Source of the DNA: an uncultured Verrucomicrobiota bacterium
GTDB lineage: Bacteria > Verrucomicrobiota > Verrucomicrobiia > Limisphaerales > UBA9464
Reading direction: 5' to 3'
DNA: 64,000 nucleotides
Assembly: GCA_903907995.1 (NCBI GenBank)
Contig: CAIVQH010000008.1
Coordinates: 7,220-71,219 of the forward strand
In this document: positions 1 through 64,000 of the stretch, one piece after another
Position numbering within the stretch: the first letter of the stretch is position 1
How the letters are laid out: each line of letters opens with the position of its first letter
Position numbers and translations under genes: made by a program
The notes under the pieces: generated by a model
Told to the model about the DNA's origin: nothing
What the model saw: only the letters and a program-made list of their open reading frames with translations
The model's database searches: none

Positions 1-1544
1 ACGGCGCGCGCGTTGATGTCGATGCCCTCGACATCGCGGACCTGAAGCCATTGGCCGACAAAGTTCTCCGTCAGCGCCGCCGAACGCGGATCGGCCAGCA
101 TCCGCTGCACCTGCGCGTTCAGATTGCGGCGGAGTTCATGGTGCTCTGCGAGGCGATACAGCTCCGCATCGGGCATCGTGGACCACAGGAAATAGGAGAG
201 CCGCGATGCCAGCGCGTACTCGTCGATGGGCAAGCCCAGCGGTGCCGTTTTACCCCCCTTCGCCAACGGCTCCAATTGTTCCACGCGGAACAAAAACCGG
301 GGTGAGGCCAGGATGGGCACCATCGCCTGTGCCACACCGTCCTCGAAGCTCTTGCCCGGCTCCCCGTAGCTGGCCTCGGCAATTGCCACCAACCGGTCGA
401 GGGAACGTTCGTCCACCGGACGCCGGAATGCCTTGGTGGCAAAGCGGCCCAGCACCTCACGCGCATACTGCCGACGGGACGAAGGTTTTTCCGGCACGTC
501 TTTGGTGAAGAAGAGGTCGAAGTTTTTCGGGCGGCCCCAGTATTTCCGCTCGGTCGGCCCCTGGATGCGCACCGCCGTGACCTTGAGGTCGAGCGAGTTC
601 TTCTTCTGCGCCACCGGCACCAATGGTTGCACCTCGAGACTCAGCTGACGTTCTCCGGCAGTCCATTTCTGATCGATCTCGGGATGGAACTTCTTGCCAT
701 TCTGCCAGCCGAATTCCTGCTGCCACACTTCCTTGTCATCCACCTTCAGCATGACCTTACAGCGGCCCGGGTCGAAATCGAACTCGCCCGCCACTTCCAG
801 ATCCAGCACCACGTGATAACTGCCGTCATGGACGGCCAGGTAGCGGTTCGTCACCGTCGTTGCGTCGTAGAAAGACACGCGCTCCGCCTTGCGCTTGCCA
901 TCGGCCGTGCGAAAGGCGCTCCCGGGAATCACCTGCTCCGGCACCACCCGGCCCACGCGGGGCACCGCGCCCGCTACGATGGTCTCGGCCGCCTGCATGT
1001 ATTTTTCAAGCAGCATGGGCGACACCGTGAGCACGTCGCCGATGTTGTCGAAGCCGTAGCCCGTGTCGTCCGGGGGCAGCTCGTCCTCGACCTTGAACTC
1101 GAAGCCCATCAGGTCGCGGATGGTGTTGCGATACTCGGTGCGGTTCAGCCGGCGCACCGTGACGCGGCCCGGATCGGGATTCTGCGGGTCCAGGCCGAAC
1201 GCGTCGCGCTTGATCCACGCCTCCAGCTTTTGCTGCTCTTCAGTGGTGGGCCTTGGCTTCTTCGCCGGCGGCATCAGACCGGCGCGGGTGTTCTTCAGGG
1301 CGGCGATCCAAAGCTCCCGTTTGCCCAGCAGCGCCTCGTCCGTCTTCAGCTCGTCAAAGGCCACCCCGCCCTTGCGTTCCCCATCCGCATGGCAATCCGC
1401 ACAATACCGCGTCAGCAGCGGTTGGATGTCCCGGTGAAAGACCACCGCCGCCGGGCTGTCCGCGCCCAGAGCACGCCAGCCCATTACCCCGAGGGCAATG
1501 AGGCAAACCAAGACCGAAAGTCTTCTGCGGGATCGACGCGTCAT
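1..1544 (-). CDS. DUF1592/DUF1587/DUF1595-type cytochrome c domain protein (N-terminal part; 3' end lies beyond the window)
   Basis: Not in the ORF track because it has no stop in the window. My translation of the reverse strand from the ATG (cat at 1542-1544) reads MTRRSRRRLSVLVCLIALGVMGWRALGADSPAAVVFHRDIQPLLTRYCADCHADGERKGG..., then ...VTVRRLNRTEYRNTIRDLMGFEF... It is open to position 1. It has a signal peptide plus a CxxCH motif, the same architecture as the 3369-6020 paralog. Confidence 0.85.
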   Translation of the reverse strand, partial: MTRRSRRRLSVLVCLIALGVMGWRALGADSPAAVVFHRDIQPLLTRYCADCHADGERKGGVAFDELKTDEALLGKRELWIAALKNTRAGLMPPAKKPRPTTEEQQKLEAWIKRDAFGLDPQNPDPGRVTVRRLNRTEYRNTIRDLMGFEFKVEDELPPDDTGYGFDNIGDVLTVSPMLLEKYMQAAETIVAGAVPRVGRVVPEQVIPGSAFRTADGKRKAERVSFYDATTVTNRYLAVHDGSYHVVLDLEVAGEFDFDPGRCKVMLKVDDKEVWQQEFGWQNGKKFHPEIDQKWTAGERQLSLEVQPLVPVAQKKNSLDLKVTAVRIQGPTERKYWGRPKNFDLFFTKDVPEKPSSRRQYAREVLGRFATKAFRRPVDERSLDRLVAIAEASYGEPGKSFEDGVAQAMVPILASPRFLFRVEQLEPLAKGGKTAPLGLPIDEYALASRLSYFLWSTMPDAELYRLAEHHELRRNLNAQVQRMLADPRSAALTENFVGQWLQVRDVEGIDINARA

Positions 1545-1803
1545 CGGCAAATGTGGAACGAAGCGAGCATTGCAGGTCGATGGGTTCTTGCAACCACGGG
1601 AGTTGGGGCGGAAACAAGGAGACAGGCGGGACTGCGTCTGGAGTGAGGAGGAGCGGCGAGTGGGGAGCGCGGAACGCGGAGGAAAGTGTCCCCGTTCCGC
1701 TTCGTCCCCGGCCAACCCGCCCCGGTGTCAGAACTTTTGCGGCGACAAGGCCGGTTCGAAGTGCCAGCCAATGCCATTGCCCTATGGGTTTAGCCATGCT
1801 AGC

Positions 1804-2067
1804 ATGCCATTTATGGATCTTCGCATCACCATGGACAAAGCCGGTCGCGTTGTCCTTCCCAAGCCGTTGCGGGATGAACTGCACCTCGTTCCCGGCGACA
1901 CGCTGGAGCTGCAAAGCACCGGCGAACGCATTGTGATGCGCCCGGTCCGGCCCGCGTTGCCCGTCGCCAAGGAAAAGGGGGTGTGGGTGTTCCGCTCCGG
2001 CGAACCGCTGGCCGCCAGTGTCACCGACTCGGTCCTGCGCGACCTCCGCGAACGGCGGGGCGAATGA
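1804..2067 (+). CDS. AbrB/MazE/SpoVT-family antitoxin (VapB-like)
   Basis: MPFMDLRITMDKAGRVVLPKPLRDELHLVPGDTLEL... is a typical SpoVT/AbrB swapped-hairpin N-terminus. The stop overlaps the next start (ATGA at 2064-2067). Alternative start at 1813. Confidence 0.8.
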   Translation: MPFMDLRITMDKAGRVVLPKPLRDELHLVPGDTLELQSTGERIVMRPVRPALPVAKEKGVWVFRSGEPLAASVTDSVLRDLRERRGE

Positions 2068-2489
2068 AGGCGTTCCTGGACACCTCGGTGCTGGTGCCGG
2101 TCGCCCTGGGCGACCATGAGCACCACGAAGCCTGCCTGGACCTCTTTATCCGGTACCCCAAGGCGGACGCCTGCTGTGCGGCGCACAGTCTGGCCGAGGT
2201 CTATTCGGTGCTCACGAAGCTTCCCGGCAAGCACCGCATCGCCCCGGACCAGGCTATGCTCTTCGTCACCAACCTCCGCGAGCGGCTCACCGTGGTGAGC
2301 CTGACGGGGGACGAGTACGCGCAGGCACTCGCGAACGCGGCGGTGCTCGGCATCATCGGCGGCACCGTTTACGATCTGCTCCTGGCCGAATGCGCCCTCA
2401 AGGCAAAGGCCGGGACCATCTACACCTCCAACCTCCGGCACTACTCACTATGCGGCCCGGAAGTGCAGCGCCGCCTCGCGTCACCCTGA
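2064..2489 (+). CDS. PIN-domain toxin (VapC-like ribonuclease)
   Basis: MKAFLDTSVLVPVALGDHEHHEAC... shows the acidic PIN N-terminal motif (D at FLDTSVL) and a later ...VYDLLLAEC... segment. It overlaps the antitoxin by 4 nt. Confidence 0.8.
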   Translation: MKAFLDTSVLVPVALGDHEHHEACLDLFIRYPKADACCAAHSLAEVYSVLTKLPGKHRIAPDQAMLFVTNLRERLTVVSLTGDEYAQALANAAVLGIIGGTVYDLLLAECALKAKAGTIYTSNLRHYSLCGPEVQRRLASP

Positions 2490-2503
2490 ATCGACTCGGC
2501 ACC

Positions 2504-3133
2504 TCAACGAACGAATCTCGCAACCCGGGCCTCCCGAGTAAGGGTCAGGGAACGGATTCCGGCGACCGCGCGAGCGTATTCCTTCGGATACTCCTGATCC
2601 AGCAGGGGTAGCGCTTCGCCGAACCGGGAAAGCTCCCGCAACACCTCAGCCTTCTGGAGCCGCTGACCGGGGTCCGTCTCGGAAAACATGGCCAGCATCG
2701 CTTCCAGGTTCTGCAGGTGCACTGGAGTGGGGCGCCGGGCTTTCCGCTGCCGGACCGGATCGTTGCCCAGCCACCAGAGGCGCGTCCGCAGGTAGCGCCG
2801 CTTTTCCTCCGTGTCGGCCAGCCCCGAGGACAGGGCGGCGAAGAGGTCTTCTTCCGTCGGTTTCGCCGCGAATTTCAGGTCCAGCCATTCGCGCGGCTCT
2901 GGTTCTCCTTCGGAGGGGTCGAATTCGCCGATCTGCTCGCACGCATCCGTCCAGAAAAGAACGCCCTCGACGGGACTCTTCCGCAGCCAAGGTTCGTCGG
3001 GCATCATCGGGGCTTCCTGTTTGCCATCGGTCCAGGAAACGGCACCGAACAGGTTGCCGGAGGCGAGGGTGAAGAGCTTCACCGGCAATTCGCAGCCGGC
3101 AGGTTTCACGATGAGGATGGGGCCGGGGGTCAT
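2504..3133 (-). CDS. hypothetical protein (209 aa), no domain recognised
   Basis: Clean ORF, convergent with vapC. No signal peptide and no motif I recognise. Confidence 0.5.
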   Translation of the reverse strand: MTPGPILIVKPAGCELPVKLFTLASGNLFGAVSWTDGKQEAPMMPDEPWLRKSPVEGVLFWTDACEQIGEFDPSEGEPEPREWLDLKFAAKPTEEDLFAALSSGLADTEEKRRYLRTRLWWLGNDPVRQRKARRPTPVHLQNLEAMLAMFSETDPGQRLQKAEVLRELSRFGEALPLLDQEYPKEYARAVAGIRSLTLTREARVARFVR

Positions 3134-3153
3134 AAGCGGAGCGGGCCGGCGGA

Positions 3154-3236
3154 AAGGATGAATTAGGAAGGATGAATTATGAAAGGTATTTGCAGCCGAC
3201 GTGAGGGGCCGGTGAGCCAGTGGGTCAGTGGGTCAG
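3154..3236. repeat. divergent-promoter repeats: a 12-nt direct repeat, then GTGRGYCA octamers
   Basis: aaggatgaatta occurs at 3154-3165 and 3168-3179. gtgagcca gtgggtca gtgggtca g lies at 3212-3236. It sits between divergent genes (3133 minus, 3369 plus). Confidence 0.7.
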
Positions 3237-3368
3237 AGAAGGAGGTGAAGTCCGGGGAGCACCTATCCGTCCAAGCACTCTCATCGACATCCGGAACCCG
3301 GTGATTAAGCTGGGTGCGGTTCCCTTTGGGTCGTGTCCCGTCCGTCTGTGCGGGCGGCCATTTGAGTT

Positions 3369-6020
3369 ATGCGGCTTTTAAAATTCTGGAAAACATCGGC
3401 CCTGCTGGGGCGCGCCGTCGCCGTCGCGCTGCCGGTCGTCGTGTCCCTGTCGGGTCAGGGGGCGGATGCGCCGATGCAGGCCTTCGTCGAAAAGAACTGC
3501 GTGGACTGCCATGATGCGGAATCGAAGAAAGGCGGGCTGGATCTGACGGCGCTGAAGTTCGACCTGGGTTCTCGGACTAATTTCGCCGCCTGGGTGCTGG
3601 TTCATGACCGCGTCAGTGCCGGGGAGATGCCTCCGGCCAAAAAGAAGGTCCGTCCTGAGCCGGCCGAACTCGCCGCCTTCACCAACCGCCTCGCCACCAC
3701 GCTCACCGAGACCGATCTGAAGGCCGTGGCCGGCGAAGGCCGCAGCACGCGGCGGCGGCTGAACCGGTTTGAGTACGAAAACGCCCTGCGCGATCTGCTC
3801 CACGCCCCCTGGCTGCAAATCCGCGATTCGCTGCCGGAAGACGGCCTGTCACACCGCTTCAACAAGCTCGGGGACGCCCTCGACGTGTCGTATGTGCAGA
3901 TGGCGCGCTATCTGGCCGCCGCCGACCACGCCCTGCGGGAGGTGATGGCCCCCCAGGCGGAACGGCCCGCCACGACGACGGTCCGCTACTACACGCGTGA
4001 CCAGGGGAGCTACACCGGGCCGATGACGTACACGGTGTTCAACACGTCGCCCGAGCGGGCCACCTTCCCGGTGCTCGGCTTCATGGCCCAGCCCGACGTG
4101 CGTGCCAGCAAGGCGCCGATCAGCGTGGGCGCCACCAACGCGGAACTGCGCGAACTGGAGGGCGTGGGCGTCGCGGCCGGCAGCTACGAGCCGCTCGAAC
4201 CGAAGTTCAACAAGTTCCGGGCACCCGTGGCGGGCCATTACCGGCTGCGGTTCAAGGGCTATTCCGTCTGGGTCGGCCCCAGTCCGACGAACAAGTGGTT
4301 CATCCCCGATCTCGACACCATCTCCGTCGGCCGCCGGTCCGAACCGATCACGGTCTATTCCGAGACGCCGCCGCGATTGCTGCGCAAGCTGGGCAACTTC
4401 GACGTGACGCCCGTGCCGATGGTGCAGGAACTCGACGCCTGGTTGCTCGCGGGCGAGACCATCCGGGCAGACCCCGCACGGCTGTTCCGCTCCCGGCCGG
4501 GTGCCGGACGCTTTCAGAATCCCCTGGCGGAAAAGGACGGCCAGCCGGGCGTGGTCTTCCGCTGGTTGGAAGTGGAAGGGCCGATCTACGACGAATGGCC
4601 GACCGCCGGTCACCGCCTGCTGTTCGGCGATCTGCACCTCGTGACGCGTAAGGTGGTGGAAACTCCCGCGACGACGAATCAGACCAAACCCGGTCGCCGC
4701 TTCACGCCTGCTCCCGGCGTGGATGTGATTTCCCAAACGCCGATGGCCGACGCGGAACGGTTGCTGCGGAACTTTGTGATGGAGGCATATCGCCGCCCGG
4801 AGGCCGAGCCGGAGTACCGCCGCTTCCTCCCCGTCATCGAAGGCGCTTTGAAATCGGGCAGCCCCTTTGCCGACGCCATGATCGCCGGCTACACGGCGGT
4901 GCTGTGCTCGCCCGAGTTCGTGAATCTGGAGGAAAAGCCCGGCCGGCTGGACGACTTTGCGCTCGCAGCGCGCCTGTCGTTCTTCCTGGAAAATTCCTCG
5001 CCGGATGCCGAGCTGCGCCGCCTCGCCCATACCGGCGAACTGCACCGCCCGGAGGTGCTGCGGGCACAGACCGACCGGCTGCTGGACAGCCCGAAATCGC
5101 GCCGGTTCGTGGACGCCTTCCTCGATTACTGGATCGACCTCCGCAAGATCGAAGGCACCGCGCCGGATGCCACGCTGTACCCGGACTATTACCTCGACGA
5201 CCTGCTCACGGAATCCGCGCAGGCGGAGACGCAGCTTTTCTTCGCCGAACTGGTTCACGGCAACCTGCCCGCCCGGAACCTCGTCGCCTCCGATTTTGCC
5301 ATACTCAACGAACGGCTCGCGGTCCACTACGGCCTGCCGCCCTTTGAGGGTGCGTGTCTGCGCCGGGTGCCCCTGCCGCCGGACAGCCCGCGCGGCGGCC
5401 TGCTGACCCAGGCGAGCGTGCTCAAGGTCACCGCCAACGGCACCACTACCTCACCAGTGCTGCGCGGGGCGTGGGTGATGGAGCGCATTTTGGGACGGCC
5501 GGTGCCGCCGCCCCCACCGGGCGTGCCAGCCATCGAGCCCGACATTCGTGGCGCCGTCACGCTGCGTCAGCAGTTGGAAAAACACCGCTCCCAGCAGTCC
5601 TGCAACGTCTGTCATTCCAAGATCGATCCGGCAGGCTTCGCCCTGGAAAGTTTCGACGTGATGGGTGGCTGGCGTGACCGCTACCGCGCCGATGGTGACG
5701 GCAAACCCGACGTCGGCATCGGCAAGGGTGGGCAGAAGTTCACCTTCCATTCCGCCCTGCCGGTGGATCCCAGCGGCGAACTGCCGGATGGCCGGAAGTT
5801 CAAAGATATTCGCGACCTCAAGCGCCTGCTCCTCGATGACGAACAACAAGTGGCGCGCAACCTCGTCCGCCAGCTGGCCGTCTATGCCACCGGCGCGCCG
5901 ATGCGCTTCAGTGACCGCCCGGAGATTGCGGCCATCCTGGCACGTACGCAGGCCGACCAGTATGGCGTGCGCAGTTTGATTCGGGAGCTGGTCCAGAGCC
6001 GGCTGTTCCGGGAGAAGTGA
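3369..6020 (+). CDS. DUF1592/DUF1588/DUF1585-family protein with N- and C-terminal CxxCH motifs
   Basis: Signal peptide, [21 protein letters not shown] near the N-terminus and [29 protein letters not shown] near the C-terminus. 883 aa. This is the classic PVC family. Confidence 0.9.
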
Positions 6021-6140
6021 TCAGTAATCAGTAAGACAGTGATCAGTGACCAGAATTCCGCATGAACCACCCTCGCACTGACGATGACGCTGCCCACAGA
6101 TTACTGAACACTGAATACTGCTTCACTGATTACTGATCAC
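6017..6140. repeat. intercistronic inverted repeat built from GTRAYCA units
   Basis: gtgatcagtaatcagt (6017-6032) is the perfect reverse complement of actgattactgatcac (6125-6140). The flanks hold more gtgatca/gtaatca/gtgacca units (to about 6053 and from about 6098). The left arm contains the stop codon at 6018-6020. Confidence 0.85.
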
Positions 6141-6198
6141 TGACCCACTGATTACTTCCCTTTCCCTGCTGGCTGCCGATAACTTCATCCCGATCACC

Positions 6199-7554
6199 AT
6201 GACCACGCCGCGAACCGCCCCCTCGCCCGCCGCTCCATTCATTGCGACCCGGCGCGCGCTGTCGCGGCGCCGCTTTCTCGTGGGCACCGGCATCGCCCTA
6301 TCCCTGCCGTTTCTCGACGCGATGAATCCGGCCTTCGCCGCCGTGACCAAGGCGGCGGTGGATCAGACGCCCGGCGGCAAGCCGCGCCGGATGTTCGGAA
6401 TCTGCAACAATCTCGGGCTGCTGCCCGAACAGTTCTTCCCCAAGACGGAGGGCCGCGACTACGCGCTGTCACCCTACCTTGAGCTGCTCAAGGAGCACCG
6501 GAACGATTTCACCGTCTTCAGCGGCGTGTCGCATCCCGATGTGGATGGCGGGCATCCGGCCGACAACTGCTTCCTCACGGCCGCGCCGCATCCGGGCAGC
6601 GGTGGCTTCCGCAACACCATCTCGCTCGACCAGTATATCGCCGAGCGCATCGGGCATCTTACCCGCTTCCCGTCGCTCAATCTCGGCGTGAACGTTGATC
6701 GCGGTCAGCGCAGCCTGTCTTGGACCGGTTCGGGCGTCCTGATTCCCTGCGAGGAAAAGGCGTCGGACGTCTTTCGCCGGCTCTTCCTCCAAGGGAGTCC
6801 CCAGGAGACGGAAAATCAGGTCCGCAAACTGGAACTGGGCCAGAGCATCCTCGACGCGGTGGCCGGCCAGGCAAATGCGCTCAAGCGCAGCGTGGGCACG
6901 CATGACCGCGAACGGCTCGACCAGTATTTCACCAGCGTCCGCGAGCTGGAGCAGCGGATGCAGATGTCCCGCGAATGGGAGCGGAAACCCAAACCCACCG
7001 TCACCGTCAGCGTGCCCTTGGACCCCGCGAGCCCCCGCGAATACATGGAAAAGGTCCGCCTGATGTACGATCTCGCGCGGCTCGCCTTTGAGACCGACTC
7101 CACGCGCTCCATCGCGCTGCTGCTCGACAGCGTGAACTCGCCGGTGATCGAGCTGGGCGAGACCAAGCTTTCCGACGCGTACCACAACCTTTCGCACCAC
7201 GGAAAATCCGAGGCCAAGCTCTCCCAGCTGAAGGCCATCGACGAATGGCACATGAAGCTGATCGCCGGCCTCATGTCCGGCCTGCGCGACGTGCGCGAGG
7301 ACGGCGAAACCCTGCTCGACCGCACGATGATCCTCTACGGCTCGAACCTCGGAAACGCGAACACGCACGTGACCACGAACCTGCCGACCTTCTTCGCCGG
7401 CGGCGGTTTCAAACACGGCCAGCACCTCGCCTTTGACCGCGAACGCAACTATCCCCTGCCCAACCTCTTCGTCTCGATGCTGCAACGCATGGGCCTCGAA
7501 ACCGACCGCTTCGCCTCGGCCACCGGCACTATGCGCGGGCTGGAGATGGTGTGA
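6199..7554 (+). CDS. DUF1552 domain protein with twin-arginine signal
   Basis: [25 protein letters not shown] is a TAT-type leader. 451 aa. It is the usual downstream partner of DUF1592 genes. Confidence 0.9.
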
Positions 7555-7650
7555 AGTTTGATCAACGAAACCGGATCAGTGCGGCCACCTGCTGTGGCAA
7601 ACGAGGGGTTCGTCCAACACGTCGGCTTGGGAAAATACTCCGCTGCTGAA

Positions 7651-7872
7651 GGCCAAAGGCCTGGCCACAAGCCAGCTCAAGGCAAAGCGAGGGACGAGCA
7701 ACGCCTTGGGTGGTTGCCGGAACAATGGCGAGGCCTGAAGGGCCAGCACAGTCCTGCTCGGCGTTTATTTGTGCCGCCCCTGCAGGGCTTTGACATTCGC
7801 AACGAAAAGCCCAGGGCGGCGCGGACTTTGTCCCGCTTGCCCTGGGCTGGCTTGTGGCCGGACCTTTGGTCC
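7651..7872. repeat. MITE-like long inverted repeat element (copy A)
   Basis: The left arm ggccaaaggcctggccacaagccagctcaaggcaaagcgagggac (7651-7695) matches the reverse complement of the right arm gtcccgcttgccctgggctggcttgtggccggacctttggtcc (7830-7872), with scattered mismatches. It lies in a convergent intergenic region. There is no credible coding potential. Confidence 0.7.
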
Positions 7873-7907
7873 TTCCAAAATCAAAGGGCGGCTGATCCGC
7901 CCGCCAA

Positions 7908-8693
7908 TTACTTCACCTCGCCCAGCGGGCGGATCCAGATGTTGCGGAAGCGCACGGGGTTGTGGTGCTCGTACAGGTAGATGCCACCCTTGGGCGGCAT
8001 CGGCTTGTCGTAGTTGCCCAGCGCGCGGTACGGCGTGTTGCCGTAAAGCTCGGTGTGGTTCTGCACGATGGCGCCGTTGTGCAGCACGGTGACGTAGGCC
8101 TTCTTGGTCAGCTTGCCGTTTTCGTCCCAGTGCGGCCCTTCCCAGATGATGTCGTAGGTCTGCCATTCGCCGGGCGGACGGGAGGCGTTCACCAGCGGCG
8201 GGGTCTGCCCGTACACGGCGGCGGCCTGGCCATCCGCGTAGGTCGGGTTGTTGTAGGAGTCGAGCACCTGGATCTCGTACCGGCCGAAAATCAGCACGCC
8301 GTTGTTGCCGCGGCCCTGGCCATTGCCCTCGACCTTGGCCGGGGTGGCCCATTCGAGGTGGAGCTGGAAGTCACCGAAGTCATCCTTGGTATGGATCATG
8401 CCCGTCTGGGTGGTCTCCATGTACCCGTCTTTCAGGGTCCATTTGACGTCGCCCTTGTCGCCGACCCACTTCGAGAAGTCCTTGCCGTCAAACAGCACCA
8501 CGGCGTCCGAAGGCGCGGCCGCCATCTCGCTGAACTTGGCGCCCGGGGTGATGATCGGCGGCACGGGACGGTTGGGATCGTGGACGTGCCACTTGCCGTT
8601 CGGCTGCATCGGGGTGTCGGTGTAGCCCTCGGCATAGGCGAAGGTGGCGGTGGCGCCCAGGGCGAGCGCGGCAATGAGTGTGGTCGCTTTCAT
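7908..8693 (-). CDS. DUF1080 (3-keto-disaccharide hydrolase-like) secreted protein
   Basis: Signal peptide MKATTLIAALALGATATFAYA. Motifs DFQLHLEW, NNGVLIFGRYEIQVLDS and VRFRNIWIRPL. Confidence 0.85.
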   Translation of the reverse strand: MKATTLIAALALGATATFAYAEGYTDTPMQPNGKWHVHDPNRPVPPIITPGAKFSEMAAAPSDAVVLFDGKDFSKWVGDKGDVKWTLKDGYMETTQTGMIHTKDDFGDFQLHLEWATPAKVEGNGQGRGNNGVLIFGRYEIQVLDSYNNPTYADGQAAAVYGQTPPLVNASRPPGEWQTYDIIWEGPHWDENGKLTKKAYVTVLHNGAIVQNHTELYGNTPYRALGNYDKPMPPKGGIYLYEHHNPVRFRNIWIRPLGEVK

Positions 8694-8752
8694 GATTTCG
8701 GTGGTGCGGGAAAATCGTGTCCGCTCACCGACGTGAAAAGCAAGCCGGGGAT

Positions 8753-8980
8753 TCAGTGGCTTTCGGGCCGGTCGAGGTGCGGGCCGGGATGCAGCTCGTC
8801 AAAACCCTCGAAATCACCGGGGCGCAGCTCGCGCGAGACCTTGTGCTCCTCGTCGAACCACTGGCCGAGGTCGATCAGTTTGCAGCGCTGGGAGCAGAAA
8901 GGCCCCCATTTTTCCTGAAACCAATGGCCGCGCGCCCCGCAGCGGGGGCATTTCACGAGGGGATTGTTCCGGTCGTTCAT
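8753..8980 (-). CDS. yacG: DNA gyrase inhibitor YacG-like zinc-binding protein
   Basis: [42 protein letters not shown] shows the CxxC...CxxRC zinc ribbon and the DLG.W motif. The start was trimmed from track ORF 8753-9202. Confidence 0.75.
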
Positions 8981-9195
8981 TTTTGAAAGAGGCGCAGCAG
9001 CAGCGTCAGCACCACGCTGACGACCAGGCAGGTCACGATGGGAAAGTGGAACGAGAAATTGCCCCGGCGCAGCGAAATGTCGCCCGGCAACAATCCGCCG
9101 CCCGCGCCCAGCTTTGGCCCGAAAGCCCACAGGAGCCCGCCGACCACCACCAGGACGAGTCCGGCGATCACGATGAGTTTGCCTGCAGATTCCAC
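8977..9195 (-). CDS. DUF2905-like small membrane protein
   Basis: 72 aa with two TM helices and a [22 protein letters not shown] motif. It overlaps the yacG start by 4 nt. Confidence 0.7.
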
Positions 9196-9394
9196 GCGTC
9201 AAGGGTAGCCGGTAACGCGGCTCTCGGCCAGTGTGGGCGGAAATCCTTGCAACTGTCTTTGTCCATTCATTCCCAACATGTTATGAATCAACCGCTGGTG
9301 CGGCAGGACAAGCCAGCGGTAGTTTTTGGCAAAATGGCGGAAGCACGATCGGCGATTGGCCGCTATGTCTCTGTACGTGACGGTTGAAAAGAAA

Positions 9395-10207
9395 ATGCAG
9401 TCGGGGCGTTGCGGGTTCACGCTTATTGAGCTGCTCGTGGTGATCACCATCATCGCCGTGCTGGCCGGATTGATCCTGCCGGCGTTTGGCCGGGCGAAGA
9501 TGCTGGCCAAACGGACCAACGAGCTTTCCTCCGCCCGCCAGCTCATGCTCGCCTGGCAGCTCTACGCGAGTGAGCACGAAGACAGGGTGCTGCCCGGCTA
9601 TCGCTATGGCTACTCCGCCCGCGATTTCACAGGCAAAGAGGTGACCTTTCCGATCAACGCACGGTATCCGTGGCGGCTGATGCCGTATCTGGGCAACAGC
9701 TTCGGGGTCCTCTACGCGAATGAGAACCGCGTTTTGCTGGACCAGTTCCAGCACATTGCCGACCCGGGCCTCGGCATTTACGCGGCCAGCGTCTTTCCTT
9801 CACTGGGCGTGAACGGCGTGTTTGTCGGTGGCGACGATCTGGAACTGCCCCCGGATGGCAAGGCGCGGGCGATGTTCGGCGACTTCTGCCTGCTCAAGGT
9901 CACGCAGGCGCACCGTCCTTCCGAGCTGATGGCGTTCATGTCGGCCCGCGGCCCCTTTGAAGGCAAGATCGTGAATGGGTTTTACAAGGTGACCCCGCCC
10001 TACCTGATGGCCCGCCGCTGGGCGGTGGACTGGAACCCGGCCGATGGTCCCGAGGCCTGGGGCAACGTGCATCCCCGGTTTGGCGACCGCGCGGTCACCG
10101 CCCAGGTGGATGGCCACGCCGAACCCCTGAAGCTCGCCGACCTGCAGGACATGCGGCGCTGGTGCGACATCGCCGATCGCCCTGACTGGACGCTCACCCA
10201 CAAATGA
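9395..10207 (+). CDS. prepilin-type N-terminal cleavage/methylation domain protein (DUF1559-like)
   Basis: MQSGRCGFTLIELLVVITIIAVLAGLILPAFGRAK. The C-terminal ...HPRFGDRAVTAQVDGH is a variant of the H-X9-DG motif. The start was trimmed to the ATG at 9395. Confidence 0.85.
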   Translation: MQSGRCGFTLIELLVVITIIAVLAGLILPAFGRAKMLAKRTNELSSARQLMLAWQLYASEHEDRVLPGYRYGYSARDFTGKEVTFPINARYPWRLMPYLGNSFGVLYANENRVLLDQFQHIADPGLGIYAASVFPSLGVNGVFVGGDDLELPPDGKARAMFGDFCLLKVTQAHRPSELMAFMSARGPFEGKIVNGFYKVTPPYLMARRWAVDWNPADGPEAWGNVHPRFGDRAVTAQVDGHAEPLKLADLQDMRRWCDIADRPDWTLTHK

Positions 10208-10238
10208 GCGCGGGAAAACCGCCGGCCCGCCCTCCGGC

Positions 10239-11567
10239 TTACGGCGCATCCACTACGACGCGATAGAAGCCGGTCGGAGGACGAAGGGGACCGGCGAACG
10301 GACTCAGGCCCGTCCACTCGGCAATCCCCTTCTCGGGATAAGTGAGCTGGCCCGCTGCGGGGTTCCATGATTTCAGATCAGCGCTGGTTTCGATGCGGTA
10401 GGTGCGGCTCGGGGCAATCGGGAAGCGGAGCCCCGCGTTCCCATCCGCATCAAAGCGGGAGCTGAGCACCCGCAGGACGCTGGCAGCATTCGTCGGATCG
10501 GTGCCGGCCAGGAATTCTGCGCGGTTGGACTGCCCATCGCCATCCGCGTCGCCGTCGGCGGTGGCGCTCAGATCACCGAACCAGAAGCGCTCCCAATCAT
10601 CGGGCAGGCCATCCTGATCGGTGTCGGCATCCGTGATCACCGTGCCGGTCAGTTCCAGGCGCGGGGAGTCGTAGACCAGATTTTTGCGGGTGGCCCACTG
10701 GGGATAATTGCCAACTCCGCCCCCGCCGGTGCCGCCCGGAGTGATCTGCACGGCGGGTGAAAGTGAATTGACCACCAGCCGTAGCTTGCCCTGGTCGAGG
10801 GCCTGTTGCAGGTAGCCCACGACCAGCGGATCGGTCAGGTCCACGTCGAACGTGAACTTGCTGTCGTCCGGCACGAGTTCGCCGGGCGCGGCATTCGTCG
10901 TCTGCCCGATGGCCCACGGCCTGGCCTCAAAGGGCGCGTTCGTCCACGCGGCGTTCTGCTGGCCGACATTGTTGCTCACGTCCAAGGGCTGTCCGTCGGG
11001 CCCGAACATCACCGGAAAGGCGTTGCGGGTGGCGATGGAGATCGTGTCGCCGGCAACCGGCCCCAGCGGACCATACGAACTGGTCTCGGTATAGGTCGTC
11101 GCCGTGAAACCGCCGCGAAACGCCGCACCGTACAGCTCCACCGGCCGCCCCGCATCGGTGTCAGGCACGTAACCGGGCTGGTTCGTCATGTAGGTGACGT
11201 AGCTGTCGTAGGTCGGGTCGTACACAAAGGCCTGATCCGCCGTGATGGTCAGCGTGAGGAGAACGCGCCGCAGCAGATAGTTCGCCGGATGACGGTTGGT
11301 GGTAACCAGCGTGTCGGTATCCCAGCCGATGAAGAACTGGGCGTCCCGGGTGTCAAAGCGCGGGTCGAAGGACGCGAAGGTGGGCGCCACGGGCCGGGTC
11401 GCCGGCTCGAAGTTGAACGGGTACATCCACCGGTCGAGGGTCGGCGTCGGGACATCCAATGTGAACTCGCCGGCACCCAGCCGGAGCGCCGCCAGCAACC
11501 AGACCAGCGGGAGCAACCAGCGTCCGGGCAGACACAACGCCCGGCGACCAACCAGAGAAAGAGCCAT
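10239..11567 (-). CDS. secreted protein with thrombospondin-type-3-like Asp-rich Ca-binding repeats and the shared [FY][FY]R C-terminal module
   Basis: Signal peptide. DTDQDGLPDDWERFWFGDLSATADGDADGDGQSNRAEFLAGTDPTN. Tail ...RTYRIETSADLKSWNP...GFYRVVVDAP. Confidence 0.75.
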   Translation of the reverse strand: MALSLVGRRALCLPGRWLLPLVWLLAALRLGAGEFTLDVPTPTLDRWMYPFNFEPATRPVAPTFASFDPRFDTRDAQFFIGWDTDTLVTTNRHPANYLLRRVLLTLTITADQAFVYDPTYDSYVTYMTNQPGYVPDTDAGRPVELYGAAFRGGFTATTYTETSSYGPLGPVAGDTISIATRNAFPVMFGPDGQPLDVSNNVGQQNAAWTNAPFEARPWAIGQTTNAAPGELVPDDSKFTFDVDLTDPLVVGYLQQALDQGKLRLVVNSLSPAVQITPGGTGGGGVGNYPQWATRKNLVYDSPRLELTGTVITDADTDQDGLPDDWERFWFGDLSATADGDADGDGQSNRAEFLAGTDPTNAASVLRVLSSRFDADGNAGLRFPIAPSRTYRIETSADLKSWNPAAGQLTYPEKGIAEWTGLSPFAGPLRPPTGFYRVVVDAP

Positions 11568-11586
11568 GTGGGGAGCCTAGCGCAAT

Positions 11587-12261
11587 TTACCGACGACGAC
11601 CACGCACGAAGAACAATCCCGCCAGCCCGGTCGCCAGCAGGGCGAGCGGAGCCGGTTCGGGCACCATGCGGACATCCAGAGTGGCCGAGTCAAAGCTCAC
11701 GCTTTCCGCCGCTGCTCCGAACGAGATCTTGAAGGCGGAAATATCCTTCCCGCTGAGATCCCACTCCCACTTCGAGGACACATAGGCTCCGCTGCCCGGC
11801 GTGCCGGGGTCGCCCACCAGCTGGCGGTCCAACTCCGAGCGGGTGGCGGTGAGGTCCGTCGCCCCGAAGGTCAGCTTGACCGAGTTGTAGTCGAGTTCGT
11901 TGCCGAAGGTGCGGGCCTGGAAGACCACCAGCCCCACCGGGGCCAGGCTCGAAAAGTTCACGTCGAAGGAACTCTTGGCCGCCATGTTGTAGATGTTGCC
12001 CGTGCTGGTGACGAAGGCATTGGGATCATGCTGGATCAGCCGGGCCGAGGCATTGCTGCCCGGCAGGTCGGGGCTGTTGCCCACACCATTGTCGGTGGCC
12101 ACGGTGAACTTTTCCCAGCCGGCCACCACGGAACCCGCCTCCCCACGGAAGAACGGAACCACAAAGCCATTGGTGCCTGCCTGTGCCGGGCTGACGACGG
12201 AGGTAACAGCGGTCGCAACGGCCAGCGCGGCCAGGGACCCGAACGATAACGAACGATTCAT
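11587..12261 (-). CDS. PEP-CTERM sorting domain protein
   Basis: Signal peptide. The C-terminus VPEPAPLALLATGLAGLFFVRGRRR has PEP, a TM helix and a basic tail. It lies 19 nt upstream of the 442-aa gene. Confidence 0.9.
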   Translation of the reverse strand: MNRSLSFGSLAALAVATAVTSVVSPAQAGTNGFVVPFFRGEAGSVVAGWEKFTVATDNGVGNSPDLPGSNASARLIQHDPNAFVTSTGNIYNMAAKSSFDVNFSSLAPVGLVVFQARTFGNELDYNSVKLTFGATDLTATRSELDRQLVGDPGTPGSGAYVSSKWEWDLSGKDISAFKISFGAAAESVSFDSATLDVRMVPEPAPLALLATGLAGLFFVRGRRR

Positions 12262-12638
12262 CGGGCGAGACCATGGGCGGAGCCGGTGCTTACCGCTACT
12301 CTCCTATTGCCAAAAACTGTCGGTGTTTTGCCACGTCAAAAGCGGCGTTTTGAACCGCAGAAGGCGATTTGCCGCCGGGAGACTGGCCGGCGAGGCGCGA
12401 AAACCTTCCGCTGTCGAAACCTGCCTCAAGGCGTGAGGAGTTCACCGGCCCAACCATCGGGTGGCAATAGCAGGGTCGCCTCGTGAGGACGGATCCGGTT
12501 CGAGTTCTTAGCTTTGAATCTGGTCATTGCGCCGCCTCCGAGCCCAACGCCCTTGATTCCTCAGTTGCTCGCGGGCTTTGCCCTTGTCCGAAACAGCCGG
12601 TGCATGCAGGGTGCAGCGACTTGATAAGGAGCCAGCCC

Positions 12639-14065
12639 ATGAAGATGCGGTTACCCCTCATACTGTTCGCCGCCTTGTCCCTGCTGTTGGCGGGCACGAG
12701 CGTTGACGCCGAGGGCTTCCAGCCCACCGGGTCCATGAAGCAGGCCCGGCTGTTTCACACCGCAACCCTTCTGAACGACGGCCGCGTGCTGGTCACTGGC
12801 GGCATCGCTCCGACCTTCGACCCGCCCCCCCACCGCAGCCCCCGTTTCAAACCCTGACCAGTGTCGAGCTCTACGATCCGGCAACCGGTACCTGGTCGGA
12901 GGGCGCTCCCTTGGCCGAACCTCGCTGCTGCCATACCGCCACGCTCCTGCCCAATGGTGAGGTGCTGGTCGTCGGCGGAGCTTCGATCGGCGTCTTCCTT
13001 TTTGACTTCGCTCTCTTTGCCGCCGACGGATTGACTTCCGCTGAGATCTACAACCCCACCCGCAATGACTGGCGGGCGGTGGAACCGATGAAGATTGGCC
13101 ATGCCTGGCATTCGGCGACGCTCCTGCCCGACGGCCGGGTGCTGATCGCCGGCGGAGACGATGACTACAGTGAGTTTGACGGTCACCCAGAGTTGTATCC
13201 CTTTGAAGCCGAACTCTTTGATCCCGTGCAGGATTCGTGGAGCCCAGCCGGCCCATTTTGCACTTACACATTTTTCCAGAACCAAACCGGACGGTTTGGC
13301 CATGGTACCCTTCTGTTGCCGGATCACCGGGTGCTCGTGGCTGGGGGACGCGAGCTAGTCCCTAATCCTTGGGGCTCAGTCGGAATCGATTTGGAGAACA
13401 CCGAACTGTTCCGGCCAGGAACCGCCACCTGGAGACCAGCCGCCACGATGGCCACCGCCTGCTTTCGTCCCGTGCTGCACCTTTTGGACGACGGCACGGT
13501 GCTGTTGGCCGACTGGTACCCTTATTTCAGCATTGCTGCACGGTATGACCCGGTGCTGGATCTGTGGACCTCTGCTCCGGCCTCCGCCCAGGTACACGTG
13601 TCAGGGTGTGGAGTAAGGCTGGCTGACGGACGCTTGCTCGTGGCTGGCGGCCTTGTCGGCAGTGAGATCGCCGACGCCAGCAACCCACCGATCGTCTCCT
13701 GCGAGGTCTTCTCCCCGCTGACCCGCCAGTGGAACCCGGCTGGCCCCATGAAGACCGGCCGCGCCAACGGCACCCTCACCCGCCTGCAAGATGGCCGCAT
13801 CCTCGCCACTGGCGGAAGCACCGAACCGACCGCCGAACTGTTCGTGCCCGACCCCAAACCACGGCTCAGTGTCCGTTGGACCGGCGGTCAGCCCGCCCTG
13901 CTGCTGGAGGATACGGCCGCTCAGCCGACCGTGATCGAGTACAAGGAGAGCCTCGACAGCACCGCGTGGTCGGTCATCACCACCTTTCCCCATCCCGACG
14001 CCACCCAGACCGTCTCCGGCCTCCCCGCCGCCGCCCGCTTCTTCCGGGCCCGCCGGACGGATTGA
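12639..14065 (+). pseudogene. Kelch-repeat beta-propeller secreted protein, copy 1, frame broken near a C7 tract
   Basis: The frame starting at ATG 12639 (MKMRLPLILFAALSLLLAGTSVDAEGFQPTGSMKQARLFHTATLLNDGRVLVTGG...) stops at 12855-12857. The rest (VELYDPATGTWSEGAPLAEPRCCHTATLLPNGE... to 14065) is in another frame. It is colinear with intact copy 2. Confidence 0.8.
12825..12831 (+). repeat. C7 homopolymer at the Kelch copy-1 frameshift
   Basis: Reading gac ccg ccc ccc c|ac, one extra C would give ...DPPPPQPPFQTLTSVELYDPATGTW. That rejoins the downstream frame and matches the spacing in copy 2. Confidence 0.75.
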
Positions 14066-14105
14066 TCACTCACCCAGCTGACGACGAACGAAAGCAAGCC
14101 AGCCC

Positions 14106-15533
14106 ATGAAGTTACCACCCCGCCTCCTCCTGTTCGCCGCCGTCTCCCTGCTGCTGGCCGGCCTGCGCCTCGCTGCGGAGGGCTTCCAGCCCACCGGGTC
14201 GATGAAGGCGGCCCGGCTGTTTCACACCGCAACCCTGCTGAACGACGGCCGGGTGCTGGTCACGGGCGGAGCTGATCCGTTGTCACTGAAATTGTTCGGT
14301 GGAGACTATGGATTTTCCTCAATGGCCAGCGCCGAGATTTACGACCCCGCTTCCGGCACCTGGTCGGAGGCCGCCTCCATGACCGAGCCCCGGGGTGGCC
14401 ACACCGCCACGCTCCTGCCCAACGGCGAGGTGCTGGTTGCCGGCGGAGCTTCGCCGGGGCCCTATCTGTCTGAATCCGGTCTTGCGAACTTTTCGTCAGT
14501 GACTTCCGCGGCAATCTACAACCCCGCCCGAAACGACTGGCGCGCCGTGGACCCGGTGAAAATTGCACATGTCTTTCACTCAGCGACGCTCCTGCCCGAC
14601 GGCCGGGTGCTGATCGCCGGCGGGGATTTCGATTATAATGGGTTCTATGGAAAACCAGAGCTGTTTTCCTATGAAACCGAATATTTCGACCCCGCCCGCG
14701 AGGCCTGGAGCCCAGGCGGTCCATTTTCCACCTATACGTTTTTCCCGAACCAAACCGGACGGTTTGGCCATGGTGCGCTCCTGCTGCCCGATCACCGGCT
14801 GCTCGTGGTTGGCGGGCGCGAGGTGGTCCCTCATCCTTGGGGCTCAGTCGCAATCGATTTTGGAAACACCGAACTGTTCCGGCCAGGAACCGGCACGTGG
14901 AAGCCAGCCGCCACAATGGCCACCGCCTGCTTTCGTCCCGTGCTGCACCTTTTGAACGACGGCACCATGCTGCTGGCCGCCTGGTACACTTATTTCAGTA
15001 TCGCTGCACGGTATGACCCGGTACTGGATCGCTGGTCCTCTGCTCCGGCCTCCGCCCAGGTACACGTGTCAGGGTGTGGAGTAAGCCTGGCTGATGGACG
15101 CTTGCTCGTGGCTGGCGGCCTTGTCGGCAGTGAGATCGCCGACGCCAGCAACCCACCGATCGTCTCCTGCGAGATCTTCTCCCCGCTGACCCGCCAGTGG
15201 AACCCGGCTGGCCCCATGAAGACCGGCCGCGCCAACGGCACCCTCACCCGCCTGCAAGATGGCCGCGTCCTCGCCGCCGGCGGGAGCACCGAACCGACGG
15301 CCGAACTCTTCATGCCCGACCCCAAACCACGGCTCAGTGTCCGTTGGACCGGCGATCAGCCCACCCTGCTGCTGGAGGATACGGCCGCTCAGCCGACCGT
15401 GATCGAGTACAAGGAGGACCTTGGCACTGCTGCGTGGTCGGTCATCACCACCTTTCCCCATCCCGACGCCACCCAGACCGTCTCTGGCCTCCCCGCCGCC
15501 GCCCGCTTCTTCCGGGCCCGCCGGACGAATTGA
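14106..15533 (+). CDS. Kelch-repeat beta-propeller secreted protein, copy 2 (intact), with the [FY][FY]R C-terminal module
   Basis: Signal peptide. Repeated ...HTATLLPNGEVLVAGG / HSATLLPDGRVLIAGG / GHGALLLPDHRLLVVGG blades. Tail ...VIEYKEDLGTAAWSV...ARFFRARRTN. Confidence 0.85.
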   Translation: MKLPPRLLLFAAVSLLLAGLRLAAEGFQPTGSMKAARLFHTATLLNDGRVLVTGGADPLSLKLFGGDYGFSSMASAEIYDPASGTWSEAASMTEPRGGHTATLLPNGEVLVAGGASPGPYLSESGLANFSSVTSAAIYNPARNDWRAVDPVKIAHVFHSATLLPDGRVLIAGGDFDYNGFYGKPELFSYETEYFDPAREAWSPGGPFSTYTFFPNQTGRFGHGALLLPDHRLLVVGGREVVPHPWGSVAIDFGNTELFRPGTGTWKPAATMATACFRPVLHLLNDGTMLLAAWYTYFSIAARYDPVLDRWSSAPASAQVHVSGCGVSLADGRLLVAGGLVGSEIADASNPPIVSCEIFSPLTRQWNPAGPMKTGRANGTLTRLQDGRVLAAGGSTEPTAELFMPDPKPRLSVRWTGDQPTLLLEDTAAQPTVIEYKEDLGTAAWSVITTFPHPDATQTVSGLPAAARFFRARRTN

Positions 15534-15615
15534 TCCGCCGCAGCGGAGCCAGAAAGCCCTTTGTTGCTTGGCTGTTCTCCCGGCGGTGCGTGATGCTCGG
15601 CCCGAAGACCATCCC

Positions 15616-16008
15616 ATGAAGACCACCCTTGCCCCGCTGCTCTCGGTCCGGAACGGCGCGAAAGCCGTTGAGTTCTACCGGCTCGCCTTCGGGGCAACGG
15701 TATTGATGCGCATTGACGACGAAGGTGGTGCGGTCGTCGCCCAGCTTTCCGTGGACGGGGCCGACTTCTGGCTCGCCGACGAGTCGCCCGCGCACGCCAA
15801 CTTCAGCCCCGAATCCCTCGGCGGCGGCACGGTGCGCCTGGTCCTGACCGTGGCTGATCCGGATTCCCTCTATGCCCGGGCCATCGCTGCGGGTGCGAAG
15901 GTGGTCTGGCCGGTCGGCGACCAAAACTACGGCTGGCGCGTCGGGCGCCTCGCCGATCCCTTCGGACATCACTGGGAGATTGGCAAGCCGCTGAGTGGCT
16001 GCGCGTGA
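15616..16008 (+). CDS. VOC (glyoxalase/bleomycin-resistance) family protein
   Basis: MKTTLAPLLSVRNGAKAVEFYRLAFGATV...YGWRVGRLADPFGHHWEIG is PhnB-like. The start was trimmed to the ATG at 15616. Confidence 0.8.
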   Translation: MKTTLAPLLSVRNGAKAVEFYRLAFGATVLMRIDDEGGAVVAQLSVDGADFWLADESPAHANFSPESLGGGTVRLVLTVADPDSLYARAIAAGAKVVWPVGDQNYGWRVGRLADPFGHHWEIGKPLSGCA

Positions 16009-16021
16009 GCCTCATCAACGG

Positions 16022-18064
16022 TCATAGCGGTCGAAGGCGGTAGAATCGGGCCGGCGAATTCGTTGATTGCGGGTCGTGAAAGTCGGCGGTGATTGCCGGT
16101 GAGTTCGTCTGGATGGTGATCCACACCGGCAGGCCCAGATCGATGCAGGCTTCGATGACCACCGGCTGGCTGGCCTTCCCGAAAGGGGTGAACCCGAACT
16201 CGTTGGCCCCAGTGCCGAAATCATTGGCGCCGCTGACGGCACCAAGTTCCCGGAGCATGGCCGGCTGATCCCCGAAAGTGGCCTCCCAGCCGGTGGATTC
16301 CGGGAGAAAATAAGCGGTGACCAAAGGAGAGCTGTCGAAAATCCCGTTCCCGATCTCGGGCGCATTCCCCCGGAAATAGACCCCGGTCAGGCCGGGACAC
16401 TGCTCGAACGCTCCATCCGCGATTTCCGTGAGACTCGCGGGCAGCACGATCTCGGAAAGCGCGGAACATCCGCGAAAGGCCCCTTCCCCGATGAGACTCA
16501 AGCCATCGGATACAACGACCCGTCGCAAGCCCGCGCAGCCGGCGAAGGCTGCGCGCCCAATGTTCGTGACGCCTGGCGGAATGGTGATGCGCGGCAGTCG
16601 CACGCAGGAATTGAAGAGGTCATCCGAAATTGAGGTCAGCGACGACGGGAGCGTGACCGAGCGGAGTTGGATGCACTCAAGAAAAGCCGCCTCGCCCAGG
16701 TCGGTGACGCTGTCCGGAAGCGAGACGGCCGTCAGGCGACCGCAACTGGCGAAAGCGTTGGCACCAATGTTCGTGACGCCCGGAGGGAAGGAGATCGTGG
16801 TCAGGCCGTAGCAGTCGCCAAAGGCGAAAGCGCCGACGCTCCCGACCTGCTGGCCCAAGTGTACCGTTCCCAGGTTGGTGCAGGCCCAGAACGCGGCATC
16901 GCCGACCAGCGTGACGCTGTCCGGAATGGTAAGACTGACCAAGCCGATGCAATCGCCGAAGGCGGCCACGCCAATGCTGGTGAGGCCATCTGGGAGCGGC
17001 GCATTGACCAGACTCGAACAGCCGCTAAAGGCTTCATCACCAATGAGGCGTAGCTGGGACGGCGTGCCGAAGGAGACAACCGCCAGCCGGCTGCAGTCCG
17101 CAAACGCGTCTGCTTCAATGGTGGTGAGGCCTCGGGGCAGGTTGACCCGGGCCAAAACAAAGCAGTCGCGAAAGGTCTCCGCGGCAATCGTGGTGATCTT
17201 TTCGGGCACGGTGATCTCGCCCAGATCCGTGCACCGCAAAAATGCCTGCTGGCCAATGCTGAGAAGGCCGTCAGGCAGGTTGATCGAGGCGAGGTTGGAG
17301 CAATCCGCGAAGGCCGCCTCGCCGATGCTGAGCAGGCCGGCGGGCAGCGAAAGCTTCATGAGGCCCGAGCAGTTCTGAAAGAGGGCCGCGGGAATCTCCG
17401 TCACTTTCGGAGGAAGAGTAAACTCGGTCAGGGCGGCACACCCCTCGAATGCATGGTCACCCAAGGTGGTCAGGCCGTTCGGAAGGTCCAGGATCGGAAG
17501 GCTGAAGCAGCCGGAAAATGCCTGAGGCCCGAGGTTGGTCACCCCGGCCGGGATAACGATCTGGGTGAGACTCTCGCAGTCAATGAATGCCGAATCTCCA
17601 ATGCGGGTCAGGGAGTCAGGCAGGATCACCTGGGGCATGTCCACACAGCCCTGAAAGGCCGCATCGCCAATCCCGGTCACCGGCAGGCCATTGAAAGTGG
17701 CAGGAATGATGACAGGAACGTTGGTCGGCGTGACCTGGATCAGAGTGACGGAGAGGGAGTCCTGATTGGTGGCATACGCCAACTGGGCACGACCCGTGAT
17801 TGGGAGAAAAATCAGGGCAGCGAAGAGCCAAAGCCACAAAGCCCTTCCCACGCCAAAGGATGCGCCAAGGTTTGCCGCGCTTCGAGTAAGGTGGGTTGGG
17901 ATCATCTGGTGTATCGGTTGGAGGTTTCGGCGGTCACGCACAACGCAAGCTCCCGCCGTGGAAACCGCATCAGGTGACAGTCCATCAAGCATTGTGGCAC
18001 AGCCGGCCGACGACAATGAAAATGGCCGGTGAGCCAGGGGTTTCACGGGCCGCGGCTTCGGCAT
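16022..18064 (-). CDS. BspA-type leucine-rich repeat surface protein
   Basis: About 20 repeats of the form L.SIGD.AF..C..L..I.LP. Tail ...ARFYRLRPL. The likely true start is the ATG at 17905 (MIPTHLTRSAANLGASFGVGRALWLWLFAALIFLPITGRAQ, signal peptide). Confidence 0.85.
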   Translation of the reverse strand: MPKPRPVKPLAHRPFSLSSAGCATMLDGLSPDAVSTAGACVVRDRRNLQPIHQMIPTHLTRSAANLGASFGVGRALWLWLFAALIFLPITGRAQLAYATNQDSLSVTLIQVTPTNVPVIIPATFNGLPVTGIGDAAFQGCVDMPQVILPDSLTRIGDSAFIDCESLTQIVIPAGVTNLGPQAFSGCFSLPILDLPNGLTTLGDHAFEGCAALTEFTLPPKVTEIPAALFQNCSGLMKLSLPAGLLSIGEAAFADCSNLASINLPDGLLSIGQQAFLRCTDLGEITVPEKITTIAAETFRDCFVLARVNLPRGLTTIEADAFADCSRLAVVSFGTPSQLRLIGDEAFSGCSSLVNAPLPDGLTSIGVAAFGDCIGLVSLTIPDSVTLVGDAAFWACTNLGTVHLGQQVGSVGAFAFGDCYGLTTISFPPGVTNIGANAFASCGRLTAVSLPDSVTDLGEAAFLECIQLRSVTLPSSLTSISDDLFNSCVRLPRITIPPGVTNIGRAAFAGCAGLRRVVVSDGLSLIGEGAFRGCSALSEIVLPASLTEIADGAFEQCPGLTGVYFRGNAPEIGNGIFDSSPLVTAYFLPESTGWEATFGDQPAMLRELGAVSGANDFGTGANEFGFTPFGKASQPVVIEACIDLGLPVWITIQTNSPAITADFHDPQSTNSPARFYRLRPL

Positions 18065-18110
18065 AGGCCTTGACCCCTGAAACCAAGGAGGCCAGCGTTA
18101 AGGCAGCAAA

Positions 18111-19055
18111 ATGATCCCCATGAAATCACCCATCCCCATCGCTTTATCAGGCAAGTCGCCCGCCCGCCGTACGCTGCTGGTTTTGAGCTTCATCGCCCTT
18201 TCCTCGGTCTTCTCCGCCCAGGCTGCGCTCGACATGTTCATCAACTTCGGGTCGACCATCAAAGGCGAGTCACGCGACAAGGTCCAAGGCCCGAAGGGGG
18301 ATTGCGACATGCTGTCTTGGAATTGGGGCATGAGCCAGTCGGGCACGACCCATACCGGCGGAGGGGGCGGAGCCGGAAAGGCAAACTTCCAGGATATCAC
18401 CCTGACGAAATACGTGGACACCGCCAGCACGGACCTCATGACCGCGCTGGCCAAGGGTTCACACTTGGCGAAGGTGGTGTTGCTGACCCGTAAGGCGGGT
18501 GAAGGGCAGACGAAATACATCGAGATCACGCTGGAGGAAGTCATCGTGACGTCGCTGACGACCGGTGGCTCCGGCGGCCAGGACCGCCTCACCGAGCAGG
18601 TCAGCCTCAATTTCGCCAAGGTGAAGTACGACTACTACCCCGTGGATTCAAAGGGGACCGTCGGAACAGCCAAAACCTTTGCCTGGAACATTGCCGCGAA
18701 CACCATGGCGGCAAAGCCGGTGGAAGTGCAGGGAGAACCGGGTGCCGCAGCGACCGAGTCGGTCTTGCCGGCGAGCGACGCTTCCCTCCGGAATTTTGTG
18801 CATGCGGGCGCCGCTGACCAGCTGAAGGCCCACGAGGAGGTCCGCGCTGGCAAGCGCTTCCTCGCCGTCGAGGTCACCCGTCCGAAGAACACCACGGGCG
18901 TCGCCATCACCGCCCAGACCTCTGCCGACGCCCACACCTGGTCCTCGGATACGGTCGTCGAAGAGGTCGCCGAGGACGGCACCGACACCCAGACCACCCG
19001 CTACGTGATCCCCATCGACCAGGCCCAGAAATTCTTCCGCACCACGACCGAATAA
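18111..19055 (+). CDS. Hcp1-family (T6SS tube fold) domain protein with N-terminal signal peptide and C-terminal extension
   Basis: Residues 39-200 read ALDMFINFGSTIKGESRDK...DMLSWNWGMSQSGTTHTGGGGGAGKANFQDITLTKYVDTASTDLM...RKAGEGQTKYIEITLEEVIVTSLTTGGSGGQDRLTEQVSLNFAKVKYDY. This closely parallels P. aeruginosa Hcp1 as I remember it. It is preceded by KSPARRTLLVLSFIALSSVFSAQA and followed by about 115 aa ending ...HTWSS...QKFFRTTTE. Confidence 0.85.
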   Translation: MIPMKSPIPIALSGKSPARRTLLVLSFIALSSVFSAQAALDMFINFGSTIKGESRDKVQGPKGDCDMLSWNWGMSQSGTTHTGGGGGAGKANFQDITLTKYVDTASTDLMTALAKGSHLAKVVLLTRKAGEGQTKYIEITLEEVIVTSLTTGGSGGQDRLTEQVSLNFAKVKYDYYPVDSKGTVGTAKTFAWNIAANTMAAKPVEVQGEPGAAATESVLPASDASLRNFVHAGAADQLKAHEEVRAGKRFLAVEVTRPKNTTGVAITAQTSADAHTWSSDTVVEEVAEDGTDTQTTRYVIPIDQAQKFFRTTTE

Positions 19056-19076
19056 TTCCTCCTGCCGCGATTCACC

Positions 19077-19112
19077 GGGCCGTCCTGTTCAAAGGGGCGG
19101 CCCTTTTCTTTT
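19077..19112 (+). terminator. rho-independent terminator after the Hcp-like gene
   Basis: gggccgtcct (19077-19086), loop gttcaaa, ggggcggccc (19094-19103; two G-U pairs), then ttttctttt. Confidence 0.7.
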
Positions 19113-19155
19113 CCTGGCGTCACTCTGGCCCGGTTCCTGTTAGGCTGCGCCCGCC

Positions 19156-19929
19156 ATGAGCCGGATGCAGGAACAGCGCTACGAGCTGAAGTATTGGATT
19201 CACGAACACACCGCCGCCCGCGTGCGCGACTACGTGCAGCAGCACCTCCTGCTCGATCCCTTCGGCGTCAACCAGCCGAACCTCAGCTATCCCGTCCACA
19301 GCCTCTACCTCGATTCCCACGGGCTCGACACCTACTGGCACACGATCAACGGCAACAAGAACCGCTTCAAGCTGCGCCTCCGCTACTACGATGACCGGCC
19401 CAATTCGCCCGTCTTCTTCGAGATCAAGCGGCGCATGAACAACATCATCCTCAAGGAACGGGGCGGTGTGAAAAAGCGGTTCGTGCCGCATCTGCTCGCC
19501 GGCCAGCTCACGGAACGCGAACACCTGCTCTCGCCGAACTCCGACGAGGATTACCTGGCCGCCCAGCATTTTCAGGAGCTGATGCTCAAGCTCAACGCCC
19601 AGCCCGCCATGCACGTTGCCTACCTGCGGGAGGCCTACGAAAAGGAGGGGGACAACTCGGTGCGCGTGACCATGGACCGGCAGGTGCTCACCGCGCCCAA
19701 TCACGAGCCGACCATGCGCGTGACCAGCGAGAATCCCTGCAACGTCTTCGGCCCGACGGTCATCCTGGAGCTCAAATTCACCGACCGCTTTCCCAACTGG
19801 TTCACCGACCTGGTGCAGACCTTCGACTGTGTGCTCACCGGTGCCGCCAAATACGCCGGCGGCATCGAGCAGAAGGGTGAGGACTGGGTGAAGCTGCCCA
19901 TGCCGAAGTGGCTGAAAGAGGCGGCGTAA
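19156..19929 (+). CDS. VTC-domain (polyphosphate polymerase-like) protein
   Basis: RYELKYWIHEHTAARVRDYV...VHSLYLDS...NRFKLRLRYYDD...VFFEIKRR is typical of the bacterial VTC domain. Confidence 0.8.
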   Translation: MSRMQEQRYELKYWIHEHTAARVRDYVQQHLLLDPFGVNQPNLSYPVHSLYLDSHGLDTYWHTINGNKNRFKLRLRYYDDRPNSPVFFEIKRRMNNIILKERGGVKKRFVPHLLAGQLTEREHLLSPNSDEDYLAAQHFQELMLKLNAQPAMHVAYLREAYEKEGDNSVRVTMDRQVLTAPNHEPTMRVTSENPCNVFGPTVILELKFTDRFPNWFTDLVQTFDCVLTGAAKYAGGIEQKGEDWVKLPMPKWLKEAA

Positions 19930-19942
19930 GCCCATTTGCTGA

Positions 19943-20887
19943 ATGAAGACACCATCATGCCTGTTGCTGCTGCTCGGTGCCATGACATGCACCCCCGGTC
20001 TCGCCGGACAGTTCGGAAGCTTCATTTATTCCGAGAGCGGTGGCAAAATCACCATTACCGGTCTGGTCAATTTTGGCACCGGTGCCACCGGGACCATTCC
20101 AGGCTCCATCAACGGCAAGCCGGTAACCGCTATCGGCGAGAGCGCCTTGGGCGGCTCGGTCTTTGAATCGGTCACCATCCCTAACAGCGTGACCACCATC
20201 GGGTATGGAGCGTTCAACGTTTCCTTTTACCTCAGTAGCCTCAATTTGGGTACGGGCGTGACCCGGATTGATGACAACGCATTTTATCTGTGCTCAAGAC
20301 TGCAGAATTTGACTCTCCCCAGCAGTCTCACAAGCGTGGGAAATTTTGCCTTCGCCAGCTGCGCTTTGAAACACGTCACGATTCCCGCCAAGCTAACCCA
20401 CATCGGAAACCTGCCGTTTGCCTACTGCAATCTGCTGACTTCCTTGTCCGTGGACCCGCTGAACCCGGTCTTCAGCGGCGACGGCATCTCCTGCTTCGAC
20501 AAGGCTAAAACCACCCTTGTCCTTTGTCCCAGCGGCTATGACGGCACGTATGTGGTTCCCGGGACGGTCACCATCATCGGAGCCAACGCGTTCGCCGGCA
20601 ACACGGTGCTGGACGATGTGGTCATCACTCCCAAAGTGACCCAGATTCAGGACGGCGCCTTTTTCTACTGCCAGCATCTAATGGGCATCCACGTGGACGC
20701 GAAGAATTCCATGTACTCCACGGTGGACGGGGTCTGTTTCGACAAGGGCGAGACAACCCTCGTCGCCTACCCGAACGGCAGGACCGGAAACTACGTCGTG
20801 CCCGACACCGTGACCATGATTGGCAACCAGGCATTTGCTGGTGCCAATCTGCTAAGGACCATTCAGCTTCCCGCACCCTCATCCTGA
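19943..20887 (+). CDS. BspA-type leucine-rich repeat protein (short paralog, probably C-terminally truncated)
   Basis: Signal peptide, LRR units (VTTIGYGAF, LTSVGNFAFASC, VTIIGANAFAG, VTMIGNQAFAG). Visibly lower GC. It starts 13 nt after the VTC gene. Confidence 0.8.
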   Translation: MKTPSCLLLLLGAMTCTPGLAGQFGSFIYSESGGKITITGLVNFGTGATGTIPGSINGKPVTAIGESALGGSVFESVTIPNSVTTIGYGAFNVSFYLSSLNLGTGVTRIDDNAFYLCSRLQNLTLPSSLTSVGNFAFASCALKHVTIPAKLTHIGNLPFAYCNLLTSLSVDPLNPVFSGDGISCFDKAKTTLVLCPSGYDGTYVVPGTVTIIGANAFAGNTVLDDVVITPKVTQIQDGAFFYCQHLMGIHVDAKNSMYSTVDGVCFDKGETTLVAYPNGRTGNYVVPDTVTMIGNQAFAGANLLRTIQLPAPSS

Positions 20888-20964
20888 CGAACGGTTCCGT
20901 GACCATCAGCGATCCGGCTTGGACGAAGTATCCGACTCGTTTCTATCGCATCCGGTTTCCCTGA
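20887..20964 (+). other. out-of-frame remnant of the LRR C-terminal tail
   Basis: The frame starting at 20887 reads TNGSVTISDPAWTKYPTRFYRIRFP*. It resembles the end of the 680-aa LRR paralog (TNSPAITADFHDPQSTNSPARFYRLRPL). Confidence 0.6.
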
Positions 20965-20979
20965 CCGGCGTGACAGTGT

Positions 20980-21462
20980 TCAGCAGCTCGTCGGCACCTG
21001 CTGGAGCACCTTGACACAGTGCGGGATCGCCCCGACGACGAAGCCCAGGCATTCCACCGCGCCGCTTGGCTTGCCGGGCAGGCAGATCACCAGCGTCTGA
21101 CCAACCACGGCGGCCAGGCTGCGCGACAGGATCGCATTGGGCGTGATCGCGAGGGATTTCATCCGCATCGCCTCGCCGAAGCCCGGGATCTCCCGGTCAG
21201 CAATTTCCCGGACGGCCTCGGGCGTGACATCGCGCAAGGCTACCCCGGTGCCCCCGGTGGTGAGAACGAGCTGGCAGCCCTGGCTGATCTGCAGGCGGAT
21301 CGCGCGCTGGATGTCGCTGCGCTCATCCGGCACCAGAGCTTCCGCCGCCACCTGCCAACCGTATCCGACCGCCGCTGCGCGCAAAGCTGGCCCCCCCAGA
21401 TCGTCGTACTGGCCGCGGGATGCCCGGTCAGAAATCGTGATGATACCGCACTGAATCAGCAT
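20980..21462 (-). CDS. mog: molybdopterin adenylyltransferase MogA
   Basis: ITISDRASRGQYDDLGGPAL, LTTGGTGVALRDVTPEA and ADREIPGFGEAMRMKSL...AILSR closely parallel E. coli MogA. Confidence 0.85.
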   Translation of the reverse strand: MLIQCGIITISDRASRGQYDDLGGPALRAAAVGYGWQVAAEALVPDERSDIQRAIRLQISQGCQLVLTTGGTGVALRDVTPEAVREIADREIPGFGEAMRMKSLAITPNAILSRSLAAVVGQTLVICLPGKPSGAVECLGFVVGAIPHCVKVLQQVPTSC

Positions 21463-21463
21463 G

Positions 21464-21554
21464 AATTTCGAATCGCGAGTTGCGAGTGTTGAAAGTGACG
21501 AGTGCCAAATTCCGAGTGCCGAGTTCGAAACTCGAAACTCGTCACTCGAAATTT
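21464..21554. repeat. nested hairpins rich in CGAGT units between accD and mog
   Basis: aatttcga (21464-21471) pairs with tcgaaatt (21547-21554). agtgacgagt (21494-21503) pairs with actcgtcact (21537-21546). cgagtt-cga-aactcg lies at 21520-21534. Confidence 0.75.
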
Positions 21555-21557
21555 GCT

Positions 21558-22520
21558 TCAGCCCGCCTGCCGGCCGGCGGTCATGAAATCGAGGTAGCCA
21601 ATGAGGCGCTCCTTCATTTCCTTGCGCGGGACGATGGCGTCGATGAGGCCGTGCTTCTCCAGAAACTCGGCCGTCTGGAATCCCTCGGGCAGGTCCGCCT
21701 GGGTGGTGTCCTTGATGACGCGCGCCCCGGCAAAGCCGATTTCGGCCTCGGGCTCGGCCAGAATGAGGTCACCTACCGTGGCAAAGCTCGCAATCACCCC
21801 GGCATACGTCGGGTCGGTGAGGATCGAGATGTACGGCAGCCGGGCACGGCCATGGTAGGCCAGTGCCGCGCAGGTCTTGGCCATCTGCATGAGGCTGAAC
21901 ATGCCCTCGTACATGCGGGCGCCACCGCTGGCAGAAATGATGATCACCGGCAGGCCGCGATCGGAGGCGGCCTCGATCAGGCGGGTCAGCTTTTCGCCCA
22001 CCACCGACCCCATGGAGCCGCCTAGAAAGGAGAAGTCCATGACGCCCAGGGCGACACGATGAGGACCGATGCGGCCGATACCGGTGACGACGGCGTCCCG
22101 CAGCATGGGCGACTTCTTGCGGTTGGCGGCCAGCTTGGCCTCGTAACTGGCGGCCCCGGTGAACTTGAGGAGGTCCACGGCCTCCATGTGGGTATCCATC
22201 TCCTCAAACGAGCAGGTCTCGACGAGGGAATGGATGCGTTCCCGGGAACCGATTGGGAAATGATAGCCGCACTTCGGGCAGACCTTGAGGTTGTCGTCCA
22301 GTTCCTTGTCGAAGATGAGCGCCTCGCATTTGCGACACTTGGTCCAAAGGCCTTCAGGCATGTCACGACGGCGTGATTTGGGTGAAAGTTTTGGCTTCGT
22401 CAGAAACGAAGTCTCCGAGCTTTTCGGCGGCGGAGTGACCGCCGGCTCGACGGGATCGGTAACGACAGACTTCTTTCTGAGCACCTTTGTGGGCATGGAC
22501 GGGGGCCGAGAGGTCGGCAT
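21558..22520 (-). CDS. accD: acetyl-CoA carboxylase carboxyltransferase subunit beta
   Basis: Zinc ribbon WTKCRKCEALIF...VCPKCGYHFPI, then the GGSMGSVVGEK and ASGGARM motifs. There is a Pro/Ser/Lys-rich N-terminal extension. Confidence 0.92.
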   Translation of the reverse strand: MPTSRPPSMPTKVLRKKSVVTDPVEPAVTPPPKSSETSFLTKPKLSPKSRRRDMPEGLWTKCRKCEALIFDKELDDNLKVCPKCGYHFPIGSRERIHSLVETCSFEEMDTHMEAVDLLKFTGAASYEAKLAANRKKSPMLRDAVVTGIGRIGPHRVALGVMDFSFLGGSMGSVVGEKLTRLIEAASDRGLPVIIISASGGARMYEGMFSLMQMAKTCAALAYHGRARLPYISILTDPTYAGVIASFATVGDLILAEPEAEIGFAGARVIKDTTQADLPEGFQTAEFLEKHGLIDAIVPRKEMKERLIGYLDFMTAGRQAG

Positions 22521-22603
22521 AAGTCGGCTAGTTGTAACAGGGGCTGGACGGCTTGACCAGCATCAGGAAAAAGGATGCCGATGCCCCCGGCAAGGCGGTT
22601 CTT

Positions 22604-24223
22604 TCAGGGCTCATGGCGGGTAAGATGCAGTGAGCCAAGGTCAAACCAGGCCTCCCCGGCATTGGCACGGATCTCCGCAACTAGTTCCACGCCGCGGGCT
22701 TCGGACAGCTCAAAGTCATGCGTCACCGGTGTCCAATCGGTGGTGGCGGCGACCGAGTTGCGGCGTGCCCCACCGCCGATCCGCAGGCCGGCCCCGCGAC
22801 CGCGATCATCCTGAACCGGGGTCAACCCGCTGGTTTTGACCCGACCGGACAGGGTGTAACGCCCCGAAGGGAGGCGGATCGGGGCGCGATAGCCGGCAAT
22901 GGTCCCACCCGAGCGAGCCACCAGGTGCAGCGCACGGCCAACATCGGGCAGGGTGACGACATCCGCCACGCCGTCACCGCTATCGGGACGCGGCAGCCAC
23001 CCACCGACGGCCAAATCGCCATGGGCGTCGAATTTCACCGGCTTCGGCCGCAGGATCAGCTGCTGTTCGACGTTCTTCACCCGCTCCATCAGGCGTGCCC
23101 GCAACTGGGCGATTTCGTTAAAGAGGCGTTCCTGCTCACCCTGATCCCGGCCAGTCATTGCCACCCGCAGACGTGCCGTGGCCCCATCCACCAGGTTGGT
23201 AATGATGGCCGCAGTGCAGACATTCGTGCTGAGCGCGGCCAAGCGGTCCAGATAGCGGTCCCGATAATCCGGCAATTCCATGAGCCGCTGGGCCACCACG
23301 CCGTTCCAGCCCGGCTCAAGCGGTTGGCCGGAATTGCCAAAAAGCTGATCCATGCCGTGGGGAATGAAGTGGAAATGGCCGCTGAGCGGATCGTGATAGA
23401 GGCGGTAGTTGTTGTGGTTGCGCGCATAGCCGTCCCAATCGTCGGTGAACGACTGGATCGCCATGAAGGTGAGGAAGCGGTCGAGATCCAGCACCTCACC
23501 CAGTTTTTGCGCCCGCTCCGCCACCGGTGCATTCACCGCCTCGCGCAGGAGTTTGAGGTCGGCATAGCTGTTGGTACCGGAGCCCACATCGCGATCCAGA
23601 TCCTGGTCGATGTCCCGCACAAAGCCACCGTCATACAGATTCCCCGGCTCGTTGGTGCCAAAAGGGAAATTTCGCCGGACGAAGACCTTGTCGTACCCCT
23701 CCTTGAGCACATATAGGCCGAGATCGCGGTCATTGAGTTTGACGATGGCGTGTGTGGTACGCGCCGTGGGCACCCCGGCCATCCGGTACATAGAGCTGGA
23801 CACCAGCTCATCCAGCCGGGTGGGATCCTGCACCGAGTTGTTGAGGTGGAGTTTGTGCAGGCCAAAGCAGTCCTGCCCCGCCTTGAACTTGCCGAAGCTT
23901 AGGGTGAGGGCCGGATTTTCGTCGACGGAGCGGGTGCTGCCGGCCGCCCCTTTGACATGCACGGCCACAGAATCGAAGACGTTCGTGCCCACGATGACCG
24001 TGGCGGGAACGGCCTTCCTCGGGTCCTGCCGGAGCGACGCGACGAAGTTGGAGGCGATGCGGACCTCGAACGTCTGGATCGGCCCGGCAAAGAACTGCGT
24101 GGCCTCCCGATCGAGGATCTGCTCCCGCGTCACCGGCGCGCCCTGCTGACGGCAGCCAGTAGCCAGCAGCAGGGGCAGCAGAATCAGGCAGGCGACAAGG
24201 CGCATGGGCGAGGTGGACTGCAA
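22604..24223 (-). CDS. CotH-family atypical kinase-like secreted protein
   Basis: Lipoprotein-like leader (LLLATGC). LHLNNSVQDPTRLDELVSSSMYRMAGVP, LGLYVLKEGYDK, NLYDGGF and HNNYRLYHDPLSGHFHFIPHGMDQLFG. Confidence 0.8.
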   Translation of the reverse strand: MQSTSPMRLVACLILLPLLLATGCRQQGAPVTREQILDREATQFFAGPIQTFEVRIASNFVASLRQDPRKAVPATVIVGTNVFDSVAVHVKGAAGSTRSVDENPALTLSFGKFKAGQDCFGLHKLHLNNSVQDPTRLDELVSSSMYRMAGVPTARTTHAIVKLNDRDLGLYVLKEGYDKVFVRRNFPFGTNEPGNLYDGGFVRDIDQDLDRDVGSGTNSYADLKLLREAVNAPVAERAQKLGEVLDLDRFLTFMAIQSFTDDWDGYARNHNNYRLYHDPLSGHFHFIPHGMDQLFGNSGQPLEPGWNGVVAQRLMELPDYRDRYLDRLAALSTNVCTAAIITNLVDGATARLRVAMTGRDQGEQERLFNEIAQLRARLMERVKNVEQQLILRPKPVKFDAHGDLAVGGWLPRPDSGDGVADVVTLPDVGRALHLVARSGGTIAGYRAPIRLPSGRYTLSGRVKTSGLTPVQDDRGRGAGLRIGGGARRNSVAATTDWTPVTHDFELSEARGVELVAEIRANAGEAWFDLGSLHLTRHEP

Positions 24224-24256
24224 GCCCCGTGCCCATGTTCACGGTTTGCCGCGAAT

Positions 24257-24808
24257 TTACACGGGCGCCGGCATCATCCCCACCTTGCGGGCGTACTCGA
24301 AGATGCCGCCGGCCTCCACCACCGGGCGCACCTCGCCGAGCGGCTTCAGCGCGTAAACCTTGCCGGTGCCCTCGTGCGTGATGGTGTTGGCATCAATGTC
24401 CACCGTGGCCACGTCGCCCGTCTTGAAGATGTCACAGAGCCGTTCCACGCACTCGACGGGATAGACCTCGCCCGTCGCCACACAGTTGCGGAAGAAGATG
24501 CGCGCGAAGCTCTCGGCGACGACGGTCTGCGTGTTGGCCGCCCCCAGCGCGATGGGCGCGTGCTCGCGGGAGCTGCCGCAGCCAAAATTGCGCCCGCCGA
24601 TGAGGATGGGGTAGTCGGTGTCCATCGCCCCGGGCTTCACGAAGCGCACGGGGTAGAGCGAGTCGGGCAGGCCATCCATCGCGTAGCTGCCGAGCTTCTC
24701 GTATTCTTCCGTGATCGTCGGAACGAGATTCAGGTACTTCGCCGAGATGATCTGGTCGGTGTCGATGTTGTCGCGGACGACGTAAACCGGGCCGGTGAAC
24801 TTGCTCAT
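24257..24808 (-). CDS. leuD: 3-isopropylmalate dehydratase small subunit
   Basis: MSKFTGPVYVVRDNIDTDQIISAKYL...GGRNFGCGSSREHAPIAL. The start was trimmed to the ATG at 24808. There is no adjacent leuC. Confidence 0.88.
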   Translation of the reverse strand: MSKFTGPVYVVRDNIDTDQIISAKYLNLVPTITEEYEKLGSYAMDGLPDSLYPVRFVKPGAMDTDYPILIGGRNFGCGSSREHAPIALGAANTQTVVAESFARIFFRNCVATGEVYPVECVERLCDIFKTGDVATVDIDANTITHEGTGKVYALKPLGEVRPVVEAGGIFEYARKVGMMPAPV

Positions 24809-24926
24809 GTCGCCCGTAAGATGCGAAACGCGGAGCCGCCAAACAACTTTTTTGCAATGGTCCCTTCCCGGCGGTGGAATTCCCTTGCGGCACCGGCGCG
24901 TGACGGGTGTCAATTCCATCCGTCCC

Positions 24927-25790
24927 ATGAAACGTTTCCTCCCTGTCGCTGTCTGCGCGCTCGCGCTTCTTTCCGGCTGTGCCACCAAGCCCACCGTTGG
25001 CACTGGCAAATCGTTCAAGGGCCCGGTCGGGCTCCAGCTCTACTCCCTGCGGGCCCAGTTCACCAGGAACGTGATGCAGGGCCTCGAAATCACCAAGGGC
25101 TATGGCATCCACGACGTGGAACTCGCCGGCACCTACAACCAGCGCCCGGAATTGTTTCGCCAGACGCTGCTCGCTGCCGGCCTGAACCCGGTGAGCGCAC
25201 ATTTCGACTTCACCCGCTACCGGGATAACCCCGAGGGCGTGGCCGAAGACGCGCAGAAGCTGGGCCTGAAATACTCCGGCCTCGCGTGGATTCCCCACAC
25301 CGGCGCCTTCGACGAGCAGACCTGCCGTGCCGCCGCCGCGGTGTTCAACCATGCCGGCCAAGTGCTGGCGAAATCGGGCATCCGCTTCTTCTATCACGTC
25401 CACGGCTACGAGTTTCAGCCCTACGGCAAGGGCACCCTGCTCGACCTGCTGATAAAGGAGACCGATCCCAAGTACGTCACCTTCCAGATGGACACCACCT
25501 GGATCTATTACCCCGGCCAGGATCCCGTCGCCTGGCTGAACAAGTATCCGGACCGCTGGGAGCTGATGCACATGAAGGACCTCAAGCAGGGGGTCGCCCG
25601 CGGTGCGCTCACGGGCAACACCGATGTGAACAACGATGTTCCCCTCGGCACCGGCCAGCTCGACTGGCCCGCCATCCTCAAGACCGCCAAAAAGATCGGC
25701 ATCAAGTACTACTTCATCGAGGACGAGTCCGCCGCCGCTCCGCAACAGATTCCGCAGAGCTTGCGCTACCTCGAACAGGTAAGCTGGTAA
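24927..25790 (+). CDS. sugar phosphate isomerase/epimerase (xylose isomerase-like TIM barrel), lipoprotein leader
   Basis: MKRFLPVAVCALALLSGC leader. LQLYSLR, VELAGTY and KYYFIEDES are typical of the family. Confidence 0.8.
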   Translation: MKRFLPVAVCALALLSGCATKPTVGTGKSFKGPVGLQLYSLRAQFTRNVMQGLEITKGYGIHDVELAGTYNQRPELFRQTLLAAGLNPVSAHFDFTRYRDNPEGVAEDAQKLGLKYSGLAWIPHTGAFDEQTCRAAAAVFNHAGQVLAKSGIRFFYHVHGYEFQPYGKGTLLDLLIKETDPKYVTFQMDTTWIYYPGQDPVAWLNKYPDRWELMHMKDLKQGVARGALTGNTDVNNDVPLGTGQLDWPAILKTAKKIGIKYYFIEDESAAAPQQIPQSLRYLEQVSW

Positions 25791-25903
25791 CCAGCTGCCG
25801 GTCAGTCACCGACCAGTTTCTTGTCGGCCGCAGAGCAGCCGCTTCTGCGTCCGGGTGATTCATCGCTTGTCTGGGCGGTGTCTCCGCCTAGTCTCGCGCG
25901 CGC

Positions 25904-26470
25904 ATGACCACGCAGGAAGCCCTTGATCTGTTCCGTTCGACCGGCGCGCTGTTGGAAGGCCACTTCATCCTCCGCAGCGGGCTCCACAGCCGGCAATTTT
26001 TCCAATGCGCCCTGGCCCTCCAGCAGATGCCGCTGGTGGAACGGTTCGGCGCCGCCCTCGCCGAGAAAACCCGGCAATTGGGAGCCGTCACCGTGGTTTC
26101 TCCGGCAATGGGCGGCCTGGTCATCGGTCAGGAAGTGGCGCGGCAGCTGCGGCTGCGTTTTATCTTCGTCGAAAAGGAGGAGGGCAAACTGGTGCTCCGC
26201 CGCGGCTTCAAGATCGCCCCGGGCGAGAAATGCCTGATTGTCGAGGACGTGGTGACCAAGGGCGGCCGGGTGCAGGAGACGGTGGAGATAGTCCGGCAAA
26301 ACGGCGGCCACGTGGTCGGCGTCGCGATGGTGGTGGATCGCTCCAACGGCACCGTAGATTTTGCCATGCCGGCCCAGAGCCTCATCCGGCTCAATGTCGA
26401 AGCCTTTCCTGCCGATCAGCTCCCGGCAGACCTGGCGGCCATTCCGGCCGTCAAACCCGGCAGCAAATGA
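25904..26470 (+). CDS. pyrE: orotate phosphoribosyltransferase
   Basis: GHFILRSGLHSRQFFQ and the PRPP-binding loop CLIVEDVVTKGG. Confidence 0.9.
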   Translation: MTTQEALDLFRSTGALLEGHFILRSGLHSRQFFQCALALQQMPLVERFGAALAEKTRQLGAVTVVSPAMGGLVIGQEVARQLRLRFIFVEKEEGKLVLRRGFKIAPGEKCLIVEDVVTKGGRVQETVEIVRQNGGHVVGVAMVVDRSNGTVDFAMPAQSLIRLNVEAFPADQLPADLAAIPAVKPGSK

Positions 26471-26494
26471 TCCGCTGACCGGTTACAGAAAAGG

Positions 26495-26531
26495 AAAAAG
26501 GCCTTTGCCAGTCGCTGGCAAAGGCCTTTTT
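26495..26531. terminator. bidirectional rho-independent terminator
   Basis: aaaaaggcctttgccag-tcg-ctggcaaaggccttttt is a perfect 17-bp stem with A/T runs on both sides. It lies between convergent pyrE and the S8 protease gene. Confidence 0.9.
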
Positions 26532-26552
26532 GTACGGTCAACTGCCCCCGCC

Positions 26553-29500
26553 TCAGGGTGCCACGATGGCCCGGTAGAAACGCGGGGTGTTGTCGGTGGA
26601 GTTGGGGTCCGTAACCGTGAAGGTTCCCAGCTCGTTCAGAACGGTGCTGATCGGCGACCAACCCTTGAGGTTGCTGGAATACTGGATGACGTAAGACTGG
26701 TTGACTTGGCCTTGCACTTGAATCTTCGCGTTCCCACCCGTGAAGCCAAGGAACTTGACGACGGCTTTGGAGGTATCATCCGTCGGCGGGCGCAGGTGCA
26801 GCTGGACATTGTCCAGCCAGGCGGTGTCCTGGCCGCTGGAGCGGCCGGCATCCTTCACATAACGCCATTCAAAGTCGTTTGAACCTGCCGGTATGGCAAA
26901 GGTAAACGTGCTCCAATCGACCTCACCGGACCAGCGCTGAACCAGCGACCCGTTAAGATAGAACTCCAGATAGTCCCAGCCATTCTCCGAGCTGACCTTG
27001 TATTGGAACGCGCCCTGGCCGCCCAGAGAATCGCCCTGCAAGCTGAGTGAGCTGACCTGGCTGTCGCCGATCGTGCCGGCCTTGGCGGCAAAGGTGCCGC
27101 TTGCAACCGTGTTGCTTTGCACCGCCCAAGGAACGTCACCACCGGAAACCCACTTCACATGCGTAAGATCGCCGGTTTCGAAATCATCCGTGAAGGGGAT
27201 GGCGACGAAATTGGCCGTGAGAGTCATGTTGCTGCTGACCAGGAAGCTGAGCGGATTGTCAGTGCTGGTCACCGAACCGCTCCATCCGCCAAAACTGAAG
27301 TAGGTGTTGGCCGTCGCGGTAAGATTCACTGGCGCATTGCTGGCAAACAGTCCGCCAGCGGAACTCACCGTGCCACCTACGCCGGCATTGACGGTGAGCG
27401 TGAACAGCGTCGCCGGCGCGAACGAATACGTCAGCGACACTTGGCCAACGGCACCAGCGAACCCATCCACCGCGATGTGGACGGTCTGGCCGCTCTTGAT
27501 TGGCACGCTGGCCACGCTGAAGGAGGAACTCGGGTAGGCATCGTCATTTGATGCGAGCGTGGTCAGGCTGCTCACCTTGGACCCGCTGTACACACCCAAC
27601 AGGGTATCAATCACCGAATTGGTCGTGCTGAGGGTCAGAACCCCGTCGGAGGTCGCGGTGTAGTTCCACCAGATTGAATGCCCGCCCAGGCTGCCACCAT
27701 GCAGCGGTTCGCCGAATTCACGGCTGGCCTGGGTATTGTCACCGGTGACGGTACCTCCGGCCCCTGAAAGCGGCGTCGCATTCACAAACTGGTCATTGAC
27801 CGCCGAAGGCAGACGCAGCGAAATCGTCAGGCTTGCAGGCGAAGACACATTCTCCGCATTGTCCTGCGCCACCGCCGTCACCGTGTTCAGCCCTGGTGAC
27901 AACGAAATCGTTGCGGACCAGGTGTTGCCCGCCAGTGTCGCACTCGAGCCGTTCACCAACACCTGCCGGACACCGGTCGGGTACGGATCAGGATCGCTGA
28001 CAATCCCACTGACAGTGATGACATTTGAGCTCGCGATGAAGCCATTGGCCGGAGCAGTAAAGGAAATCTGCGGGGCAACGACATCGGGGATGCCGTTGGG
28101 CGTCAGGCGCAGCAGGGCCTGTCCTTTTCCGGAAGTCCCCACGCCGATGACGGCAATGCGATAGGTTGTTCCCTTCGTGGCGTTGAAAGTCAGCGAAGTG
28201 CTTGATTTCGGCAGGACCGGCACGGCACTGCTGACGAGGTTCAAATTGAGGAAACTGGTGCCGGTATATACCGCAAGGGCTACGGGCGTCGCCGTGCCAA
28301 AGGTGTCCAGCAGTACCGGCGAGGAGACATTCGGCGTCCAGGCAAACCAGAGCGAGCCGACACCGTCGGGCGCTCCGGAGACTACTGGCTCGCCCGGTTC
28401 AAACGTGCTCAGGGTGGTGTCCGTACTGTCCACGCCGGCGATCAGTTCCCCATCGGTGGCGATCTTCCGCGGTGCGGCAAACCGGTCGTTGGCAGGACGA
28501 GCGACCACGGTGTAATTGACCACGTTGGTTGCGCCGGTTTTCCCCGGTGCGGTCGCGCTGATGACAAACTGATAGCTGCCGACATCCTGCGGGTTGAAGT
28601 TGGCGCTGTAGGTGCCGTCCAAGGCGACGGCATCGGGCATGACACCGTCGTTCGTGAATGACAGCGATACATTGGTCAGCCAGGGTCCGTTGATGATCGC
28701 CGTGACCGTCGCATTCGTCAGCGGGAAGAGATCGGTCACCGTGACGAATATCGGCGTCGTGTTGGTGACCAACACCTTCGAACCGTCCGGGGGAGCCACC
28801 ACCAAGGGATCGATGATGTTATCAATGTCACCATTGACTGCCCGGAAGGCGTTGACCCGGCCGCCGGTGATGGTTTGCCCCTTCAGGGCTGCAGTTGTTA
28901 CTGCGGAATTCAGCAGTCGCAGCCGGAGCTCGGGCATGCTGGCCGTCGGATGCTTGGCGAGCACAAGCGCGGCCACACCCGTCACATGGGGACAGGCCAT
29001 GCTGGTTCCCTCGAAGACATCGTAGGCGGTGTCCGATGTGCTGATTGAGGAAAAGATTTCAACGCCCGGAGCCCCTAGATGGACCGTCCTCAGGCCGTAG
29101 TTTGAAAAACTCGCCAGATGGTCTTTCCGGTCGATGGCGGCGACGACAACCATGTTGTCGAGCGCATAGCTGGCGGGCGCCACGAAGGTGATCCCGTTGT
29201 CATCACCAACCCCGTCGGCCCCGCCATTTCCTGCCGCGGCGACGAAAAGATGCCCCGAATCACGGGCGAAGGCGAGCGCGTCGGCAAGGGCCGGATCCGC
29301 GCCGCTTCCGCCCCAACTGTTGTTCGAAATGGGGACCTTCATGCGCACCGCATATTGGATGCACTCGATCGCATCCGAGGTGAATCCGGAGCCGTCCGAT
29401 CCGAGAAACTTCAGCCCCATCAGCGAAACCTGCCACGACACACCGACATGAGGCTGTCCATTGTTGGCCACCGCCCCGATCGTGCCGGACACATGGGTGC

Positions 29501-30224
29501 CGTGCTCGCCATCGTCAAACGGGTCACCAGAGCCGGTGATGGAGTTGATGCCGTGAACGTCATCCACATAGCCGTTGCCGTCATCGTCAATGCCGTTCCC
29601 CGGAATTTCACCGGGATTGGTCCAGATGTTGTCCGCCAGATCCACATGCGTATAGCGGATGCCCGTATCGATCACGGCCACGACGACCGACTTTGAACCG
29701 GTCGTGAGGTCCCAGGCACGCTCTGCATCGATATCGGCACCGGCGGTCCCGCCCTGCTGCCCGGTGTTCCTCAGTCCCCACAGCGTTCCATCCGTGAAGC
29801 GCAGGTCGTTGGGGGTCAGCTGCGCCGTAAGGACGTAGTCCGGCTCGACGTAGGCAAACTGTCCGGAATCGCGGAGAACCTGCATGCGGGCCTCCAGCAT
29901 TTGCGCACGCGTCTCCGGCGTCACGATGGAGGCCAGACCGAAGGCGTCCTTGGGCTCATCCAGCACCAAGAGTCCGGGCACAAATGACAGGTCTTTACGG
30001 ACCTCCAGACCGGCAGCAGAGGCCAGCGCCTTGGCGGCCGGCCTGGTGCTGAGAGCCTGGACGGCCGAAGCGGACGCATCCTGCAGCCTCACAATGATGC
30101 GCGTGGCATGTGCCTTGCGGCCGCCAATCTCGATGATGTTAGCCCCTTCCTGTGCCTGGAGGAGGCCACACAGAAGAAGACTGCCGGCGGCAAAGGCCCA
30201 AAGTCGCTTGCAAAGCATAATCAA
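26553..30224 (-). CDS. S8 (subtilisin) family serine protease, 1223 aa, multi-domain, with the [FY][FY]R C-terminal module
   Basis: Signal peptide and an I9-like propeptide. Catalytic triad motifs VAVIDTGI, HGTHVSGTIGA and GTSMACPHVTG. A long Ig-like/beta-sandwich region follows. Tail ...SYVIQYSSNLKGWSP...PRFYRAIVAP. Confidence 0.9.
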   Translation of the reverse strand: MIMLCKRLWAFAAGSLLLCGLLQAQEGANIIEIGGRKAHATRIIVRLQDASASAVQALSTRPAAKALASAAGLEVRKDLSFVPGLLVLDEPKDAFGLASIVTPETRAQMLEARMQVLRDSGQFAYVEPDYVLTAQLTPNDLRFTDGTLWGLRNTGQQGGTAGADIDAERAWDLTTGSKSVVVAVIDTGIRYTHVDLADNIWTNPGEIPGNGIDDDGNGYVDDVHGINSITGSGDPFDDGEHGTHVSGTIGAVANNGQPHVGVSWQVSLMGLKFLGSDGSGFTSDAIECIQYAVRMKVPISNNSWGGSGADPALADALAFARDSGHLFVAAAGNGGADGVGDDNGITFVAPASYALDNMVVVAAIDRKDHLASFSNYGLRTVHLGAPGVEIFSSISTSDTAYDVFEGTSMACPHVTGVAALVLAKHPTASMPELRLRLLNSAVTTAALKGQTITGGRVNAFRAVNGDIDNIIDPLVVAPPDGSKVLVTNTTPIFVTVTDLFPLTNATVTAIINGPWLTNVSLSFTNDGVMPDAVALDGTYSANFNPQDVGSYQFVISATAPGKTGATNVVNYTVVARPANDRFAAPRKIATDGELIAGVDSTDTTLSTFEPGEPVVSGAPDGVGSLWFAWTPNVSSPVLLDTFGTATPVALAVYTGTSFLNLNLVSSAVPVLPKSSTSLTFNATKGTTYRIAVIGVGTSGKGQALLRLTPNGIPDVVAPQISFTAPANGFIASSNVITVSGIVSDPDPYPTGVRQVLVNGSSATLAGNTWSATISLSPGLNTVTAVAQDNAENVSSPASLTISLRLPSAVNDQFVNATPLSGAGGTVTGDNTQASREFGEPLHGGSLGGHSIWWNYTATSDGVLTLSTTNSVIDTLLGVYSGSKVSSLTTLASNDDAYPSSSFSVASVPIKSGQTVHIAVDGFAGAVGQVSLTYSFAPATLFTLTVNAGVGGTVSSAGGLFASNAPVNLTATANTYFSFGGWSGSVTSTDNPLSFLVSSNMTLTANFVAIPFTDDFETGDLTHVKWVSGGDVPWAVQSNTVASGTFAAKAGTIGDSQVSSLSLQGDSLGGQGAFQYKVSSENGWDYLEFYLNGSLVQRWSGEVDWSTFTFAIPAGSNDFEWRYVKDAGRSSGQDTAWLDNVQLHLRPPTDDTSKAVVKFLGFTGGNAKIQVQGQVNQSYVIQYSSNLKGWSPISTVLNELGTFTVTDPNSTDNTPRFYRAIVAP

Positions 30225-30246
30225 ATGGCGTCTGAAAAGATGAACC

Positions 30247-33156
30247 TCAGGGTTCGTAGGTCACGCGGTAATAGACCACCGGCTGGTCGGGATTCACTGG
30301 ATCGCTGGCAACCAGCGGGGCGGAGTCGGTGGAAGTGTTGCTCACCGTGGTCACCAGCACCCAAGTTGTGGGATTGAGCGAGCTGGTCTTTTCCACGCGA
30401 TAACTCGTCTGCGGGGCACCGGTCCAACTGATCTGGGTCGTGAGCGGCGGCACATTCACCACCGCAGTGGTGATCGGCACCCCACCGAACGGTTCCGGAT
30501 CAAACGCATTCGCGATGCCGTCGCTGTCCGAATCAATGACAGTGCTGTTGAAGACGTTGCGGTTCACCCGCACCGTTCTTCCATCGGCCAGGGCCACATC
30601 GATGCCGCTGAACGGTCCGGCAAAATTCCGGACCCATTTCAGATGGCCGTTGAGGGCGCCATCCAGCTGTTCGACCGGGATGTTCGAATCCGCAAAGTAG
30701 ATCGTGAAGTCGTCCGCGATCTGTATGAAGGAACTCATGTCCGCCGCAATCGGCGAGCTGAATTCAAGGAAGTCCACATACAGCGCTTTCCCGCCGTTGA
30801 TGCCGGCAATGTTGATCAGGCCGTTGATGTCGGAAATCAGGCTCAGCCGGCCGATCGCGGCATTGTTGGCGAAGCCTTCTTTGGTCGCTCCGAGATCCGC
30901 CGCCGGCCAAAGAATGTCGGCGGAACCATCCGTAGTCACACTGGCCTCAAAGGTGGTTCCCAACATGGTGGCGGTCGTGGGTTTGCTGCCCAGGGTGAAG
31001 CCTTGGACGCTCGCGATGCGGTTCGGGGCCCCCGCACCGGCATCGAGGAACGAATTGGCAATCTGCAACTGGATGCTGCGACCGGCGGTCAGGGTTGCTC
31101 CCTGCATCTTCAGATCAGAGGCCGTCAGATAAAGGTCGCCAAACGCAGTGATCTTGCTTCCGGTGCCGTCGAGCTGCACCGAGGTGGCGACAATGTCAAT
31201 CGGCCCGTTAAAGGTCTGGATTGTCCCTGCGTTGTAGAGGGTGGTCGCACCGATCGACATGGACAGCGACTCATTGGTGCCGGTGTTCACGAACGTATCA
31301 TACGGCGCCCGGTCCCGGCCAAAATTGGCCACTCCCTGAACCGCGAGGATGCCGTTGTTGGTCAGCCGGCGCAGTTCCGGAGCCGAGGCCGCATTCCAGA
31401 CCCCGCTGCCGATGTTGCCCACAAACAGTGTGCCATTGATTGTCAGGGAATCCGAATGAAGCTCGATCGTGCTGTCAATCAGCAGCTTGTCGGCAACCGT
31501 CGTGTTTGTCGCCACCGCCTTGAGTCCGCTCACCGACGTGACACCGTCATCGCTGCTGAGATCGGCGCTCACGAGCAGGACGTGATACATGGTCGTGAAG
31601 TTGGTGGTGACAACGTCCGTGTTGGTGGCTCCGGTGTTGGGATCCACGGTGTTGTTTGTCGTCAGCTGGTCGAACCCGTTCGTCCAGATTGCACTCCAGG
31701 CTTTGATGTCTCCGGAGGCGAAACGGATGATGGGCGCTCCTGCCAGGCCCTGGAGGATCAGATTGCCGTTGGTCGCTCCCAAATCGTAGAAGAGGTTGGG
31801 CACATCAACCACCAGGTTGGCGGAGCCGGTAAGGTTTTTGGTCTTGATGAAGGCCGCCCCGCCTGCACGTATCCGCGTGTTGTTCAGGTTCAGATTGTCG
31901 GCATTGATCTCCACCCGGCCGGCGTAATTCGTGAGGGCCACGTTGGCGCCATTCCCGGGAAGCTGAAGATTTGAGTTAACAAACGCCTCATAGGCAGAGA
32001 AAAACGGGGTTACCGTCGCATTGCTGAAGTTCATCCCGTTCGTGAACTGGGGCGACACGAACTGGGTAAATATGTTGCTCGAAATCAACGAATTTCCGGG
32101 GGCGCCACTCAAGCCGAAGCGCTCAATCCGGAAATTGGCCGGACGGAACGTGCCCAGCGTCAGCGAATTTGTGAGCAGGAAGAGATTGGTGTCGGCCGCA
32201 ACCAGCAGATTCGTGGCGGAGGCGAGTCGGTCAGTGAGAAAAATGGATCTCGATACGCGCTGCCGGGTGATCACGTTTGTATCAAACCCGCTGAACTTCG
32301 TGATGAAGGTATGAAACGGGTTGCCCTGTTCGGAACTGCGCCCGAAACTGACATCCACCGACACATTGGTCCTCGTGTTGGCCACAAAGACCACCTCGAT
32401 GATCTGGTTCGTAGGCCCCTTTGGATCCCCGAAGGAGTTTGTGTTCACGAACACCAGAGGAGCCGTCAGTGACATGCCGTCCGGAAACTGGCCAGGATCG
32501 ACGATATAGTCCGGCGTGGTCACCTGGACGCCGTTCGGCGCGTACTTGAAAAACTGGGTCGGATCCAGCGTGACGATGTTCGTGCCCCAGCTGATGTCGG
32601 TGACTGACTGCATCGGGGTGAAGTTTGTCCGGGTTTGGCTTCCGCCGCTCGCGTTCAGCCCATCGGAGAGTGTCCCCATGTCCAGCTTGCTGTTGGCCAG
32701 GTCAACATTCTGGCCGTTCAGCCGGATCAGGCCTTCAAGTGAGCCCACCAAATTGCCGCGGTTGACCAGGTTGGTGGCGCTGAGGGAAAGGAACGGCTCC
32801 CCGTCAATGAGGGCTCCCTGCAGGTTGTTGATCACGCTGGCAAAGCCCCGCGTGCCGGTCGTGCCATCGGTGTGATCCAGACGAAACCCGCCCAATGAGA
32901 AATAATTACCGGCACCGTCCGAGAACCCAAATGCCCCCATTGTGCCCGTATTGGTGAAATACAGGGTGTTTTGGGTGTCATAGGGCCGGCTTAGCCCATT
33001 GAAATTCATCGTGCCGCGGTTCAGGAACACACGGGCGTCAACCTGTACCGGGTCGCTTATCGAATCATCGTTGACGTACAGGTCCGCCGTCCCCCCAAAA
33101 CAGGCAAGCCCCGCCGCGAGCCAGCCGAATACTGCAAAAATGAGCCGTGTCTTCAT
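30247..33156 (-). CDS. large secreted beta-helix-like (adhesin-like) repeat protein, 969 aa, with the [FY][FY]R C-terminal module
   Basis: Signal peptide MKTRLIFAVFGWLAAGLACFGG. Irregular Asn/Gly/Thr-rich repeats (LNLNNTRIRAGGAAFIKTKNLTGSANLVV...). Tail ...TSYRVEKTSSLNPTTW...VVYYRVTYEP. Confidence 0.7.
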   Translation of the reverse strand: MKTRLIFAVFGWLAAGLACFGGTADLYVNDDSISDPVQVDARVFLNRGTMNFNGLSRPYDTQNTLYFTNTGTMGAFGFSDGAGNYFSLGGFRLDHTDGTTGTRGFASVINNLQGALIDGEPFLSLSATNLVNRGNLVGSLEGLIRLNGQNVDLANSKLDMGTLSDGLNASGGSQTRTNFTPMQSVTDISWGTNIVTLDPTQFFKYAPNGVQVTTPDYIVDPGQFPDGMSLTAPLVFVNTNSFGDPKGPTNQIIEVVFVANTRTNVSVDVSFGRSSEQGNPFHTFITKFSGFDTNVITRQRVSRSIFLTDRLASATNLLVAADTNLFLLTNSLTLGTFRPANFRIERFGLSGAPGNSLISSNIFTQFVSPQFTNGMNFSNATVTPFFSAYEAFVNSNLQLPGNGANVALTNYAGRVEINADNLNLNNTRIRAGGAAFIKTKNLTGSANLVVDVPNLFYDLGATNGNLILQGLAGAPIIRFASGDIKAWSAIWTNGFDQLTTNNTVDPNTGATNTDVVTTNFTTMYHVLLVSADLSSDDGVTSVSGLKAVATNTTVADKLLIDSTIELHSDSLTINGTLFVGNIGSGVWNAASAPELRRLTNNGILAVQGVANFGRDRAPYDTFVNTGTNESLSMSIGATTLYNAGTIQTFNGPIDIVATSVQLDGTGSKITAFGDLYLTASDLKMQGATLTAGRSIQLQIANSFLDAGAGAPNRIASVQGFTLGSKPTTATMLGTTFEASVTTDGSADILWPAADLGATKEGFANNAAIGRLSLISDINGLINIAGINGGKALYVDFLEFSSPIAADMSSFIQIADDFTIYFADSNIPVEQLDGALNGHLKWVRNFAGPFSGIDVALADGRTVRVNRNVFNSTVIDSDSDGIANAFDPEPFGGVPITTAVVNVPPLTTQISWTGAPQTSYRVEKTSSLNPTTWVLVTTVSNTSTDSAPLVASDPVNPDQPVVYYRVTYEP

Positions 33157-33179
33157 GAAATTTTTGGGCGTGGCCAGGA

Positions 33180-34631
33180 TTATCGACCGTTCAACACCAT
33201 CTGCTCGAGCGCCTGGACCGAGAGACCGTCAGGGAACAGCACCGGCGGGTTCGTCGAGCCGTCAAACGATCCCCATGAGAATCCACCGGATGCATCCGAT
33301 TCGCCAACCCCTTGTCCGCTGGGGGCGAAGTTGAGGAGATATCTCCCGGCGTTGCCAAAAACGTATTCCATCGGCAACTGTACTATCCCAGGACCATCCA
33401 CTTCACCATTGCCGGCCGTGGTGTTCAGGGTGGATTCGTTGATCAAATTGCGGGTATACTCATTGAGCCCCGGGTTGGGCGGGCCAACCCCGAGATCCGC
33501 CGCCCGGAAGATCAGATCCGGTCTGGTGATGAGCCGGGACACTTGCTGGCCGCGCACGATGCCATTGGTCACATAGCGGTCGGTCCAGGTAACCTGGTAG
33601 GGCACCCGGGTGGTCGTCAGCAAGGAGTCGTAATCAACCCGCTTAAAGGTGATCTTGCCGATCCCTGGGCGAAGTGCCGTCACCACCCGGGGAGCCACAT
33701 TGTTTGTAACTGTCGTGGTGCCGTTGGTAACCACCGTGATGGTCGTCACCGGCAGCCAGGGCGCCTCGCCGCTCCCACCTCCGCTGACCGCGCCGCCGCC
33801 ACCCGCGCCGGCAATCACGTCGGCCGCCAGCGGTTCGACCGCATAATTTTTGCTCTCATACAGATGGCGCAATCCGCCCGCGTCATCACGGGTCAGGGCG
33901 TTGAAAAACACCCCTGCACCGAGGTTCGCACCGTTTCCGTTGATAAATCCGCCGGCAAAGCCCATATAACCAGCCAAAGTGGTAATCCCATCGGCTGAAG
34001 GGTCCACCGGCACTTGTACCGCCTCCCAGGCATTCGGGTTCGCATAGATCTGCGTGATGACATACGTGTACAGGTCTCCGTTGATGAAAGAACTCGGATT
34101 CCGGGTTATGGGATCCCAGTTGCGCTGAATCACCGAGTAGATTGATGAAGGCTCCGCGACCGGCACGTACCGGGAACGAATGGTCCACACATAGCGTTCC
34201 GGAGCCGTCAGCCCCAGTTGCAGGAGCAGTACCCCAGCCGTTGCAGTTTTAACATCCAGCAGGCCGGCCGCCTCGGAAGTCCGGTTGATGCGCAGGGTCT
34301 TCAGGGGAAATTCGCTCAGATCGGGCGTCATGGCGTCCGCCGCCGGCAAATCATTGAACACTTGGATGGCCGCCTCGACCGCTGCGACGCCGTTGGTGCC
34401 GAAGTACTTCAGGAACGTGGCATCATACCCGTAGGTCAGGATCGGTACCGTCTGGCGATACCCTTCATTGATGTTCATCACCCCGTTTTGAGCGCCATCA
34501 CCCGGCAGATTGTAGCCGATTTCAAAGACTTGCCAGGTGGCATACGGCCCCACCAGGGAAAACGCCCCCACCCGGGCTGTGGAACACCAGAGCACCAAGG
34601 CAAGAAGTGAAGCGGAGAAAAAGCGTGACAT
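33180..34631 (-). CDS. secreted hypothetical protein, 483 aa, no recognised domain
   Basis: Signal peptide MSRFFSASLLALVLWCSTARVGA. It is tightly packed in the operon (8 nt and 23 nt gaps). It lacks the shared C-terminal module. Confidence 0.6.
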   Translation of the reverse strand: MSRFFSASLLALVLWCSTARVGAFSLVGPYATWQVFEIGYNLPGDGAQNGVMNINEGYRQTVPILTYGYDATFLKYFGTNGVAAVEAAIQVFNDLPAADAMTPDLSEFPLKTLRINRTSEAAGLLDVKTATAGVLLLQLGLTAPERYVWTIRSRYVPVAEPSSIYSVIQRNWDPITRNPSSFINGDLYTYVITQIYANPNAWEAVQVPVDPSADGITTLAGYMGFAGGFINGNGANLGAGVFFNALTRDDAGGLRHLYESKNYAVEPLAADVIAGAGGGGAVSGGGSGEAPWLPVTTITVVTNGTTTVTNNVAPRVVTALRPGIGKITFKRVDYDSLLTTTRVPYQVTWTDRYVTNGIVRGQQVSRLITRPDLIFRAADLGVGPPNPGLNEYTRNLINESTLNTTAGNGEVDGPGIVQLPMEYVFGNAGRYLLNFAPSGQGVGESDASGGFSWGSFDGSTNPPVLFPDGLSVQALEQMVLNGR

Positions 34632-34639
34632 AATCAGAT

Positions 34640-36145
34640 TCAGGGAAGGCTGATGATGCGGAAAAATCCGCCGGACTGGCTAATCGGTAGAGTGACGGAA
34701 CTGGTCGTTCCCAAAAGGGTCTGAGCCGCCGTGGAGGTTTCCCATGTCGACATGTTGTCGGAGTGCTGCACCTGGTAAGAGACTCCGCTCGCGGTCGGCC
34801 AGCTCAGCGTTACTGCGGAGAGTTTGCCGGATGCGTCCATCACTTTGGCCACGGAGCATTTGACCGCGACCGCACTGGCCGGGCGGGCAAATGTCCGGCT
34901 CACCAGATCGAAGCCGCTGGCCATCGACTTGAATGACGTCCAAGCGGCGAAAAAGCGAGAAGTCCCATCTGAAGCGACCGCCGGGTCCTTCTGCTGGCTG
35001 ATCACCGTCTGGTTCAGCCCGAACTCATCGTCGGTGGGCTCACCGCTGAAGGAGAGGTAACGCCCGAAGACACCTTCACGATAGCCATCCTGGTTCAGAC
35101 TGGTCCACACGGCCAAAATGACATCACCGGCGAGCGACAGCCTGGGCTCAATCTGGCTGTAAGGAAGATAGTAGTTCACGCGAACGGCAGGCTTGGCGGC
35201 CACAATGCCGTCGTCGAAGGCGTTGGCGTAGATGTCCCAGCTGTTCTGGGGCGCCGCCAGGTCGAATTCGGACCAGGCAGCAACGAAACCGCCCGTGGGC
35301 AGCCCGACCAAGGACGGGGACGAGCAGACATTCGTGCCGGTATTCAGGCGCATCTCGCCAGTCAGCGGGGATCCTGCCGCGCTGAAAGTCCGGGCGTACA
35401 CGTCGACGGAGTTTTGAAAACGCTGGTTTTCCGAAACCCAGCCCACCACAAAACCACCGCTGGCCAAGGCCGCCAGCGTTGACGCCCGCTGATTGTAGGC
35501 GGTGGTAAGGTTCGCCTGAGTCTGCGTGCCGATCTTCTCACCGGTGCTGCTGAACCTTTGCAGCTGCACGCCGAAAAGGCTCCCGTCGCTGCCAAAGCTG
35601 GACCAGGCGATCACCACGCTGTTGTCTGACAGGCAGACGACTGCCGGGCTCGTGTTCTGCACCGAACCGGCCGGGGCGACTTCCACGTCCTCACCGTTGA
35701 ACACCGGAGTCGAGCTGCTTCCTGACTTCAAGAAGCGGGCGAAAATCCCCTGTTTTCCCAAGGGTCCGCCGCGCCAGACGAACACGGCCCCACCATCTGC
35801 CAGCAGGCTGACCTTGGGCGCCTCATGGATTCCGTTGGTGTGGGAATTGATCCAGAAAGGCGGCAAGGCCCCCGTGAGATTGCGACCAATGCGGCGGGCA
35901 CGGATCGCTGCCCCGTCCCCGTTGCCGGAAGCGTCCTGCCACACGATGTAGCCCCCCTCGCTGCTGATGGCGATGGCTGGTGCCGTCTGATCCGCTCCCA
36001 GACTCCCGATGATCGGCGATTCACCGCCCTCGGGCTGGAAACCGGAGGCCGCACCCAGGTGAAAAACCGGCAGCAGGAACAGGCTGCCAATGAGTCGGCA
36101 GCACGCCTTTTGCAGCTTCAGTATGTTCAAACTCCGAAATGGCAT
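34640..36145 (-). CDS. secreted 7-bladed beta-propeller-like repeat protein, 501 aa, with the [FY][FY]R C-terminal module
   Basis: Seven repeats of about 45-50 aa of the form ..P.va.L..GGfVv.W.S...dgs...vf.r.f...G (e.g. ALASGGFVVGWVSENQ, LPTGGFVAAWSEFD, DVILAVWTSLNQDGYREGVFGRY). Tail ...VSYQVQHSDNMSTW...GGFFRIISLP. Confidence 0.7.
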   Translation of the reverse strand: MPFRSLNILKLQKACCRLIGSLFLLPVFHLGAASGFQPEGGESPIIGSLGADQTAPAIAISSEGGYIVWQDASGNGDGAAIRARRIGRNLTGALPPFWINSHTNGIHEAPKVSLLADGGAVFVWRGGPLGKQGIFARFLKSGSSSTPVFNGEDVEVAPAGSVQNTSPAVVCLSDNSVVIAWSSFGSDGSLFGVQLQRFSSTGEKIGTQTQANLTTAYNQRASTLAALASGGFVVGWVSENQRFQNSVDVYARTFSAAGSPLTGEMRLNTGTNVCSSPSLVGLPTGGFVAAWSEFDLAAPQNSWDIYANAFDDGIVAAKPAVRVNYYLPYSQIEPRLSLAGDVILAVWTSLNQDGYREGVFGRYLSFSGEPTDDEFGLNQTVISQQKDPAVASDGTSRFFAAWTSFKSMASGFDLVSRTFARPASAVAVKCSVAKVMDASGKLSAVTLSWPTASGVSYQVQHSDNMSTWETSTAAQTLLGTTSSVTLPISQSGGFFRIISLP

Positions 36146-36264
36146 AACGGTTGTCTACCCACAGTTTTCACGACCCCATTCAACTGGCATACCTAGGCCT
36201 CGAAGCCCGCGAAATCCAATCGAATGTGGAACTTTCTCTATCGCCGGTTCCTTAAAACCGTCAC

Positions 36265-39018
<2,754 letters not shown>

Positions 39019-39066
39019 GGGGTTCTTCTCGGTTGGAACTCGAAATCTAGGCGATGCGTAGGCGAT

Positions 39067-39867
39067 TCAAGGCTGGCTGGTGAGCTTGATAACAGTGCGG
39101 ACTTGGTTAGGTGCCGAGACTACTACTTCATCTTTTGCTATGGCAACAATCTTGTAGCTCACACCAGCCAAGGACAGGTTTTCATCCTGCCGTTTCCCTG
39201 AAAATGTCTTATTGTCAACCTCATAGCGAAGATCGGCAGCATATGCGAGGCCATCTTTGGAATAAGGCTTGTCCTTGACTAAGGTCACCCGTTCCGAGCC
39301 CTGCAGGAGCTCGATCACCACGTCGGTGGGATTGTCCTTCGGGCCGTGAACTTCACGCAGGGCGAAGAGGTCGCCTTTGCCACCCACATCCAGACTGACG
39401 GTCATCGGACGCCGCTTGGCGGCCTGCCGTTCGTAGTCACGCACGACGACAAACTGGTAGTGGAAAGGATCTTCCGTGCCGGAAACTGCGGTGAACGTGA
39501 TCGTCAGGCTGAGGGGCTTGGTGGCGGCCAGAACCAGGCCACGCACACCCTTCTGACCGTTGTCGGCGACCGGAAAGATGGAACCGTTGGCCTTCCGCAC
39601 CCAGGGAACCGGATTGAAGGTCTTATGGTCTCCGGCAAGCATGACGGTGACCGGTTTGGAAAGATGATCCAGTGCGGCGACACCGCCGGAAAGATCGACA
39701 TCCTTCACCGTTTTTTTGCCGCCGCCGGCCACTTTGCGATCCAGTTTTTGCTGCAGCTCCTCCTTCTCCTTGCCGGCGAGCGTGGTCAGATAGAGTGAAA
39801 CGCCGGCCACCACCAGCAGCACCACCCCGAGAATGATCTTCTCGTAATTTTTCTTTAGAAATTGCAT
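39067..39867 (-). CDS. bitopic beta-rich protein in the PilP position (Amuc_1099-like, tentative)
   Basis: N-terminal TM helix IILGVVLLVVAGVSLYLTTL, a short coiled coil, then a beta-rich periplasmic domain. It lies between the PilO-position gene and the secretin. Confidence 0.6.
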   Translation of the reverse strand: MQFLKKNYEKIILGVVLLVVAGVSLYLTTLAGKEKEELQQKLDRKVAGGGKKTVKDVDLSGGVAALDHLSKPVTVMLAGDHKTFNPVPWVRKANGSIFPVADNGQKGVRGLVLAATKPLSLTITFTAVSGTEDPFHYQFVVVRDYERQAAKRRPMTVSLDVGGKGDLFALREVHGPKDNPTDVVIELLQGSERVTLVKDKPYSKDGLAYAADLRYEVDNKTFSGKRQDENLSLAGVSYKIVAIAKDEVVVSAPNQVRTVIKLTSQP

Positions 39868-39870
39868 GCG

Positions 39871-40872
39871 TCAGCGATTGGGGTTGGGTCGGGGCGCATT
39901 GCTGGCCGGAGCGGGGGCCGAGGGCATCAATTTCACCACTTCGAGGCCGAGCGTGATTTTCAGCGGCTTTTCATCCAGCACCGTCTCACCGACCCGGACG
40001 GTGGGTTGCGCGACGGGGACGGGCTGCTGGGCTGGCGCGCCATAACGCCCCCCTGACAGACCGTAACGGCGGGCCAGCGCGGGATCCATCCCGCCAAAAC
40101 CTTGATTCACGGCCGCTGGCGCGGCCACTGGCGTGGGCGTTTCCAGCGCGGTTCCGCGTTCCACGTTGACCGTCTTGATGACGTAATTCTGGGGGGCGGC
40201 GATCAGGCCGGTCAACACCGCGCCGAGTTCGGAGCTGAAACACTGGAAGGAAACCTCGTAAGGGTAGATCACCACGCCCGCCACCGTGTTCGTGGTCACC
40301 TTTTTGGAGAGCAGGTCCGTACTGCCGGGGGCCTCGTTGCTGCCCACTCCGGGGCGTTTCAAGGACACCAGCGAGTGAATTTTCGCCTCGAACAGGATAT
40401 GGCAGACATCCCCCAGGTCCCGCAGTTCCGTGACCAGGGGTGACAACGCGTTCTGGGCCAGCTGCAACTTTTTACGCTGTTCCGAAAACGTGAAGTCGTA
40501 TTTGTCCGGGAGGCGCACGCCGGAACGTTCGGCCTCGTGCTCCAGAGAACCAATCGTCTGCTCCAGGACAGTCTTGAAGGAAGCGTTGTCCAGACTTTCA
40601 GGTTTGGTCTCCTCGCTGAACTTCACCTTGGCCTGCTGCTTGAAATCGGCCACCCGTTTCTGCTGGGCGCGGATTTTTTCGACGTTCTCGTTGCTGGGAA
40701 ACGGGTCGTGATTGACCAGCTCGTCCAGCTTCTGATTCATCGTCTCCAGCTCGGTGCTCGCGGAGTCCGCCTGCGACATGCTTCCGAGCAGGTAGAACAC
40801 CCCGACGCCCAGCAGCGCCACGGCAACCGCAAGCCCGACCACGAACAACAAATTGCGTTTGATCCAGGCCAT
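39871..40872 (-). CDS. bitopic coiled-coil pilus-system protein in the PilO position (Amuc_1100-like, tentative)
   Basis: TM helix LLFVVGLAVAVALLGVGVFYLL and a coiled coil. Then YPYEVSFQCFSSELGAVLTGLIAAPQNYVIKTVNVERG, a Pro/Ala-rich linker, and a terminal KPLKITLGLEVVKL. The layout matches my recollection of Akkermansia Amuc_1100. Confidence 0.6.
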   Translation of the reverse strand: MAWIKRNLLFVVGLAVAVALLGVGVFYLLGSMSQADSASTELETMNQKLDELVNHDPFPSNENVEKIRAQQKRVADFKQQAKVKFSEETKPESLDNASFKTVLEQTIGSLEHEAERSGVRLPDKYDFTFSEQRKKLQLAQNALSPLVTELRDLGDVCHILFEAKIHSLVSLKRPGVGSNEAPGSTDLLSKKVTTNTVAGVVIYPYEVSFQCFSSELGAVLTGLIAAPQNYVIKTVNVERGTALETPTPVAAPAAVNQGFGGMDPALARRYGLSGGRYGAPAQQPVPVAQPTVRVGETVLDEKPLKITLGLEVVKLMPSAPAPASNAPRPNPNR

Positions 40873-40873
40873 A

Positions 40874-42739
40874 TCAGAGTTTGATCGGGCGCTTCAACTT
40901 GAGATTGAGCGGAAAGGTGAACGTCGTGGCATTGGCATCGGCCCGGTCCATGTTGCCGGAAAGCGAGGTTTCGCGGGGATCAAACAGCGGGCTTTCCTTG
41001 ACCTGGCGCTCCAGCTCATAGATCAGATCGTTGTTGGCGGTCTCATTCAGGTTGACCGCGCGGAAAGTCACTTTGACGACGGAAAGCTCGTTCGTTGAGT
41101 TGCCGCCCTTTGGCTTCGGACCGCCACCATCAGCACCCGGCTGCCCGCCAGGACCACCGCCATCGGGGGCGCCCCGGGGAACGAGGCCGTAGCGCTTGGC
41201 CAGAATCGGGTCCAACATGTACAAGCTGCGCGCCGTCGGGGCGGAAGATTCCTCCTCCGCCACATTGACCGTCGGTTCCGTGGAAAGGAGGGTGTCTATC
41301 CAGACCCCGACCGGCACGCTGTCCTTGGTATGCACGGAATCTTCCGTCTGTTTCAGGATACGCCGCAGTTCGACGAGGATATCGGCCCACTGGGTGCGCT
41401 GCTGCAGCCAGTCACTCATTTGCGTCGCCTCTTCGAGCTCACGCTTCAGGCGGGCCTCTTCCGCTTCCAGCTTGGTCTTGGCCTGGTCAAAGGGATCAAC
41501 CTTCTGCTTGATCTGGCCCACCCCGTAGCTCCGGGCATCCGCCACCTTGGAGTAGTACCAACCGGTCGCGAAGACACCGGCGGTCAGCACAAAGGCGGCC
41601 GCCAGCAGATAGGGTTTTTTGGAGTTGAACTCCTGCCGGGACAGCGAGGCCTTGGGAATGAGGTTCAGCTCCACCGGGCACTGCACCACGTTGCGCAGGC
41701 CCAGCCCGACGACTTCACCGAAGCACTGCGCGTACTTTTCCAGCTCGGCCACGTCCACGGCCGGATCGATCTCGACATTGCGGAACGGGTTCAGGAAGTC
41801 CACCGGCAGGTTCAGCTTCTCCTGGAAGAACTGCGAGGCGTACGGCATGATCGAGCCGCCGCCGCACAGGAACACCCGGACCGGCGCCGAACCGCCCTGC
41901 TGGGTGCGATAAAACTGGATCGTCTGGTTGACCTGCAGGTGCAGGCGGGTGAGCACGTTCCGGGCAACCTTGGAAACGGCCGCCTGCTTCGGATCATCAG
42001 GCTCCTCGTAGGCGCCACCCAGGCTGACAAAGCCCTCGGCCAGCTTGAACTTCTCGGCGTCGTCGAAACGAAGCTTGGCCTCGGCGGCAAATTCCTGGGT
42101 GATGGCGTTGGCCCCCACGTTGACCGAGCGGGCGTAGTACTTGTTGGCCTCGAAGAGCAGCACGTTGCTGGTCTTCGCGCCGATGTCGATCAGCAGGCTG
42201 CAGCCCTCCTGATCGGCGTAATTGTAGCGGAACGAGTTGGCCAGCGCGCCGATCGAGGAATCCACGATCGACATCTTCAGCCCGGCAACCTCGCCGATGG
42301 AGAACAGCTTCTCCACCGTCTCCGACTTGATCGCGACGAGCAGCACTTCCAGCTCGCCGCCCGGGGCGGAACCGAGGATCTGGTAGTCCCACGCCGTCTC
42401 GGCCAGCGGGAAGGGCACGTTCTGCTGCGCCTCGTACTGGATGATCTGGGTGACCTTGGAGGTGTCAACCGGAGGTAGTTTGACGAACTTGGAGAAAACC
42501 TGGAAGCCGGGGGCCGTCAGGTTGCCTTCCTTCGCCAAGAACCCGCCTTCGGCGAGCAGCTCGGGCAGCGCCTTTTTCAGGGCGCCCTCGCGGGCGGCGT
42601 CCTGCGAACCGGCCAGGCCCAGCGGCTTCACGCCGAAGCGGAGCAGGCGCAGACCTTCCTGCGGGGTGACCGCAAACTCGGCGATTTTGAGGCTTCCCGC
42701 CCCAAAATCGATCCCAAGAAATGTCTTCGACTTCAGCAT
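40874..42739 (-). CDS. PilM-like actin-fold ATPase fused to a PilN-like TM/coiled-coil region (Amuc_1101-like)
   Basis: The N-terminus FLGIDFGAGSLKIAEF... and ...LLIDIGAKTSNVLLFE... are PilM/FtsA-like. Then the TM helix YLLAAAFVLTAGVFATGWYY and the coiled coil KTKLEAEEARLKRELEEATQMSDWLQQR. Confidence 0.85.
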   Translation of the reverse strand: MLKSKTFLGIDFGAGSLKIAEFAVTPQEGLRLLRFGVKPLGLAGSQDAAREGALKKALPELLAEGGFLAKEGNLTAPGFQVFSKFVKLPPVDTSKVTQIIQYEAQQNVPFPLAETAWDYQILGSAPGGELEVLLVAIKSETVEKLFSIGEVAGLKMSIVDSSIGALANSFRYNYADQEGCSLLIDIGAKTSNVLLFEANKYYARSVNVGANAITQEFAAEAKLRFDDAEKFKLAEGFVSLGGAYEEPDDPKQAAVSKVARNVLTRLHLQVNQTIQFYRTQQGGSAPVRVFLCGGGSIMPYASQFFQEKLNLPVDFLNPFRNVEIDPAVDVAELEKYAQCFGEVVGLGLRNVVQCPVELNLIPKASLSRQEFNSKKPYLLAAAFVLTAGVFATGWYYSKVADARSYGVGQIKQKVDPFDQAKTKLEAEEARLKRELEEATQMSDWLQQRTQWADILVELRRILKQTEDSVHTKDSVPVGVWIDTLLSTEPTVNVAEEESSAPTARSLYMLDPILAKRYGLVPRGAPDGGGPGGQPGADGGGPKPKGGNSTNELSVVKVTFRAVNLNETANNDLIYELERQVKESPLFDPRETSLSGNMDRADANATTFTFPLNLKLKRPIKL

Positions 42740-42870
42740 GGCAACACGCGTTTTTTACCGACTCGACCGAAAAAAAGTGCCCGCCACGGAGTGCCCGCAG
42801 GCAGGCGATCACGGCTAGGTCTCAGCGCTACGTAAAGAAGTGCGGAGGTTGGGTCAAACACAAAAACCCT

Positions 42871-42880
42871 TTCACGTGAA
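42871..42880. promoter_or_regulatory. perfect 10-bp palindrome in the AT-rich leader of the pilM operon (candidate operator)
   Basis: ttcacgtgaa at 42871-42880, followed by aaaagttcac (a further gttcac half-site). It lies 130-140 nt upstream of the 42739 start. Confidence 0.3.
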
Positions 42881-42923
42881 AAAAGTTCACAGTTGTTTAC
42901 GATGATTGCCATGGCGGGAACTT

Positions 42924-44195
42924 TTACAAATGTCTTCGCCACCAGAAAACGCGTTCACGGCCAACGCGGCCCGGAAACGAGCGCGGGCACCAGTGTTCGC
43001 GCAGCTCAAAATGCGGCTCAAAACGCCGCCGCAGTTCCGCCACCGTCACCCCGAACGGCGGGCCCGATTCGTCGCGCGGCTGCAGATAGTTGACGGCGAG
43101 ATAGTTCCCGCCGGGCTTCACCTGCCGCGCCGCGGCCGCCACGTAGCCGTCGCGCTGCTCCGGGGGGATCGCGCAGAAGAGCGTGTGCTCGAACAGCCAG
43201 TCCACCGGCGGCCCGGAGGCATCCGCCAAAAAGTCGGCGAGCCGGAAGGCCGCGTTCAATCCGGCCGGCGTGAGCGCCTGCGCCTCCTGCACCGCGCTGG
43301 GAGCCAGATCCACCCCCAGCACGTCGAAACCCGCCCGCGCCCATTCGCGGGCGTCGTGGCCGCGACCGCAGCCGGGCACCAGCACCCGGCCGCGTGGCAG
43401 GTCCGGATGTGCCCGGAGAAAATCGACGAGCGAAGGCGTGGGTTCCCCCTTGTCCCAGTGGGTGTCACGGGCCTGGTACAGCGCCTCCCAATCCGTCGGG
43501 CGCACCCAGTGGTCTCCGGCGGCCAGCAGCCGCTCCGGCGAGAGGTGATCCAGCGATTCCACGGCGAGCGCGGGTGAATGCTCCAGCAATTCGGGCAGGG
43601 AATTGCCGCCGGTGGCCACCGCCACGCAACGGGCCCCGATATGGTGGGCGCACTCGATATCCGCCGGCGTGTCGCCGACGACGAGGATCTCCTCCCCCGC
43701 CAGTCGCCGCCCGAGCAGCCGGCTGCCCCGGTCACGCGCGATCACGGCCAGCTGGTTGCGGCTCTCGTGATCGTCACCGAAGGCGCCGGTCACGAATTCC
43801 GCCGCCAACCCGTACGATTCCAGTTTCAGCGCGGCTCCGAGGCGCACATTGCCAGTGAGGAGCCCCAGCACCGGCGGCTCCGGCAGGGCCCGCAGGCCGG
43901 CCAGGAACTCCGTCACGCCGGGACAAAGTTCCCCCTTGTGCCGGTCCAGCTCCCACGCCAGCAGGAACACGTAGGCATCCAGAAAATGCCGCACATTCCA
44001 GGAGCGGTCCGGTATGTCGTTGATCCGCAGAAACTCCCGCACCAGCGAGGTGTCGGTGCGGCCATGGAAGCGGAGTTGTTCCGTGCCTCCGGGACGCTGG
44101 AACATCACCTCCGCCGCCCGCCCAAAAGCACGCACTCCGGCACCGCCCGTGCGTATGAGCGTCCCGTCAATGTCGAACAGCACCAGCCGCGTCAT
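42924..44195 (-). CDS. HAD-superfamily phosphatase fused to a TPMT-like SAM-dependent methyltransferase
   Basis: N-terminal LVLFDIDGTLIRT ... VVGDTPADIECAH (HAD motifs I and IV). C-terminal WEALYQARDTHWDKGEPTPSLVDFL...RVLVPGCGRGHDAREWARAGFDVLGVDLAPSAV. Confidence 0.8.
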   Translation of the reverse strand: MTRLVLFDIDGTLIRTGGAGVRAFGRAAEVMFQRPGGTEQLRFHGRTDTSLVREFLRINDIPDRSWNVRHFLDAYVFLLAWELDRHKGELCPGVTEFLAGLRALPEPPVLGLLTGNVRLGAALKLESYGLAAEFVTGAFGDDHESRNQLAVIARDRGSRLLGRRLAGEEILVVGDTPADIECAHHIGARCVAVATGGNSLPELLEHSPALAVESLDHLSPERLLAAGDHWVRPTDWEALYQARDTHWDKGEPTPSLVDFLRAHPDLPRGRVLVPGCGRGHDAREWARAGFDVLGVDLAPSAVQEAQALTPAGLNAAFRLADFLADASGPPVDWLFEHTLFCAIPPEQRDGYVAAAARQVKPGGNYLAVNYLQPRDESGPPFGVTVAELRRRFEPHFELREHWCPRSFPGRVGRERVFWWRRHL

Positions 44196-44308
44196 CTTCC
44201 GGCCAGTGTGAACGTTGGCAGGTTAGGAACCGAGTTTTTTTCGCGCGATTCCTAGTGGCAAAACCGCGGCGCTGGGTGTAGCTGTGGTCAGCCCGCGAAA
44301 TGTAAGAC

Positions 44309-45148
44309 ATGCCGTCCTGTCGTCAGAGCCTGCCGCCGCAATCCGGCCGCGCCTTCACTCTCATTGAGGCGCTTGTGGTCATCGCGATCATCGCCATCCT
44401 GGCGGGGCTGCTCCTTCCCGCCCTGGGCCGGGCCAAGCAGCAGGCGAAAACGGCCAACTGCCTCAGCAATCTCAAGCAGCTGCAGCTCGCCTATTACCTC
44501 TATCTCGGCGACCACAATGACCTGCTGCCGCCCAATGATTCGGTGCTGTTCGTGGATGGCAACGGGGATCCCATCCAGAGCGTCACCACGGGTGTCTCCT
44601 GGTGCCCGGGCGATGTGCGCAAGGACCCGACCACGACCAACATCCAGAACGGGGTCCTGTTCGTTTACAACCGTTCGGTCGCCATCTATCGCTGCCCGGC
44701 GGATCCCGGTCGCGTGGCGCTGACGAATGGCACCACCGTCCCGCGCACCCGCAGTTACAACCTCAGCATCTGGCTCAACTGCCAGGTCTCCGACGGCAGC
44801 GGGGCCTACGTGAAATACACCGAGGTCAACGATCCCGGCGTCTCGAACTGCCAGACCTTCGTGGATGTCCACGAAGACGACATCGCCGACGCCACGTTTG
44901 GTCTCTACCCGGCGGATTACCCTTCCACGTACAGCGACCACTGGCTCGACATCCCCGCCGACCGCCATCTGCAGGGGGGCAATCTGGCGTTCCTCGATGG
45001 CCACGTGGAACGCTTCCGCTGGCGGGCCCCCAAAAAGGGACTGCTGATCGGTGATGTCGCCGCACCCCCACTGGATTACGCCGATTTGCAACGGATGCAG
45101 GCAACCATCCCCACGTGGCAAACGATCATGGCCCGGCAGGGTTTCTGA
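44309..45148 (+). CDS. prepilin-type N-terminal domain protein with H-X9-DG motif (DUF1559 family)
   Basis: [46 protein letters not shown] and the C-terminal [14 protein letters not shown]. Confidence 0.9.
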
Positions 45149-45219
45149 GGCAGGCAATTGTCCGGTCGGGAAAGAATTGATCCGCGCAAAAGCCACCGGT
45201 AGTGGGGGAAACAGCCTCC

Positions 45220-45302
45220 CATGCTCATGCTCCCTCCTCATTCCGTCTTTTCTGAAAGTCGGTCTGAGCAAGAGCAAGAGTAAGAGCATAAGCATGAGCA
45301 TG
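45220..45302. repeat. hairpin with a hexamer-repeat arm
   Basis: catgctcatgct (45220-45231) is the reverse complement of agcatgagcatg (45291-45302). The right arm extends as tandem hexamers gagcaa gagcaa gagtaa gagcat aagcat gagcat (45266-45301). Confidence 0.8.
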
Positions 45303-45389
45303 ATTGGGAAGAACGGTGGAATGACCTCCGCTTAAACCGCTGTCGTTTGGCCGTTGTTCCCCTGCCCGGTCCGCCGCTAAGCTCGCGGC

Positions 45390-46538
45390 ATGTCCCGCCC
45401 GCCCCGTGCCACTTTCCGACTCCAGGAAGGCGGCCTCGTGCTTGTCATCCTCGTCTTGGGGGCGCTGCTGACCCTCTTTGGCGGCAGCGTGCGGCTGCCC
45501 CAGTTCGAAACCCTTCCCGATGGCACCCGGCAGCGTGTGTTCACGGTGGATGCCAATGGCGACAAAACTCCGGTGTTTGAGACGAAGAACAAGTTCCTGA
45601 ACACCCAAAACCTCGCCCAGCTCGCCAAGGACACGAGCTTCGTGGCCATCATGGCGGTGGGCATGACCTTTGTGATCATCGCCGGCCAGATCGACCTCTC
45701 CGTCGGGGCCATTTACGCACTCGCCAGTGTGCTGGGAGCGCTTGTGCTCCAACTGTTTGGACCGGAAGGCTCCCATGCCACTTCCCCCGTCGTCGGCGCC
45801 TGGCTGGGGGCGCTGACCTGCCTCGGTGTCGGCCTGCTCTGCGGTGCCTGGAATGGAGGCATGGTGGTGGGGCTGCGGGTGCATCCGTTCATCATCACGC
45901 TCGGCACTATGGCCATCTTTCGCGGCATCGCCTTCGTCACAACCAAGGGCCAGAGCATCGGCGGCTTCCCGGCGTCTTTTCGCGACCTGATCGCCCAACC
46001 CACCCTGCCCGGCAGCGGCGGGCAGGTGCCGCTCTCCGTCGGCGGCCTTTCTCTGGTGCCGCTGTTCGTAACGCTGCTGGTGACGGTCGTCGGTGCGGTT
46101 TACCTGACCCGGCTGGCAGCCGGTCGCCGGGTCTATGCCGTGGGCGGCAACGAGCTCGCCAGCCGCTTCAGTGGCATCCGGGTGGGGCGGGTGAAGCTCG
46201 GAGTGTTCCTGTGCTCCGGATTGGCGGCCGGATTGGCGGCGCTGATCTCCCTGGGCTATTACGGCGCGGCCACCAGTGGCGATGGCCAGGGCTACGAACT
46301 GAGCGTCATCGCCGCCGCCGTCGTGGGCGGGGCCAGCCTCACCGGCGGACGCGGCTCCGCGCTGGGCGCGCTGCTCGGGGCGCTGGTGATCCAGATGATC
46401 AGCAGCGGCATCGTGATCGTGGGCATCGACCAGAGCTATTCGCAGATCATCATCGGTGCGGTCGTCATTCTGGCAGTGCTCCTCGACCAGCTGAACGCCT
46501 GGCTGATGAAGCGGCGGCTGAAGCAGTCCCGAGCCTGA
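45390..46538 (+). CDS. ABC transporter permease (ribose/xylose RbsC-like family), no partner genes adjacent
   Basis: AIMAVGMTFVIIAGQIDLSVGAIYALASV, GGNELASRFSGIRVGRVKL, multiple TM helices. Confidence 0.85.
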   Translation: MSRPPRATFRLQEGGLVLVILVLGALLTLFGGSVRLPQFETLPDGTRQRVFTVDANGDKTPVFETKNKFLNTQNLAQLAKDTSFVAIMAVGMTFVIIAGQIDLSVGAIYALASVLGALVLQLFGPEGSHATSPVVGAWLGALTCLGVGLLCGAWNGGMVVGLRVHPFIITLGTMAIFRGIAFVTTKGQSIGGFPASFRDLIAQPTLPGSGGQVPLSVGGLSLVPLFVTLLVTVVGAVYLTRLAAGRRVYAVGGNELASRFSGIRVGRVKLGVFLCSGLAAGLAALISLGYYGAATSGDGQGYELSVIAAAVVGGASLTGGRGSALGALLGALVIQMISSGIVIVGIDQSYSQIIIGAVVILAVLLDQLNAWLMKRRLKQSRA

Positions 46539-46583
46539 TTCATCGGTCACCGCCCGCTGATGACGGGCGGCAATGAGGCCAAC

Positions 46584-47312
46584 TTACGGCACGAGCCAGA
46601 GGTTGGTTCTTACCCCCTCTGAAGTCAGGGCATCGCGCACGAAGTCCCGTAAACGTCCGCTGGTGACCTGCTGCACGCTGCCGTCTCCCAGCATGATATT
46701 GCCGGCCTGGTTGTGCATTTGGGCGGTGAAGCCGAGCGCGTATTTCCGGTCTGACGCGAACGGTGAGCCGGCCTCCGGCGTGACCACGAGCCGGCCCGGA
46801 GCGACCGGATTCGTACCGCAGCTCAGATTGCGGTCACCCATCCAGATGCTTTGGGGCTGTTCGTCCCTGGCTTCCGGGCCCAGGAAATAGCTCAGCTGGG
46901 AGTTGCTGGTAAGCTGGCTCCACGTCGGTGGCCGTGGATCACTCTTCCAGAAGCTTTTGACCGGAAGCCGCTCCTTGTCCTCAGGACACAGCAGTAGCTT
47001 CGGCGTTTCGACCCGGTTGGAAACCACCAGAAAATGGCGCCAGAGCCGGGTCTCATCGGCAAGCCACTCGCGGCTGCCGGAATTTGTGACCGACAAATCC
47101 GTCGGGTATTTGCCGCCGTGGTCGGTGGCAAAGGCCCGGAAGGCGAGCCCGATTTGCCTGAGATTGTTGACGCAGGCGATGCGCTCCGCCTTCGCCCTGG
47201 TCCCCGGATGGCGGTTGGGAAGCAGGCCGATCAGGATCACCACGAAGAAAACAACCACCAGCACCTCCACGAGCGTAAGGCCGCGTTGCATCGACGGTTG
47301 GGGCGATTTCAT
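46584..47312 (-). CDS. prepilin-like DUF1559/H-X9-DG paralog ending in NLWLVP
   Basis: MKSPQPSMQRGLTLVEVLVVVFFVVILIGLL, CVNNLRQIGLAF, HNQAGNIMLGDGSV, C-terminus TNLWLVP. The start was trimmed to the ATG at 47312 (the track ORF runs into the upstream gene). Confidence 0.85.
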   Translation of the reverse strand: MKSPQPSMQRGLTLVEVLVVVFFVVILIGLLPNRHPGTRAKAERIACVNNLRQIGLAFRAFATDHGGKYPTDLSVTNSGSREWLADETRLWRHFLVVSNRVETPKLLLCPEDKERLPVKSFWKSDPRPPTWSQLTSNSQLSYFLGPEARDEQPQSIWMGDRNLSCGTNPVAPGRLVVTPEAGSPFASDRKYALGFTAQMHNQAGNIMLGDGSVQQVTSGRLRDFVRDALTSEGVRTNLWLVP

Positions 47313-47388
47313 ACCGCAGGTGTGATCGCCGCGAGGCCGGGGCAACTTGCGAAACGTGGCGTCATATCCGGAAGCATTCACATCGAAA

Positions 47389-48117
47389 TCACGGCACGAG
47401 CCAGACGTTGGTGGCTCGCCCGGATTCGCCCAGGGAGATTTGCACCGAATCGCGCAGCCGCCCGCTCGTGACCTGCTGCACGCTGTCGTCACCCAGCAGG
47501 AGATTGCGTGCGCGGCGATGAACTTTGGCGGTGAAACCAAGTCCGACTTTGGCGTCTGAGTACGGAGCGACCGTCACGTTCGTCGTGATCAGCAGGCGGC
47601 CGGGAGGCACGGCCATGCCATCTGTGGTCAGATTGCGATCTCCGGCCAGAATGCTTTGCTGGTGGTCGCCCTGGCCATCCAGGTTCAGAAAATATCCCAG
47701 GTGGGAATTGTTCGTGAGCTGGCTCCAGGGCAGCGATGGCCGATCCGGACGAGGGCCGTCTTTCTGGAACACCAGGCGATCCTTGGCGGAAGGGCAAAGC
47801 AGCAAGGTCGCTGATCTGAGCTCATTCGAGAGGGCCAACCAGTGACGCCATACTTCCGAGCCGTCGGTCAGCCACTCACGCGTGCCCCCATTGGTGACGG
47901 ACAAATCCATGGTATTTTTCCCGCCATGGTCTTTGGCGAAGATTTGGAGTCCGATACCGATGTTCTTGAGGTTATTGACGCAGCTGATCCGTTTGCCCAT
48001 GTCCGAGCGGGGGAGAGCCGGAAAGAAGCAAATGGCCAGTACCACGACGGCCACGACCACGATCAGCACCTCCAACAACCTCAGTCCCCGCCGCATCGAT
48101 GGTGGGGAGGATCTCAT
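47389..48117 (-). CDS. prepilin-like paralog (tandem copy), H-X9-DG degenerated to H-X9-DD
   Basis: MRSSPPSMRRGLRLLEVLIVVVAVVVLAICFF, CVNNLKNIGIGL, HRRARNLLLGDDSV, C-terminus TNVWLVP. It has the same 242-aa length as its neighbour. Confidence 0.85.
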   Translation of the reverse strand: MRSSPPSMRRGLRLLEVLIVVVAVVVLAICFFPALPRSDMGKRISCVNNLKNIGIGLQIFAKDHGGKNTMDLSVTNGGTREWLTDGSEVWRHWLALSNELRSATLLLCPSAKDRLVFQKDGPRPDRPSLPWSQLTNNSHLGYFLNLDGQGDHQQSILAGDRNLTTDGMAVPPGRLLITTNVTVAPYSDAKVGLGFTAKVHRRARNLLLGDDSVQQVTSGRLRDSVQISLGESGRATNVWLVP

Positions 48118-48228
48118 ACCACGAGTTTAGCAGTCGCGATGCCACGGTGCCGAGCCGGAATCCGGCCGGTTTCGCGGCCGCCGACTTGCAGGCTTGTAAC
48201 GCCCGCCGCACCGGTTTAGCTCTTGCGC

Positions 48229-49593
48229 ATGACACGCCGCGACTTTCTCAAGCAGGGCTCCACTGCGCTTGCGCTCAGCGCCGCCGCCTCCTACGTCCCC
48301 ACCACCTTCGCCGCCGAGCCGAAGCCCAAGCGCGTCGGCCTCATCGGCACCGGCTGGTACGGCAAGAGCGACCTCTACCGCCTCATGCAGGTCGCGCCGG
48401 TCGAGGTCGTGTCGCTCTGCGACGTGGACAAGCACCTGCTCAACGAGTGCGCCGACACCTGCGCGCAGAAGAACAAGTCCGGCAAGCGCCCACGCATTTA
48501 CACCGACTACCGCCAGATGCTCGCCGAGAAGGATCTCGACATCGTGGAGGTCGCCACGCCCGACCACTGGCACGCCCTCGCCATGATCGAGGCCTGCAAG
48601 TCCGGTGCGGACATCTACTGCCAGAAGCCCATCGGCGTGGACGTCGTCGAGGGCCGCGCCATGGTGGCCGCCGCGCGCAAGTACAACCGCGTCGTGCAGA
48701 TCGGCACGCAGCGCCGCAGCACGCCGCATTTGATCGAGGCCAAGGAGCGGTTCATTGATTCCGGCGCGCTCGGCAGGATCATCAGCGTGGACGTCTGCTG
48801 CTACTGGCACATGCGGAATGGCGACACCCTCGCCACCGCGCCGGACACCGCGCCGCCCGACTATCTGGATTACGAGCGCTGGGTCGGCCCCGCGCCGATG
48901 ATGCCTTACAACAAGATCGTCCACCCGCGCGGCTGGCGGGCGTACATGGAATTCGGCAACGGCATCGTGGGCGACATGTGTGTCCACATGCTCGACATGA
49001 TCCGGTGGCAGCTCGGCCTGGGTTGGCCGAAGTCCGTGACCTCGTGGGGCGGCATCCTGCATGACCGCAAGGCCCGGGCGGACATTAGCGACACGCAGAC
49101 GGCTACCTTCGATTTCGACGGCTTCCAGATGACCTGGAACCATCGCACCTGGGGCGCAATGCCCGACCCCGACTATCCATGGGCCGCAATCATCCACGGC
49201 GAAAAGGGCACGCTGAAGCAGAGCGTCTTCCGCTACGACTTCATCCCGCGCGATGGCGGCCCCACCATCCACAAAGACCAGGTCATGGAGCTGGACAAGT
49301 ATCCCGAGGACAAGGTCGAGAAGGACCTGGAAGTGCATGTCGCCCCCGCGATCCGCGGCCACATGAAGAACCTGCTCGCCAGCATCGAGACGCGCTCCAA
49401 GCCCGTCGCCGACGTCGAGCAGGGCCACATTTCCAGCGCCTCGTGCATCCTCGCCAACATGTCAATGAAGCTCGGCCGCACCCTCACTTGGGACTCCGTA
49501 AAACAGGAAGTCATCGGCGACGCCGAGGCCAACGCGATGCTCGCCCGGCCCTACCGCGCGCCGTACACGCATCCGACGCCGGAGAGCGTGTGA
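48229..49593 (+). CDS. Gfo/Idh/MocA family oxidoreductase with TAT signal
   Basis: MTRRDFLKQGSTALALSAAAS, Rossmann motif VGLIGTGWYG, YCQKPI motif. Confidence 0.88.
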   Translation: MTRRDFLKQGSTALALSAAASYVPTTFAAEPKPKRVGLIGTGWYGKSDLYRLMQVAPVEVVSLCDVDKHLLNECADTCAQKNKSGKRPRIYTDYRQMLAEKDLDIVEVATPDHWHALAMIEACKSGADIYCQKPIGVDVVEGRAMVAAARKYNRVVQIGTQRRSTPHLIEAKERFIDSGALGRIISVDVCCYWHMRNGDTLATAPDTAPPDYLDYERWVGPAPMMPYNKIVHPRGWRAYMEFGNGIVGDMCVHMLDMIRWQLGLGWPKSVTSWGGILHDRKARADISDTQTATFDFDGFQMTWNHRTWGAMPDPDYPWAAIIHGEKGTLKQSVFRYDFIPRDGGPTIHKDQVMELDKYPEDKVEKDLEVHVAPAIRGHMKNLLASIETRSKPVADVEQGHISSASCILANMSMKLGRTLTWDSVKQEVIGDAEANAMLARPYRAPYTHPTPESV

Positions 49594-49608
49594 GCGCGGC
49601 ACCATTCC

Positions 49609-50406
49609 ATGGATGCTTGGATCTTCATTGAGACAACCCGTTACTCCGAGTTTTTCCGCCAGGTTCTGGGCGAATATTCAGAAGACGTCTCGATTGAGAT
49701 CGACCGCAGGCAGTATGGCGCTGACGACATCCCTCGTTTGCTGAAAGAATGGTGTACCAATCGGAAAATTCGCGGGACGCGCGACTTCATGCTGCGGCGG
49801 GGGAACCGGATACTGTTCTGGTTCCACGATCATCCCCGGGAGCTGTATGCGGCCCTTTCGGAGCGCGAATTCGTTGAACGCCTAGAGAGGGAAAAGGTGC
49901 TGCGGCACCGCCTGATGCCTCTCAAGGAGAAGAAATCGACCGGTCGACGCCTGCTTGATTTCTGGCCGTTTACACCGTTTTGGACGGTTCTGATCGTTTT
50001 GGTTCCGGTCCTCTGTACCGGCTGCAACCGAGATCCCGACGCTGTCGCCGCGAAGGAGCGAATGGCCACAACGGCAAAGCTGCGCCGGCAACTAAGCGGA
50101 ATCACCCTCCAGGACGGCATCTCGCAATCGGAAGCTGAAATCATCGCCAACTTCTACTTCGACCGGAATGTTGGCTGCGGCGCTTTCAACGGAATTCGAG
50201 ACGGCGGCTCCTTTTGGATTGTTAACGCGCAATCTGGCCTTGCTGGTACACCGGTGAATGGCTTTCACATCGACAAGGTAACCGGCAAGATTTTGTCCCC
50301 ATCGGCCCAAGCTACTCGAACCCATCGGAGTCGCTGCGATAGACGAATCGGGCACGCCTTGGTTTTTGCCCGCCTTTACGCTGTCCTCCGCGTGCTGTCG
50401 GGGTAA
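49609..50406 (+). CDS. hypothetical protein (265 aa) with an internal lipoprotein-like leader; visibly lower GC
   Basis: About 100 aa of soluble-looking N-terminal sequence. Then KEKKSTGRRLLDFWPFTPFWTVLIVLVPVLCTGC and a small C-terminal domain. The last ~40 aa look like read-through. Confidence 0.45.
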   Translation: MDAWIFIETTRYSEFFRQVLGEYSEDVSIEIDRRQYGADDIPRLLKEWCTNRKIRGTRDFMLRRGNRILFWFHDHPRELYAALSEREFVERLEREKVLRHRLMPLKEKKSTGRRLLDFWPFTPFWTVLIVLVPVLCTGCNRDPDAVAAKERMATTAKLRRQLSGITLQDGISQSEAEIIANFYFDRNVGCGAFNGIRDGGSFWIVNAQSGLAGTPVNGFHIDKVTGKILSPSAQATRTHRSRCDRRIGHALVFARLYAVLRVLSG

Positions 50407-50418
50407 GCTGCGACCGAC

Positions 50419-51303
50419 ATGAGCACCCAAAGTCCCGACGCCACGATGGCGGTCTACCTGGATCTGGAAAACCTCGCCCTCGGCGCGCGCGACGCCCACT
50501 TCCCCCTGTTCAACATCCAGAAGGTGCTCGAACGCCTGCTCCTCAAGGGCCACATCGTGGTGAAAAAAGCCTACTGCGACTTCGACCGCTACAAGGACTT
50601 CAAGCGCGGCCTGCACGAGGCGGCCTTCGAGATGATCGAGATCCCGCACGTCCGCCAGTCCGGCAAGAACTCCGCCGACATCCGCATGGTCGTGGACGCG
50701 CTGGACCTCTGCTACACCAAGGGCCACGTGGACACCTTCGTCATCATCAGCGGTGACTCCGACTTTTCGCCGCTGGTGAGCAAGCTCCGCGAGAACGCCA
50801 AGACGGTGATCGGCGTGGGCGTCAAGAATTCCACCTCCGACCTGTTCCTGAACAACTGCGACGAGTTCCTCTACTATGACGATCTCGTGCGCCGGGAACC
50901 GTCGAAGATGCGCCCACGCAGCAGTGCCCCCAGCAGCCCCGCCCCGTCCGCCTCCTCCGCCCCGTCCACCCGCGCCGAGAAGCCGGACAAGGCCGACAAG
51001 GCCGACAAGTTGGAAAAAATCGAGAAGCCCGCCCCGGACGAACCCAAGGGGCCGCCGCTCATTGACGCGCTGGAAATCGTGATCGTGACGCTGGAGGCGC
51101 TCATGGAGGCCCGCGAGGGCAATGACCCGATCTGGGGCTCGATGATCAAGCAGGCCATCAAGCGCCGAAAACCCGGCTTCAACGAGCGCGCCTACGGCTT
51201 CCGCTCCTTCAACGACCTGCTGCTGGAGGCCCAGAAGCGCAACCTCATCAAGCTGGACGCCGACGAAAAATCCGGCGGCTACATGGTGCGATTGCTCGAA
51301 TGA
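50419..51303 (+). CDS. NYN (LabA-like) domain protein with C-terminal OST-HTH/LOTUS domain
   Basis: MAVYLDLENL..., NSADIRMVVDALD and FVIISGDSDFSPLVSKLRE. The C-terminal WGSMIKQAIKRRKPGFNERAYGFRSFNDLLLEA is LOTUS-like. Confidence 0.85.
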   Translation: MSTQSPDATMAVYLDLENLALGARDAHFPLFNIQKVLERLLLKGHIVVKKAYCDFDRYKDFKRGLHEAAFEMIEIPHVRQSGKNSADIRMVVDALDLCYTKGHVDTFVIISGDSDFSPLVSKLRENAKTVIGVGVKNSTSDLFLNNCDEFLYYDDLVRREPSKMRPRSSAPSSPAPSASSAPSTRAEKPDKADKADKLEKIEKPAPDEPKGPPLIDALEIVIVTLEALMEAREGNDPIWGSMIKQAIKRRKPGFNERAYGFRSFNDLLLEAQKRNLIKLDADEKSGGYMVRLLE

Positions 51304-51324
51304 GGGAGCGAATAGGCAGGTAGG

Positions 51325-51545
51325 GCTGAAAGCCCGTCCAAGGAATGCCTGGGGTGGAGCGAACCATGCGAGCGTAGCCCCAGGTTGCTTGAAAACGGGA
51401 AGTCGAGCGCTATAAGCGCGTCCCAAAAAATCGGAATGCTTTGGAGCGGGCCTTCAGCCCTCAGGCCCATCGGTGAGACTTGCCCCCTGGGGCTGCGCTC
51501 ACTGCGTTCACTCCACCCCAGGCATTCCTTGACCGCGCTTTCAGC
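51325..51545. repeat. MITE-like long inverted repeat element (copy B)
   Basis: Left arm 51325-51384 and right arm 51486-51545 are near reverse complements. The perfect 21-bp core is caaggaatgcctggggtggag (51339-51359) / ctccaccccaggcattccttg (51511-51531). It lies in a convergent intergenic region. Confidence 0.8.
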
Positions 51546-51631
51546 GCTACGGCCCACGGTCAGGCGGACACGGAGCCCAAGTCCGTCCTCCGCTTCGCTT
51601 CAATCAGGATTCTGCTAGCCCCGGCAAGCGA

Positions 51632-52147
51632 TCACTTCGCCCGTAGCTTCAGCCTGACTTCGCCGGCATTGAGTTCGAGCATGGTTGAGTTGGTGTCGAG
51701 CGCCAGCGTCGGGAAATTCGTCTGCCAGGCCAGATAGCCACCGTGCTGCACGGTCAGCTGCAGGTTCAGCGGAACCTCACCCCACGAGAACAGGAGGGCC
51801 ACCTGTTTGCTCGGGAGCACGAACGCCCCGTCGGCCCCGGTCCGAACGTAATCCTGCCGCAGCACCATCTCCTCGCCGCCCTTCAGGAACTCGCCCGTAC
51901 CCTTGCGCCAGGTCCAAAGGCGCCGTCCCACCTGGGCATAGGTAACCGGCTGTCCCGACGCGTCATCCACCACCTGGCCGGTCACCCGCGGGGCCGTGTA
52001 GTCGAGGCTGGGGCCGTTGAACGACTCGCAGCCGGCAAGCAGGCCGAGCGCCGCCACGCCGCCGATCATTTTCCACCTGAGCATATGCGCCAGCATAACC
52101 CGTCCGGCCCCGGACGTCACCCTGACAGACCGGTTTTCGGCCGTCAA
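51632..52147 (-). CDS. hypothetical lipoprotein
   Basis: Lipobox GGVAALGLLAGCES. The likely start is an internal Met (MLRWKMIGG...). No recognised domain. Confidence 0.55.
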   Translation of the reverse strand: MTAENRSVRVTSGAGRVMLAHMLRWKMIGGVAALGLLAGCESFNGPSLDYTAPRVTGQVVDDASGQPVTYAQVGRRLWTWRKGTGEFLKGGEEMVLRQDYVRTGADGAFVLPSKQVALLFSWGEVPLNLQLTVQHGGYLAWQTNFPTLALDTNSTMLELNAGEVRLKLRAK

Positions 52148-52399
52148 AACCGGGGCGGAGGTTCGGAAGCCAATTGCGATTCAGGCACTTCCACCGGGTG
52201 CCCCTCGCCGGATTCGGAAAAACGATGAGCGGACTAACTTATGCAAGTCACGCATTACTTAAGCCACTTTGATCGGACCGGTTGCTTGACGCTCCTTCAC
52301 ACCCCATTAAGCTGCTATTTGAACGAACCGCCGCTTGACCCGGACTGGAGCTAATCCGGTCTGGCACGCGGCAACTTTACGCAGCAAAGACATTTTTAC

Positions 52400-54211
52400 A
52401 TGAGCGCAGCAGCAGAGGCACCGGCCCAGCCCGGTAGCCAATCCAGAGTCACCAAGATCAACGAGGCGATCATCCGCATCGCCGGAAACTCGCAGGACGG
52501 CATCCAGGCCATCGGCGGCTTTCTCGCCCGGCTGGCCGGCCGGAGCGAGCAGGAGGTCATGACCTTCATGACCATTCCGTCCACCATTTCCGGCGGCCCT
52601 TCCATCTTCCAGGTCCGCATCGGGTCGGGCGAGGTGCTCTCGGCCGGCGACGAGGCGGACATGCTGCTGTGCTTCTACCAGCACAGCTACGAGGACCACA
52701 TCAAGTCGCTGAAGCTCGGCGGCATCGTCCTCTACGACGCGGACCACGTCACCCCCAAGCCCGAGTGGCAGGAAAACTACCGCCACGTGGGCGTGAACAT
52801 TTCCAGCCTCACCGTCGAGGCCATCGGCGGCACCGGCCGCGACAAGGGCAAGAACATCTATTCCCTCGGTCTGCTCGCCAAGATTTACGACCTCGACGTG
52901 GCCAAGCTGAAGAAGCTGTTCACCGAGCGCTTCGGCGGCAAGGACGCCTCGGTGCTCAACAACGCCAACGCGTGCTTTGACGCCGGCTACAACCACAGCC
53001 TGGAAAACCTGCTCAAGAGCTACCAGTTCTACGCCGGTGCGGACAAGGGCGGCCACCAGGTCGTCATGAACGGCAACGAGGCCCTCGCCTACGGCCTGAT
53101 CGCCGCCGGCATTCGCTTCGGAGCCGGTTACCCGATCACCCCGTGGTCCGACATCATGGAGCTGCTGCGCAAGGAGCTCCCCAAGTACGGCGGCAGCTTC
53201 ATCCAGTGCGAGGACGAGATCGCCTCCGTGTCGATGGCCATCGGCGCCAGCTGGGGCGGCCGTGTGGCCGTCACAGGTTCCTCCGGCCCGGGTATCTCCC
53301 TCAAGTCCGAGGCGATCGGCTGGGCCTCCATGGCCGAAATGCCGCTCATCGTCGTGGACGTGCAGCGCGGCGGCCCCTCGACCGGCATGCCGACGAACGT
53401 CGAGCAGTCCGACCTGAACATCGCCACCTTCGGCGGCCACGGCGACAGCCCGCGCGTCGTGCTTGCCCCGAGCGGCGTCGAGGACTGCTTCTACACCGCC
53501 ATCGAGGCGGTGAACATCGCCCGCAAATACAGCACGCCGGTGATCATCCTCACCGACCAGGGTATCGCCACCCGCATCGAGGCGTTCCCCGAGCCGAAGC
53601 TGGAACAGGTCTGCCAGGACATCTCGCCGGACCTCACCCCTGTGGCGGACCACAAGCCCTACGACCTGAACGCCCCGGACGGCGTGACCCGCCACCTCGC
53701 GCCCGGCACCCGGGTCGCCAGCGGCAAGTATCCCGTCGTCACCGGTCTCGAACACGACGAGATGGGCCACCCGACCGGTTCGCCGAAGGTTCACCTGTCC
53801 ATGATCGCCAAGCGCCGCAACAAGCTGCGCAAGCTCGCGTGGGAACTGCCGACGCCCAAGACCTACGGACCTGACGAGGGGCACATCCTGCTCGTCGGCT
53901 GGGGCAGTACGGAAGGCCCGATGCGCGAAGCCGTGGACCGCGCCCGCGCGGTCGGGGACGCGTTCTCCTGCATCAACCTCAAGCACATCAATCCGTTGCC
54001 AAACGGCTTGGAAAAGATCTTCAAGGGCTTCCACCACGTCTTCGTGGTCGAGCTGAACGACGAGGGTCTTTACGGCTACGGCCAGCTCGCCTCCGTGCTG
54101 CGCGCCCGCTACACCGATCCCAAGATCCAGGGCATCAACAAGGTGGATGGCCTCACTTGGAAGGTGAAGGAGATCCTCGACCGCGCCCGGACGCTCGCCA
54201 GCACCAAGTAA
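52400..54211 (+). CDS. korA: 2-oxoacid:ferredoxin (acceptor) oxidoreductase subunit alpha
   Basis: 603 aa. NGNEALAYGLIAAGIRFGAGYPITPWS, CEDEIASVSMAIGASWGG, DVQRGGPSTGMPT. Confidence 0.88.
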   Translation: MSAAAEAPAQPGSQSRVTKINEAIIRIAGNSQDGIQAIGGFLARLAGRSEQEVMTFMTIPSTISGGPSIFQVRIGSGEVLSAGDEADMLLCFYQHSYEDHIKSLKLGGIVLYDADHVTPKPEWQENYRHVGVNISSLTVEAIGGTGRDKGKNIYSLGLLAKIYDLDVAKLKKLFTERFGGKDASVLNNANACFDAGYNHSLENLLKSYQFYAGADKGGHQVVMNGNEALAYGLIAAGIRFGAGYPITPWSDIMELLRKELPKYGGSFIQCEDEIASVSMAIGASWGGRVAVTGSSGPGISLKSEAIGWASMAEMPLIVVDVQRGGPSTGMPTNVEQSDLNIATFGGHGDSPRVVLAPSGVEDCFYTAIEAVNIARKYSTPVIILTDQGIATRIEAFPEPKLEQVCQDISPDLTPVADHKPYDLNAPDGVTRHLAPGTRVASGKYPVVTGLEHDEMGHPTGSPKVHLSMIAKRRNKLRKLAWELPTPKTYGPDEGHILLVGWGSTEGPMREAVDRARAVGDAFSCINLKHINPLPNGLEKIFKGFHHVFVVELNDEGLYGYGQLASVLRARYTDPKIQGINKVDGLTWKVKEILDRARTLASTK

Positions 54212-54248
54212 CCACCACTTTAACCACCAGTCCTCCCGACTTTTGCCT

Positions 54249-55205
54249 ATGAGTTCGCTCGCCTTTCCTTTCGCCACCCTGCCCCGCACGGGCAACCTCA
54301 ACCTCACGCCGGTCGTGCCGCTCCCCGACAGCGACCGCAAGCCGCTGACCAAGAAGGAAACCTCCGCCGACCACCCCACCTGGTGCCCCGGCTGCGGTGA
54401 CTTCTCGGTCCTCGCGCTCTACTTCAAGCTGATCGAGCGCCGCAAGCTGTGGCACGAGAAGATCACCACCGTCGCCGGCATCGGCTGCTCCAGCCGCTTC
54501 CCCTACTTCGTGCAGGGCCACGGCGCCCACTTCATCCACGGCCGGGCGCTGCCCTACGCCAGCGGCGTGAGCATCTCGCGCCCTGACCTGCACGTCTTCG
54601 TGTTCGGCGGTGACGGCGATGCCTTCTCCATCGGCGGCAACCACTTCACCCACACCGCGCGGAAGAACGTCAAGCTGACCTACGTGGTCATGGACAACCA
54701 GGTGTACGGCCTGACCAAGAACCAGACCTCGCCGACGTCGCCCCTGGGCTACAAGTCGAAGACGGACGCCTGGGGTTCGACCGACCGGCCCATCAACCCC
54801 GTGAAGCAGGCCATCGCCGCCGGCGCGACCTTCGTGGCCCGCACTTCGGCCATGAGCCCCAACCACGTCCTCGCGATGATGGAAGCGGCCATGGATCACG
54901 ACGGTTTCAGCTTCATCCAGTGCCTCAGCGAGTGCGTCGAGTTCTTCCCTGGCGCCTTTGACGGCGCGATCCCCCGCAAGGGCGGCGTGTTCAACGAGAT
55001 CTCGAAGGGGCACGACGTCACCGACGAGTACGCCGCCTACAAGCTGGCCGACGTCGCGTGGCCGGGCCAGTTCGGCATCTTCTACAAGGCGAACCGGCCC
55101 ACGAAGAACGCCAACGAGGCCAAGATCATCGCCGACCACCGCGCCAAGGTGCAGGGGATGGCCGACTGGCAGATACTCCAGAAGAACTTCGACCGGATGA
55201 AGTGA
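54249..55205 (+). CDS. korB: 2-oxoacid:ferredoxin oxidoreductase subunit beta (TPP-binding)
   Basis: TWCPGCGDFSVL, FGGDGDAFSIGGNHF, MDNQVYGLTKNQ. ATG at 54249 (the track starts at a TTG at 54243). Confidence 0.88.
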   Translation: MSSLAFPFATLPRTGNLNLTPVVPLPDSDRKPLTKKETSADHPTWCPGCGDFSVLALYFKLIERRKLWHEKITTVAGIGCSSRFPYFVQGHGAHFIHGRALPYASGVSISRPDLHVFVFGGDGDAFSIGGNHFTHTARKNVKLTYVVMDNQVYGLTKNQTSPTSPLGYKSKTDAWGSTDRPINPVKQAIAAGATFVARTSAMSPNHVLAMMEAAMDHDGFSFIQCLSECVEFFPGAFDGAIPRKGGVFNEISKGHDVTDEYAAYKLADVAWPGQFGIFYKANRPTKNANEAKIIADHRAKVQGMADWQILQKNFDRMK

Positions 55206-55220
55206 TCCGGTTGTAGACGC

Positions 55221-55251
55221 AAAAAGCCCCGGCCAACGCCGGGGCTTTTTT
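55221..55251 (+). terminator. rho-independent terminator after korB
   Basis: aaaaa-gccccggc-caac-gccggggc-tttttt. Confidence 0.85.
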
Positions 55252-55325
55252 GTTGGGCGGGCGCGGACCGGTCACCGGAAATTTTCAGCCTGAAGCGGCG
55301 CAAAATCAGGCCATGACCGCCTTGA

Positions 55326-55676
55326 CTACTTCCTGCGTATCCAGCTCGAAGTGCCGCGCCGCCACCAGAGCATCAGGGATGACCCAATACGGCGAGTGAC
55401 TGTCAAACGGCGCAGGGTATTGGAGAGGTTATAGAGTGTTTTGGCGCAGGATTCCTCGAACTGAAACTGCGCCTCTAGCTTCGCGTCACCTTGCCGATTC
55501 GCAGCCAGTTTTTTGAGCCGGATGCGTTGAAACAAATCGTGAGCATGGCGCCAGGTGCTGCGATCACCGGACATCCGATGCAACTCATCGAGGGTGCTTC
55601 GGTCGGCCGAGTGGGCCGCAAAGAGCTCAATGAGCCGCCGCATGGCGAGAGTCAGCCCGGCGCGTTCGGACAGCAT
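55326..55676 (-). CDS. hypothetical protein, possibly frameshifted near its 3' end
   Basis: The 116-aa ORF ends in an Arg/Trp-rich tail that looks non-native. A +1 frame from about 55415 reads QYPAPFDSHSPYWVIPDALVAARHFELDTQEVVKAVMA*, with its stop at 55306-55308. GC is visibly lower. Confidence 0.4.
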   Translation of the reverse strand: MLSERAGLTLAMRRLIELFAAHSADRSTLDELHRMSGDRSTWRHAHDLFQRIRLKKLAANRQGDAKLEAQFQFEESCAKTLYNLSNTLRRLTVTRRIGSSLMLWWRRGTSSWIRRK

Positions 55677-55690
55677 ACCTTCCTCCGGTC

Positions 55691-57574
55691 TTACTTCGGG
55701 GCCGGGCTGTACGCCTTCAGCGAAAACCCGCGCGGATCCCAGCCGCCGGCATAGACCATCGTCCCGAAATACTTCGCCACCTGCTCAAACGGCGGCAGGA
55801 GGGTCACGTCCACCCACTTCGCCATCTCCTTCGTGCTCTTGGCATCCCCTCCGGGCAGGGCCTTGTCCAGGCCGCCGCTCTGGCGCATTGCCTCCCAGAC
55901 GGCCCGCATGGACTCCTTCATGTCCTCGTAACCCAGCAGGCCGGTACCCATGCCGCCCACCTTCGGCGCGGAATCGGTCAGCGAGGGCAGATCCTTCAGT
56001 GATTTGCCGCCACCGTCGGCGCTGCGGAGAAACTCCTCGAGCATCGCCGGATGGTCGCTCAGCACCACGAAACCGCCACTGGTCGCGATCTCCAGCAACC
56101 GGTTCGGGTCGGTGGGCGACGGATACTTCACGCCGAAGATCTTCTTGCCGTTGAACTCCCGCTCCTTGGGTTCCTCGCCACCGGTCGGCAGCAGGGCGGC
56201 GGCGGCGCGCAGGCCGGCGGCGAGCTGTTCCGGATTGCCCGAGCCCAGCAGCGTGATGCTGGGCGGGTTGGAAAGCTCGGCCAGCGTCTTGCCCTGCGGC
56301 GCGCGCTCGTAGCTGATGAAGTCGTCGCCCAGGTTGGCCACGAACGTCTTCTTGAAATCAAAGCCCGGGTCCTTGTCCTTGCCCAGCGACGCCAGGGTCA
56401 TCTGGAGGAAGCCGCCCATCTGCGGCGAAATGCTCTGGAGGGTGCTCTCGAGCGTGTTCCAGACCTGCTGGCCGTTGAGCCGCCAGCGTTGGAACTTCGC
56501 GACGTCCGCCGGCACAAACGCGGGCGGAGCGGCATCCTTCGCATCGAAGGCCAGCAGCTTCAGCAGGCCGGCGCGCTTCGCCTCCGGCGCACTGATCGCC
56601 AGGCGTCCGGTATTGCCGTCGGACGACTGCTGCGCCGCAAACGCGACGCCCTTCAGCCCATCGAGGCCCAGTGCGGTCAGCGCCTTGCGCGGATCGAAGC
56701 CCAGGGCCGCCGCCTGCGGTTTGGCCTGATCGGCCGCCGATTCAATGGCCCCGTAAAGCAGCCCGAAGTTCACCCAACCAAAGGCGTACGCCTCGTTGAA
56801 GCTGGCCGCCGACTCGCTGGCCTGATAGTCCGCCGTCTCGCCAATCGACGGGACTGTGCCGCCGGTGAGCCGGGCGACGAATTTTTCCAGCGCCTTGGCC
56901 GAATCGCCCAGCAGCAGCACGGAATCCACCTGGCCGAAGGTGATTTCATCGGCCTTTTTGACCTTCGCCGCCTTGTCCCCCGCGGCGGTGTCCTTGTCAT
57001 CGTCGTCATCGTCATCCGCATCCTTGTCGTCGGCCTGGCCCTTGGCCGCCTTCGCCTTCGCCTTTTGCTGCTTTCGGTCGATGACCACCGTGGCGAATTC
57101 CAGGTCGCGGATCTTCTCCATCTTTAGGGGTTTCTTGGCGTCCGTAAGCTTCTGGCGCACCTCGGCCAGACGGGTCTTCAGCTGGTCGGCCTTGTCCTTG
57201 GTGTCGAGCACCAGCACGAAAGCCGGCTCGGTCCCCTTCTCCTTCGGGTTCCAGCCATTCTGCACGATCCCAACCGACACCTGCCCCTGCAGCAGCGGCG
57301 CGTAGTCGGCCAGGTTGATGCCCAGTTCCTTCTCCAAGTTGCCGAGCACCTGCTCCTTGAAGGCGGTCTGGAGCTTGTCGAGGAACGGCCGCATCGCCGG
57401 ATCGCTCATGAACTGGCCATAGCTGCCGGAATTGAAGGTGGACTTGGCCGCGTTCCAGTCCGGAACCGTGACCAGCACCAGCGTGTCCTGTGGGAACAGC
57501 TGCGCGGGCGGCGGCACGGCGGCCTGGAGGGTCAGCAGGCTCAGCAGCGTGACGAGGAGTAGGCGGAATTTCAT
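55691..57574 (-). CDS. secreted hypothetical protein (627 aa) with an acidic Asp-rich linker
   Basis: Signal peptide MKFRLLLVTLLSLLTLQA (start trimmed to the ATG at 57574). DDKDADDDDDDDKD tract. No domain recognised with confidence. Confidence 0.6.
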   Translation of the reverse strand: MKFRLLLVTLLSLLTLQAAVPPPAQLFPQDTLVLVTVPDWNAAKSTFNSGSYGQFMSDPAMRPFLDKLQTAFKEQVLGNLEKELGINLADYAPLLQGQVSVGIVQNGWNPKEKGTEPAFVLVLDTKDKADQLKTRLAEVRQKLTDAKKPLKMEKIRDLEFATVVIDRKQQKAKAKAAKGQADDKDADDDDDDDKDTAAGDKAAKVKKADEITFGQVDSVLLLGDSAKALEKFVARLTGGTVPSIGETADYQASESAASFNEAYAFGWVNFGLLYGAIESAADQAKPQAAALGFDPRKALTALGLDGLKGVAFAAQQSSDGNTGRLAISAPEAKRAGLLKLLAFDAKDAAPPAFVPADVAKFQRWRLNGQQVWNTLESTLQSISPQMGGFLQMTLASLGKDKDPGFDFKKTFVANLGDDFISYERAPQGKTLAELSNPPSITLLGSGNPEQLAAGLRAAAALLPTGGEEPKEREFNGKKIFGVKYPSPTDPNRLLEIATSGGFVVLSDHPAMLEEFLRSADGGGKSLKDLPSLTDSAPKVGGMGTGLLGYEDMKESMRAVWEAMRQSGGLDKALPGGDAKSTKEMAKWVDVTLLPPFEQVAKYFGTMVYAGGWDPRGFSLKAYSPAPK

Positions 57575-57700
57575 GTGGAAAATGGACCAGCTTGGTTGCT
57601 GTGCGCTGAAGTTCGCCCCGGTCATGCCATTGGCAAGCCCGAACTCCGGTCACCGCAAAATGCTAAAACGAAAGCGCACCCGGATGGCTCTCGGGTTCGC

Positions 57701-58705
57701 TCACTGGGCCAGCGGGGCATCCTTCGGCAGCCCCTTCAACCGGCTGGGGGGCTCCAGATAGCGGAAGGGATTGCTCGGATTGTCGTTGTCGTAGGCAAAG
57801 GCGTCGCGATGACGGAGGAAATACTTCACCTGCTCGACGGGGATCGCAAAGCCCAGGCCCTCGCCGAAGGTGAGCTTCATGTTGGTGACGCCCACGACCT
57901 CGCCCCGTTGGTTGAAGAGCGGACCGCCAGAGTTGCCCGGATTGATCTGTGCCGTCGTCTGCAGATAGAGATCGCCCTGCATCTGGCGCGTGGTCGTGCT
58001 CAGGATGCCCTCCGTCACGGTGCGCTCCAGGCCAAGGGGGCTGCCGATGGCGAACACATGGTCGCCCTGGGACAGGACTTCCGAATCGCCCAGCAACACC
58101 CGGCGGAACTTCGGCGCGTCCTTGTCCTCGACCTTCAGCAGCGTCAGGTCGTTGAACTTGTTCATCGCGACAATACGCACATCCTTGTAGCTGCGACGGT
58201 CGAGCTGGCCGTCCTTCATATGGTACACCTCGACGGAGAGCTTGGTCTCGCCCTCGATGACGTGGAAATTGGTGATGAGATAACCGTCCTCGGTGATGAA
58301 GAAGCCGCTGCCCAGGCCGCTCGGCGTGCGTACCTGCACCACGCCCTCACCCAGCAGGGTGACCAGCTCACGGACGGACTTCTCCGGCAGCGTTCCGGCC
58401 GCCACGGAATAAAGCGCCCCGCTGCTCTCCTGCGGTGGTGGAATCACAATCGGCGTCGGCTTGACGGCGGGTGTCTTGATTGGGGGCGCGGTGTCCTCGT
58501 CCGTGGCGCGCGTGATCTTCACGATCTGGCTGCGGGGAACGGTCAGCACCGTGTAGCCCACATCCAGCACCAGCATGTCCTTCTTCTCGACCAGGATCTT
58601 ACCGCTGACGGACGCCTTGTCCTTCAGCAGGACGACGTCGGTCGCCGCCACTGCGGGCAGGATGAGGGAGGCGGCCAGAATTCCGGAAAGCAGCGGCGCA
58701 CGCAT
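57701..58705 (-). CDS. trypsin-like (S1C, HtrA/DegP-like) serine protease without PDZ domain
   Basis: Signal peptide. GSGFFITEDGYLITNFHV (His), DLTLLKV (Asp), NPGNSGGPLFN (Ser). Confidence 0.85.
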   Translation of the reverse strand: MRAPLLSGILAASLILPAVAATDVVLLKDKASVSGKILVEKKDMLVLDVGYTVLTVPRSQIVKITRATDEDTAPPIKTPAVKPTPIVIPPPQESSGALYSVAAGTLPEKSVRELVTLLGEGVVQVRTPSGLGSGFFITEDGYLITNFHVIEGETKLSVEVYHMKDGQLDRRSYKDVRIVAMNKFNDLTLLKVEDKDAPKFRRVLLGDSEVLSQGDHVFAIGSPLGLERTVTEGILSTTTRQMQGDLYLQTTAQINPGNSGGPLFNQRGEVVGVTNMKLTFGEGLGFAIPVEQVKYFLRHRDAFAYDNDNPSNPFRYLEPPSRLKGLPKDAPLAQ

Positions 58706-58754
58706 GGCCCTACGCTAGGGGGCCGTTTTCGTCCCCGCAAGCCCGGCAAATGCG

Positions 58755-58850
58755 GTGAGCCAGTGAGCCAGTGAGCCAGTAGGTCAGTGAGTCAGAAAGG
58801 ACAACCGAGGTCTCCGTCTGACCCGCTGACCTACTGGCTCACTGGCTCAC
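58755..58850. repeat. long imperfect palindrome built from GTGRGYCA octamers
   Basis: The left arm is gtgagcca x3, gtaggtca, gtgagtca, g (58755-58795). The right arm is ctgacccgctgacctactggctcactggctcac (58818-58850). Its reverse complement, gtgagccagtgagccagtaggtcagcgggtcag, matches the left arm except for about 3 nt. The loop is about 22 nt. It lies between divergent genes. Confidence 0.9.
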
Positions 58851-58965
58851 TCGCTTGCCGATGCCCCGCTTTCCCCCTCCTGTCTCCTGAATCCTGTCTC
58901 CTGTCTCCTGCCAGCGGGCCCCACTTCAGCCTTCCCACCGCCCGCGATGCTCTTAAGGTCGCCGC

Positions 58966-59649
58966 ATGTACTCCACCGCTGAGCTTTTCGACCTGGCCCA
59001 GACCGAGCATGCCGCCCTCTTCGAGGGGACGCAGTATCCTTGGGAAATCCTCAAGAAGCTGGGTGACTACCTGCGCCTCAATGTCCGCCCGGTGCATTTG
59101 CACCGCGCGGTCGGCCATATCCATCTCGGCCCGCACGTCCAGATCGGCGAGGGCACCGTGATCGAGGAAGGCGCCATGATCCTCGGGCCCGCCATCATCG
59201 GACGGAACTGCCAGATCCGCCACGGCGCCTACATAAGGGAGAACGTCATTCTCGGCGACGGCTGCACGGTGGGGAACTCCTGCGAAGTGAAAAACTCGCT
59301 CCTTTTCAATGGCGCGCAGGTGCCGCACTTCAACTACGTCGGTGACTGCATCCTCGGCCACAAGGCCCACCTCGGAGCGGGCGCAGCGCTCTCGAACCTC
59401 AAGCTCGACAGCAGCAACGTGTGGGTGGACGGGGAGAACGGCGTGCCTATCGACACCGGCCTGCGCAAGTTCGGCGCGATCCTTGGTGACCACACCGACA
59501 TCGGCTGCAACGCCGTGCTGAACCCCGGCTCCATCATCGGCCGCAACTCGGTGGTGTATCCCACGCTCTCCTGGCGCGGCTTCCTGCCCGCCAATATGAT
59601 CGCCAAGCACAAACACAGGCCGGATGTGGTGATCCGCCGGCCGCGGTAG
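58966..59649 (+). CDS. hexapeptide-repeat (left-handed beta-helix) transferase-like protein
   Basis: Repeated [LIV]G..... hexapeptides (IGEGTVIEEGAMILGPAIIGRNCQIRHGAYIRENVILGDGCTVGNSCEV...). Confidence 0.75.
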   Translation: MYSTAELFDLAQTEHAALFEGTQYPWEILKKLGDYLRLNVRPVHLHRAVGHIHLGPHVQIGEGTVIEEGAMILGPAIIGRNCQIRHGAYIRENVILGDGCTVGNSCEVKNSLLFNGAQVPHFNYVGDCILGHKAHLGAGAALSNLKLDSSNVWVDGENGVPIDTGLRKFGAILGDHTDIGCNAVLNPGSIIGRNSVVYPTLSWRGFLPANMIAKHKHRPDVVIRRPR

Positions 59650-59689
59650 GCGCTTGCACAGGCGCCCTCGGAGCCGCCCCATTTAAGGC

Positions 59690-60385
59690 ATGAAAACCTC
59701 CCCGCCCCTGACCCAACGGGCCTTGACGCGGCTGGAGGTGCTGCTGACGGTTTTCATCCTGCTCTGCCTGGCCGCATTGGTTCTGCCCTGGCTGGCCCGT
59801 CGCAAAGCGATGGAATTGCATGTTTCGTGCGTGAATAATCTCTCGATCGTTGGCCTCTCATTTCGTGTCTTCGAGGCGGACAATCAGGGCAAGTTTCCGA
59901 TGGAAGTCTCGGTCACCAACGGAGGCAGCTTCGAATTGACCTTCCATTCCGCGGAGGCATGGCGTCAATTTCAGGTGCTTTCAAACGAGCTGTCCGTCGC
60001 TTCAATTTTGCACTGCCCCCAAGACGCGCAACGCCAGCCCGCCGAAGTGTTCGGATTCCGCCCCGATCGGACCAATGCCATCGTCTTCTCCGGAAACCAA
60101 TACCTGAGCTACTTCCTCAGCCTGAATGCCACTGCCGGCCAACCGCAGTCCGTCCTCGCCGGGGATCGCAACCTGGCGACGAATGGGGTTGCGGTGAACC
60201 CGGGCAGGCTGGTGATCACCCCGAAACTCGCCCTGCGCCATACCACCGAGATCCACAATGGCATTGGCAACCTTCTCCTCGCCGACGGCAGCGTGCAAAA
60301 GAGTTCAAGCCATCCGCCGACCGAAAGCTGGCTGGCTGCACCGACCAACTCCGCCCTCACGACCAACGTCTGGCTCGTGCCCTGA
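59690..60385 (+). CDS. prepilin-like DUF1559/H-X9-DG paralog ending in NVWLVP, atypical cleavage site
   Basis: MKTSPPLTQRALTRLEVLLTVFILLCLAALVL (Ala instead of Gly before the hydrophobic segment), CVNNLSIVGLSF, HNGIGNLLLADGSV, C-terminus TNVWLVP. Confidence 0.8.
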   Translation: MKTSPPLTQRALTRLEVLLTVFILLCLAALVLPWLARRKAMELHVSCVNNLSIVGLSFRVFEADNQGKFPMEVSVTNGGSFELTFHSAEAWRQFQVLSNELSVASILHCPQDAQRQPAEVFGFRPDRTNAIVFSGNQYLSYFLSLNATAGQPQSVLAGDRNLATNGVAVNPGRLVITPKLALRHTTEIHNGIGNLLLADGSVQKSSSHPPTESWLAAPTNSALTTNVWLVP

Positions 60386-60471
60386 GCCCAGGCGGCGGGG
60401 GGAGTCCGCGAGGTCAGGTCTCGCCTTCGGCGCTGGCGTCGCTCCGCTGGGATCCCGCTGGAGACGCATTC

Positions 60472-61311
60472 TCAGGTTCGGAGACGTGGCCTTTTCAGGA
60501 GGCGATCCATTCGACCTCGAACGGTGCGAAGGTGCAGTATGGGGTAAATGTTCAGAACGATCTGAACCCCCAGCAATATCGCGGCTTCGCGAGGCCGGCC
60601 ACTCCAGCCCACCCAGGCGACATAAGGTGTGAACAGGACGGCCGCCCAAAAATGGGCCGCTTCGGCCGCCTCCACCTGCCGCGAGACTCCGATCAGGTCT
60701 GCGTGCCTCCGGCCGAGATAGACTGACAGGTTCAGGAATCGGAGGGGCGTTTCGCGAAGCAGTTTGCCGAAAGCAGGAACCAGGCAGTGGCGATAGGCCG
60801 TCCCGTCAATCTCCCAGGTGCGGACGGTTCGAAGGGTTGGCGGCATCCGGATCAGGAACAGCGGCTCCGCAACCTTCGTCAGGCCGAGGAAATAGAAGAC
60901 GCCCATCAACCCGAGCCACGGCGAAGCGCCTCCTATGGCGCGCTCCAGCAGGACGAAACTCACGGCAAATCCGGCGGCGGTCACGGCCAAGACGAGGACG
61001 CTGCGGACCGGGTGCGAAAGGGTTCTCATTTCACTTGAGCTCAAATGTGAAACAGTTGGATACGGGAGCAAAGCCGGAAGGTTGGGATCGGCCCCGGCAT
61101 CGTATTGCAGTATGCCCAACGGAAACCAGAGGACGACCGCCGAAATCAAAAGGTAGGCCGACTGGAAAACGGTGGCGTTGAACGGCGTCGGCGCGATGAG
61201 TTGCCTGGCCCGTTTTTGGGTCGGCCCAAGGGTTTCGTCGACTACGCGTTCAACCACGTGCTTTGCTGCGCGCAGGAATGAGTTGGAACAACCAAGGAAC
61301 GAAGTAACCAA
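60472..61311 (-). CDS. polytopic membrane protein; the C-terminal part weakly resembles CrtO-type acyltransferases
   Basis: Several TM helices. EAAEAAHFW...NIYPILHLRTVRGRMDRL recalls the E..H ... N.P....QRYNR.R pattern of S. aureus CrtO as I remember it. The track start is a TTG inside a hairpin, so the true start is probably downstream. Confidence 0.45.
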   Translation of the reverse strand: MVTSFLGCSNSFLRAAKHVVERVVDETLGPTQKRARQLIAPTPFNATVFQSAYLLISAVVLWFPLGILQYDAGADPNLPALLPYPTVSHLSSSEMRTLSHPVRSVLVLAVTAAGFAVSFVLLERAIGGASPWLGLMGVFYFLGLTKVAEPLFLIRMPPTLRTVRTWEIDGTAYRHCLVPAFGKLLRETPLRFLNLSVYLGRRHADLIGVSRQVEAAEAAHFWAAVLFTPYVAWVGWSGRPREAAILLGVQIVLNIYPILHLRTVRGRMDRLLKRPRLRT

Positions 61312-61365
61312 GGCTGCCCAGCAGGCATTTTGAGTTCTTAGTTCCTTAGTTCCTTGGTTGTTCCA
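61284..61365. repeat. 17-bp perfect inverted repeat with tandem TAGTTCCT-type units
   Basis: tggaacaaccaaggaac (61284-61300) / gttccttggttgttcca (61349-61365). The right side carries gagttcttagttccttagttccttgg direct repeats. Confidence 0.85.
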
Positions 61366-61433
61366 CCTCCCCTCTGACCTTCACGACGAAAAGGTGCGCC
61401 CCGAATGAAGTCGCTCCGCACCTCCCTATCGCT

Positions 61434-61465
61434 CTGACTGACTGAACACTGACCTACTGGTTCAC
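61434..61465. repeat. solo arm of the GTGRGYCA octamer family (reverse orientation)
   Basis: ctgactgactgaacactgacctactggttcac. The reverse complement of its 3' part (61449-61465) reads gtgaacca gtaggtca g. Confidence 0.7.
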
Positions 61466-61538
61466 TTGCCCACGACGACACCGCCTTTCCCCGTTTCCAC
61501 CCTTTGCGCCTTTCGCGTCTTCGCTGTTCACTCCCGCC

Positions 61539-63698
61539 GTGATTTCGCTCGCCGAAGATGCCGCCGCCCCGCCGACCGACCTGGTCGCGCAGGTCGAGAC
61601 GATGTTTTCGGCCACGGGCGTCTTCTCGGCGGCGAAGAATTTCGAGTATCGCCCGCAACAGCAGGCGATGGCCGTTGCCGTGGCGAAGGCGCTCACCAGC
61701 GGAGGGCATCTGCTCGTGGAGGCCGGCACGGGCGTGGGCAAGAGCTTCGCGTACCTCGTGCCCGCGATCCTCTTCGCGGTGGCGCAGAAGAAGAAGGCCG
61801 TCATCTGCACCCACACGATCAACCTGCAGGAGCAGCTCGTGGAGAAGGATCTGCCCCTGCTCAAGCAGGTGCTCGGCGCGGACTTCAGCTACGCGATGCT
61901 CAAGGGCCGCTCGAACTATCTCTGCACCCGCCGGCTCCAGAAAGCCATGTCGCAGGCGGACTCGCTCTTCACCTCGCCCGAGGTCGCCGAGCTGCACCGC
62001 ATCTACGAGTGGAGCAAGGAGACGCGCGACGGCTCGCTGAGCGACTTCACGGACGAACCGGACCCAAAGGTGTGGGAACACGTCTGCTCGGAGCGCGGCC
62101 TCTGCACGCCGAAGAAGTGCGGTCACACCAGCGACTTCGCGAAAACGGGCAACACCTGTTTCTTCCAGCGCGCCCGCCAGCGCATTCTGGGGGCTGATGT
62201 ATTGGTGCTGAACCATACGCTGTTCTTCACGCTGCTCAACGGCGTGGACGAGGAGCAGGAGGGCGGCGTGCTCTTCAAGAATGACTTCGTCATCTTCGAT
62301 GAGGCCCACACGGTTGAGCAGGTTGCGGCGCGCCACATCGGCGTGAGCGTGAGCAGCGGCCAGATGCGCTACTCGCTGCAGAAGCTGTGGAACCCGCGCA
62401 CCGAGAAGGGCCTGCTCGCGACCCTGCGCCAGGGTACCTCGGTCAAGGCCGTCGCCGAGGTGCTGAAGCAGGGCGACGACTTCTTCGCCAAGATCGAGGA
62501 CGCCTGCGAAAACATTGTGCAAAACGCCGGCAAGTCCGCCGAGGGCGAACCCGACGCCGAGGCGGCCCGCAACGCGAGCTTTGCCCCGCGCGTCTGGAAG
62601 GAGCTGCGCATCCGCCGGCCCGATCTCGTGGAAGACAACCTCACGCTCGCCCTGCAGCGGCTGCGCGAGCAGGTCCACGAGCTGATCCAGTCCACCGAGG
62701 ACAAGGAAACCGGCGAGGAGCTGATGGAGTGCAACCGCCGCATCGCCGACCTGCGCCACGCGGTGCAGACCTTCCTCAAACAGGATGCCGAGGAGCACGT
62801 CTATTGGGTCGAGCGCTCAGGCCGCACCCAGCGCAATCTCACGCTCAACGCCGCGCCGGTGGATGTCGCCGACTTCCTCCGCGCCCGGCTCTTCGGCTCG
62901 GCCACGAGCATCATCATGACCAGCGCGACGATGGCCATATCGAGCGCGGAGCGCGGAACGGGGAGCGCGGAATCGGCAGGCAAACCGGCGGCGCGGCCCC
63001 CGTCGGCGCGGAGCAATCTCAAGAACCCGCTCGATTATATCGCGAAGCGGGTCGGCGGCGAATCCGCCACGAAGCTCCAGGTCGGATCGCCCTTCGATTA
63101 CGAGTCGCAGATGCGCCTGTTCGTCGCCGGCAAGATGCCCGACCCGCGCGACGCGGGTTATGAGGAGGCGCTGGTGACGCAGATCGAGCGGTTCGTGAAG
63201 GCCACCCACGGCAAGGCCTTCGTGCTCTTCACCAACACCCGGCTCATGCAATCGGTCGCGGGGCGCATGGAGCGCTTTTTCGCGCGCCTCGGAGTGGAGT
63301 GCTACGTGCAGGGCACCGGCACCCCACGCTCGACAATGCTGGAGAAGTTCAAGGAGAACGTGGACAGCGTGCTCTTCGGCACGGACAGCTTCTGGCAGGG
63401 CGTGGATGTGCCGGGCGAAGCCCTGAGCAACGTCATCATCACGCGGCTGCCCTTCGCCGTGCCCGATCATCCGCTCACCGAGGCGCGGCTGGAGCGGATC
63501 GAGGCGGCGGGCGGGAACGCCTTCTTCGACTTCAGCCTCCCCGAGGCGGTGCTGAAGTTCCGCCAGGGCGTAGGCCGGCTCATCCGCACGCAGACGGACA
63601 AGGGCATCGTGGTGGTGCTCGACAACCGGGTGCTCACCAAGCGCTACGGCCAGCAGTTCCTCGACGCGATCCCGAAGTGCCCGATGGAGGTGGTGTGA
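61539..63698 (+). CDS. dinG: ATP-dependent DNA helicase, DinG/Rad3 (XPD-like) family
   Basis: Walker A VEAGTGVGKSFAYLVPA, DEAH box VIFDEAH, a Cys cluster (C..C..C..C between motifs I and II), C-terminal GTDSFWQGVDVPG and GRLIRTQTDKG. GTG start at 61539. Confidence 0.85.
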   Translation: MISLAEDAAAPPTDLVAQVETMFSATGVFSAAKNFEYRPQQQAMAVAVAKALTSGGHLLVEAGTGVGKSFAYLVPAILFAVAQKKKAVICTHTINLQEQLVEKDLPLLKQVLGADFSYAMLKGRSNYLCTRRLQKAMSQADSLFTSPEVAELHRIYEWSKETRDGSLSDFTDEPDPKVWEHVCSERGLCTPKKCGHTSDFAKTGNTCFFQRARQRILGADVLVLNHTLFFTLLNGVDEEQEGGVLFKNDFVIFDEAHTVEQVAARHIGVSVSSGQMRYSLQKLWNPRTEKGLLATLRQGTSVKAVAEVLKQGDDFFAKIEDACENIVQNAGKSAEGEPDAEAARNASFAPRVWKELRIRRPDLVEDNLTLALQRLREQVHELIQSTEDKETGEELMECNRRIADLRHAVQTFLKQDAEEHVYWVERSGRTQRNLTLNAAPVDVADFLRARLFGSATSIIMTSATMAISSAERGTGSAESAGKPAARPPSARSNLKNPLDYIAKRVGGESATKLQVGSPFDYESQMRLFVAGKMPDPRDAGYEEALVTQIERFVKATHGKAFVLFTNTRLMQSVAGRMERFFARLGVECYVQGTGTPRSTMLEKFKENVDSVLFGTDSFWQGVDVPGEALSNVIITRLPFAVPDHPLTEARLERIEAAGGNAFFDFSLPEAVLKFRQGVGRLIRTQTDKGIVVVLDNRVLTKRYGQQFLDAIPKCPMEVV

Positions 63699-63716
63699 GG
63701 CGGACCGCCACCGCCC

Positions 63717-64000
63717 TCAGCGCGCTTCGGTGGAACAGGTCACGGCATAGCCGCGGTGGTTCAGCAGAGAAAGGTGGAGATCGGGGTATTTGTCGTTGAG
63801 TTGCTCGATGATCTCGTTGATCCGGCTCTTCAAGGGTGACCACGGTTCCATGCACCCAAATTGCAGAATATAACTCGAGTTAGTATCGGGCACCTGAAAA
63901 CTCCAGATCTGTCCGGAATGGAGTTCCACCGTTCGGGAGGTCCGAAAATCTTGGGGATCCACCAGCCAATTTCCGGATGGCCCCCTAAGACTGGGATGAC
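63717..64000 (-). CDS. hypothetical protein (C-terminal part; start lies beyond the window)
   Basis: The reverse frame is open from the window edge to the stop at 63717-63719. GC is visibly lower. No motif recognised. Confidence 0.4.
   Translation of the reverse strand, partial: HPSLRGPSGNWLVDPQDFRTSRTVELHSGQIWSFQVPDTNSSYILQFGCMEPWSPLKSRINEIIEQLNDKYPDLHLSLLNHRGYAVTCSTEAR

What the first reader, a model, noticed from the sequence alone, without database searches (positions are those of the whole stretch)
10239..36145. Recurrent ~60-75 aa C-terminal module ending in [FY][FY]R on unrelated secreted proteins (candidate sorting or anchoring signal)
At least seven signal-peptide proteins with different N-terminal folds end the same way. 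First comes a strand motif Y-x-[IV]-[EQ]-x-[ST]-x-[DN]-[LM]-x(1-3)-W. Then, 20-35 aa later, comes [FY][FY]R plus 3-6 residues and the stop. The 442-aa Ca-binding protein has TYRIETSADLKSW...GFYRVVVDAP (about 10239-10450). Both Kelch copies have VIEYKESLDSTAW...RFFRARRTD (about 13853-14065 and 15321-15533). The Hcp-like protein has ITAQTSADAHTW...KFFRTTTE (about 18840-19055). The S8 protease has SYVIQYSSNLKGW...RFYRAIVAP (about 26553-26770). The beta-helix protein has SYRVEKTSSLNPTTW...VYYRVTYEP (about 30247-30460). The propeller has SYQVQHSDNMSTW...GFFRIISLP (about 34640-34850). The 680-aa LRR protein ends ...ARFYRLRPL (16022-16170). An out-of-frame relic ...RFYRIRFP lies at 20887-20964. Strict C-terminal placement on diverse cargo is the pattern of sorting tags such as the T9SS CTD, PEP-CTERM and LPXTG. 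A genuine PEP-CTERM protein sits right next to one of these genes (11587-12261), so this tail is a distinct signal. I know of no named family for it.
Basis: seen in the sequence. Interest (0 to 1): 0.8.

Follow-up and report, generated by a model that had tools for sequence, protein, structure and literature searches.

The report
Unnamed C-terminal end-domain of Verrucomicrobiota proteins
Many unrelated exported proteins of Verrucomicrobiota bacteria end in the same small, unnamed 70-residue beta-sandwich domain, which probably holds or sorts them at the cell surface, though this is untested and the domain also occurs as internal tandem repeats.

Summary
Seven ORFs in the window, plus one out-of-frame relic, end in the same roughly 70-aa module. 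An HMM built only from outside sequences recognises them (E 2e-20 to 1.5e-7). The Hcp-like tail is not recognised directly.

The module folds as a six-stranded Ig/FN3-like sandwich (AlphaFold2 pLDDT 92.7). No Pfam-A or NCBIfam model covers it.

A profile of the window tails finds 2,384 protein clusters. In a genome sample chosen without regard to position, all 87 true hits lie in Verrucomicrobiota (including Kiritimatiellia and Lentisphaeria), unlabelled MAGs, or one MAG labelled Proteobacteria. In 77 of 97 copies the chain stops 3-8 residues after the invariant Arg of RFYR. Cargo is diverse and mostly carries Sec signal peptides.

The domain is not strictly terminal. Many proteins carry tandem arrays of 2-10 copies, and a few giant proteins have internal copies only. 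Internal and terminal copies share one consensus. Homologues gain and lose the tail, and no sorter gene recurs next to it.

So it is a new lineage-specific end-domain. I think it most likely works as a non-covalent surface-retention or binding module rather than a cleaved T9SS-type tag. The sorting-signal reading is only partly supported.

The parts
26553..26765 (-). Tail of the 1223-aa S8 protease (ORF 26553-30224), ending ...SYVIQYSSNLKGW...RFYRAIVAP*
   Evidence: Independent HMM E 2e-20. AlphaFold2 model has pLDDT 92.7 and six strands. The orthologue in L057 keeps RFYRAIVAP.
30247..30459 (-).
   Evidence: Independent HMM E 3e-10. The orthologue in L057 ends RFYRVTFEP.
34640..34852 (-). This is the first gene downstream of the secretin.
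   Evidence: Independent HMM E 2.2e-9. Leave-one-out E 1.5e-4.
10239..10451 (-). Tail of the 442-aa TSP3-repeat protein (ORF 10239-11567), ending ...TYRIETSADLKSW...GFYRVVVDAP*
   Evidence: Independent HMM E 3.7e-10. A TSP3_bac repeat lies just upstream.
13853..14065 (+). Tail of Kelch copy 1 (ORF 12911-14065). The gene is split by a frameshift near 12812-12845.
   Evidence: Independent HMM E 1.5e-7. Frameshift shown.
15321..15533 (+). Tail of Kelch copy 2 (ORF 14106-15533, 475 aa)
   Evidence: Independent HMM E 6.8e-8.
16022..16234 (-). Tail of the 680-aa BspA-type LRR protein (ORF 16022-18064), of the LRR-specific subtype, ending ...ARFYRLRPL*
   Evidence: Independent HMM E 1.7e-11. The same LRR_5 + tail architecture occurs in a Lentisphaeraceae MAG (L063), aligned through residue 678 of 680. 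The subtype is visible in alignment A4.
20878..20964 (+). Out-of-frame relic behind LRR314 (19943-20887). It is the last third of an LRR-subtype tail: ...SVTISDPAWTKYPTRFYRIRFP*
   Evidence: Independent HMM E 1.2e-5, model positions 67-93 only. Sequence read.
18843..19055 (+). C-terminus of the Sec-signal Hcp-like protein (ORF 18111-19055), ending ...HTW...KFFRTTTE*. At best a divergent member.
   Evidence: Independent HMM gives only 4.3 bits; leave-one-out E 0.13. Hcp homologues of 252-279 aa carry tails scoring 20-31 bits.

Best explanation
The tails are copies of one unnamed domain specific to Verrucomicrobiota. It is about 65-70 residues long and forms six beta-strands in an Ig/FN3-like sandwich. 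Its consensus is G..Y.[IV][QE].S.[DN]L..W ... G...F.D ... RFYR[VAL]xxx(P).

Shown: it is added to the extreme C-terminus of Sec-exported proteins with many different N-terminal folds. It occurs once, or as a Pro-linked tandem array that usually runs to the end of the protein.

Inferred: it is a folded binding module, not a cleavable linear tag. After Sec export it attaches its carrier non-covalently to a shared ligand. That ligand is most likely a glycan or protein of the producer's own outer surface or matrix, which would keep enzymes, adhesins and repeat proteins at the cell surface. Tandem arrays would add avidity or act as scaffolds. The ligand, and any role in crossing the outer membrane, are unknown.
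For: One homologous family:
- Leave-one-out and independent HMMs recognise the window tails.
- 2,384 protein clusters match at E<=1e-3.
- Trp is invariant and the Arg of FYR is 96-99% conserved across 275 non-redundant copies.

Fold: AlphaFold2 pLDDT 92.7, six strands, with Ig/FN3 neighbours at TM 0.56-0.67.

C-terminal rule:
- 134 of 149 top hits end with the domain.
- In a genome sample picked by a DNA pattern blind to position, 77 of 97 copies have the Arg 3-8 residues before the stop, 62 of them at 4-5 residues.

Lineage: all 87 HMM-positive loci are Verrucomicrobiota (including Kiritimatiellia and Lentisphaeria), unlabelled MAGs, or one MAG labelled Proteobacteria (L045). None of the 33 loci from other phyla is positive.

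Exported, diverse cargo:
- Cargo domains include S8, Kelch, LRR_5, TSP3, beta-helix, LamG+Ig, Calx-beta, Big_7, MBG and DUF6851.
- 35 of 51 complete ORFs show a clear signal peptide by a crude test.

Points favouring a binding module over a cleaved tag:
- Tandem arrays and internal copies exist.
- Terminal and internal copies share one consensus.
- There is weak but repeated similarity to the central strands of discoidin/CBM32 sugar-binding modules: PDB E 1.3e-4, and 11 of 61 members sub-threshold to F5_F8_type_C_2.
- Some proteins consist only of a signal peptide, an FN3 domain and an array.
Against: - Nothing here shows binding, localisation or processing. The mechanism is inference from architecture.
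- The discoidin similarity covers about 48 residues and never reaches a curated cut-off. Structural matches to CBM32 are poor (TM 0.27-0.42).
- The extreme C-terminal bias is just as compatible with a secretion signal.
- Three tail genes sit in an apparent operon directly behind a secretin in this window, which hints at a link to secretion.
- Tail gain and loss between homologues, and ordinary evolutionary rates, would also fit a dispensable accessory domain.
Confidence: 0.4

Rival explanations
1. It is a true sorting signal of the T9SS-CTD kind. After Sec export, a dedicated outer-membrane translocon (possibly the PilQ/Amuc_1098-type secretin system) recognises the folded C-terminal domain. 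The domain is then removed or covalently attached by a sorting enzyme.
For: - The terminal position is extreme and the distance to the stop codon is fixed.
- The domain is phylum-restricted.
- Cargo is diverse and carries signal peptides.
- There are many copies per genome region: 8 in 26 kb here, and 5 loci from one MAG among the first 120 hits.
- prop501, bhelix969 and S8 lie in one apparent operon directly downstream of the secretin, with gaps of 8-119 bp.
Against: - Tandem arrays of 2-10 copies and internal-only arrays exist. Known sorting tags occur once per protein.
- Terminal copies have no feature that internal copies lack.
- No recurrent neighbouring gene family was found at 86 other loci, and no homologue of this window's secretin or PilM.
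- There is no sequence match to Por_Secre_tail/TIGR04183, and no T9SS CTD among the structural neighbours.
- p483, in the same operon, lacks the tail while its homologue elsewhere has it.
Confidence: 0.2
2. It is an ordinary accessory domain, either a substrate-binding CBM-like module or a structural spacer. It has no role in localising the protein. It sits at the C-terminus mainly because domains are most easily gained and lost at gene ends.
For: - The fold is a generic Ig/FN3 sandwich.
- Arrays interleaved with other domains occur in giant adhesin-like proteins.
- There is weak similarity to discoidin/CBM32 and Fn3-like modules of glycanases.
- Homologues gain and lose the tail.
- Tails evolve at the same rate as their cargo.
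Against: - About 80-90% terminal placement, with the chain ending 4-5 residues after the last strand, is far beyond what is usual for FN3, Big or CBM domains.
- A spacer at the very end of a chain spaces nothing.
- The cargo is not mainly carbohydrate-active enzymes, so a shared external substrate is hard to picture.
Confidence: 0.3
3. It is a chance resemblance of short motifs in GC-rich ORFs, not a homologous domain.
For: Pairwise identity between the window tails is only 17-31%.
Against: - The independent HMM gives E-values down to 2e-20.
- Thousands of database matches share the same consensus.
- The fold prediction is confident.
- All 33 random DNA-pattern matches in other phyla are HMM-negative.
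Confidence: 0.01

Closest known systems
T9SS C-terminal domain (Por_Secre_tail, PF18962 / TIGR04183) of Bacteroidota
   Same: - A beta-sandwich of about 70-100 aa at the extreme C-terminus of Sec-exported proteins with unrelated cargo.
- Many carriers per genome.
- Restricted to one lineage.
- The machinery is not encoded next to the cargo.
   Different: - No sequence match and no T9SS CTD among the structural neighbours.
- Six predicted strands; T9SS CTDs have seven, from my own knowledge.
- Occurs in tandem arrays and internally.
- The host phylum is Verrucomicrobiota.
- Cleavage and lipid or LPS attachment are unknown here.
Bacterial pre-peptidase C-terminal domain (PPC, PF04151) on T2SS-secreted enzymes
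   Same: - A small beta-sandwich at the C-terminal end of secreted proteases and other enzymes.
- Present as one or several copies.
- Thought to help secretion or binding.
- Found in organisms that use a secretin pathway.
   Different: - No sequence match.
- PPC is widespread in Proteobacteria and other groups rather than specific to one phylum (from my own knowledge).
- Processing of the present domain has not been tested.
Repeat anchoring or assembly modules at protein ends (dockerin; SLH, CWB2 and choline-binding repeats)
   Same: - Terminal non-catalytic modules shared by unrelated extracellular proteins.
- Sometimes tandem.
- They work by non-covalent binding to a common cell-surface receptor.
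   Different: - Different folds and sequences.
- Those systems belong to Gram-positive bacteria with known receptors. No receptor is known here.
F5/8 type C (discoidin, CBM32) and Fn3-like modules of glycanases
   Same: - The profile matches the central strands (..l.W....Y.iqvS.D...W..v) of the chitosan-binding discoidin modules 2rv9/4zxe at E 1.3e-4, and the Fn3-like protein 3mpc at E 0.005.
- 11 of 61 members give sub-threshold hits to F5_F8_type_C_2.
   Different: - About half the length of a discoidin domain.
- No member reaches a Pfam cut-off.
- Structural superposition on CBM32 is poor (TM 0.27-0.42).
- The RFYR end strand is not part of the matches.

Membership tests
T9SS CTD (Por_Secre_tail PF18962 / TIGR04183) | Sequence match to the family models | tested here: not met
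   The seven window tails give no hit even at E<=10 in NCBIfam or Pfam. None of the 61 members of A2 hits at E<=1.
T9SS CTD (Por_Secre_tail PF18962 / TIGR04183) | A beta-sandwich at the extreme C-terminus of Sec-exported proteins with diverse cargo | tested here: met
T9SS CTD (Por_Secre_tail PF18962 / TIGR04183) | A single copy per protein, never internal | tested here: not met
   Arrays of 2-10 copies; 290 internal copies in 149 proteins.
T9SS CTD (Por_Secre_tail PF18962 / TIGR04183) | The host encodes T9SS machinery (PorV, Sov, PorU and others), and the CTD is cleaved and the cargo attached to A-LPS | not testable with these tools
   No whole genomes or proteomics were available. The hosts are Verrucomicrobiota.
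PEP-CTERM / exosortase signal (PF07589) | PEP motif, then a transmembrane helix, then a basic cluster at the C-terminus | tested here: not met
   The tails have no hydrophobic helix and no PF07589 hit. The neighbouring ORF 11587-12261 does have one.
Fibronectin type III (PF00041) | Match to the fn3 model | tested here: not met
   No fn3 hit on any tail. True fn3 domains in the same proteins are detected separately.
Fibronectin type III (PF00041) | FN3/Ig-like sandwich fold | tested here: inconclusive
   The best Foldseek neighbours are FN3/Ig domains at TM 0.56-0.67, but all have E>0.001. The model has six strands; classic FN3 has seven, from my own knowledge.
F5/8 type C / discoidin / CBM32 (PF00754, PF22633) | Match above the curated cut-off over the full domain of about 130 aa | tested here: not met
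   Only partial, sub-threshold hits: 11 and 5 of 61 members, best E 0.006. The PDB profile hit covers 48 residues at E 1.3e-4.
Pre-peptidase C-terminal domain (PF04151) | Match to the PPC model | tested here: not met
   No hit.
Dockerin (PF00404) | Duplicated Ca-binding loop-helix motif; match to the model | tested here: not met
   The model is essentially all-beta, with one 3-residue helical turn, and there is no Pfam hit.

The most novel reading that the evidence does not exclude
Verrucomicrobiota have their own counterpart of the T9SS C-terminal domain. On this reading the tail is a folded sorting domain shared across the phylum. It would direct hundreds of different Sec-exported proteins across or onto the outer membrane through machinery not yet identified, possibly the PilQ/Amuc_1098-type secretin apparatus that sits directly upstream of three tail genes in this window. 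That would define a new protein-sorting system.
Probability: 0.2. Interest if true: 0.85.

Novelty: new variant of a known kind. Interest (0 to 1): 0.6.

Why it matters
How Verrucomicrobiota export their many large enzymes, adhesins and repeat proteins and keep them on the cell surface is largely unknown. This phylum includes Akkermansiaceae, abundant soil and freshwater Pedosphaerales/Limisphaerales, and marine polysaccharide degraders.

One unnamed domain that marks the end of thousands of such proteins gives a direct handle on the question. It can be used to predict the surface and secreted proteome from sequence. It is a bait for finding the receptor or machinery. It could also serve as a tag for displaying proteins on these bacteria.

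Even if it proves to be only a binding module, it is a large domain family missing from Pfam-A and NCBIfam. Adding it would improve annotation of many 'hypothetical' proteins.

Tried and rejected
- **Word-indexed protein search with the eight window tails (A1):** no hits. With 61 domain copies (A2) it returned only short fragments named 'hypothetical protein'.
- **The search for related loci on genome contigs with alignments A2 and A3:** I replaced it with a degenerate DNA pattern for DL..W-(24-33 codons)-RFYR.
- **Named families:** Pfam-A and NCBIfam give nothing above threshold for the tails or for 61 further members. This rejects T9SS CTD, PPC, dockerin, fn3, PEP-CTERM and LPXTG as identities.
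- **Structure search against PDB with two models:** only generic Ig/FN3 sandwiches, none with E<1e-3.
- **Search for a co-located sorter:** I clustered all ORFs of at least 150 aa from the 86 positive loci. No non-tail family occurs in more than 5 loci. No homologue of this window's secretin, PilM, Amuc_1100-like or 266-aa proteins is present there.
- **Test for a special terminal copy:** terminal and internal copies have the same consensus.
- **Test for stronger constraint on the tail than on the cargo:** none found.
- **Literature:** three full-text searches and two papers checked, with no description of this module.


Full report

The window has 62.7% GC. One of its proteins (prop501) is found on a 204,861-bp metagenome contig of sample ERZ1426685, with the same neighbouring genes as the window.

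Pfam confirms that the N-terminal parts are unrelated. They include TSP3_bac, Kelch, LRR_5, T6SS_HCP and Peptidase_S8, and three proteins have no family at all.

I built leave-one-out HMMs from the window tails alone. Among 1,132 six-frame segments, the omitted tail ranked first for 5 of 7 groups, always at the exact C-terminus.

An HMM built from 272 copies found outside the window gives the following scores:

| Tail | E-value |
|---|---|
| S8 protease | 2e-20 |
| LRR680 | 1.7e-11 |
| beta-helix 969 | 3e-10 |
| Ca442 | 3.7e-10 |
| propeller 501 | 2.2e-9 |
| Kelch475 | 6.8e-8 |
| Kelch384 | 1.5e-7 |
| relic 20878-20964 (last third of the model only) | 1.2e-5 |

Nothing else in the 64 kb scores.

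The Hcp-like tail scores only 4 bits, so it is not confirmed directly. However, Hcp homologues of 252-279 aa elsewhere carry tails scoring 20-31 bits. These end FFRIETLSxP, with the Trp replaced by Phe. The Hcp tail may therefore be a divergent member.

Kelch384 is split by a frameshift. Its signal peptide lies in another frame.

**2. What is it?**

No Pfam-A or NCBIfam model matches the tails, even at E<=10. The same holds for ten high-scoring database proteins and for the 61 further members of alignment A2.

AlphaFold2, run with a 49-sequence alignment, gives a confident model with pLDDT 92.7. It has six beta-strands spanning about 67 residues. An earlier shallow-alignment model agrees.

Foldseek against the PDB finds only generic Ig/FN3 sandwiches, at TM 0.56-0.67. 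No match has E<1e-3, and no T9SS CTD appears.

A profile of 61 copies shows weak similarity to other solved structures. It matches the central strands of the discoidin/CBM32 chitosan-binding modules 2rv9 and 4zxe at E 1.3e-4 over 48 residues. It also matches an Fn3-like protein, 3mpc, at E 0.005. In addition, 11 of 61 members give sub-threshold hits to F5_F8_type_C_2. This may reflect a remote relationship to sugar-binding sandwiches. It does not establish membership.

**3. How widespread is it, and where in the protein does it sit?**

A profile of the eight window tails, searched against 1.84 billion representative proteins, finds 2,384 clusters at E<=1e-3.

The top 150 hits are dominated by tandem arrays of 2-10 copies. 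This is partly because scores add up over copies. In 134 of 149 of these proteins the last copy ends within 8 residues of the protein end. There are also 290 internal copies, and 241 of them keep the [FY][FY]R motif. About a tenth of the proteins are giant, with arrays interleaved among other domains and no terminal copy.

Terminal and internal copies have the same consensus:
- Trp is 100% conserved.
- The Arg of FYR is 96-99% conserved.
- Both share Y.[IV][QE].S.[DN]L..W, G...F.D and RFYR[VAL].

Internal copies are followed by Pro-rich linkers.

To get a sample that is not biased towards arrays or towards any position, I scanned one genome per GTDB species with a DNA pattern for DL..W-(24-33 codons)-RFYR. 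Of the first 120 loci:
- 87 are HMM-positive. One of these, L090, is weak (E 0.0035).
- All 87 are labelled Verrucomicrobiota, or are unlabelled MAGs, or in one case a MAG labelled Proteobacteria (L045). The labelled taxa include Verrucomicrobiae, Limisphaerales, Akkermansiaceae, Opitutales, Luteolibacter, Haloferula, Prosthecobacter, Kiritimatiellia, Victivallales and Lentisphaeraceae.
- The 33 loci from other phyla are all negative, so they are chance DNA matches.

In this sample 95 of 96 ORFs carry a single copy. In 77 of 97 copies the Arg lies 3-8 residues before the stop codon, and in 62 it lies at 4-5 residues. Another 12 lie at 9-19 residues, and 7 are internal.

The carriers include beta-helix, LamG+Ig, Calx-beta+Big_7, TSP3 and DUF6851 proteins, and several with no Pfam family. 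A crude hydrophobicity test finds signal peptides in 35 of 51 complete ORFs.

**4. Evidence bearing on mechanism**

For a role in localisation:
- The terminal bias is extreme and the end distance is fixed.
- The domain is restricted to one lineage.
- Cargo is exported and diverse.
- Local density is high: eight copies in 26 kb here, and five loci from one MAG among 120 hits.
- In this window the genes appear to form one operon, with intergenic gaps of 8-119 bp: pilM, an Amuc_1100-like gene, a 266-aa gene, the secretin, then prop501, p483, bhelix969 and S8.

Against a cleaved tag that occurs once per protein:
- Tandem and internal copies exist.
- Terminal copies have no feature of their own.
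- p483 lacks the tail, whereas its homologue in L008 (33% identity, E 4e-44) has one.
- Tails diverge at about the same rate as their cargo: S8 55% vs 58%, bhelix 33% vs 44%, LRR680 50% vs 37%, Kelch paralogues 90% vs 80%.
- No non-tail gene family recurs in more than 5 of 86 positive loci.
- None of those loci holds a homologue of this window's secretin or PilM.

**5. Most likely mechanism (inference)**

I think the domain is a folded end module that binds a shared ligand. The ligand is probably a component of the producer's own surface or matrix. Binding would retain otherwise unrelated exported proteins at the cell surface. Arrays would add avidity or act as scaffolds. I give this about 0.4.

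The rivals are:
- a plain accessory or substrate-binding domain with no role in localisation (0.3);
- a true T9SS-CTD-like sorting signal with unknown machinery (0.2).

Chance resemblance is excluded.

From the alternation of residues along a beta-strand, the Phe and the invariant Arg of RFYR would face away from the Tyr and Val. They may therefore form a conserved exposed patch. I could not check this on coordinates.

**6. Comparison with known systems**

In architecture and logic the closest systems are the T9SS CTD and the pre-peptidase C-terminal (PPC) domain. In proposed action it is closest to terminal anchoring repeats such as dockerin and SLH. It is a member of none of them. The sequence models are not met, and the single-copy rule of sorting tags is violated (see the membership table).

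**7. Novelty and limits**

I found no name for the domain in Pfam-A (2025 copy) or NCBIfam release 20. Three full-text literature searches and two papers also gave nothing. Other resources, such as InterPro and CDD, could not be checked.

Limits of this work:
- Loci are 8-kb blocks, so many carriers are cut at their N-terminus.
- The signal-peptide test is crude.
- No whole genome could be scanned, so copies per genome and co-distribution with any machinery remain untested.

Noticed in passing
window 12483-14065: Kelch copy 1 is interrupted by a frameshift. The signal peptide and first ~58 residues are in one frame (about 12636-12812) and the rest follows in another from about 12845. It is 80% identical to the intact copy 2 (14106-15533). 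It is either a pseudogene or an assembly indel.
   Followed up: yes
window 19943-20964: The BspA-type LRR protein LRR314 stops at 20887. The last third of an LRR-subtype tail follows in another frame (20878-20964). This is a decayed or frameshifted tail gene.
   Followed up: partly
window 18111-19055; proteins P0233-P0352: This is an Hcp-like protein (T6SS_HCP, E 1e-33) with a Sec signal peptide and a 130-aa C-terminal extension. Of 105 homologues that start with Met, 67 have hydrophobic N-termini, and several carry the tail domain. Exported Hcp-like proteins are unexpected, because T6SS Hcp is normally made without a signal peptide.
   Followed up: partly
window 26553-42739 (minus strand): This is an apparent operon: PilM-like (621 aa), Amuc_1100-like (333 aa), a 266-aa protein, a 917-aa secretin with a TPR and long poly-Gly tracts, then four exported proteins (prop501, p483, bhelix969, S8). 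Three of those four carry the tail. The bhelix-S8 pair is conserved in L057.
   Followed up: partly
window 33180-34631 and L008:6197-7795: p483 has no tail, but its homologue in a Verrucomicrobiales MAG (33% identity, E 4e-44) ends in a canonical one. This is tail gain or loss within a single protein family.
   Followed up: yes
window 10239-11567; L025, L089, L113, L066: A TSP3-like Ca-binding motif (DxDxDG...EF..GTDP....S) very often lies directly before the tail. The two seem to travel together as one unit.
   Followed up: no
window 16022-18064; L063; P0207, P0211, P0214, P0216, P0222: BspA-type LRR proteins carry their own tail subtype, preceded by YYLPGTTGWG...LW. The architecture is shared between Verrucomicrobiae and a Lentisphaeraceae MAG.
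   Followed up: partly
window 9326-10207 and 44309-45148: Two prepilin-type (N_methyl) pseudopilin-like proteins flank the region. One of them has a weak DUF1559 match.
   Followed up: no
window 22604-24223: A CotH kinase-family protein (PF08757, E 1e-35) with a hydrophobic, signal-peptide-like N-terminus (judged by eye) sits among housekeeping genes.
   Followed up: no
window 1498-2489: Two small overlapping ORFs look by eye like an AbrB/VapB-type antitoxin and a PIN-domain VapC toxin. I did not check this with any tool.
   Followed up: no

Follow-up and report, generated by a model that had tools for sequence, protein, structure and literature searches.

An Hcp1-family protein with a predicted Sec-type signal peptide and a C-terminal extension, encoded away from type VI secretion genes

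Introduction

In textbook accounts, the absence of a signal peptide marks out Hcp (TssD), the tube protein of type VI secretion systems (T6SS), and to our knowledge the Hcp fold has been described only in contractile injection machines that are assembled in the cytoplasm. Canonical tube proteins, represented structurally by Hcp1 of Pseudomonas aeruginosa (PA0085, PDB 1y12), are cytoplasmic, free of a signal peptide, and start with M-A-x-D-M-F. The evolved Hcp effectors of Enterobacteriaceae (Hcp-ET) have a C-terminal extension behind an N-terminal Hcp domain, and are said to lack a signal peptide, to carry recognizable toxin domains, to be encoded next to immunity genes, and to depend on a T6SS. 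In phage lambda, the tail tube protein gpV joins an Hcp-related tube fold to a C-terminal Ig-like domain, is assembled in the cytoplasm, and has no signal peptide.

In full-text literature searches we found no account of a signal-peptide-bearing Hcp, and Zhang et al. (2012) describe Hcp1-toxin fusions only and mention no signal-peptide Hcps. Here we analyze a gene within a 64-kb window (the whole stretch of DNA under study) whose product combines an Hcp1-family domain with a Sec-type leader and a C-terminal extension, and we compare it with its relatives, its neighbors, and the described systems.

Results

Architecture of the gene

The 314-aa product has three parts, namely, a 38-aa leader, an Hcp1 domain, and a linker with a C-terminal domain of about 92 aa (Table 1). 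An in-frame alternative start at ATG 18120 would yield 311 aa, the form held as database entry P0001. Six orthologues of 311 to 316 aa were recovered from independent JGI, ENA, NCBI, and Logan assemblies, and we therefore take the three-part architecture to be real. The terminator that had been proposed 3' of the gene was located by a terminator scan as a stem at 19077 to 19103 followed by a T run. Minus-strand open reading frames (ORFs) that overlap the Hcp gene are frame shadows, as is typical of high-GC DNA.

Table 1. Coordinates of the Sec-Hcp gene, its parts, and flanking features in the window
Feature	Position	Strand	Basis
Complete Sec-Hcp gene with C-terminal domain, 314 aa	18111..19055	+	ORF list, sequence, six orthologues
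Sec-type signal peptide, residues 1-38, predicted signal peptidase I site AQA/AL	18111..18224	+	n/h/c regions, dN/dS, homologue junctions
Hcp1-family (TssD) domain, residues 39-200	18225..18710	+	Pfam PF05638, PDB 1y12, Foldseek, identity to Massilia Hcp
Pro/Ala/Glu-rich linker, residues 201-222	18711..18776	+	low pLDDT, highest dN of the segments compared
C-terminal domain, residues 223-314, ending QKFFRTTTE	18777..19052	+	HMMER, dN/dS, model
Intrinsic-terminator-like hairpin and T run	19077..19112	+	terminator scan: 10-bp stem, 8 G-C pairs, then TTTTCTTTTC
LRR_5 (BspA-like) secreted protein, ending ARFYRLRPL, divergent from the Hcp gene	16022..17905	-	identity to L001 and L098 neighbors

Hcp domain and its closest relatives

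Sequence and structure comparisons bore out the Hcp1-family domain that the initial annotation had placed at about residues 39 to 200. Pfam T6SS_HCP (PF05638) matched residues 44 to 175 with 116.4 bits against a cut-off of 23.5 (E = 1.3e-33), and phmmer aligned residues 38 to 199 end to end with P. aeruginosa Hcp1 in 1y12 (E = 1e-48). An AlphaFold model built on 53 sequences reached pLDDT values above 90 over most of the domain, and its Foldseek alignment with 1y12 (TM 0.92, rmsd 2.0 Å, 49 to 52% identity) recovered the Hcp beta-barrel fold. The NCBIfam Hcp1 model TIGR03344 aligned to residues 72 to 180 at 40.6 bits, below its cut-off of 58.9.

Like canonical Hcp1, the window protein keeps the glycine-rich loops and most invariant residues, and its predicted mature N terminus is of the canonical type; unlike Hcp1, it has a Sec-type leader in place of the initiator Met, an extension of 115 aa, and no T6SS genes nearby. 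About 39 of the 52 columns that are at least 95% conserved in leaderless Hcp1s are still at least 90% conserved in the Sec-type forms. Gln139 (Hcp1 numbering) stands out as the one clear departure; it is found in 113/113 leaderless proteins and only 34/83 Sec forms, and Val178 takes its place in the window protein.

The Hcp domains of the window clade share 75 to 77% identity with T6SS-linked Hcps from Massilia and Burkholderiaceae and 51 to 60% with those from Verrucomicrobiota, and their identity to other Sec forms does not exceed 63%. A neighbor-joining tree of 197 Hcp domains placed the window clade within sequences of Oxalobacteraceae at a weak bootstrap of 42 to 74%; Sec and leaderless forms are interleaved in this tree, and mean identities do not separate them. 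The resolution of the tree is too low to choose between one and several gains of the leader, or to tell these from an Hcp domain swapped in by horizontal transfer.

Leader and export signal

The leader consists of M-I-P-M-K-S-P-I-P-I-A-L-S-G-K-S-P-A-R-R, T-L-L-V-L-S-F-I-A-L-S-S-V-F, and S-A-Q-A, followed by A-L-D-M-F. It thus has a basic n-region (K15, R19, and R20), a 14-residue hydrophobic core from T21 to F34 (mean Kyte-Doolittle value of 2.7 over the best 10 residues), and a c-region of A36-Q37-A38 ahead of a mature start at A39, which is the pattern of a Sec substrate of signal peptidase I with small residues at -3 and -1. A helix spans leader residues 17 to 34 in the AlphaFold model. All six orthologues (6/6) have kept the leader, and comparison with the 84%-identical L001 orthologue gave dN/dS values of 0.23 (leader residues 17 to 38), 0.20 (Hcp domain), and 0.16 (C-terminal domain), with the linker showing the highest dN of the segments compared (0.247; dN/dS 0.30). 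The value of 0.23 indicates that the leader is translated and constrained by purifying selection. The Sec-type leader with an AxA site described by the initial annotation is accordingly backed by its n/h/c regions, its retention in every orthologue, and the selection acting on it.

The same annotation preferred an upstream start over the internal ATG at 18234, and we agree, given the leader dN/dS and the fact that the canonical initiator-Met position is occupied by Ala38, the Met having been replaced in all 79 Sec forms (see below). A start at 18234 would remove A-L-D, the first three residues of strand 1, and we saw no Shine-Dalgarno-like sequence upstream of it. From the sequence rules and the conservation of the site, we infer that signal peptidase would cleave the leader after AQA38. 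Residues 1 to 60 contain no Cys for a lipobox, and the protein is therefore not a lipoprotein. Searches with Tat-signal models of Pfam and NCBIfam gave no match to the window protein at E ≤ 1, and the RR pair of the leader is not conserved, being HR in the orthologue P0003 and absent from P0006 and from most other Sec-type Hcps.

A wider class of Sec-type Hcps

We were able to classify 115 of the 120 best homologues; 79 of these bear a leader and 36 do not, a Sec share that is biased toward leader forms because the query itself is leader-bearing. The 79 leaders have a modal length of 25 aa and run right up to A-[VLI]-D-M-F; A or G occupies -1 in 75/79, A occupies +1 in 74/79, and the residue at -3 is in most cases A, L, T, V, S, or I. 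Leaderless homologues have Met at -1 in 31/36 cases. The best 80 loci from species-representative genomes include only two of the Sec type, L018 in a Verrucomicrobiota metagenome-assembled genome (MAG) and L044 in a MAG labeled Akkermansia, the rest being mostly proteobacterial leaderless Hcps, and no orthologue of the window protein is found among them.

Most Sec-type genes form a two-gene operon in which a short Sec-Hcp (176 to 209 aa) is followed, after a gap of 29 to 70 bp, by a long Sec-Hcp (247 to 315 aa). The long form ends in a C-terminal domain of about 75 aa, '...LTW..G..YQVW..DL..F....TSVTVPADAIRKFFRIE', sometimes behind TSP3 repeats; the long partners carry this TSP3 linker and an FN3-like '...FFRIE' cassette, and the cassette also occurs on other large secreted proteins. 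Such pairs occur in L004/5, L006/7, L018, L044, L091, L092, L095, L096, L097, and the contig of P0018, as well as in the Kiritimatiellota member Pontiellaceae bacterium B12219 (P0046 and P0116). In P0037, two Hcp domains are fused behind a single leader, which hints that the short and long partners may co-assemble.

Judged by sequence, then, the window gene belongs to a wider class of signal-peptide Hcps. What the initial annotation underestimated was the scope, a whole class that is usually encoded as a short-plus-long operon. The window gene shares with these operons of the PVC group a Sec leader placed exactly at the Hcp start, the missing T6SS linkage, a C-terminal domain ending in ...FFR, and a PVC host; it differs from them in standing alone, in its different and rarer C-terminal domain, and in an Hcp domain that is closer to T6SS Hcps of Oxalobacteraceae. 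No short partner is encoded within the 64 kb.

Linkage to T6SS genes

Nine Pfam-verified core proteins of a Pseudomonas locus (TssA, TssB, TssC, TssF, TssG, TssK, TssL, ClpV, and Fha) were used as tblastn probes against every locus and the window, and linkage was scored when a core gene lay within 10 kb. Of the leaderless loci from species-representative genomes, 76/78 were linked; the metagenomic leaderless P0007 locus, which has no core genes, brings the total to 76/79. The linked leaderless loci include representatives of Limisphaerales, Chthoniobacteraceae, Puniceicoccaceae, Planctomycetales, and Pirellulaceae; six are from Verrucomicrobiota or Planctomycetota, and a T6SS is present in the Verrucomicrobiota loci L025, L060, and L071. 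By contrast, T6SS core genes were found near Sec-type Hcps in 0/13 distinct contexts, two of which were judged from precomputed Pfam only (Fisher p = 2.5e-13 against the 76/79 leaderless loci).

For the window itself, the initial annotation had reported 64 kb free of T6SS genes, and the data agree: the nine probes gave no tblastn match at E ≤ 1e-3, and Pfam scans of the tested ORFs of at least 600 aa and of the long minus-strand cluster found no T6SS component. These scans returned a subtilase, a secretin/PilM system, PSD/PSCyt proteins, a POR enzyme, and a helicase. The contigs of the orthologues contain no T6SS core genes either. The minus-strand cluster at 26553 to 42739 had been considered as a T6SS candidate on the strength of gene sizes that fit TssM, ClpV, and TssC, and was rejected once Pfam identified a subtilase and the secretin/PilM genes.

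C-terminal extension and terminal motif

The C-terminal extension claimed for this protein (residues 201 to 314) is real and conserved. Its linker falls below a pLDDT of 50 at residues 207 to 219. An exhaustive HMMER search with residues 201 to 314 against 1.84 billion representatives matched six proteins, the genuine tail matches being P0245, P0246, P0248, and the tail-only fragment P0250. P0245, P0246, and P0248 each consist of a signal peptide, a strongly diverged Hcp-like domain that has lost the canonical Hcp motifs, and a tail of the window type. In this small family, tails are 35 to 62% identical and Hcp domains 22 to 34%, the window clade and P0006 being exceptions that have retained a canonical Hcp. 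As far as these sequence matches go, the tail itself is confined to Hcp proteins that have a signal peptide. When the tail was used by itself in a word-indexed search, no match was returned, and a metagenome scan with a narrower alignment of the C-terminal domains returned 4 loci.

Modeled alone, the tail reached a pLDDT of 83 and consists of two beta-hairpins, a terminal helix, and an uncertain central helix, with the model resting on 10 sequences and its central helix conflicting with the full-length model. The C-terminal domain has no significant fold match in PDB or in BFVD, which holds viral folds, and no Pfam or NCBIfam family or PDB sequence match was found for it. HemeBinding_Shp was set aside as an identity for the tail, its matches (E values of 0.0012 to 0.016) lying below the cut-off.

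The window Sec-Hcp carries the motif [ST]x[DN]xxxW...[FY][FY]R within its last 12 residues, and the same motif ends other signal-peptide proteins of the window, namely two Kelch proteins, the LRR protein, a subtilase, the products of ORFs 30247 to 33156 and 34640 to 36145, and a TSP3 protein. Endings of the [FY][FY]R type occur in 10/563 ORFs of the window against 1.6 expected. A profile of the pair-type C-terminal domains matched ORF 34640 to 36145 (E = 4e-7), and its alignment with the Hcp tail was confined to the last ~20 residues (E = 0.02 to 0.13; hhalign probability 46%). Iterative profile building failed to unite the Kelch, LRR, and Hcp tails in a single family. The initial annotation had spoken of the same W...FFR tail on this protein and its neighbors as a shared module; this is true of the terminal motif but overstates the likeness of the tails as a whole, for which profile support for homology is limited to the last ~20 residues.

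Genomic neighborhood

The LRR gene described as divergent from the Hcp gene is present, and it probably starts at 17905, not at 18064. Its product is 72% identical to the corresponding neighbor in L001, a locus that is syntenic with the window, and 37% identical over 603 aa (E = 1e-129) to that of the gene divergent from P0246 in L098. A divergent LRR_5 gene thus lies next to P0246 in L098/L099, even though the other neighbors differ and the Hcp domains are only 34% identical. This recurrence provides modest evidence that the LRR protein and Hcp may be functionally paired as secreted proteins; P0006 and P0245 are found in other contexts. The gene beyond the Hcp terminator encodes a VTC-domain protein. 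AccD encoded in the window shares 79 to 82% identity with proteins from MAGs of Verrucomicrobiae, Verrucomicrobiota, and Limisphaerales, from which we assign the window to Verrucomicrobiota, and its PSD/PSCyt and DUF1552 genes fit a PVC bacterium.

Discussion

The proposal of the initial annotation that the Hcp fold has been recruited as a Sec-exported protein is upheld by the selective constraint on the leader, by the -3/-1 rule in 75/79 leaders, and by the lack of T6SS genes in all 13 Sec-type contexts. Export and T6SS independence are well supported, as judged from sequence and from the loci searched. We think it probable, with moderate confidence, that the product is a Sec-exported, T6SS-independent Hcp ring that acts in the envelope or on the surface as a scaffold or binding module. 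In such a pathway, the Hcp1-family protein would leave the cytoplasm via Sec rather than being loaded into a type VI sheath, and cleavage by signal peptidase I after AQA38 would expose a mature A-L-D-M-F N terminus equal to that of a normal Hcp after Met removal. The protein would most likely still form a hexameric ring, now periplasmic or surface-located, because nearly all residues conserved in T6SS tube proteins are kept. The linker and C-terminal domain may decorate or anchor this ring, possibly together with the neighboring LRR surface protein, and the ring would act independently of any T6SS. Counterpoints to this independence are that a T6SS may lie elsewhere in the genome, as other Verrucomicrobiota do have one, and that the 75 to 77% similarity to T6SS-linked Massilia Hcps would be expected if T6SS-type constraints persisted.

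Among the alternative explanations, an ordinary leaderless T6SS tube protein, started at 18234 behind an untranslated leader and secreted by a T6SS elsewhere in the genome, would be in keeping with the orphan hcp genes that are commonly found far from T6SS clusters (P0007, L065, and L089) and with the presence of a T6SS in some Verrucomicrobiota; this explanation is largely refuted, and to us barely credible, given a leader frame that is open and conserved in six orthologues under a dN/dS of 0.23, the Ala at the canonical Met position, the loss of A-L-D from the first strand, and the lack of a Shine-Dalgarno-like sequence before 18234. We consider it just as improbable that the gene encodes an evolved effector whose C-terminal extension is a T6SS-delivered toxin. 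The layout is indeed that of Hcp-ET, an Hcp domain followed by an extension of about 115 aa, but the window protein has a signal peptide, residues 201 to 314 match no toxin family or fold, the tail ends in the motif that also marks secreted proteins nearby, and the next gene is the one with the VTC domain behind the terminator rather than a small immunity-like gene. An uncleaved signal anchor that tethers Hcp to the inner membrane, or RR-directed Tat export of the folded protein, is suggested by the length of the leader (38 aa) and its twin-arginine-like A-R-R-T-L-L-V, and a folded protein could in principle be a Tat substrate. Nevertheless, the inconstant RR pair, the lack of any Tat model match at E ≤ 1, the strong hydrophobicity of the h-region (Kyte-Doolittle 2.7 over 10 residues), and a near-universal AxA directly before the Hcp start, which favors cleavage, make this a poor fit, and we rate its chances as slim.

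A different function for an exported ring has somewhat more in its favor, although we still regard it as unlikely: the protein could serve as a periplasmic decoy or sponge that re-captures Hcp-borne effectors injected by T6SS-armed neighbors and thereby confers immunity. Hcp1 rings reportedly bind effectors in their pore, and export would bring the protein to the compartment in which effectors attack the cell wall. Its Hcp domain is nearest to those of T6SS-linked Hcps of soil Oxalobacteraceae (75 to 77%), with the T6SS-linked Hcps of Verrucomicrobiota further away (51 to 60%); a Massilia-like leaderless protein, P0007, and the orthologue P0003 belong to one JGI sample series; and Sec forms are interleaved with leaderless ones in the tree, as repeated capture predicts. 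Against this stand the poor resolution of that tree (bootstrap 42 to 74%), the loss of canonical Hcp motifs in the divergent P0245, P0246, and P0248, and the lack of a PADLOC match, the PADLOC library being one of anti-phage systems only. The short-plus-long operon and the surface-type C-terminal cassettes better fit a structural role, and we judge a decoy less likely than an extracytoplasmic ring or tube. The most far-reaching form of such a structural role is one that we put forward tentatively and with considerable doubt, namely, that the Sec-Hcps as a class (short and long pairs, the tandem P0037, and the stand-alone form) might build a T6SS-independent extracytoplasmic ring or tube in PVC bacteria. 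This would be a new envelope or surface appendage that is built out of a phage-tail tube fold through the general secretory pathway and is anchored by C-terminal domains, with LRR surface proteins as possible partners.

Comparison with the described systems places the window protein beside, rather than within, each of them. It resembles Hcp-ET in having an N-terminal Hcp domain with a C-terminal extension and departs from it in its signal peptide and in having neither a recognized toxin domain nor an immunity gene. As in lambda gpV, a tube-forming fold is followed by a C-terminal decoration domain that would sit outside the ring; unlike gpV, the window protein has a signal peptide, no sequence relationship between the two was detected, and no relatives were found in viral contigs. 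The terminal motif recalls the T9SS CTD and PEP-CTERM, each a short C-terminal module common to many unrelated signal-peptide proteins of one genome, although the window module matches no such family in Pfam or NCBIfam and has no transmembrane helix or basic tail of the PEP-CTERM type. By analogy with these systems, purely as an inference, the C-terminal module might play a role in sorting.

These observations also bear on how Hcp genes are counted. JGI and NCBI entries name Sec-type proteins "type VI secretion system tube protein Hcp," and the automatic use of this name for Sec forms means that counts of T6SS-positive taxa in metagenomes can be inflated. The class offers a testable entry into surface-protein sorting in PVC bacteria via shared C-terminal modules and, if the predicted ring does form, a naturally export-compatible, self-assembling ring. 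Should our reading be correct, the ring/tube fold would be leading a second life in Verrucomicrobiota and Kiritimatiellota, either periplasmic or at the surface.

Signal-peptide Hcp forms in other loci

Position Gln139 (P. aeruginosa Hcp1 numbering) was the sole alignment column that is invariant in leaderless Hcps yet often changed in homologues with a Sec-type leader, being retained in 113 of 113 sampled leaderless T6SS-type Hcps versus 34 of 83 Sec forms. The window protein has Val178 at this column, which may mark a T6SS-specific contact. A two-gene operon, in which a short signal-peptide Hcp precedes a long one with an FN3-like C-terminal domain (...FFRIE), is conserved in L004, L006, L018, L044, L091, L092, and L095 to L097, where it is surrounded by unrelated housekeeping genes, and the homologue P0037 is a single chain with two fused Hcp domains. 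Secreted proteins other than Hcp, one of them a 1076-aa ORF, finish in the same C-terminal domain as the long partners; in both L093 and L094, this domain is preceded by a TSP3-like Asp-rich linker.

A shared C-terminal motif and a possible export route

The C-terminal motif [ST]x[DN]xxxW...[FY][FY]R recurs on no fewer than eight signal-peptide proteins of the window. Besides the Hcp, these are a subtilase, one LRR and one TSP3 protein, two proteins of the Kelch type, and two large proteins of unknown kind. Endings in [FY][FY]R were found in 10 of 563 window ORFs versus 1.6 expected. The divergent pairing of an LRR_5 protein with a signal-peptide Hcp carrying the C-terminal domain is kept in family members that are only distantly related: the LRR proteins of the window and of L098, the locus of a divergent Hcp-like protein with the same tail, are 37% identical, and their remaining neighbors are not alike.

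Another LRR_5 gene in the window encodes 314 aa without a tail; because its orthologue in the syntenic locus L001 is longer (468 aa) and ends in ...GRLYRVRFP, the window copy appears to be 3'-truncated. The tandem Kelch paralogues have near-identical C-terminal halves, and the upstream copy, with neither an ATG nor a signal peptide and with its longest ORF starting at TTG, looks like a 5'-truncated duplicate. The pairing of PSCyt/PSD and DUF1552 proteins, also present here, is typical of PVC genomes.

Coordinates of features in the window and in related loci
Feature	Locus	Position	Strand
PSCyt/PSD multidomain protein, Planctomycete type (DUF1592/1588/1585/1587/1595)	window	3369-6020	+
DUF1552 protein	window	6199-7554	+
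Motif-bearing region	window	10239-11567	-
Motif-bearing region	window	12911-15533	+
Kelch paralogue, upstream	window	12911-14065	+
Kelch paralogue, downstream	window	14106-15533	+
LRR_5 of divergent pair, motif-bearing	window	16022-17905	-
Val178 codon	window	18642-18644	+
LRR_5 gene without tail	window	19943-20887	+
Motif-bearing region, downstream of secretin/PilM	window	26553-36145	-
Tail-bearing protein	window	30247-33156	-
Tail-bearing protein	window	34640-36145	-
Secretin/PilM cluster	window	36265-42739	-
TPR-secretin	window	36265-39018	-
PilM	window	40874-42739	-
LRR_5 of divergent pair	L098	33-1835	-
C-terminal domain, non-Hcp	L093	401-592	
C-terminal domain, non-Hcp	L094	3053-3220	

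The TPR-secretin/PilM cluster directly adjoins several large secreted proteins and an S8 subtilase, and the tail is present on this flanking subtilase and on two further proteins beside the cluster. The cluster was considered as a T6SS, since its gene sizes are similar, but it is not one, its content being TPR-secretin and PilM. It could be the export route of the tail-bearing proteins. No Pfam or NCBIfam model covers the tail module, which might serve PVC bacteria as a domain for sorting or anchoring.

What the first reader, a model, noticed from the sequence alone, without database searches (positions are those of the whole stretch)
26553..42739. PilM/N - PilO-like - PilP-like - secretin module co-transcribed with four giant exoproteins; no ATPase, platform or pilin nearby
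Eight minus-strand ORFs run head to tail from 42739 to 26553. The gaps are 1, 3, 48, 119, 8, 23 and 22 nt. An AT-rich leader lies upstream (42740-42923) and a perfect bidirectional terminator lies downstream (26495-26531). This reads as one transcription unit of about 16 kb. Genes 1-4 follow the pilMNOPQ order: a PilM actin fold fused to a TM helix and coiled coil (621 aa), a bitopic coiled-coil protein (333 aa), a bitopic beta-rich protein (266 aa), and a TPR + poly-Gly + secretin protein (917 aa). From memory, this is the layout of the Akkermansia muciniphila Amuc_1101-1100-1099-1098 cluster, whose mechanistic role is unresolved. Two things are unusual here. First, no extension or retraction ATPase, platform protein, prepilin peptidase or major pilin lies in or beside the operon. 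Second, the secretin is followed directly by four large signal-peptide proteins: a 7-blade propeller (501 aa), an orphan (483 aa), a beta-helix protein (969 aa) and an S8 protease (1223 aa). Three of these end in the shared C-terminal module reported separately. My hypothesis is a secretin-based outer-membrane export or display route with its cargo encoded in cis, rather than a classical pilus.
Basis: partly seen in the sequence, partly recalled or inferred. Interest (0 to 1): 0.85.

Follow-up and report, generated by a model that had tools for sequence, protein, structure and literature searches.

The report
Verrucomicrobial secretin module with conserved partner trio
This is a relative of the Akkermansia "MUL2" pilus-like envelope machine (PilM, Amuc_1100-like protein, small membrane protein, secretin) that, across a whole order of Verrucomicrobiota, is always followed by the same three uncharacterised secreted proteins, which are therefore the best candidates for the unknown working parts or clients of this machine.

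Summary
The eight minus-strand genes, their gaps and the 17-bp bidirectional terminator are exactly as described. Genes 1-4 are homologs of Akkermansia Amuc_1101/1100/(1099)/1098, the "MUL2" type IV pilus-like locus, which is now linked to mucin acquisition, so its role is no longer fully unresolved. Three results are new. (1) g5 (7-blade propeller), g6 (confident model, no structural neighbour) and g7 (about 950-aa beta-solenoid) follow the secretin, same order and strand, in 66/66, 61/61 and 58/58 related species-level genomes with enough contig, down to 39% secretin identity, and in three contigs anchored on g6. They are conserved partners, not variable cargo. (2) Only the eighth position is variable: S8 protease (13/53), M36 protease, giant adhesin-like proteins, or nothing. 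(3) No Amuc_1102-type pilin gene is present. The missing ATPase and platform are normal for pilMNOPQ-type operons, and a GspG-like prepilin gene lies 1.6 kb upstream, so "not a pilus" is not supported. The shared C-terminal module is a generic Fn3-like domain (at least 2,574 protein clusters, often tandem), not a dedicated tag. Verdict: a new variant of a known system; "cargo in cis" is partly supported.

The parts
42740..42923 (-). Leader / probable promoter region upstream of g1, relatively AT-rich. It contains a direct repeat GCGGGCACT x2 followed by a T-run at about 42770-42798.
   Evidence: GC 0.52 vs 0.63 for the window; sequence read. No consensus sigma-70 site was called here; promoter function is inferred.
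40874..42739 (-). g1, 621 aa: PilM actin-like domain (aa 9-350) fused to a hydrophobic helix (377-395), a charged helical segment and a C-terminal domain. This is a PilM-PilN-type fusion and an Amuc_1101 (MUL2B) homolog.
   Evidence: Pfam PilM_2 6.2e-34; NCBIfam Amuc_1101_fam 458 bits (cut-off 650); TIGR01175 pilM 142.5 bits (cut-off 133). Hydrophobic segment. Orthologs in 71+ loci, median 52% identity.
39871..40872 (-). g2, 333 aa: bitopic protein, Amuc_1100-family homolog (PilO/PilN-like by published structure of Amuc_1100).
   Evidence: NCBIfam Amuc_1100_fam E 5.5e-25, 88.5 bits over aa 1-317 (cut-off 180). Orthologs in related loci carry Pfam PF28028 Amuc_1100. N-terminal hydrophobic helix. 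The g1-g2 gap has a median of 1 nt in 71 loci.
39067..39867 (-). g3, 266 aa: bitopic, beta-rich protein in the PilP/GspC position. Its homology to Amuc_1099 is unproven.
   Evidence: NCBIfam Amuc_1099_fam only 18.7 bits, N-terminus only. No Pfam or PDB hit for 30 orthologs. Always present between g2 and the secretin.
36265..39018 (-). g4, 917 aa: signal peptide, TPR region (about 90-240), two poly-Gly tracts (426-438, 461-469), and a secretin domain (687-890). Amuc_1098-family secretin.
   Evidence: Pfam Secretin 2.9e-31 and TPR families; NCBIfam Amuc_1098_fam 351.5 bits (cut-off 750). 562+ homologs, all Verrucomicrobiota where named. At least 579 relatives among GTDB species genomes.
36146..36264 (-). 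g4-g5 intergenic gap (119 nt), the one loose junction of the unit.
   Evidence: No minus-strand terminator-like site. RNA fold z = -1.67, not significant. In relatives this junction exceeds 600 nt in 29/73 loci, from a 5'-3' exonuclease insertion (plus a prepilin gene in L023 and L070) or a split secretin.
34640..36145 (-). g5, 501 aa: signal peptide, 7-bladed beta-propeller (aa about 34-425, velcro closure), and an Fn3-like C-terminal module (about 425-501; nt 34643-34873).
   Evidence: Repeat HMM finds 6 full blades plus one split blade; 56/68 g5 proteins give 7 hits. No Pfam, NCBIfam or PDB sequence hit to the propeller, including PilY1. Present in 66/66 loci.
33180..34631 (-). g6, 483 aa: signal peptide with an invariant mature N-terminus FSL(L/V)GP. 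Two-domain protein (alpha/beta domain 24-275, Gly-rich linker 277-312, beta domain 318-480) with no detectable structural or sequence relative outside its own family.
   Evidence: Family of at least 380 proteins, all 'hypothetical'. AF2 pLDDT 84.4, pTM 0.83. Foldseek PDB best E 0.039 with TM 0.07, and BFVD best E 0.29. Profile vs PDB finds nothing. Present in 61/61 loci, and the g5-g6 gap is 30 nt or less in 66/66.
30247..33156 (-). g7, 969 aa: signal peptide, long beta-solenoid, and an Fn3-like C-terminal module (about 895-969; nt 30250-30474).
   Evidence: AF2 pLDDT 88.6, pTM 0.72, all-beta. Best, weak, Foldseek hits are beta-helical passenger or adhesin proteins: EspC E 4e-3, Hbp, EtpA, RsaA, pectinases. 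The C-terminus matches Fn3-type domains with probability up to 0.94. No Pfam hit in 30 orthologs. Present in 58/58 loci.
26553..30224 (-). g8, 1223 aa (probably 1221 from the ATG at 30218): signal peptide, subtilase S8 domain (178-443), two 'P-x-ND-x-F' domains (about 577-700, 805-935), Glucodextran_B, Flg_new_2, and an Fn3-like C-terminal module (nt 26556-26792). It occupies the variable eighth slot.
   Evidence: Pfam Peptidase_S8 1.2e-51, Glucodextran_B, Flg_new_2. An S8 ortholog follows g7 in only 13/53 loci. The slot otherwise holds other large secreted proteins, an M36 protease (L082) or nothing.
26495..26531 (.). Bidirectional intrinsic terminator closing the unit. It is shared with the convergent phosphoribosyltransferase gene at 25904-26470.
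   Evidence: 17-bp stem, 3-nt loop, A-run and T-run flanks.
44309..45148 (+). Context, not part of the operon: divergent prepilin-type (GspG-like N-terminus, H-X9-DG C-terminus) gene 1.57 kb upstream.
   Evidence: Pfam N_methyl; NCBIfam gspG 2.7e-07, IV_pilin_GFxxxE, pre_pil_HX9DG. Sequence [15 protein letters not shown]. Conserved at this position only in the nearest relatives L001-L004. Prepilin-like genes occur in 9/81 loci.

Best explanation
This is the Limisphaerales/Pedosphaerales version of the verrucomicrobial MUL2 (Amuc_1098-1101) type IV pilus-like envelope machine, extended by a fixed trio of secreted partner proteins.

Shown: g1-g4 encode a cytoplasmic PilM domain fused to a membrane-spanning PilN-like tail, an Amuc_1100-type bitopic protein, a third bitopic protein and a TPR-secretin. 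Together these are the parts of an inner-membrane-to-outer-membrane alignment complex and channel.

Inferred from how PilM-type systems work: the motor ATPase, platform protein, prepilin peptidase and prepilin-type subunits are supplied in trans from other loci. This is the usual arrangement for pilMNOPQ operons, and prepilin-type genes are scattered through this window.

Shown: g5 (7-blade propeller), g6 (orphan fold) and g7 (long beta-solenoid) are Sec-exported, are inherited with the secretin without exception across the lineage, are tightly packed with one another, and diverge much faster than g1-g4.

Inferred: g5-g7 are extracytoplasmic partners that reach the cell surface by way of, or assemble on, this secretin. 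There they form its adhesive or substrate-capturing end, taking the place that the Amuc_1102 pilin-like protein holds in Akkermansiaceae.

Shown: the eighth gene is exchangeable, and it is often a large secreted protease of one catalytic class or another.

Inferred: that slot holds true client or cargo enzymes. The overall role is capture and processing of extracellular macromolecules (proteins or glycoproteins), by analogy with the reported role of MUL2 in mucin acquisition.
For: Homology of g1, g2 and g4 to the Amuc families and to PilM and Secretin; orthologs of g2 carry PF28028 Amuc_1100.

Perfect colinearity of g1-g7 in 57 loci carrying all seven; g5 in 66/66, g6 in 61/61 and g7 in 58/58 loci with room, down to 39% secretin identity. 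The same order is seen when anchoring on g7 or on g6.

g5-g7 stay attached even where a 5'-3' exonuclease gene has been inserted after the secretin. Junctions are tight: g5-g6 median 7 nt, g6-g7 median 25 nt.

All have signal-peptide-like N-termini. In the nearest relative L001, g1-g4 are 92-97% identical but g5-g7 only 65-74%. Identity of g5-g7 tracks secretin identity only weakly (rho 0.10-0.34, vs 0.69-0.77 for g1-g3), as expected for exposed proteins.

The g7 fold class matches secreted beta-helical adhesins and passengers. Slot 8 holds an S8 protease here, and in L082 an M36 protease with the same Glucodextran_B and Flg_new_2 accessory domains.

coaE follows the module in many loci, and dephospho-CoA kinase is among the neighbours drawn beside the Akkermansiaceae MUL2 locus. 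This is consistent with an extension inside an old locus.

MUL2 is reported as a T4P-like system important for mucin acquisition. No Amuc_1102-like gene lies upstream of g1 in any locus.
Against: There is no direct evidence that g5-g7 touch or cross the secretin; synteny shows a functional link, not its nature. The g4-g5 junction is the loosest in the unit (119 nt here; more than 600 nt in 29/73 loci), so g5-g7 may be a separately regulated sub-operon.

No ATPase, platform or peptidase could be shown for this genome; only about 84 kb of a 205-kb contig was seen. g5 shows no sequence similarity to the PilY1 propeller. g6 has no informative relative at all.

The Fn3-like C-terminal module is generic. 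Its presence on Kelch and TSP3 proteins elsewhere in the window could mean g5 and g7 use a general surface-display route unrelated to this secretin.

The macromolecule-foraging role is an analogy to Akkermansia, read from secondary sources, because the primary paper was not available.
Confidence: 0.5

Rival explanations
1. One reading: a pilus-independent, secretin-only export or display route in which g5-g8 are all cargo encoded in cis, and no ATPase, platform or pilin takes part.
For: No ATPase, platform or peptidase in about 84 kb. A PilT-like ATPase is near the module in only 3/81 loci and prepilin-like genes in 9/81. No Amuc_1102-like gene. All four downstream proteins have signal peptides.
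Against: g1 keeps a full PilM domain (TIGR01175 above its cut-off). In characterised systems PilM is the cytoplasmic docking ring for the motor and platform (established knowledge), and a passive channel would have no use for it. pilMNOPQ operons normally lack ATPase and pilin genes. Prepilin-type genes are present in the window. g5-g7 are invariant rather than exchangeable.
Confidence: 0.12
2. g5-g7 are periplasmic or outer-membrane-associated accessory parts of the machine (gating, plugging, anchoring to the wall or stabilising the secretin), not exported proteins.
For: The invariant presence and fixed order resemble structural subunits more than clients. There is precedent for periplasmic secretin-binding proteins (SlkA/SlkB plugs of PilQ). 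g6 lacks the Fn3-like C-terminal module.
Against: They are very large (about 480-970 aa; in relatives up to 1,400) and length-variable. They diverge far faster than g1-g4. g7 has the fold class of secreted fibres and adhesins. g5 and g7 share their terminal module with other obviously extracytoplasmic multi-domain proteins.
Confidence: 0.15
3. g5-g7(-g8) form an independent operon for surface or secreted proteins that merely sits next to the secretin module and uses another export route.
For: The g4-g5 junction is loose and tolerates insertion of a housekeeping gene. The terminal module is generic and present on unlinked proteins.
Against: Neighbourhood retained in 58/58 species-level genomes, at protein identities down to 24-40%, and across an insertion event, is very hard to explain without selection for linkage. 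No g6 or g7 homolog was seen in any other context.
Confidence: 0.07

Closest known systems
Akkermansia muciniphila MUL2 locus (Amuc_1098-Amuc_1102), a type IV pilus-like system
   Same: Same gene order PilM-fusion / Amuc_1100-like / small bitopic protein / TPR-secretin. g1, g2 and g4 hit the NCBIfam Amuc_1101, 1100 and 1098 models best. The phylum is the same. A dephospho-CoA kinase gene follows the module in many relatives and is among the neighbours drawn beside the Akkermansiaceae locus.
   Different: All four proteins score below the NCBIfam equivalog cut-offs, and g3 is barely detectable. There is no Amuc_1102 (MUL2A, pilin-like) gene. Three extra conserved genes (g5-g7) plus a variable eighth lie between the secretin and the housekeeping neighbour. 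They are not mentioned in the papers read, whose survey covered Verrucomicrobiales, Chthoniobacterales and Methylacidiphilales but not this order.
Type IVa pilus PilMNOPQ alignment and secretin subcomplex (Pseudomonas, Myxococcus, Neisseria)
   Same: PilM domain, bitopic partners, a secretin last in the operon, and ATPase, platform and pilin genes encoded elsewhere (established knowledge). The TPR region fused to the secretin resembles the PilF/PilW/Tgl pilotins (weak NCBIfam hits).
   Different: PilM and the PilN-like part are fused. g3 is not a lipoprotein and has no PilP signal. The secretin has poly-Gly tracts and scores far below the PilQ cut-off. No canonical pilMNOPQ operon continues into three large secreted proteins.
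Type II secretion systems with a substrate encoded beside the machine (for example pullulanase next to the pul genes; own knowledge)
   Same: A secretin plus a Sec-exported hydrolase encoded in cis. The variable eighth slot (S8, M36 proteases) fits this pattern.
   Different: No GspC/E/F/G-M genes in the unit. GspD model 161.9 bits against a cut-off of 351. g5-g7 are invariant, unlike typical substrates.
PilY1/PilC-type pilus tip adhesins (beta-propeller) and beta-helical secreted adhesins (SPATE passengers EspC/Hbp, TpsA EtpA)
   Same: g5 is a 7-blade propeller. g7 is a long beta-solenoid whose nearest structural class is these adhesins and passengers. A capture or adhesion role at the end of a pilus-like machine is the analogy.
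   Different: No sequence similarity of g5 to PilY1. Foldseek matches for g7 are not significant (best E 4e-3, TM 0.15). No autotransporter barrel or TPS domain. g5 was not modelled.
SlkA/SlkB secretin plug proteins of Pseudomonas aeruginosa
   Same: Sec-exported proteins that act on a T4P secretin without being pilins.
   Different: Slk proteins are reported as periplasmic plugs; no similarity was tested or seen, and they are not encoded in the pilMNOPQ operon (own knowledge). g5-g7 are large, multi-domain and fast-evolving.

Membership tests
MUL2 / Amuc_1098-1102 locus | Amuc_1101-type PilM protein with C-terminal membrane extension | tested here: met
   NF045709 E 5e-137, 458 bits over aa 1-465 (below the equivalog cut-off of 650). 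Pfam PilM_2 117.9 bits (cut-off 27). TIGR01175 142.5 bits (cut-off 133). Homolog, not equivalog.
MUL2 / Amuc_1098-1102 locus | Amuc_1100-family bitopic protein | tested here: met
   NF038287 E 5.5e-25, 88.5 bits, full length (cut-off 180). Orthologs annotated PF28028 Amuc_1100. The ortholog profile did not retrieve any PDB chain, so the relationship is distant.
MUL2 / Amuc_1098-1102 locus | Amuc_1099-family protein | tested here: inconclusive
   NF042425 18.7 bits, E 1.1e-3, N-terminal 50 residues only. No Pfam or PDB signal in 30 orthologs. Only its position and topology agree.
MUL2 / Amuc_1098-1102 locus | Amuc_1098-family TPR-secretin | tested here: met
   NF042912 E 8.9e-105, 351.5 bits (cut-off 750); Pfam Secretin 108.8 bits. 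Homolog, not equivalog.
MUL2 / Amuc_1098-1102 locus | Amuc_1102 (MUL2A) pilin-like gene directly upstream of the PilM gene | tested here: not met
   Upstream of g1 is a HAD-methyltransferase here. In relatives it is HAD-methyltransferase or sugar transferase plus epimerase genes. No NCBIfam pilus-family hit among the unannotated small window proteins. A copy elsewhere in the genome cannot be excluded.
MUL2 / Amuc_1098-1102 locus | Required for uptake or acquisition of a complex glycoprotein or glycan | not testable with these tools
   Genetic and physiological property, known only for Akkermansia from the literature.
Type IVa pilus machine (PilMNOPQ + PilB/C/D/T + pilins) | PilM, PilN, PilO, PilP and PilQ equivalents in one operon | tested here: inconclusive
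   PilM and the secretin are met. A PilN-like tail is fused to PilM (topology only). g2 is PilO/N-like only through the published Amuc_1100 structure. g3 has no PilP evidence.
Type IVa pilus machine (PilMNOPQ + PilB/C/D/T + pilins) | Extension ATPase, platform protein and prepilin peptidase in the genome | not testable with these tools
   None in the window plus or minus 10 kb. PilT-like genes occur near the module in L009, L010 and L064.
Type IVa pilus machine (PilMNOPQ + PilB/C/D/T + pilins) | Prepilin-type subunits with the G|F-x-x-x-E N-terminus | tested here: met
   44309-45148 and 9326-10207 match IV_pilin_GFxxxE above its cut-off and have GspG/GspH-like N-termini. Whether they use this secretin is unknown.
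Type II secretion system | GspD-type secretin with GspC, E, F, G-K, L, M genes | tested here: not met
   GspD model 161.9 bits vs a cut-off of 351. No other Gsp gene in the unit or window.

The most novel reading that the evidence does not exclude
g5-g7 are the extracellular working end of a secretin machine that does not use a pilin fibre for this purpose. On this reading a propeller, an orphan-fold protein and a beta-solenoid, all Sec-exported, are threaded through or assembled on the secretin. There they form a capture device that, with exchangeable cis-encoded proteases, feeds macromolecules back through the same channel into the periplasm. This would be a verrucomicrobial 'selfish uptake' organelle, of which Akkermansia MUL2 would be a reduced, Amuc_1102-based version. 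It would amount to a new class of secretin-dependent surface structure and would name the missing parts of MUL2-type uptake.
Probability: 0.18. Interest if true: 0.85.

Novelty: new variant of a known kind. Interest (0 to 1): 0.62.

Why it matters
The Amuc_1098-1102 (MUL2) system is among the most studied and least understood features of Akkermansia. Its proteins are abundant, immunologically active and reported as needed for mucin acquisition, yet what the machine moves or displays is not known.

This window shows that in a large sister lineage of soil and freshwater Verrucomicrobiota the same core machine is locked to three uncharacterised secreted proteins and often to a secreted protease. 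That gives concrete, testable candidates for partners or substrates. It also defines two protein families with confident models but no known relatives or annotation (g6, at least 380 members; g7). It shows that the pilin-like Amuc_1102 is not a universal part of the system. And it offers a cultured organism, Pedosphaera parvula, in which to test the idea.

Tried and rejected
1. Profile searches of g2, g3, g5 and g6 ortholog alignments against all PDB sequences. Nothing useful came back except Fn3 in long g5 forms.

2. Pfam scans of 30 g3 and 30 g7 orthologs. No family was found.

3. g6 as a degenerate metzincin. Foldseek gave only 40-residue echoes of MMP domains at probability below 0.2, and no His or HExxH is conserved among 50 family members. 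Rejected.

4. g5 as a PilY1 homolog. No Pfam or PDB sequence signal. It remains only a functional analogy.

5. The C-terminal module as a dedicated sorting tag for this secretin. Rejected as evidence: it ends three unlinked window proteins, and it occurs in at least 2,574 protein clusters, often in tandem and internally.

6. A structured RNA or terminator in the g4-g5 gap. None was found.

7. An Amuc_1102-like gene upstream of g1 or among unannotated window proteins. None was found.

8. The primary MUL2 paper (Davey 2023) and the 2025 review were not held, so MUL2 function is cited from secondary sources.

9. Walking beyond the window for ATPase genes. Only plus or minus 10 kb is reachable, and nothing was found.

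Full report
**1. The observation**

Codon-position GC (third position 0.66-0.83, second position 0.37-0.52) shows that all eight are real coding regions.

- **Terminator and leader.** The downstream terminator at 26495-26531 has a 17-bp stem with a 3-nt loop between an A-run and a T-run. The 184-nt leader has GC 0.52 against 0.63 for the window.
- **g1.** It carries a full PilM_2 domain (aa 9-350, E 6e-34), then a hydrophobic helix (377-395) and a charged helical stretch.
- **g2 and g3.** Each has one N-terminal hydrophobic helix.
- **g4.** It has TPR repeats, two poly-Gly tracts and a Secretin domain.
- **g5-g8.** They start with signal-peptide-like segments.
- **g8.** It is a subtilase with Glucodextran_B and Flg_new_2 domains. 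Its true start is probably the ATG at 30218, as in its orthologs.
- **Missing machinery.** No T2SS/T4P ATPase, platform protein or prepilin peptidase is encoded in the 64-kb window or within 10 kb beyond either edge.

One correction is needed. A prepilin-type gene with a GspG-like N-terminus ([15 protein letters not shown]) and an H-X9-DG C-terminus lies at 44309-45148, 1.57 kb upstream and divergent. Two more prepilin-like genes lie at 9326-10207 and 46584-47540. "No pilin nearby" is therefore not strictly true.

**2. What genes 1-4 are**

The NCBIfam models Amuc_1101_fam (458 bits), Amuc_1100_fam (88.5 bits, full length) and Amuc_1098_fam (351.5 bits) are the best hits for g1, g2 and g4. Amuc_1099_fam touches only the N-terminus of g3 (18.7 bits). 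All four are below the equivalog cut-offs.

The secretin has more than 560 close homologs. All of those that carry names come from Verrucomicrobiota, including Pedosphaera parvula and Limisphaerales. At least 579 relatives exist among GTDB species-representative genomes. The nearest, at 95% identity, is the MAG YR3_bin-1454.

The literature now calls Amuc_1098-1102 the MUL2 locus. It is described as a type IV pilus-like system important for mucin acquisition. Amuc_1100 is PilO/PilN-like in structure, and Amuc_1102 (MUL2A) resembles an archaeal type IV pilin. The role of the cluster is therefore no longer wholly unresolved. The published survey of MUL2 outside Akkermansiaceae covered Verrucomicrobiales, Chthoniobacterales and Methylacidiphilales only, and it does not discuss genes beyond the secretin.

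**3. The key test: synteny**

I fetched 80 loci anchored on the secretin with 10-kb flanks and searched them with the window's proteins.

- **g1-g7.** They are colinear on one strand wherever the contig allows. g5 is present in 66 of 66 loci with at least 2.5 kb downstream, g6 in 61 of 61, and g7 in 58 of 58. 57 loci carry all seven genes. This holds down to 39% secretin identity and 24-31% identity for g5-g7.
- **Reverse test.** It agrees. The contig of the most distant g7 homolog (25% identity) and three contigs chosen through g6 homologs all show PilM / Amuc_1100 (PF28028) / a protein of about 265 aa / secretin / g5-like / g6 / g7-like.
- **Junction spacing.** Junctions inside g1-g3 and g5-g7 are tight (medians 1, 4, 7 and 25 nt). 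The g4-g5 junction is the loose one, with a median of 158 nt and more than 600 nt in 29 of 73 loci.
- **Why the g4-g5 junction is loose.** In about twenty loci a 5'-3' exonuclease gene has been inserted there. Twice a prepilin-type gene accompanies it. In several loci the secretin is split into two ORFs. g5-g7 nevertheless stay attached.
- **g8.** It behaves differently. An S8 protease follows g7 in 13 of 53 loci. Elsewhere the slot holds other large secreted proteins that share g8's P-x-ND-x-F domain, an M36 metalloprotease with the same Glucodextran_B and Flg_new_2 domains, giant Calx-beta/DUF5122 proteins, or nothing.
- **Outer boundary.** Where nothing follows g7, the next gene is often dephospho-CoA kinase, which is among the neighbours drawn beside the Akkermansiaceae MUL2 locus.
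- **Upstream of g1.** No Amuc_1102-like gene lies there in any locus. A NCBIfam scan of ten other window proteins, including seven without any Pfam match, found no other pilus-type family.

**4. What g5-g7 are**

- **g5** is a seven-bladed propeller. It has six full repeats of about 56 aa plus a seventh split between the two ends, and 56 of 68 g5 proteins give seven repeat hits. No Pfam, NCBIfam or PDB sequence match was found, and none to PilY1.
- **g6** belongs to a family of at least 380 proteins, all unnamed.
  - Its AlphaFold model is confident (pLDDT 84, pTM 0.83).
  - It has no structural neighbour in the PDB or in the viral library (best E 0.039 at TM 0.07, and E 0.29).
  - The mature N-terminus FSL(L/V)GP and a TRDD motif are nearly invariant.
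  - No histidine is conserved, which rules out the faint metzincin echo.
- **g7** models confidently (pLDDT 88.6) as a long all-beta solenoid.
  - Its nearest, statistically weak, neighbours are beta-helical passengers and adhesins: EspC, Hbp, EtpA, the RsaA S-layer protein and pectinases.
  - Its last 80 or so residues match Fn3-type sandwiches.
- **The C-terminal module** is shared by g5, g7 and g8.
  - It also ends three unlinked proteins in the window, two Kelch proteins and a TSP3-repeat protein.
  - A profile of it finds at least 2,574 protein clusters, often with many tandem and internal copies.
  - It is a generic Fn3-like module, not a dedicated tag.
- **Rate of divergence.** g5-g7 evolve much faster than the machine. 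Against the nearest relative, g1-g4 are 92-97% identical but g5-g7 only 65-74%. Their divergence tracks that of the secretin only weakly. This is what one expects of exposed proteins.

**5. How it most likely works**

Shown:
- g1-g4 are homologs of the MUL2 core.
- g5-g7 are Sec-targeted, invariably linked to that core, tightly packed and fast-evolving.
- Slot 8 is exchangeable and often holds a protease.

Inferred:
- g1-g4 build the PilM/N-PilO-like-secretin conduit.
- The motor, platform and prepilin subunits act in trans, as in canonical pilMNOPQ operons (established knowledge).
- g5-g7 reach the surface through, or assemble on, the secretin and form an adhesive or capture end. They occupy the role that Amuc_1102 has in Akkermansiaceae.
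- Slot-8 enzymes are true clients.
- The overall role is foraging of extracellular macromolecules, by analogy with MUL2.

I put about 0.5 on this composite. Within it, I put about 0.9 on the identity of g1-g4, about 0.85 on a functional link to g5-g7, and about 0.4 on export or assembly through this secretin.

Rivals:
- A pilus-independent secretin-only route. This is weakened by the intact PilM domain and by the normality of trans-encoded motors.
- Periplasmic accessory or plug proteins. There is a precedent in SlkA/SlkB. This is weakened by the size, the length variation, the rate of divergence and the fold class of g7.
- Mere neighbourhood. This is very unlikely given 58 of 58 loci.

**6. 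Comparison, novelty and verdict**

The unit works like, and is homologous to, the MUL2 system, but it fails one defining feature (Amuc_1102) and scores below the equivalog thresholds. It shares the logic of pilMNOPQ operons. It is not a type II secretion system.

The conserved g5-g7 extension, the orphan g6 family and the variable protease slot are not described in the papers I could search. I therefore class it as a new variant of a known kind. It is of real interest to people working on Akkermansia and on macromolecule uptake in the PVC group, but it is not categorically new.

Noticed in passing
L061, L063, L067, L068, L072, L073, L080 (about 650-nt 'gap' after g4) and L082:3782-6856: In several relatives the secretin is split into two ORFs. 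The last 195 or so residues of the secretin domain are encoded separately and begin with their own signal peptide (e.g. MKTKLIILSLLIGALVPSLKAQVV...PFGQVLDVIPYVSADGYTIQ). A two-piece secretin would be unusual if both parts are made.
   Followed up: partly
About 20 loci, e.g. L030:12960-13886, L084:6613-7548; also L023:3680-4510 and L070:13621-14484: A 5'-3' exonuclease (Pol I N-terminal/FEN type, LIVDGHAYAYRAF) gene is inserted between the secretin and g5 on the same strand. In L023 and L070 a prepilin-type gene (GFTLIELLVVIAII) sits next to it, inside the module.
   Followed up: partly
window 10239-11567 (-), 12911-14065 (+), 14106-15533 (+): A TSP3-repeat protein and two near-duplicate Kelch-propeller proteins end in the same Fn3-like module as g5, g7 and g8 (...[FY][FY]R[AVI]...). 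The module occurs in at least 2,574 protein clusters, often in long tandem arrays.
   Followed up: partly
window 9326-10207 (+), 44309-45148 (+), 46584-47540 (-), 59690-60385 (+): Four members, or partial members, of the PVC-type prepilin / DUF1559 / H-X9-DG paralog family within 64 kb. This implies that a prepilin peptidase and an assembly system exist somewhere in this genome.
   Followed up: partly
window 18111-19055 (+), flanked by 16022-18064 (-) and 19943-20887 (+): An Hcp (type VI secretion tube) homolog with an N-terminal extension of about 40 aa and a C-terminal extension of about 140 aa lies between two BspA-type leucine-rich-repeat proteins. No other T6SS gene is in the window.
   Followed up: no
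window 19156-19929 (+) and 22604-24223 (-): A VTC-domain (polyphosphate-related) protein and a CotH kinase-like protein lie close together.
   Followed up: no
window 3-7554, and the 10 kb to the left of the window: Repeated pairs of planctomycete-type PSD/PSCyt multi-domain proteins (DUF1585/1587/1588/1592/1595) with DUF1552 (HXXSHH) partners, at least three pairs in a row. A MazE/PIN pair sits among them.
   Followed up: no
window 42770-42800 (-), leader of g1: Direct repeat GCGGGCACT N5 GCGGGCACT, followed immediately by a run of seven T, about 30 nt upstream of the g1 start. It is not a hairpin and could be a regulator binding site.
   Followed up: no
L019, L020, L021, L024, L032, L034, L038, L042, L043, L045, L052, L070, L071, L074, L075, L083: the 3 kb upstream of g1: In the more distant relatives the module is preceded on the same strand by a polyprenyl-phosphate sugar transferase-like gene (MLRRDRQIRMQ...) and an NAD-dependent epimerase/dehydratase. 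This is a recurrent link to envelope polysaccharide synthesis.
   Followed up: no
L064:4581-5669 (-); L009:21611-22672; L010:21007-22074: PilT-like ATPase genes lie next to the module in three of 81 loci. These are the only motor genes seen near any copy.
   Followed up: partly
window 36265-39018 (g4 aa 426-438 and 461-469) and alignment A1: Two poly-glycine tracts between the N-terminal domains and the secretin core are conserved across the whole secretin family (consensus of 15 or more G). This is an unusual feature for secretins.
   Followed up: no
window 55691-57625 (-), 644 aa: A large protein with strong coding signal (GC3 0.87) and no Pfam or NCBIfam match, next to a trypsin-like protease gene (57701-58705).
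   Followed up: no
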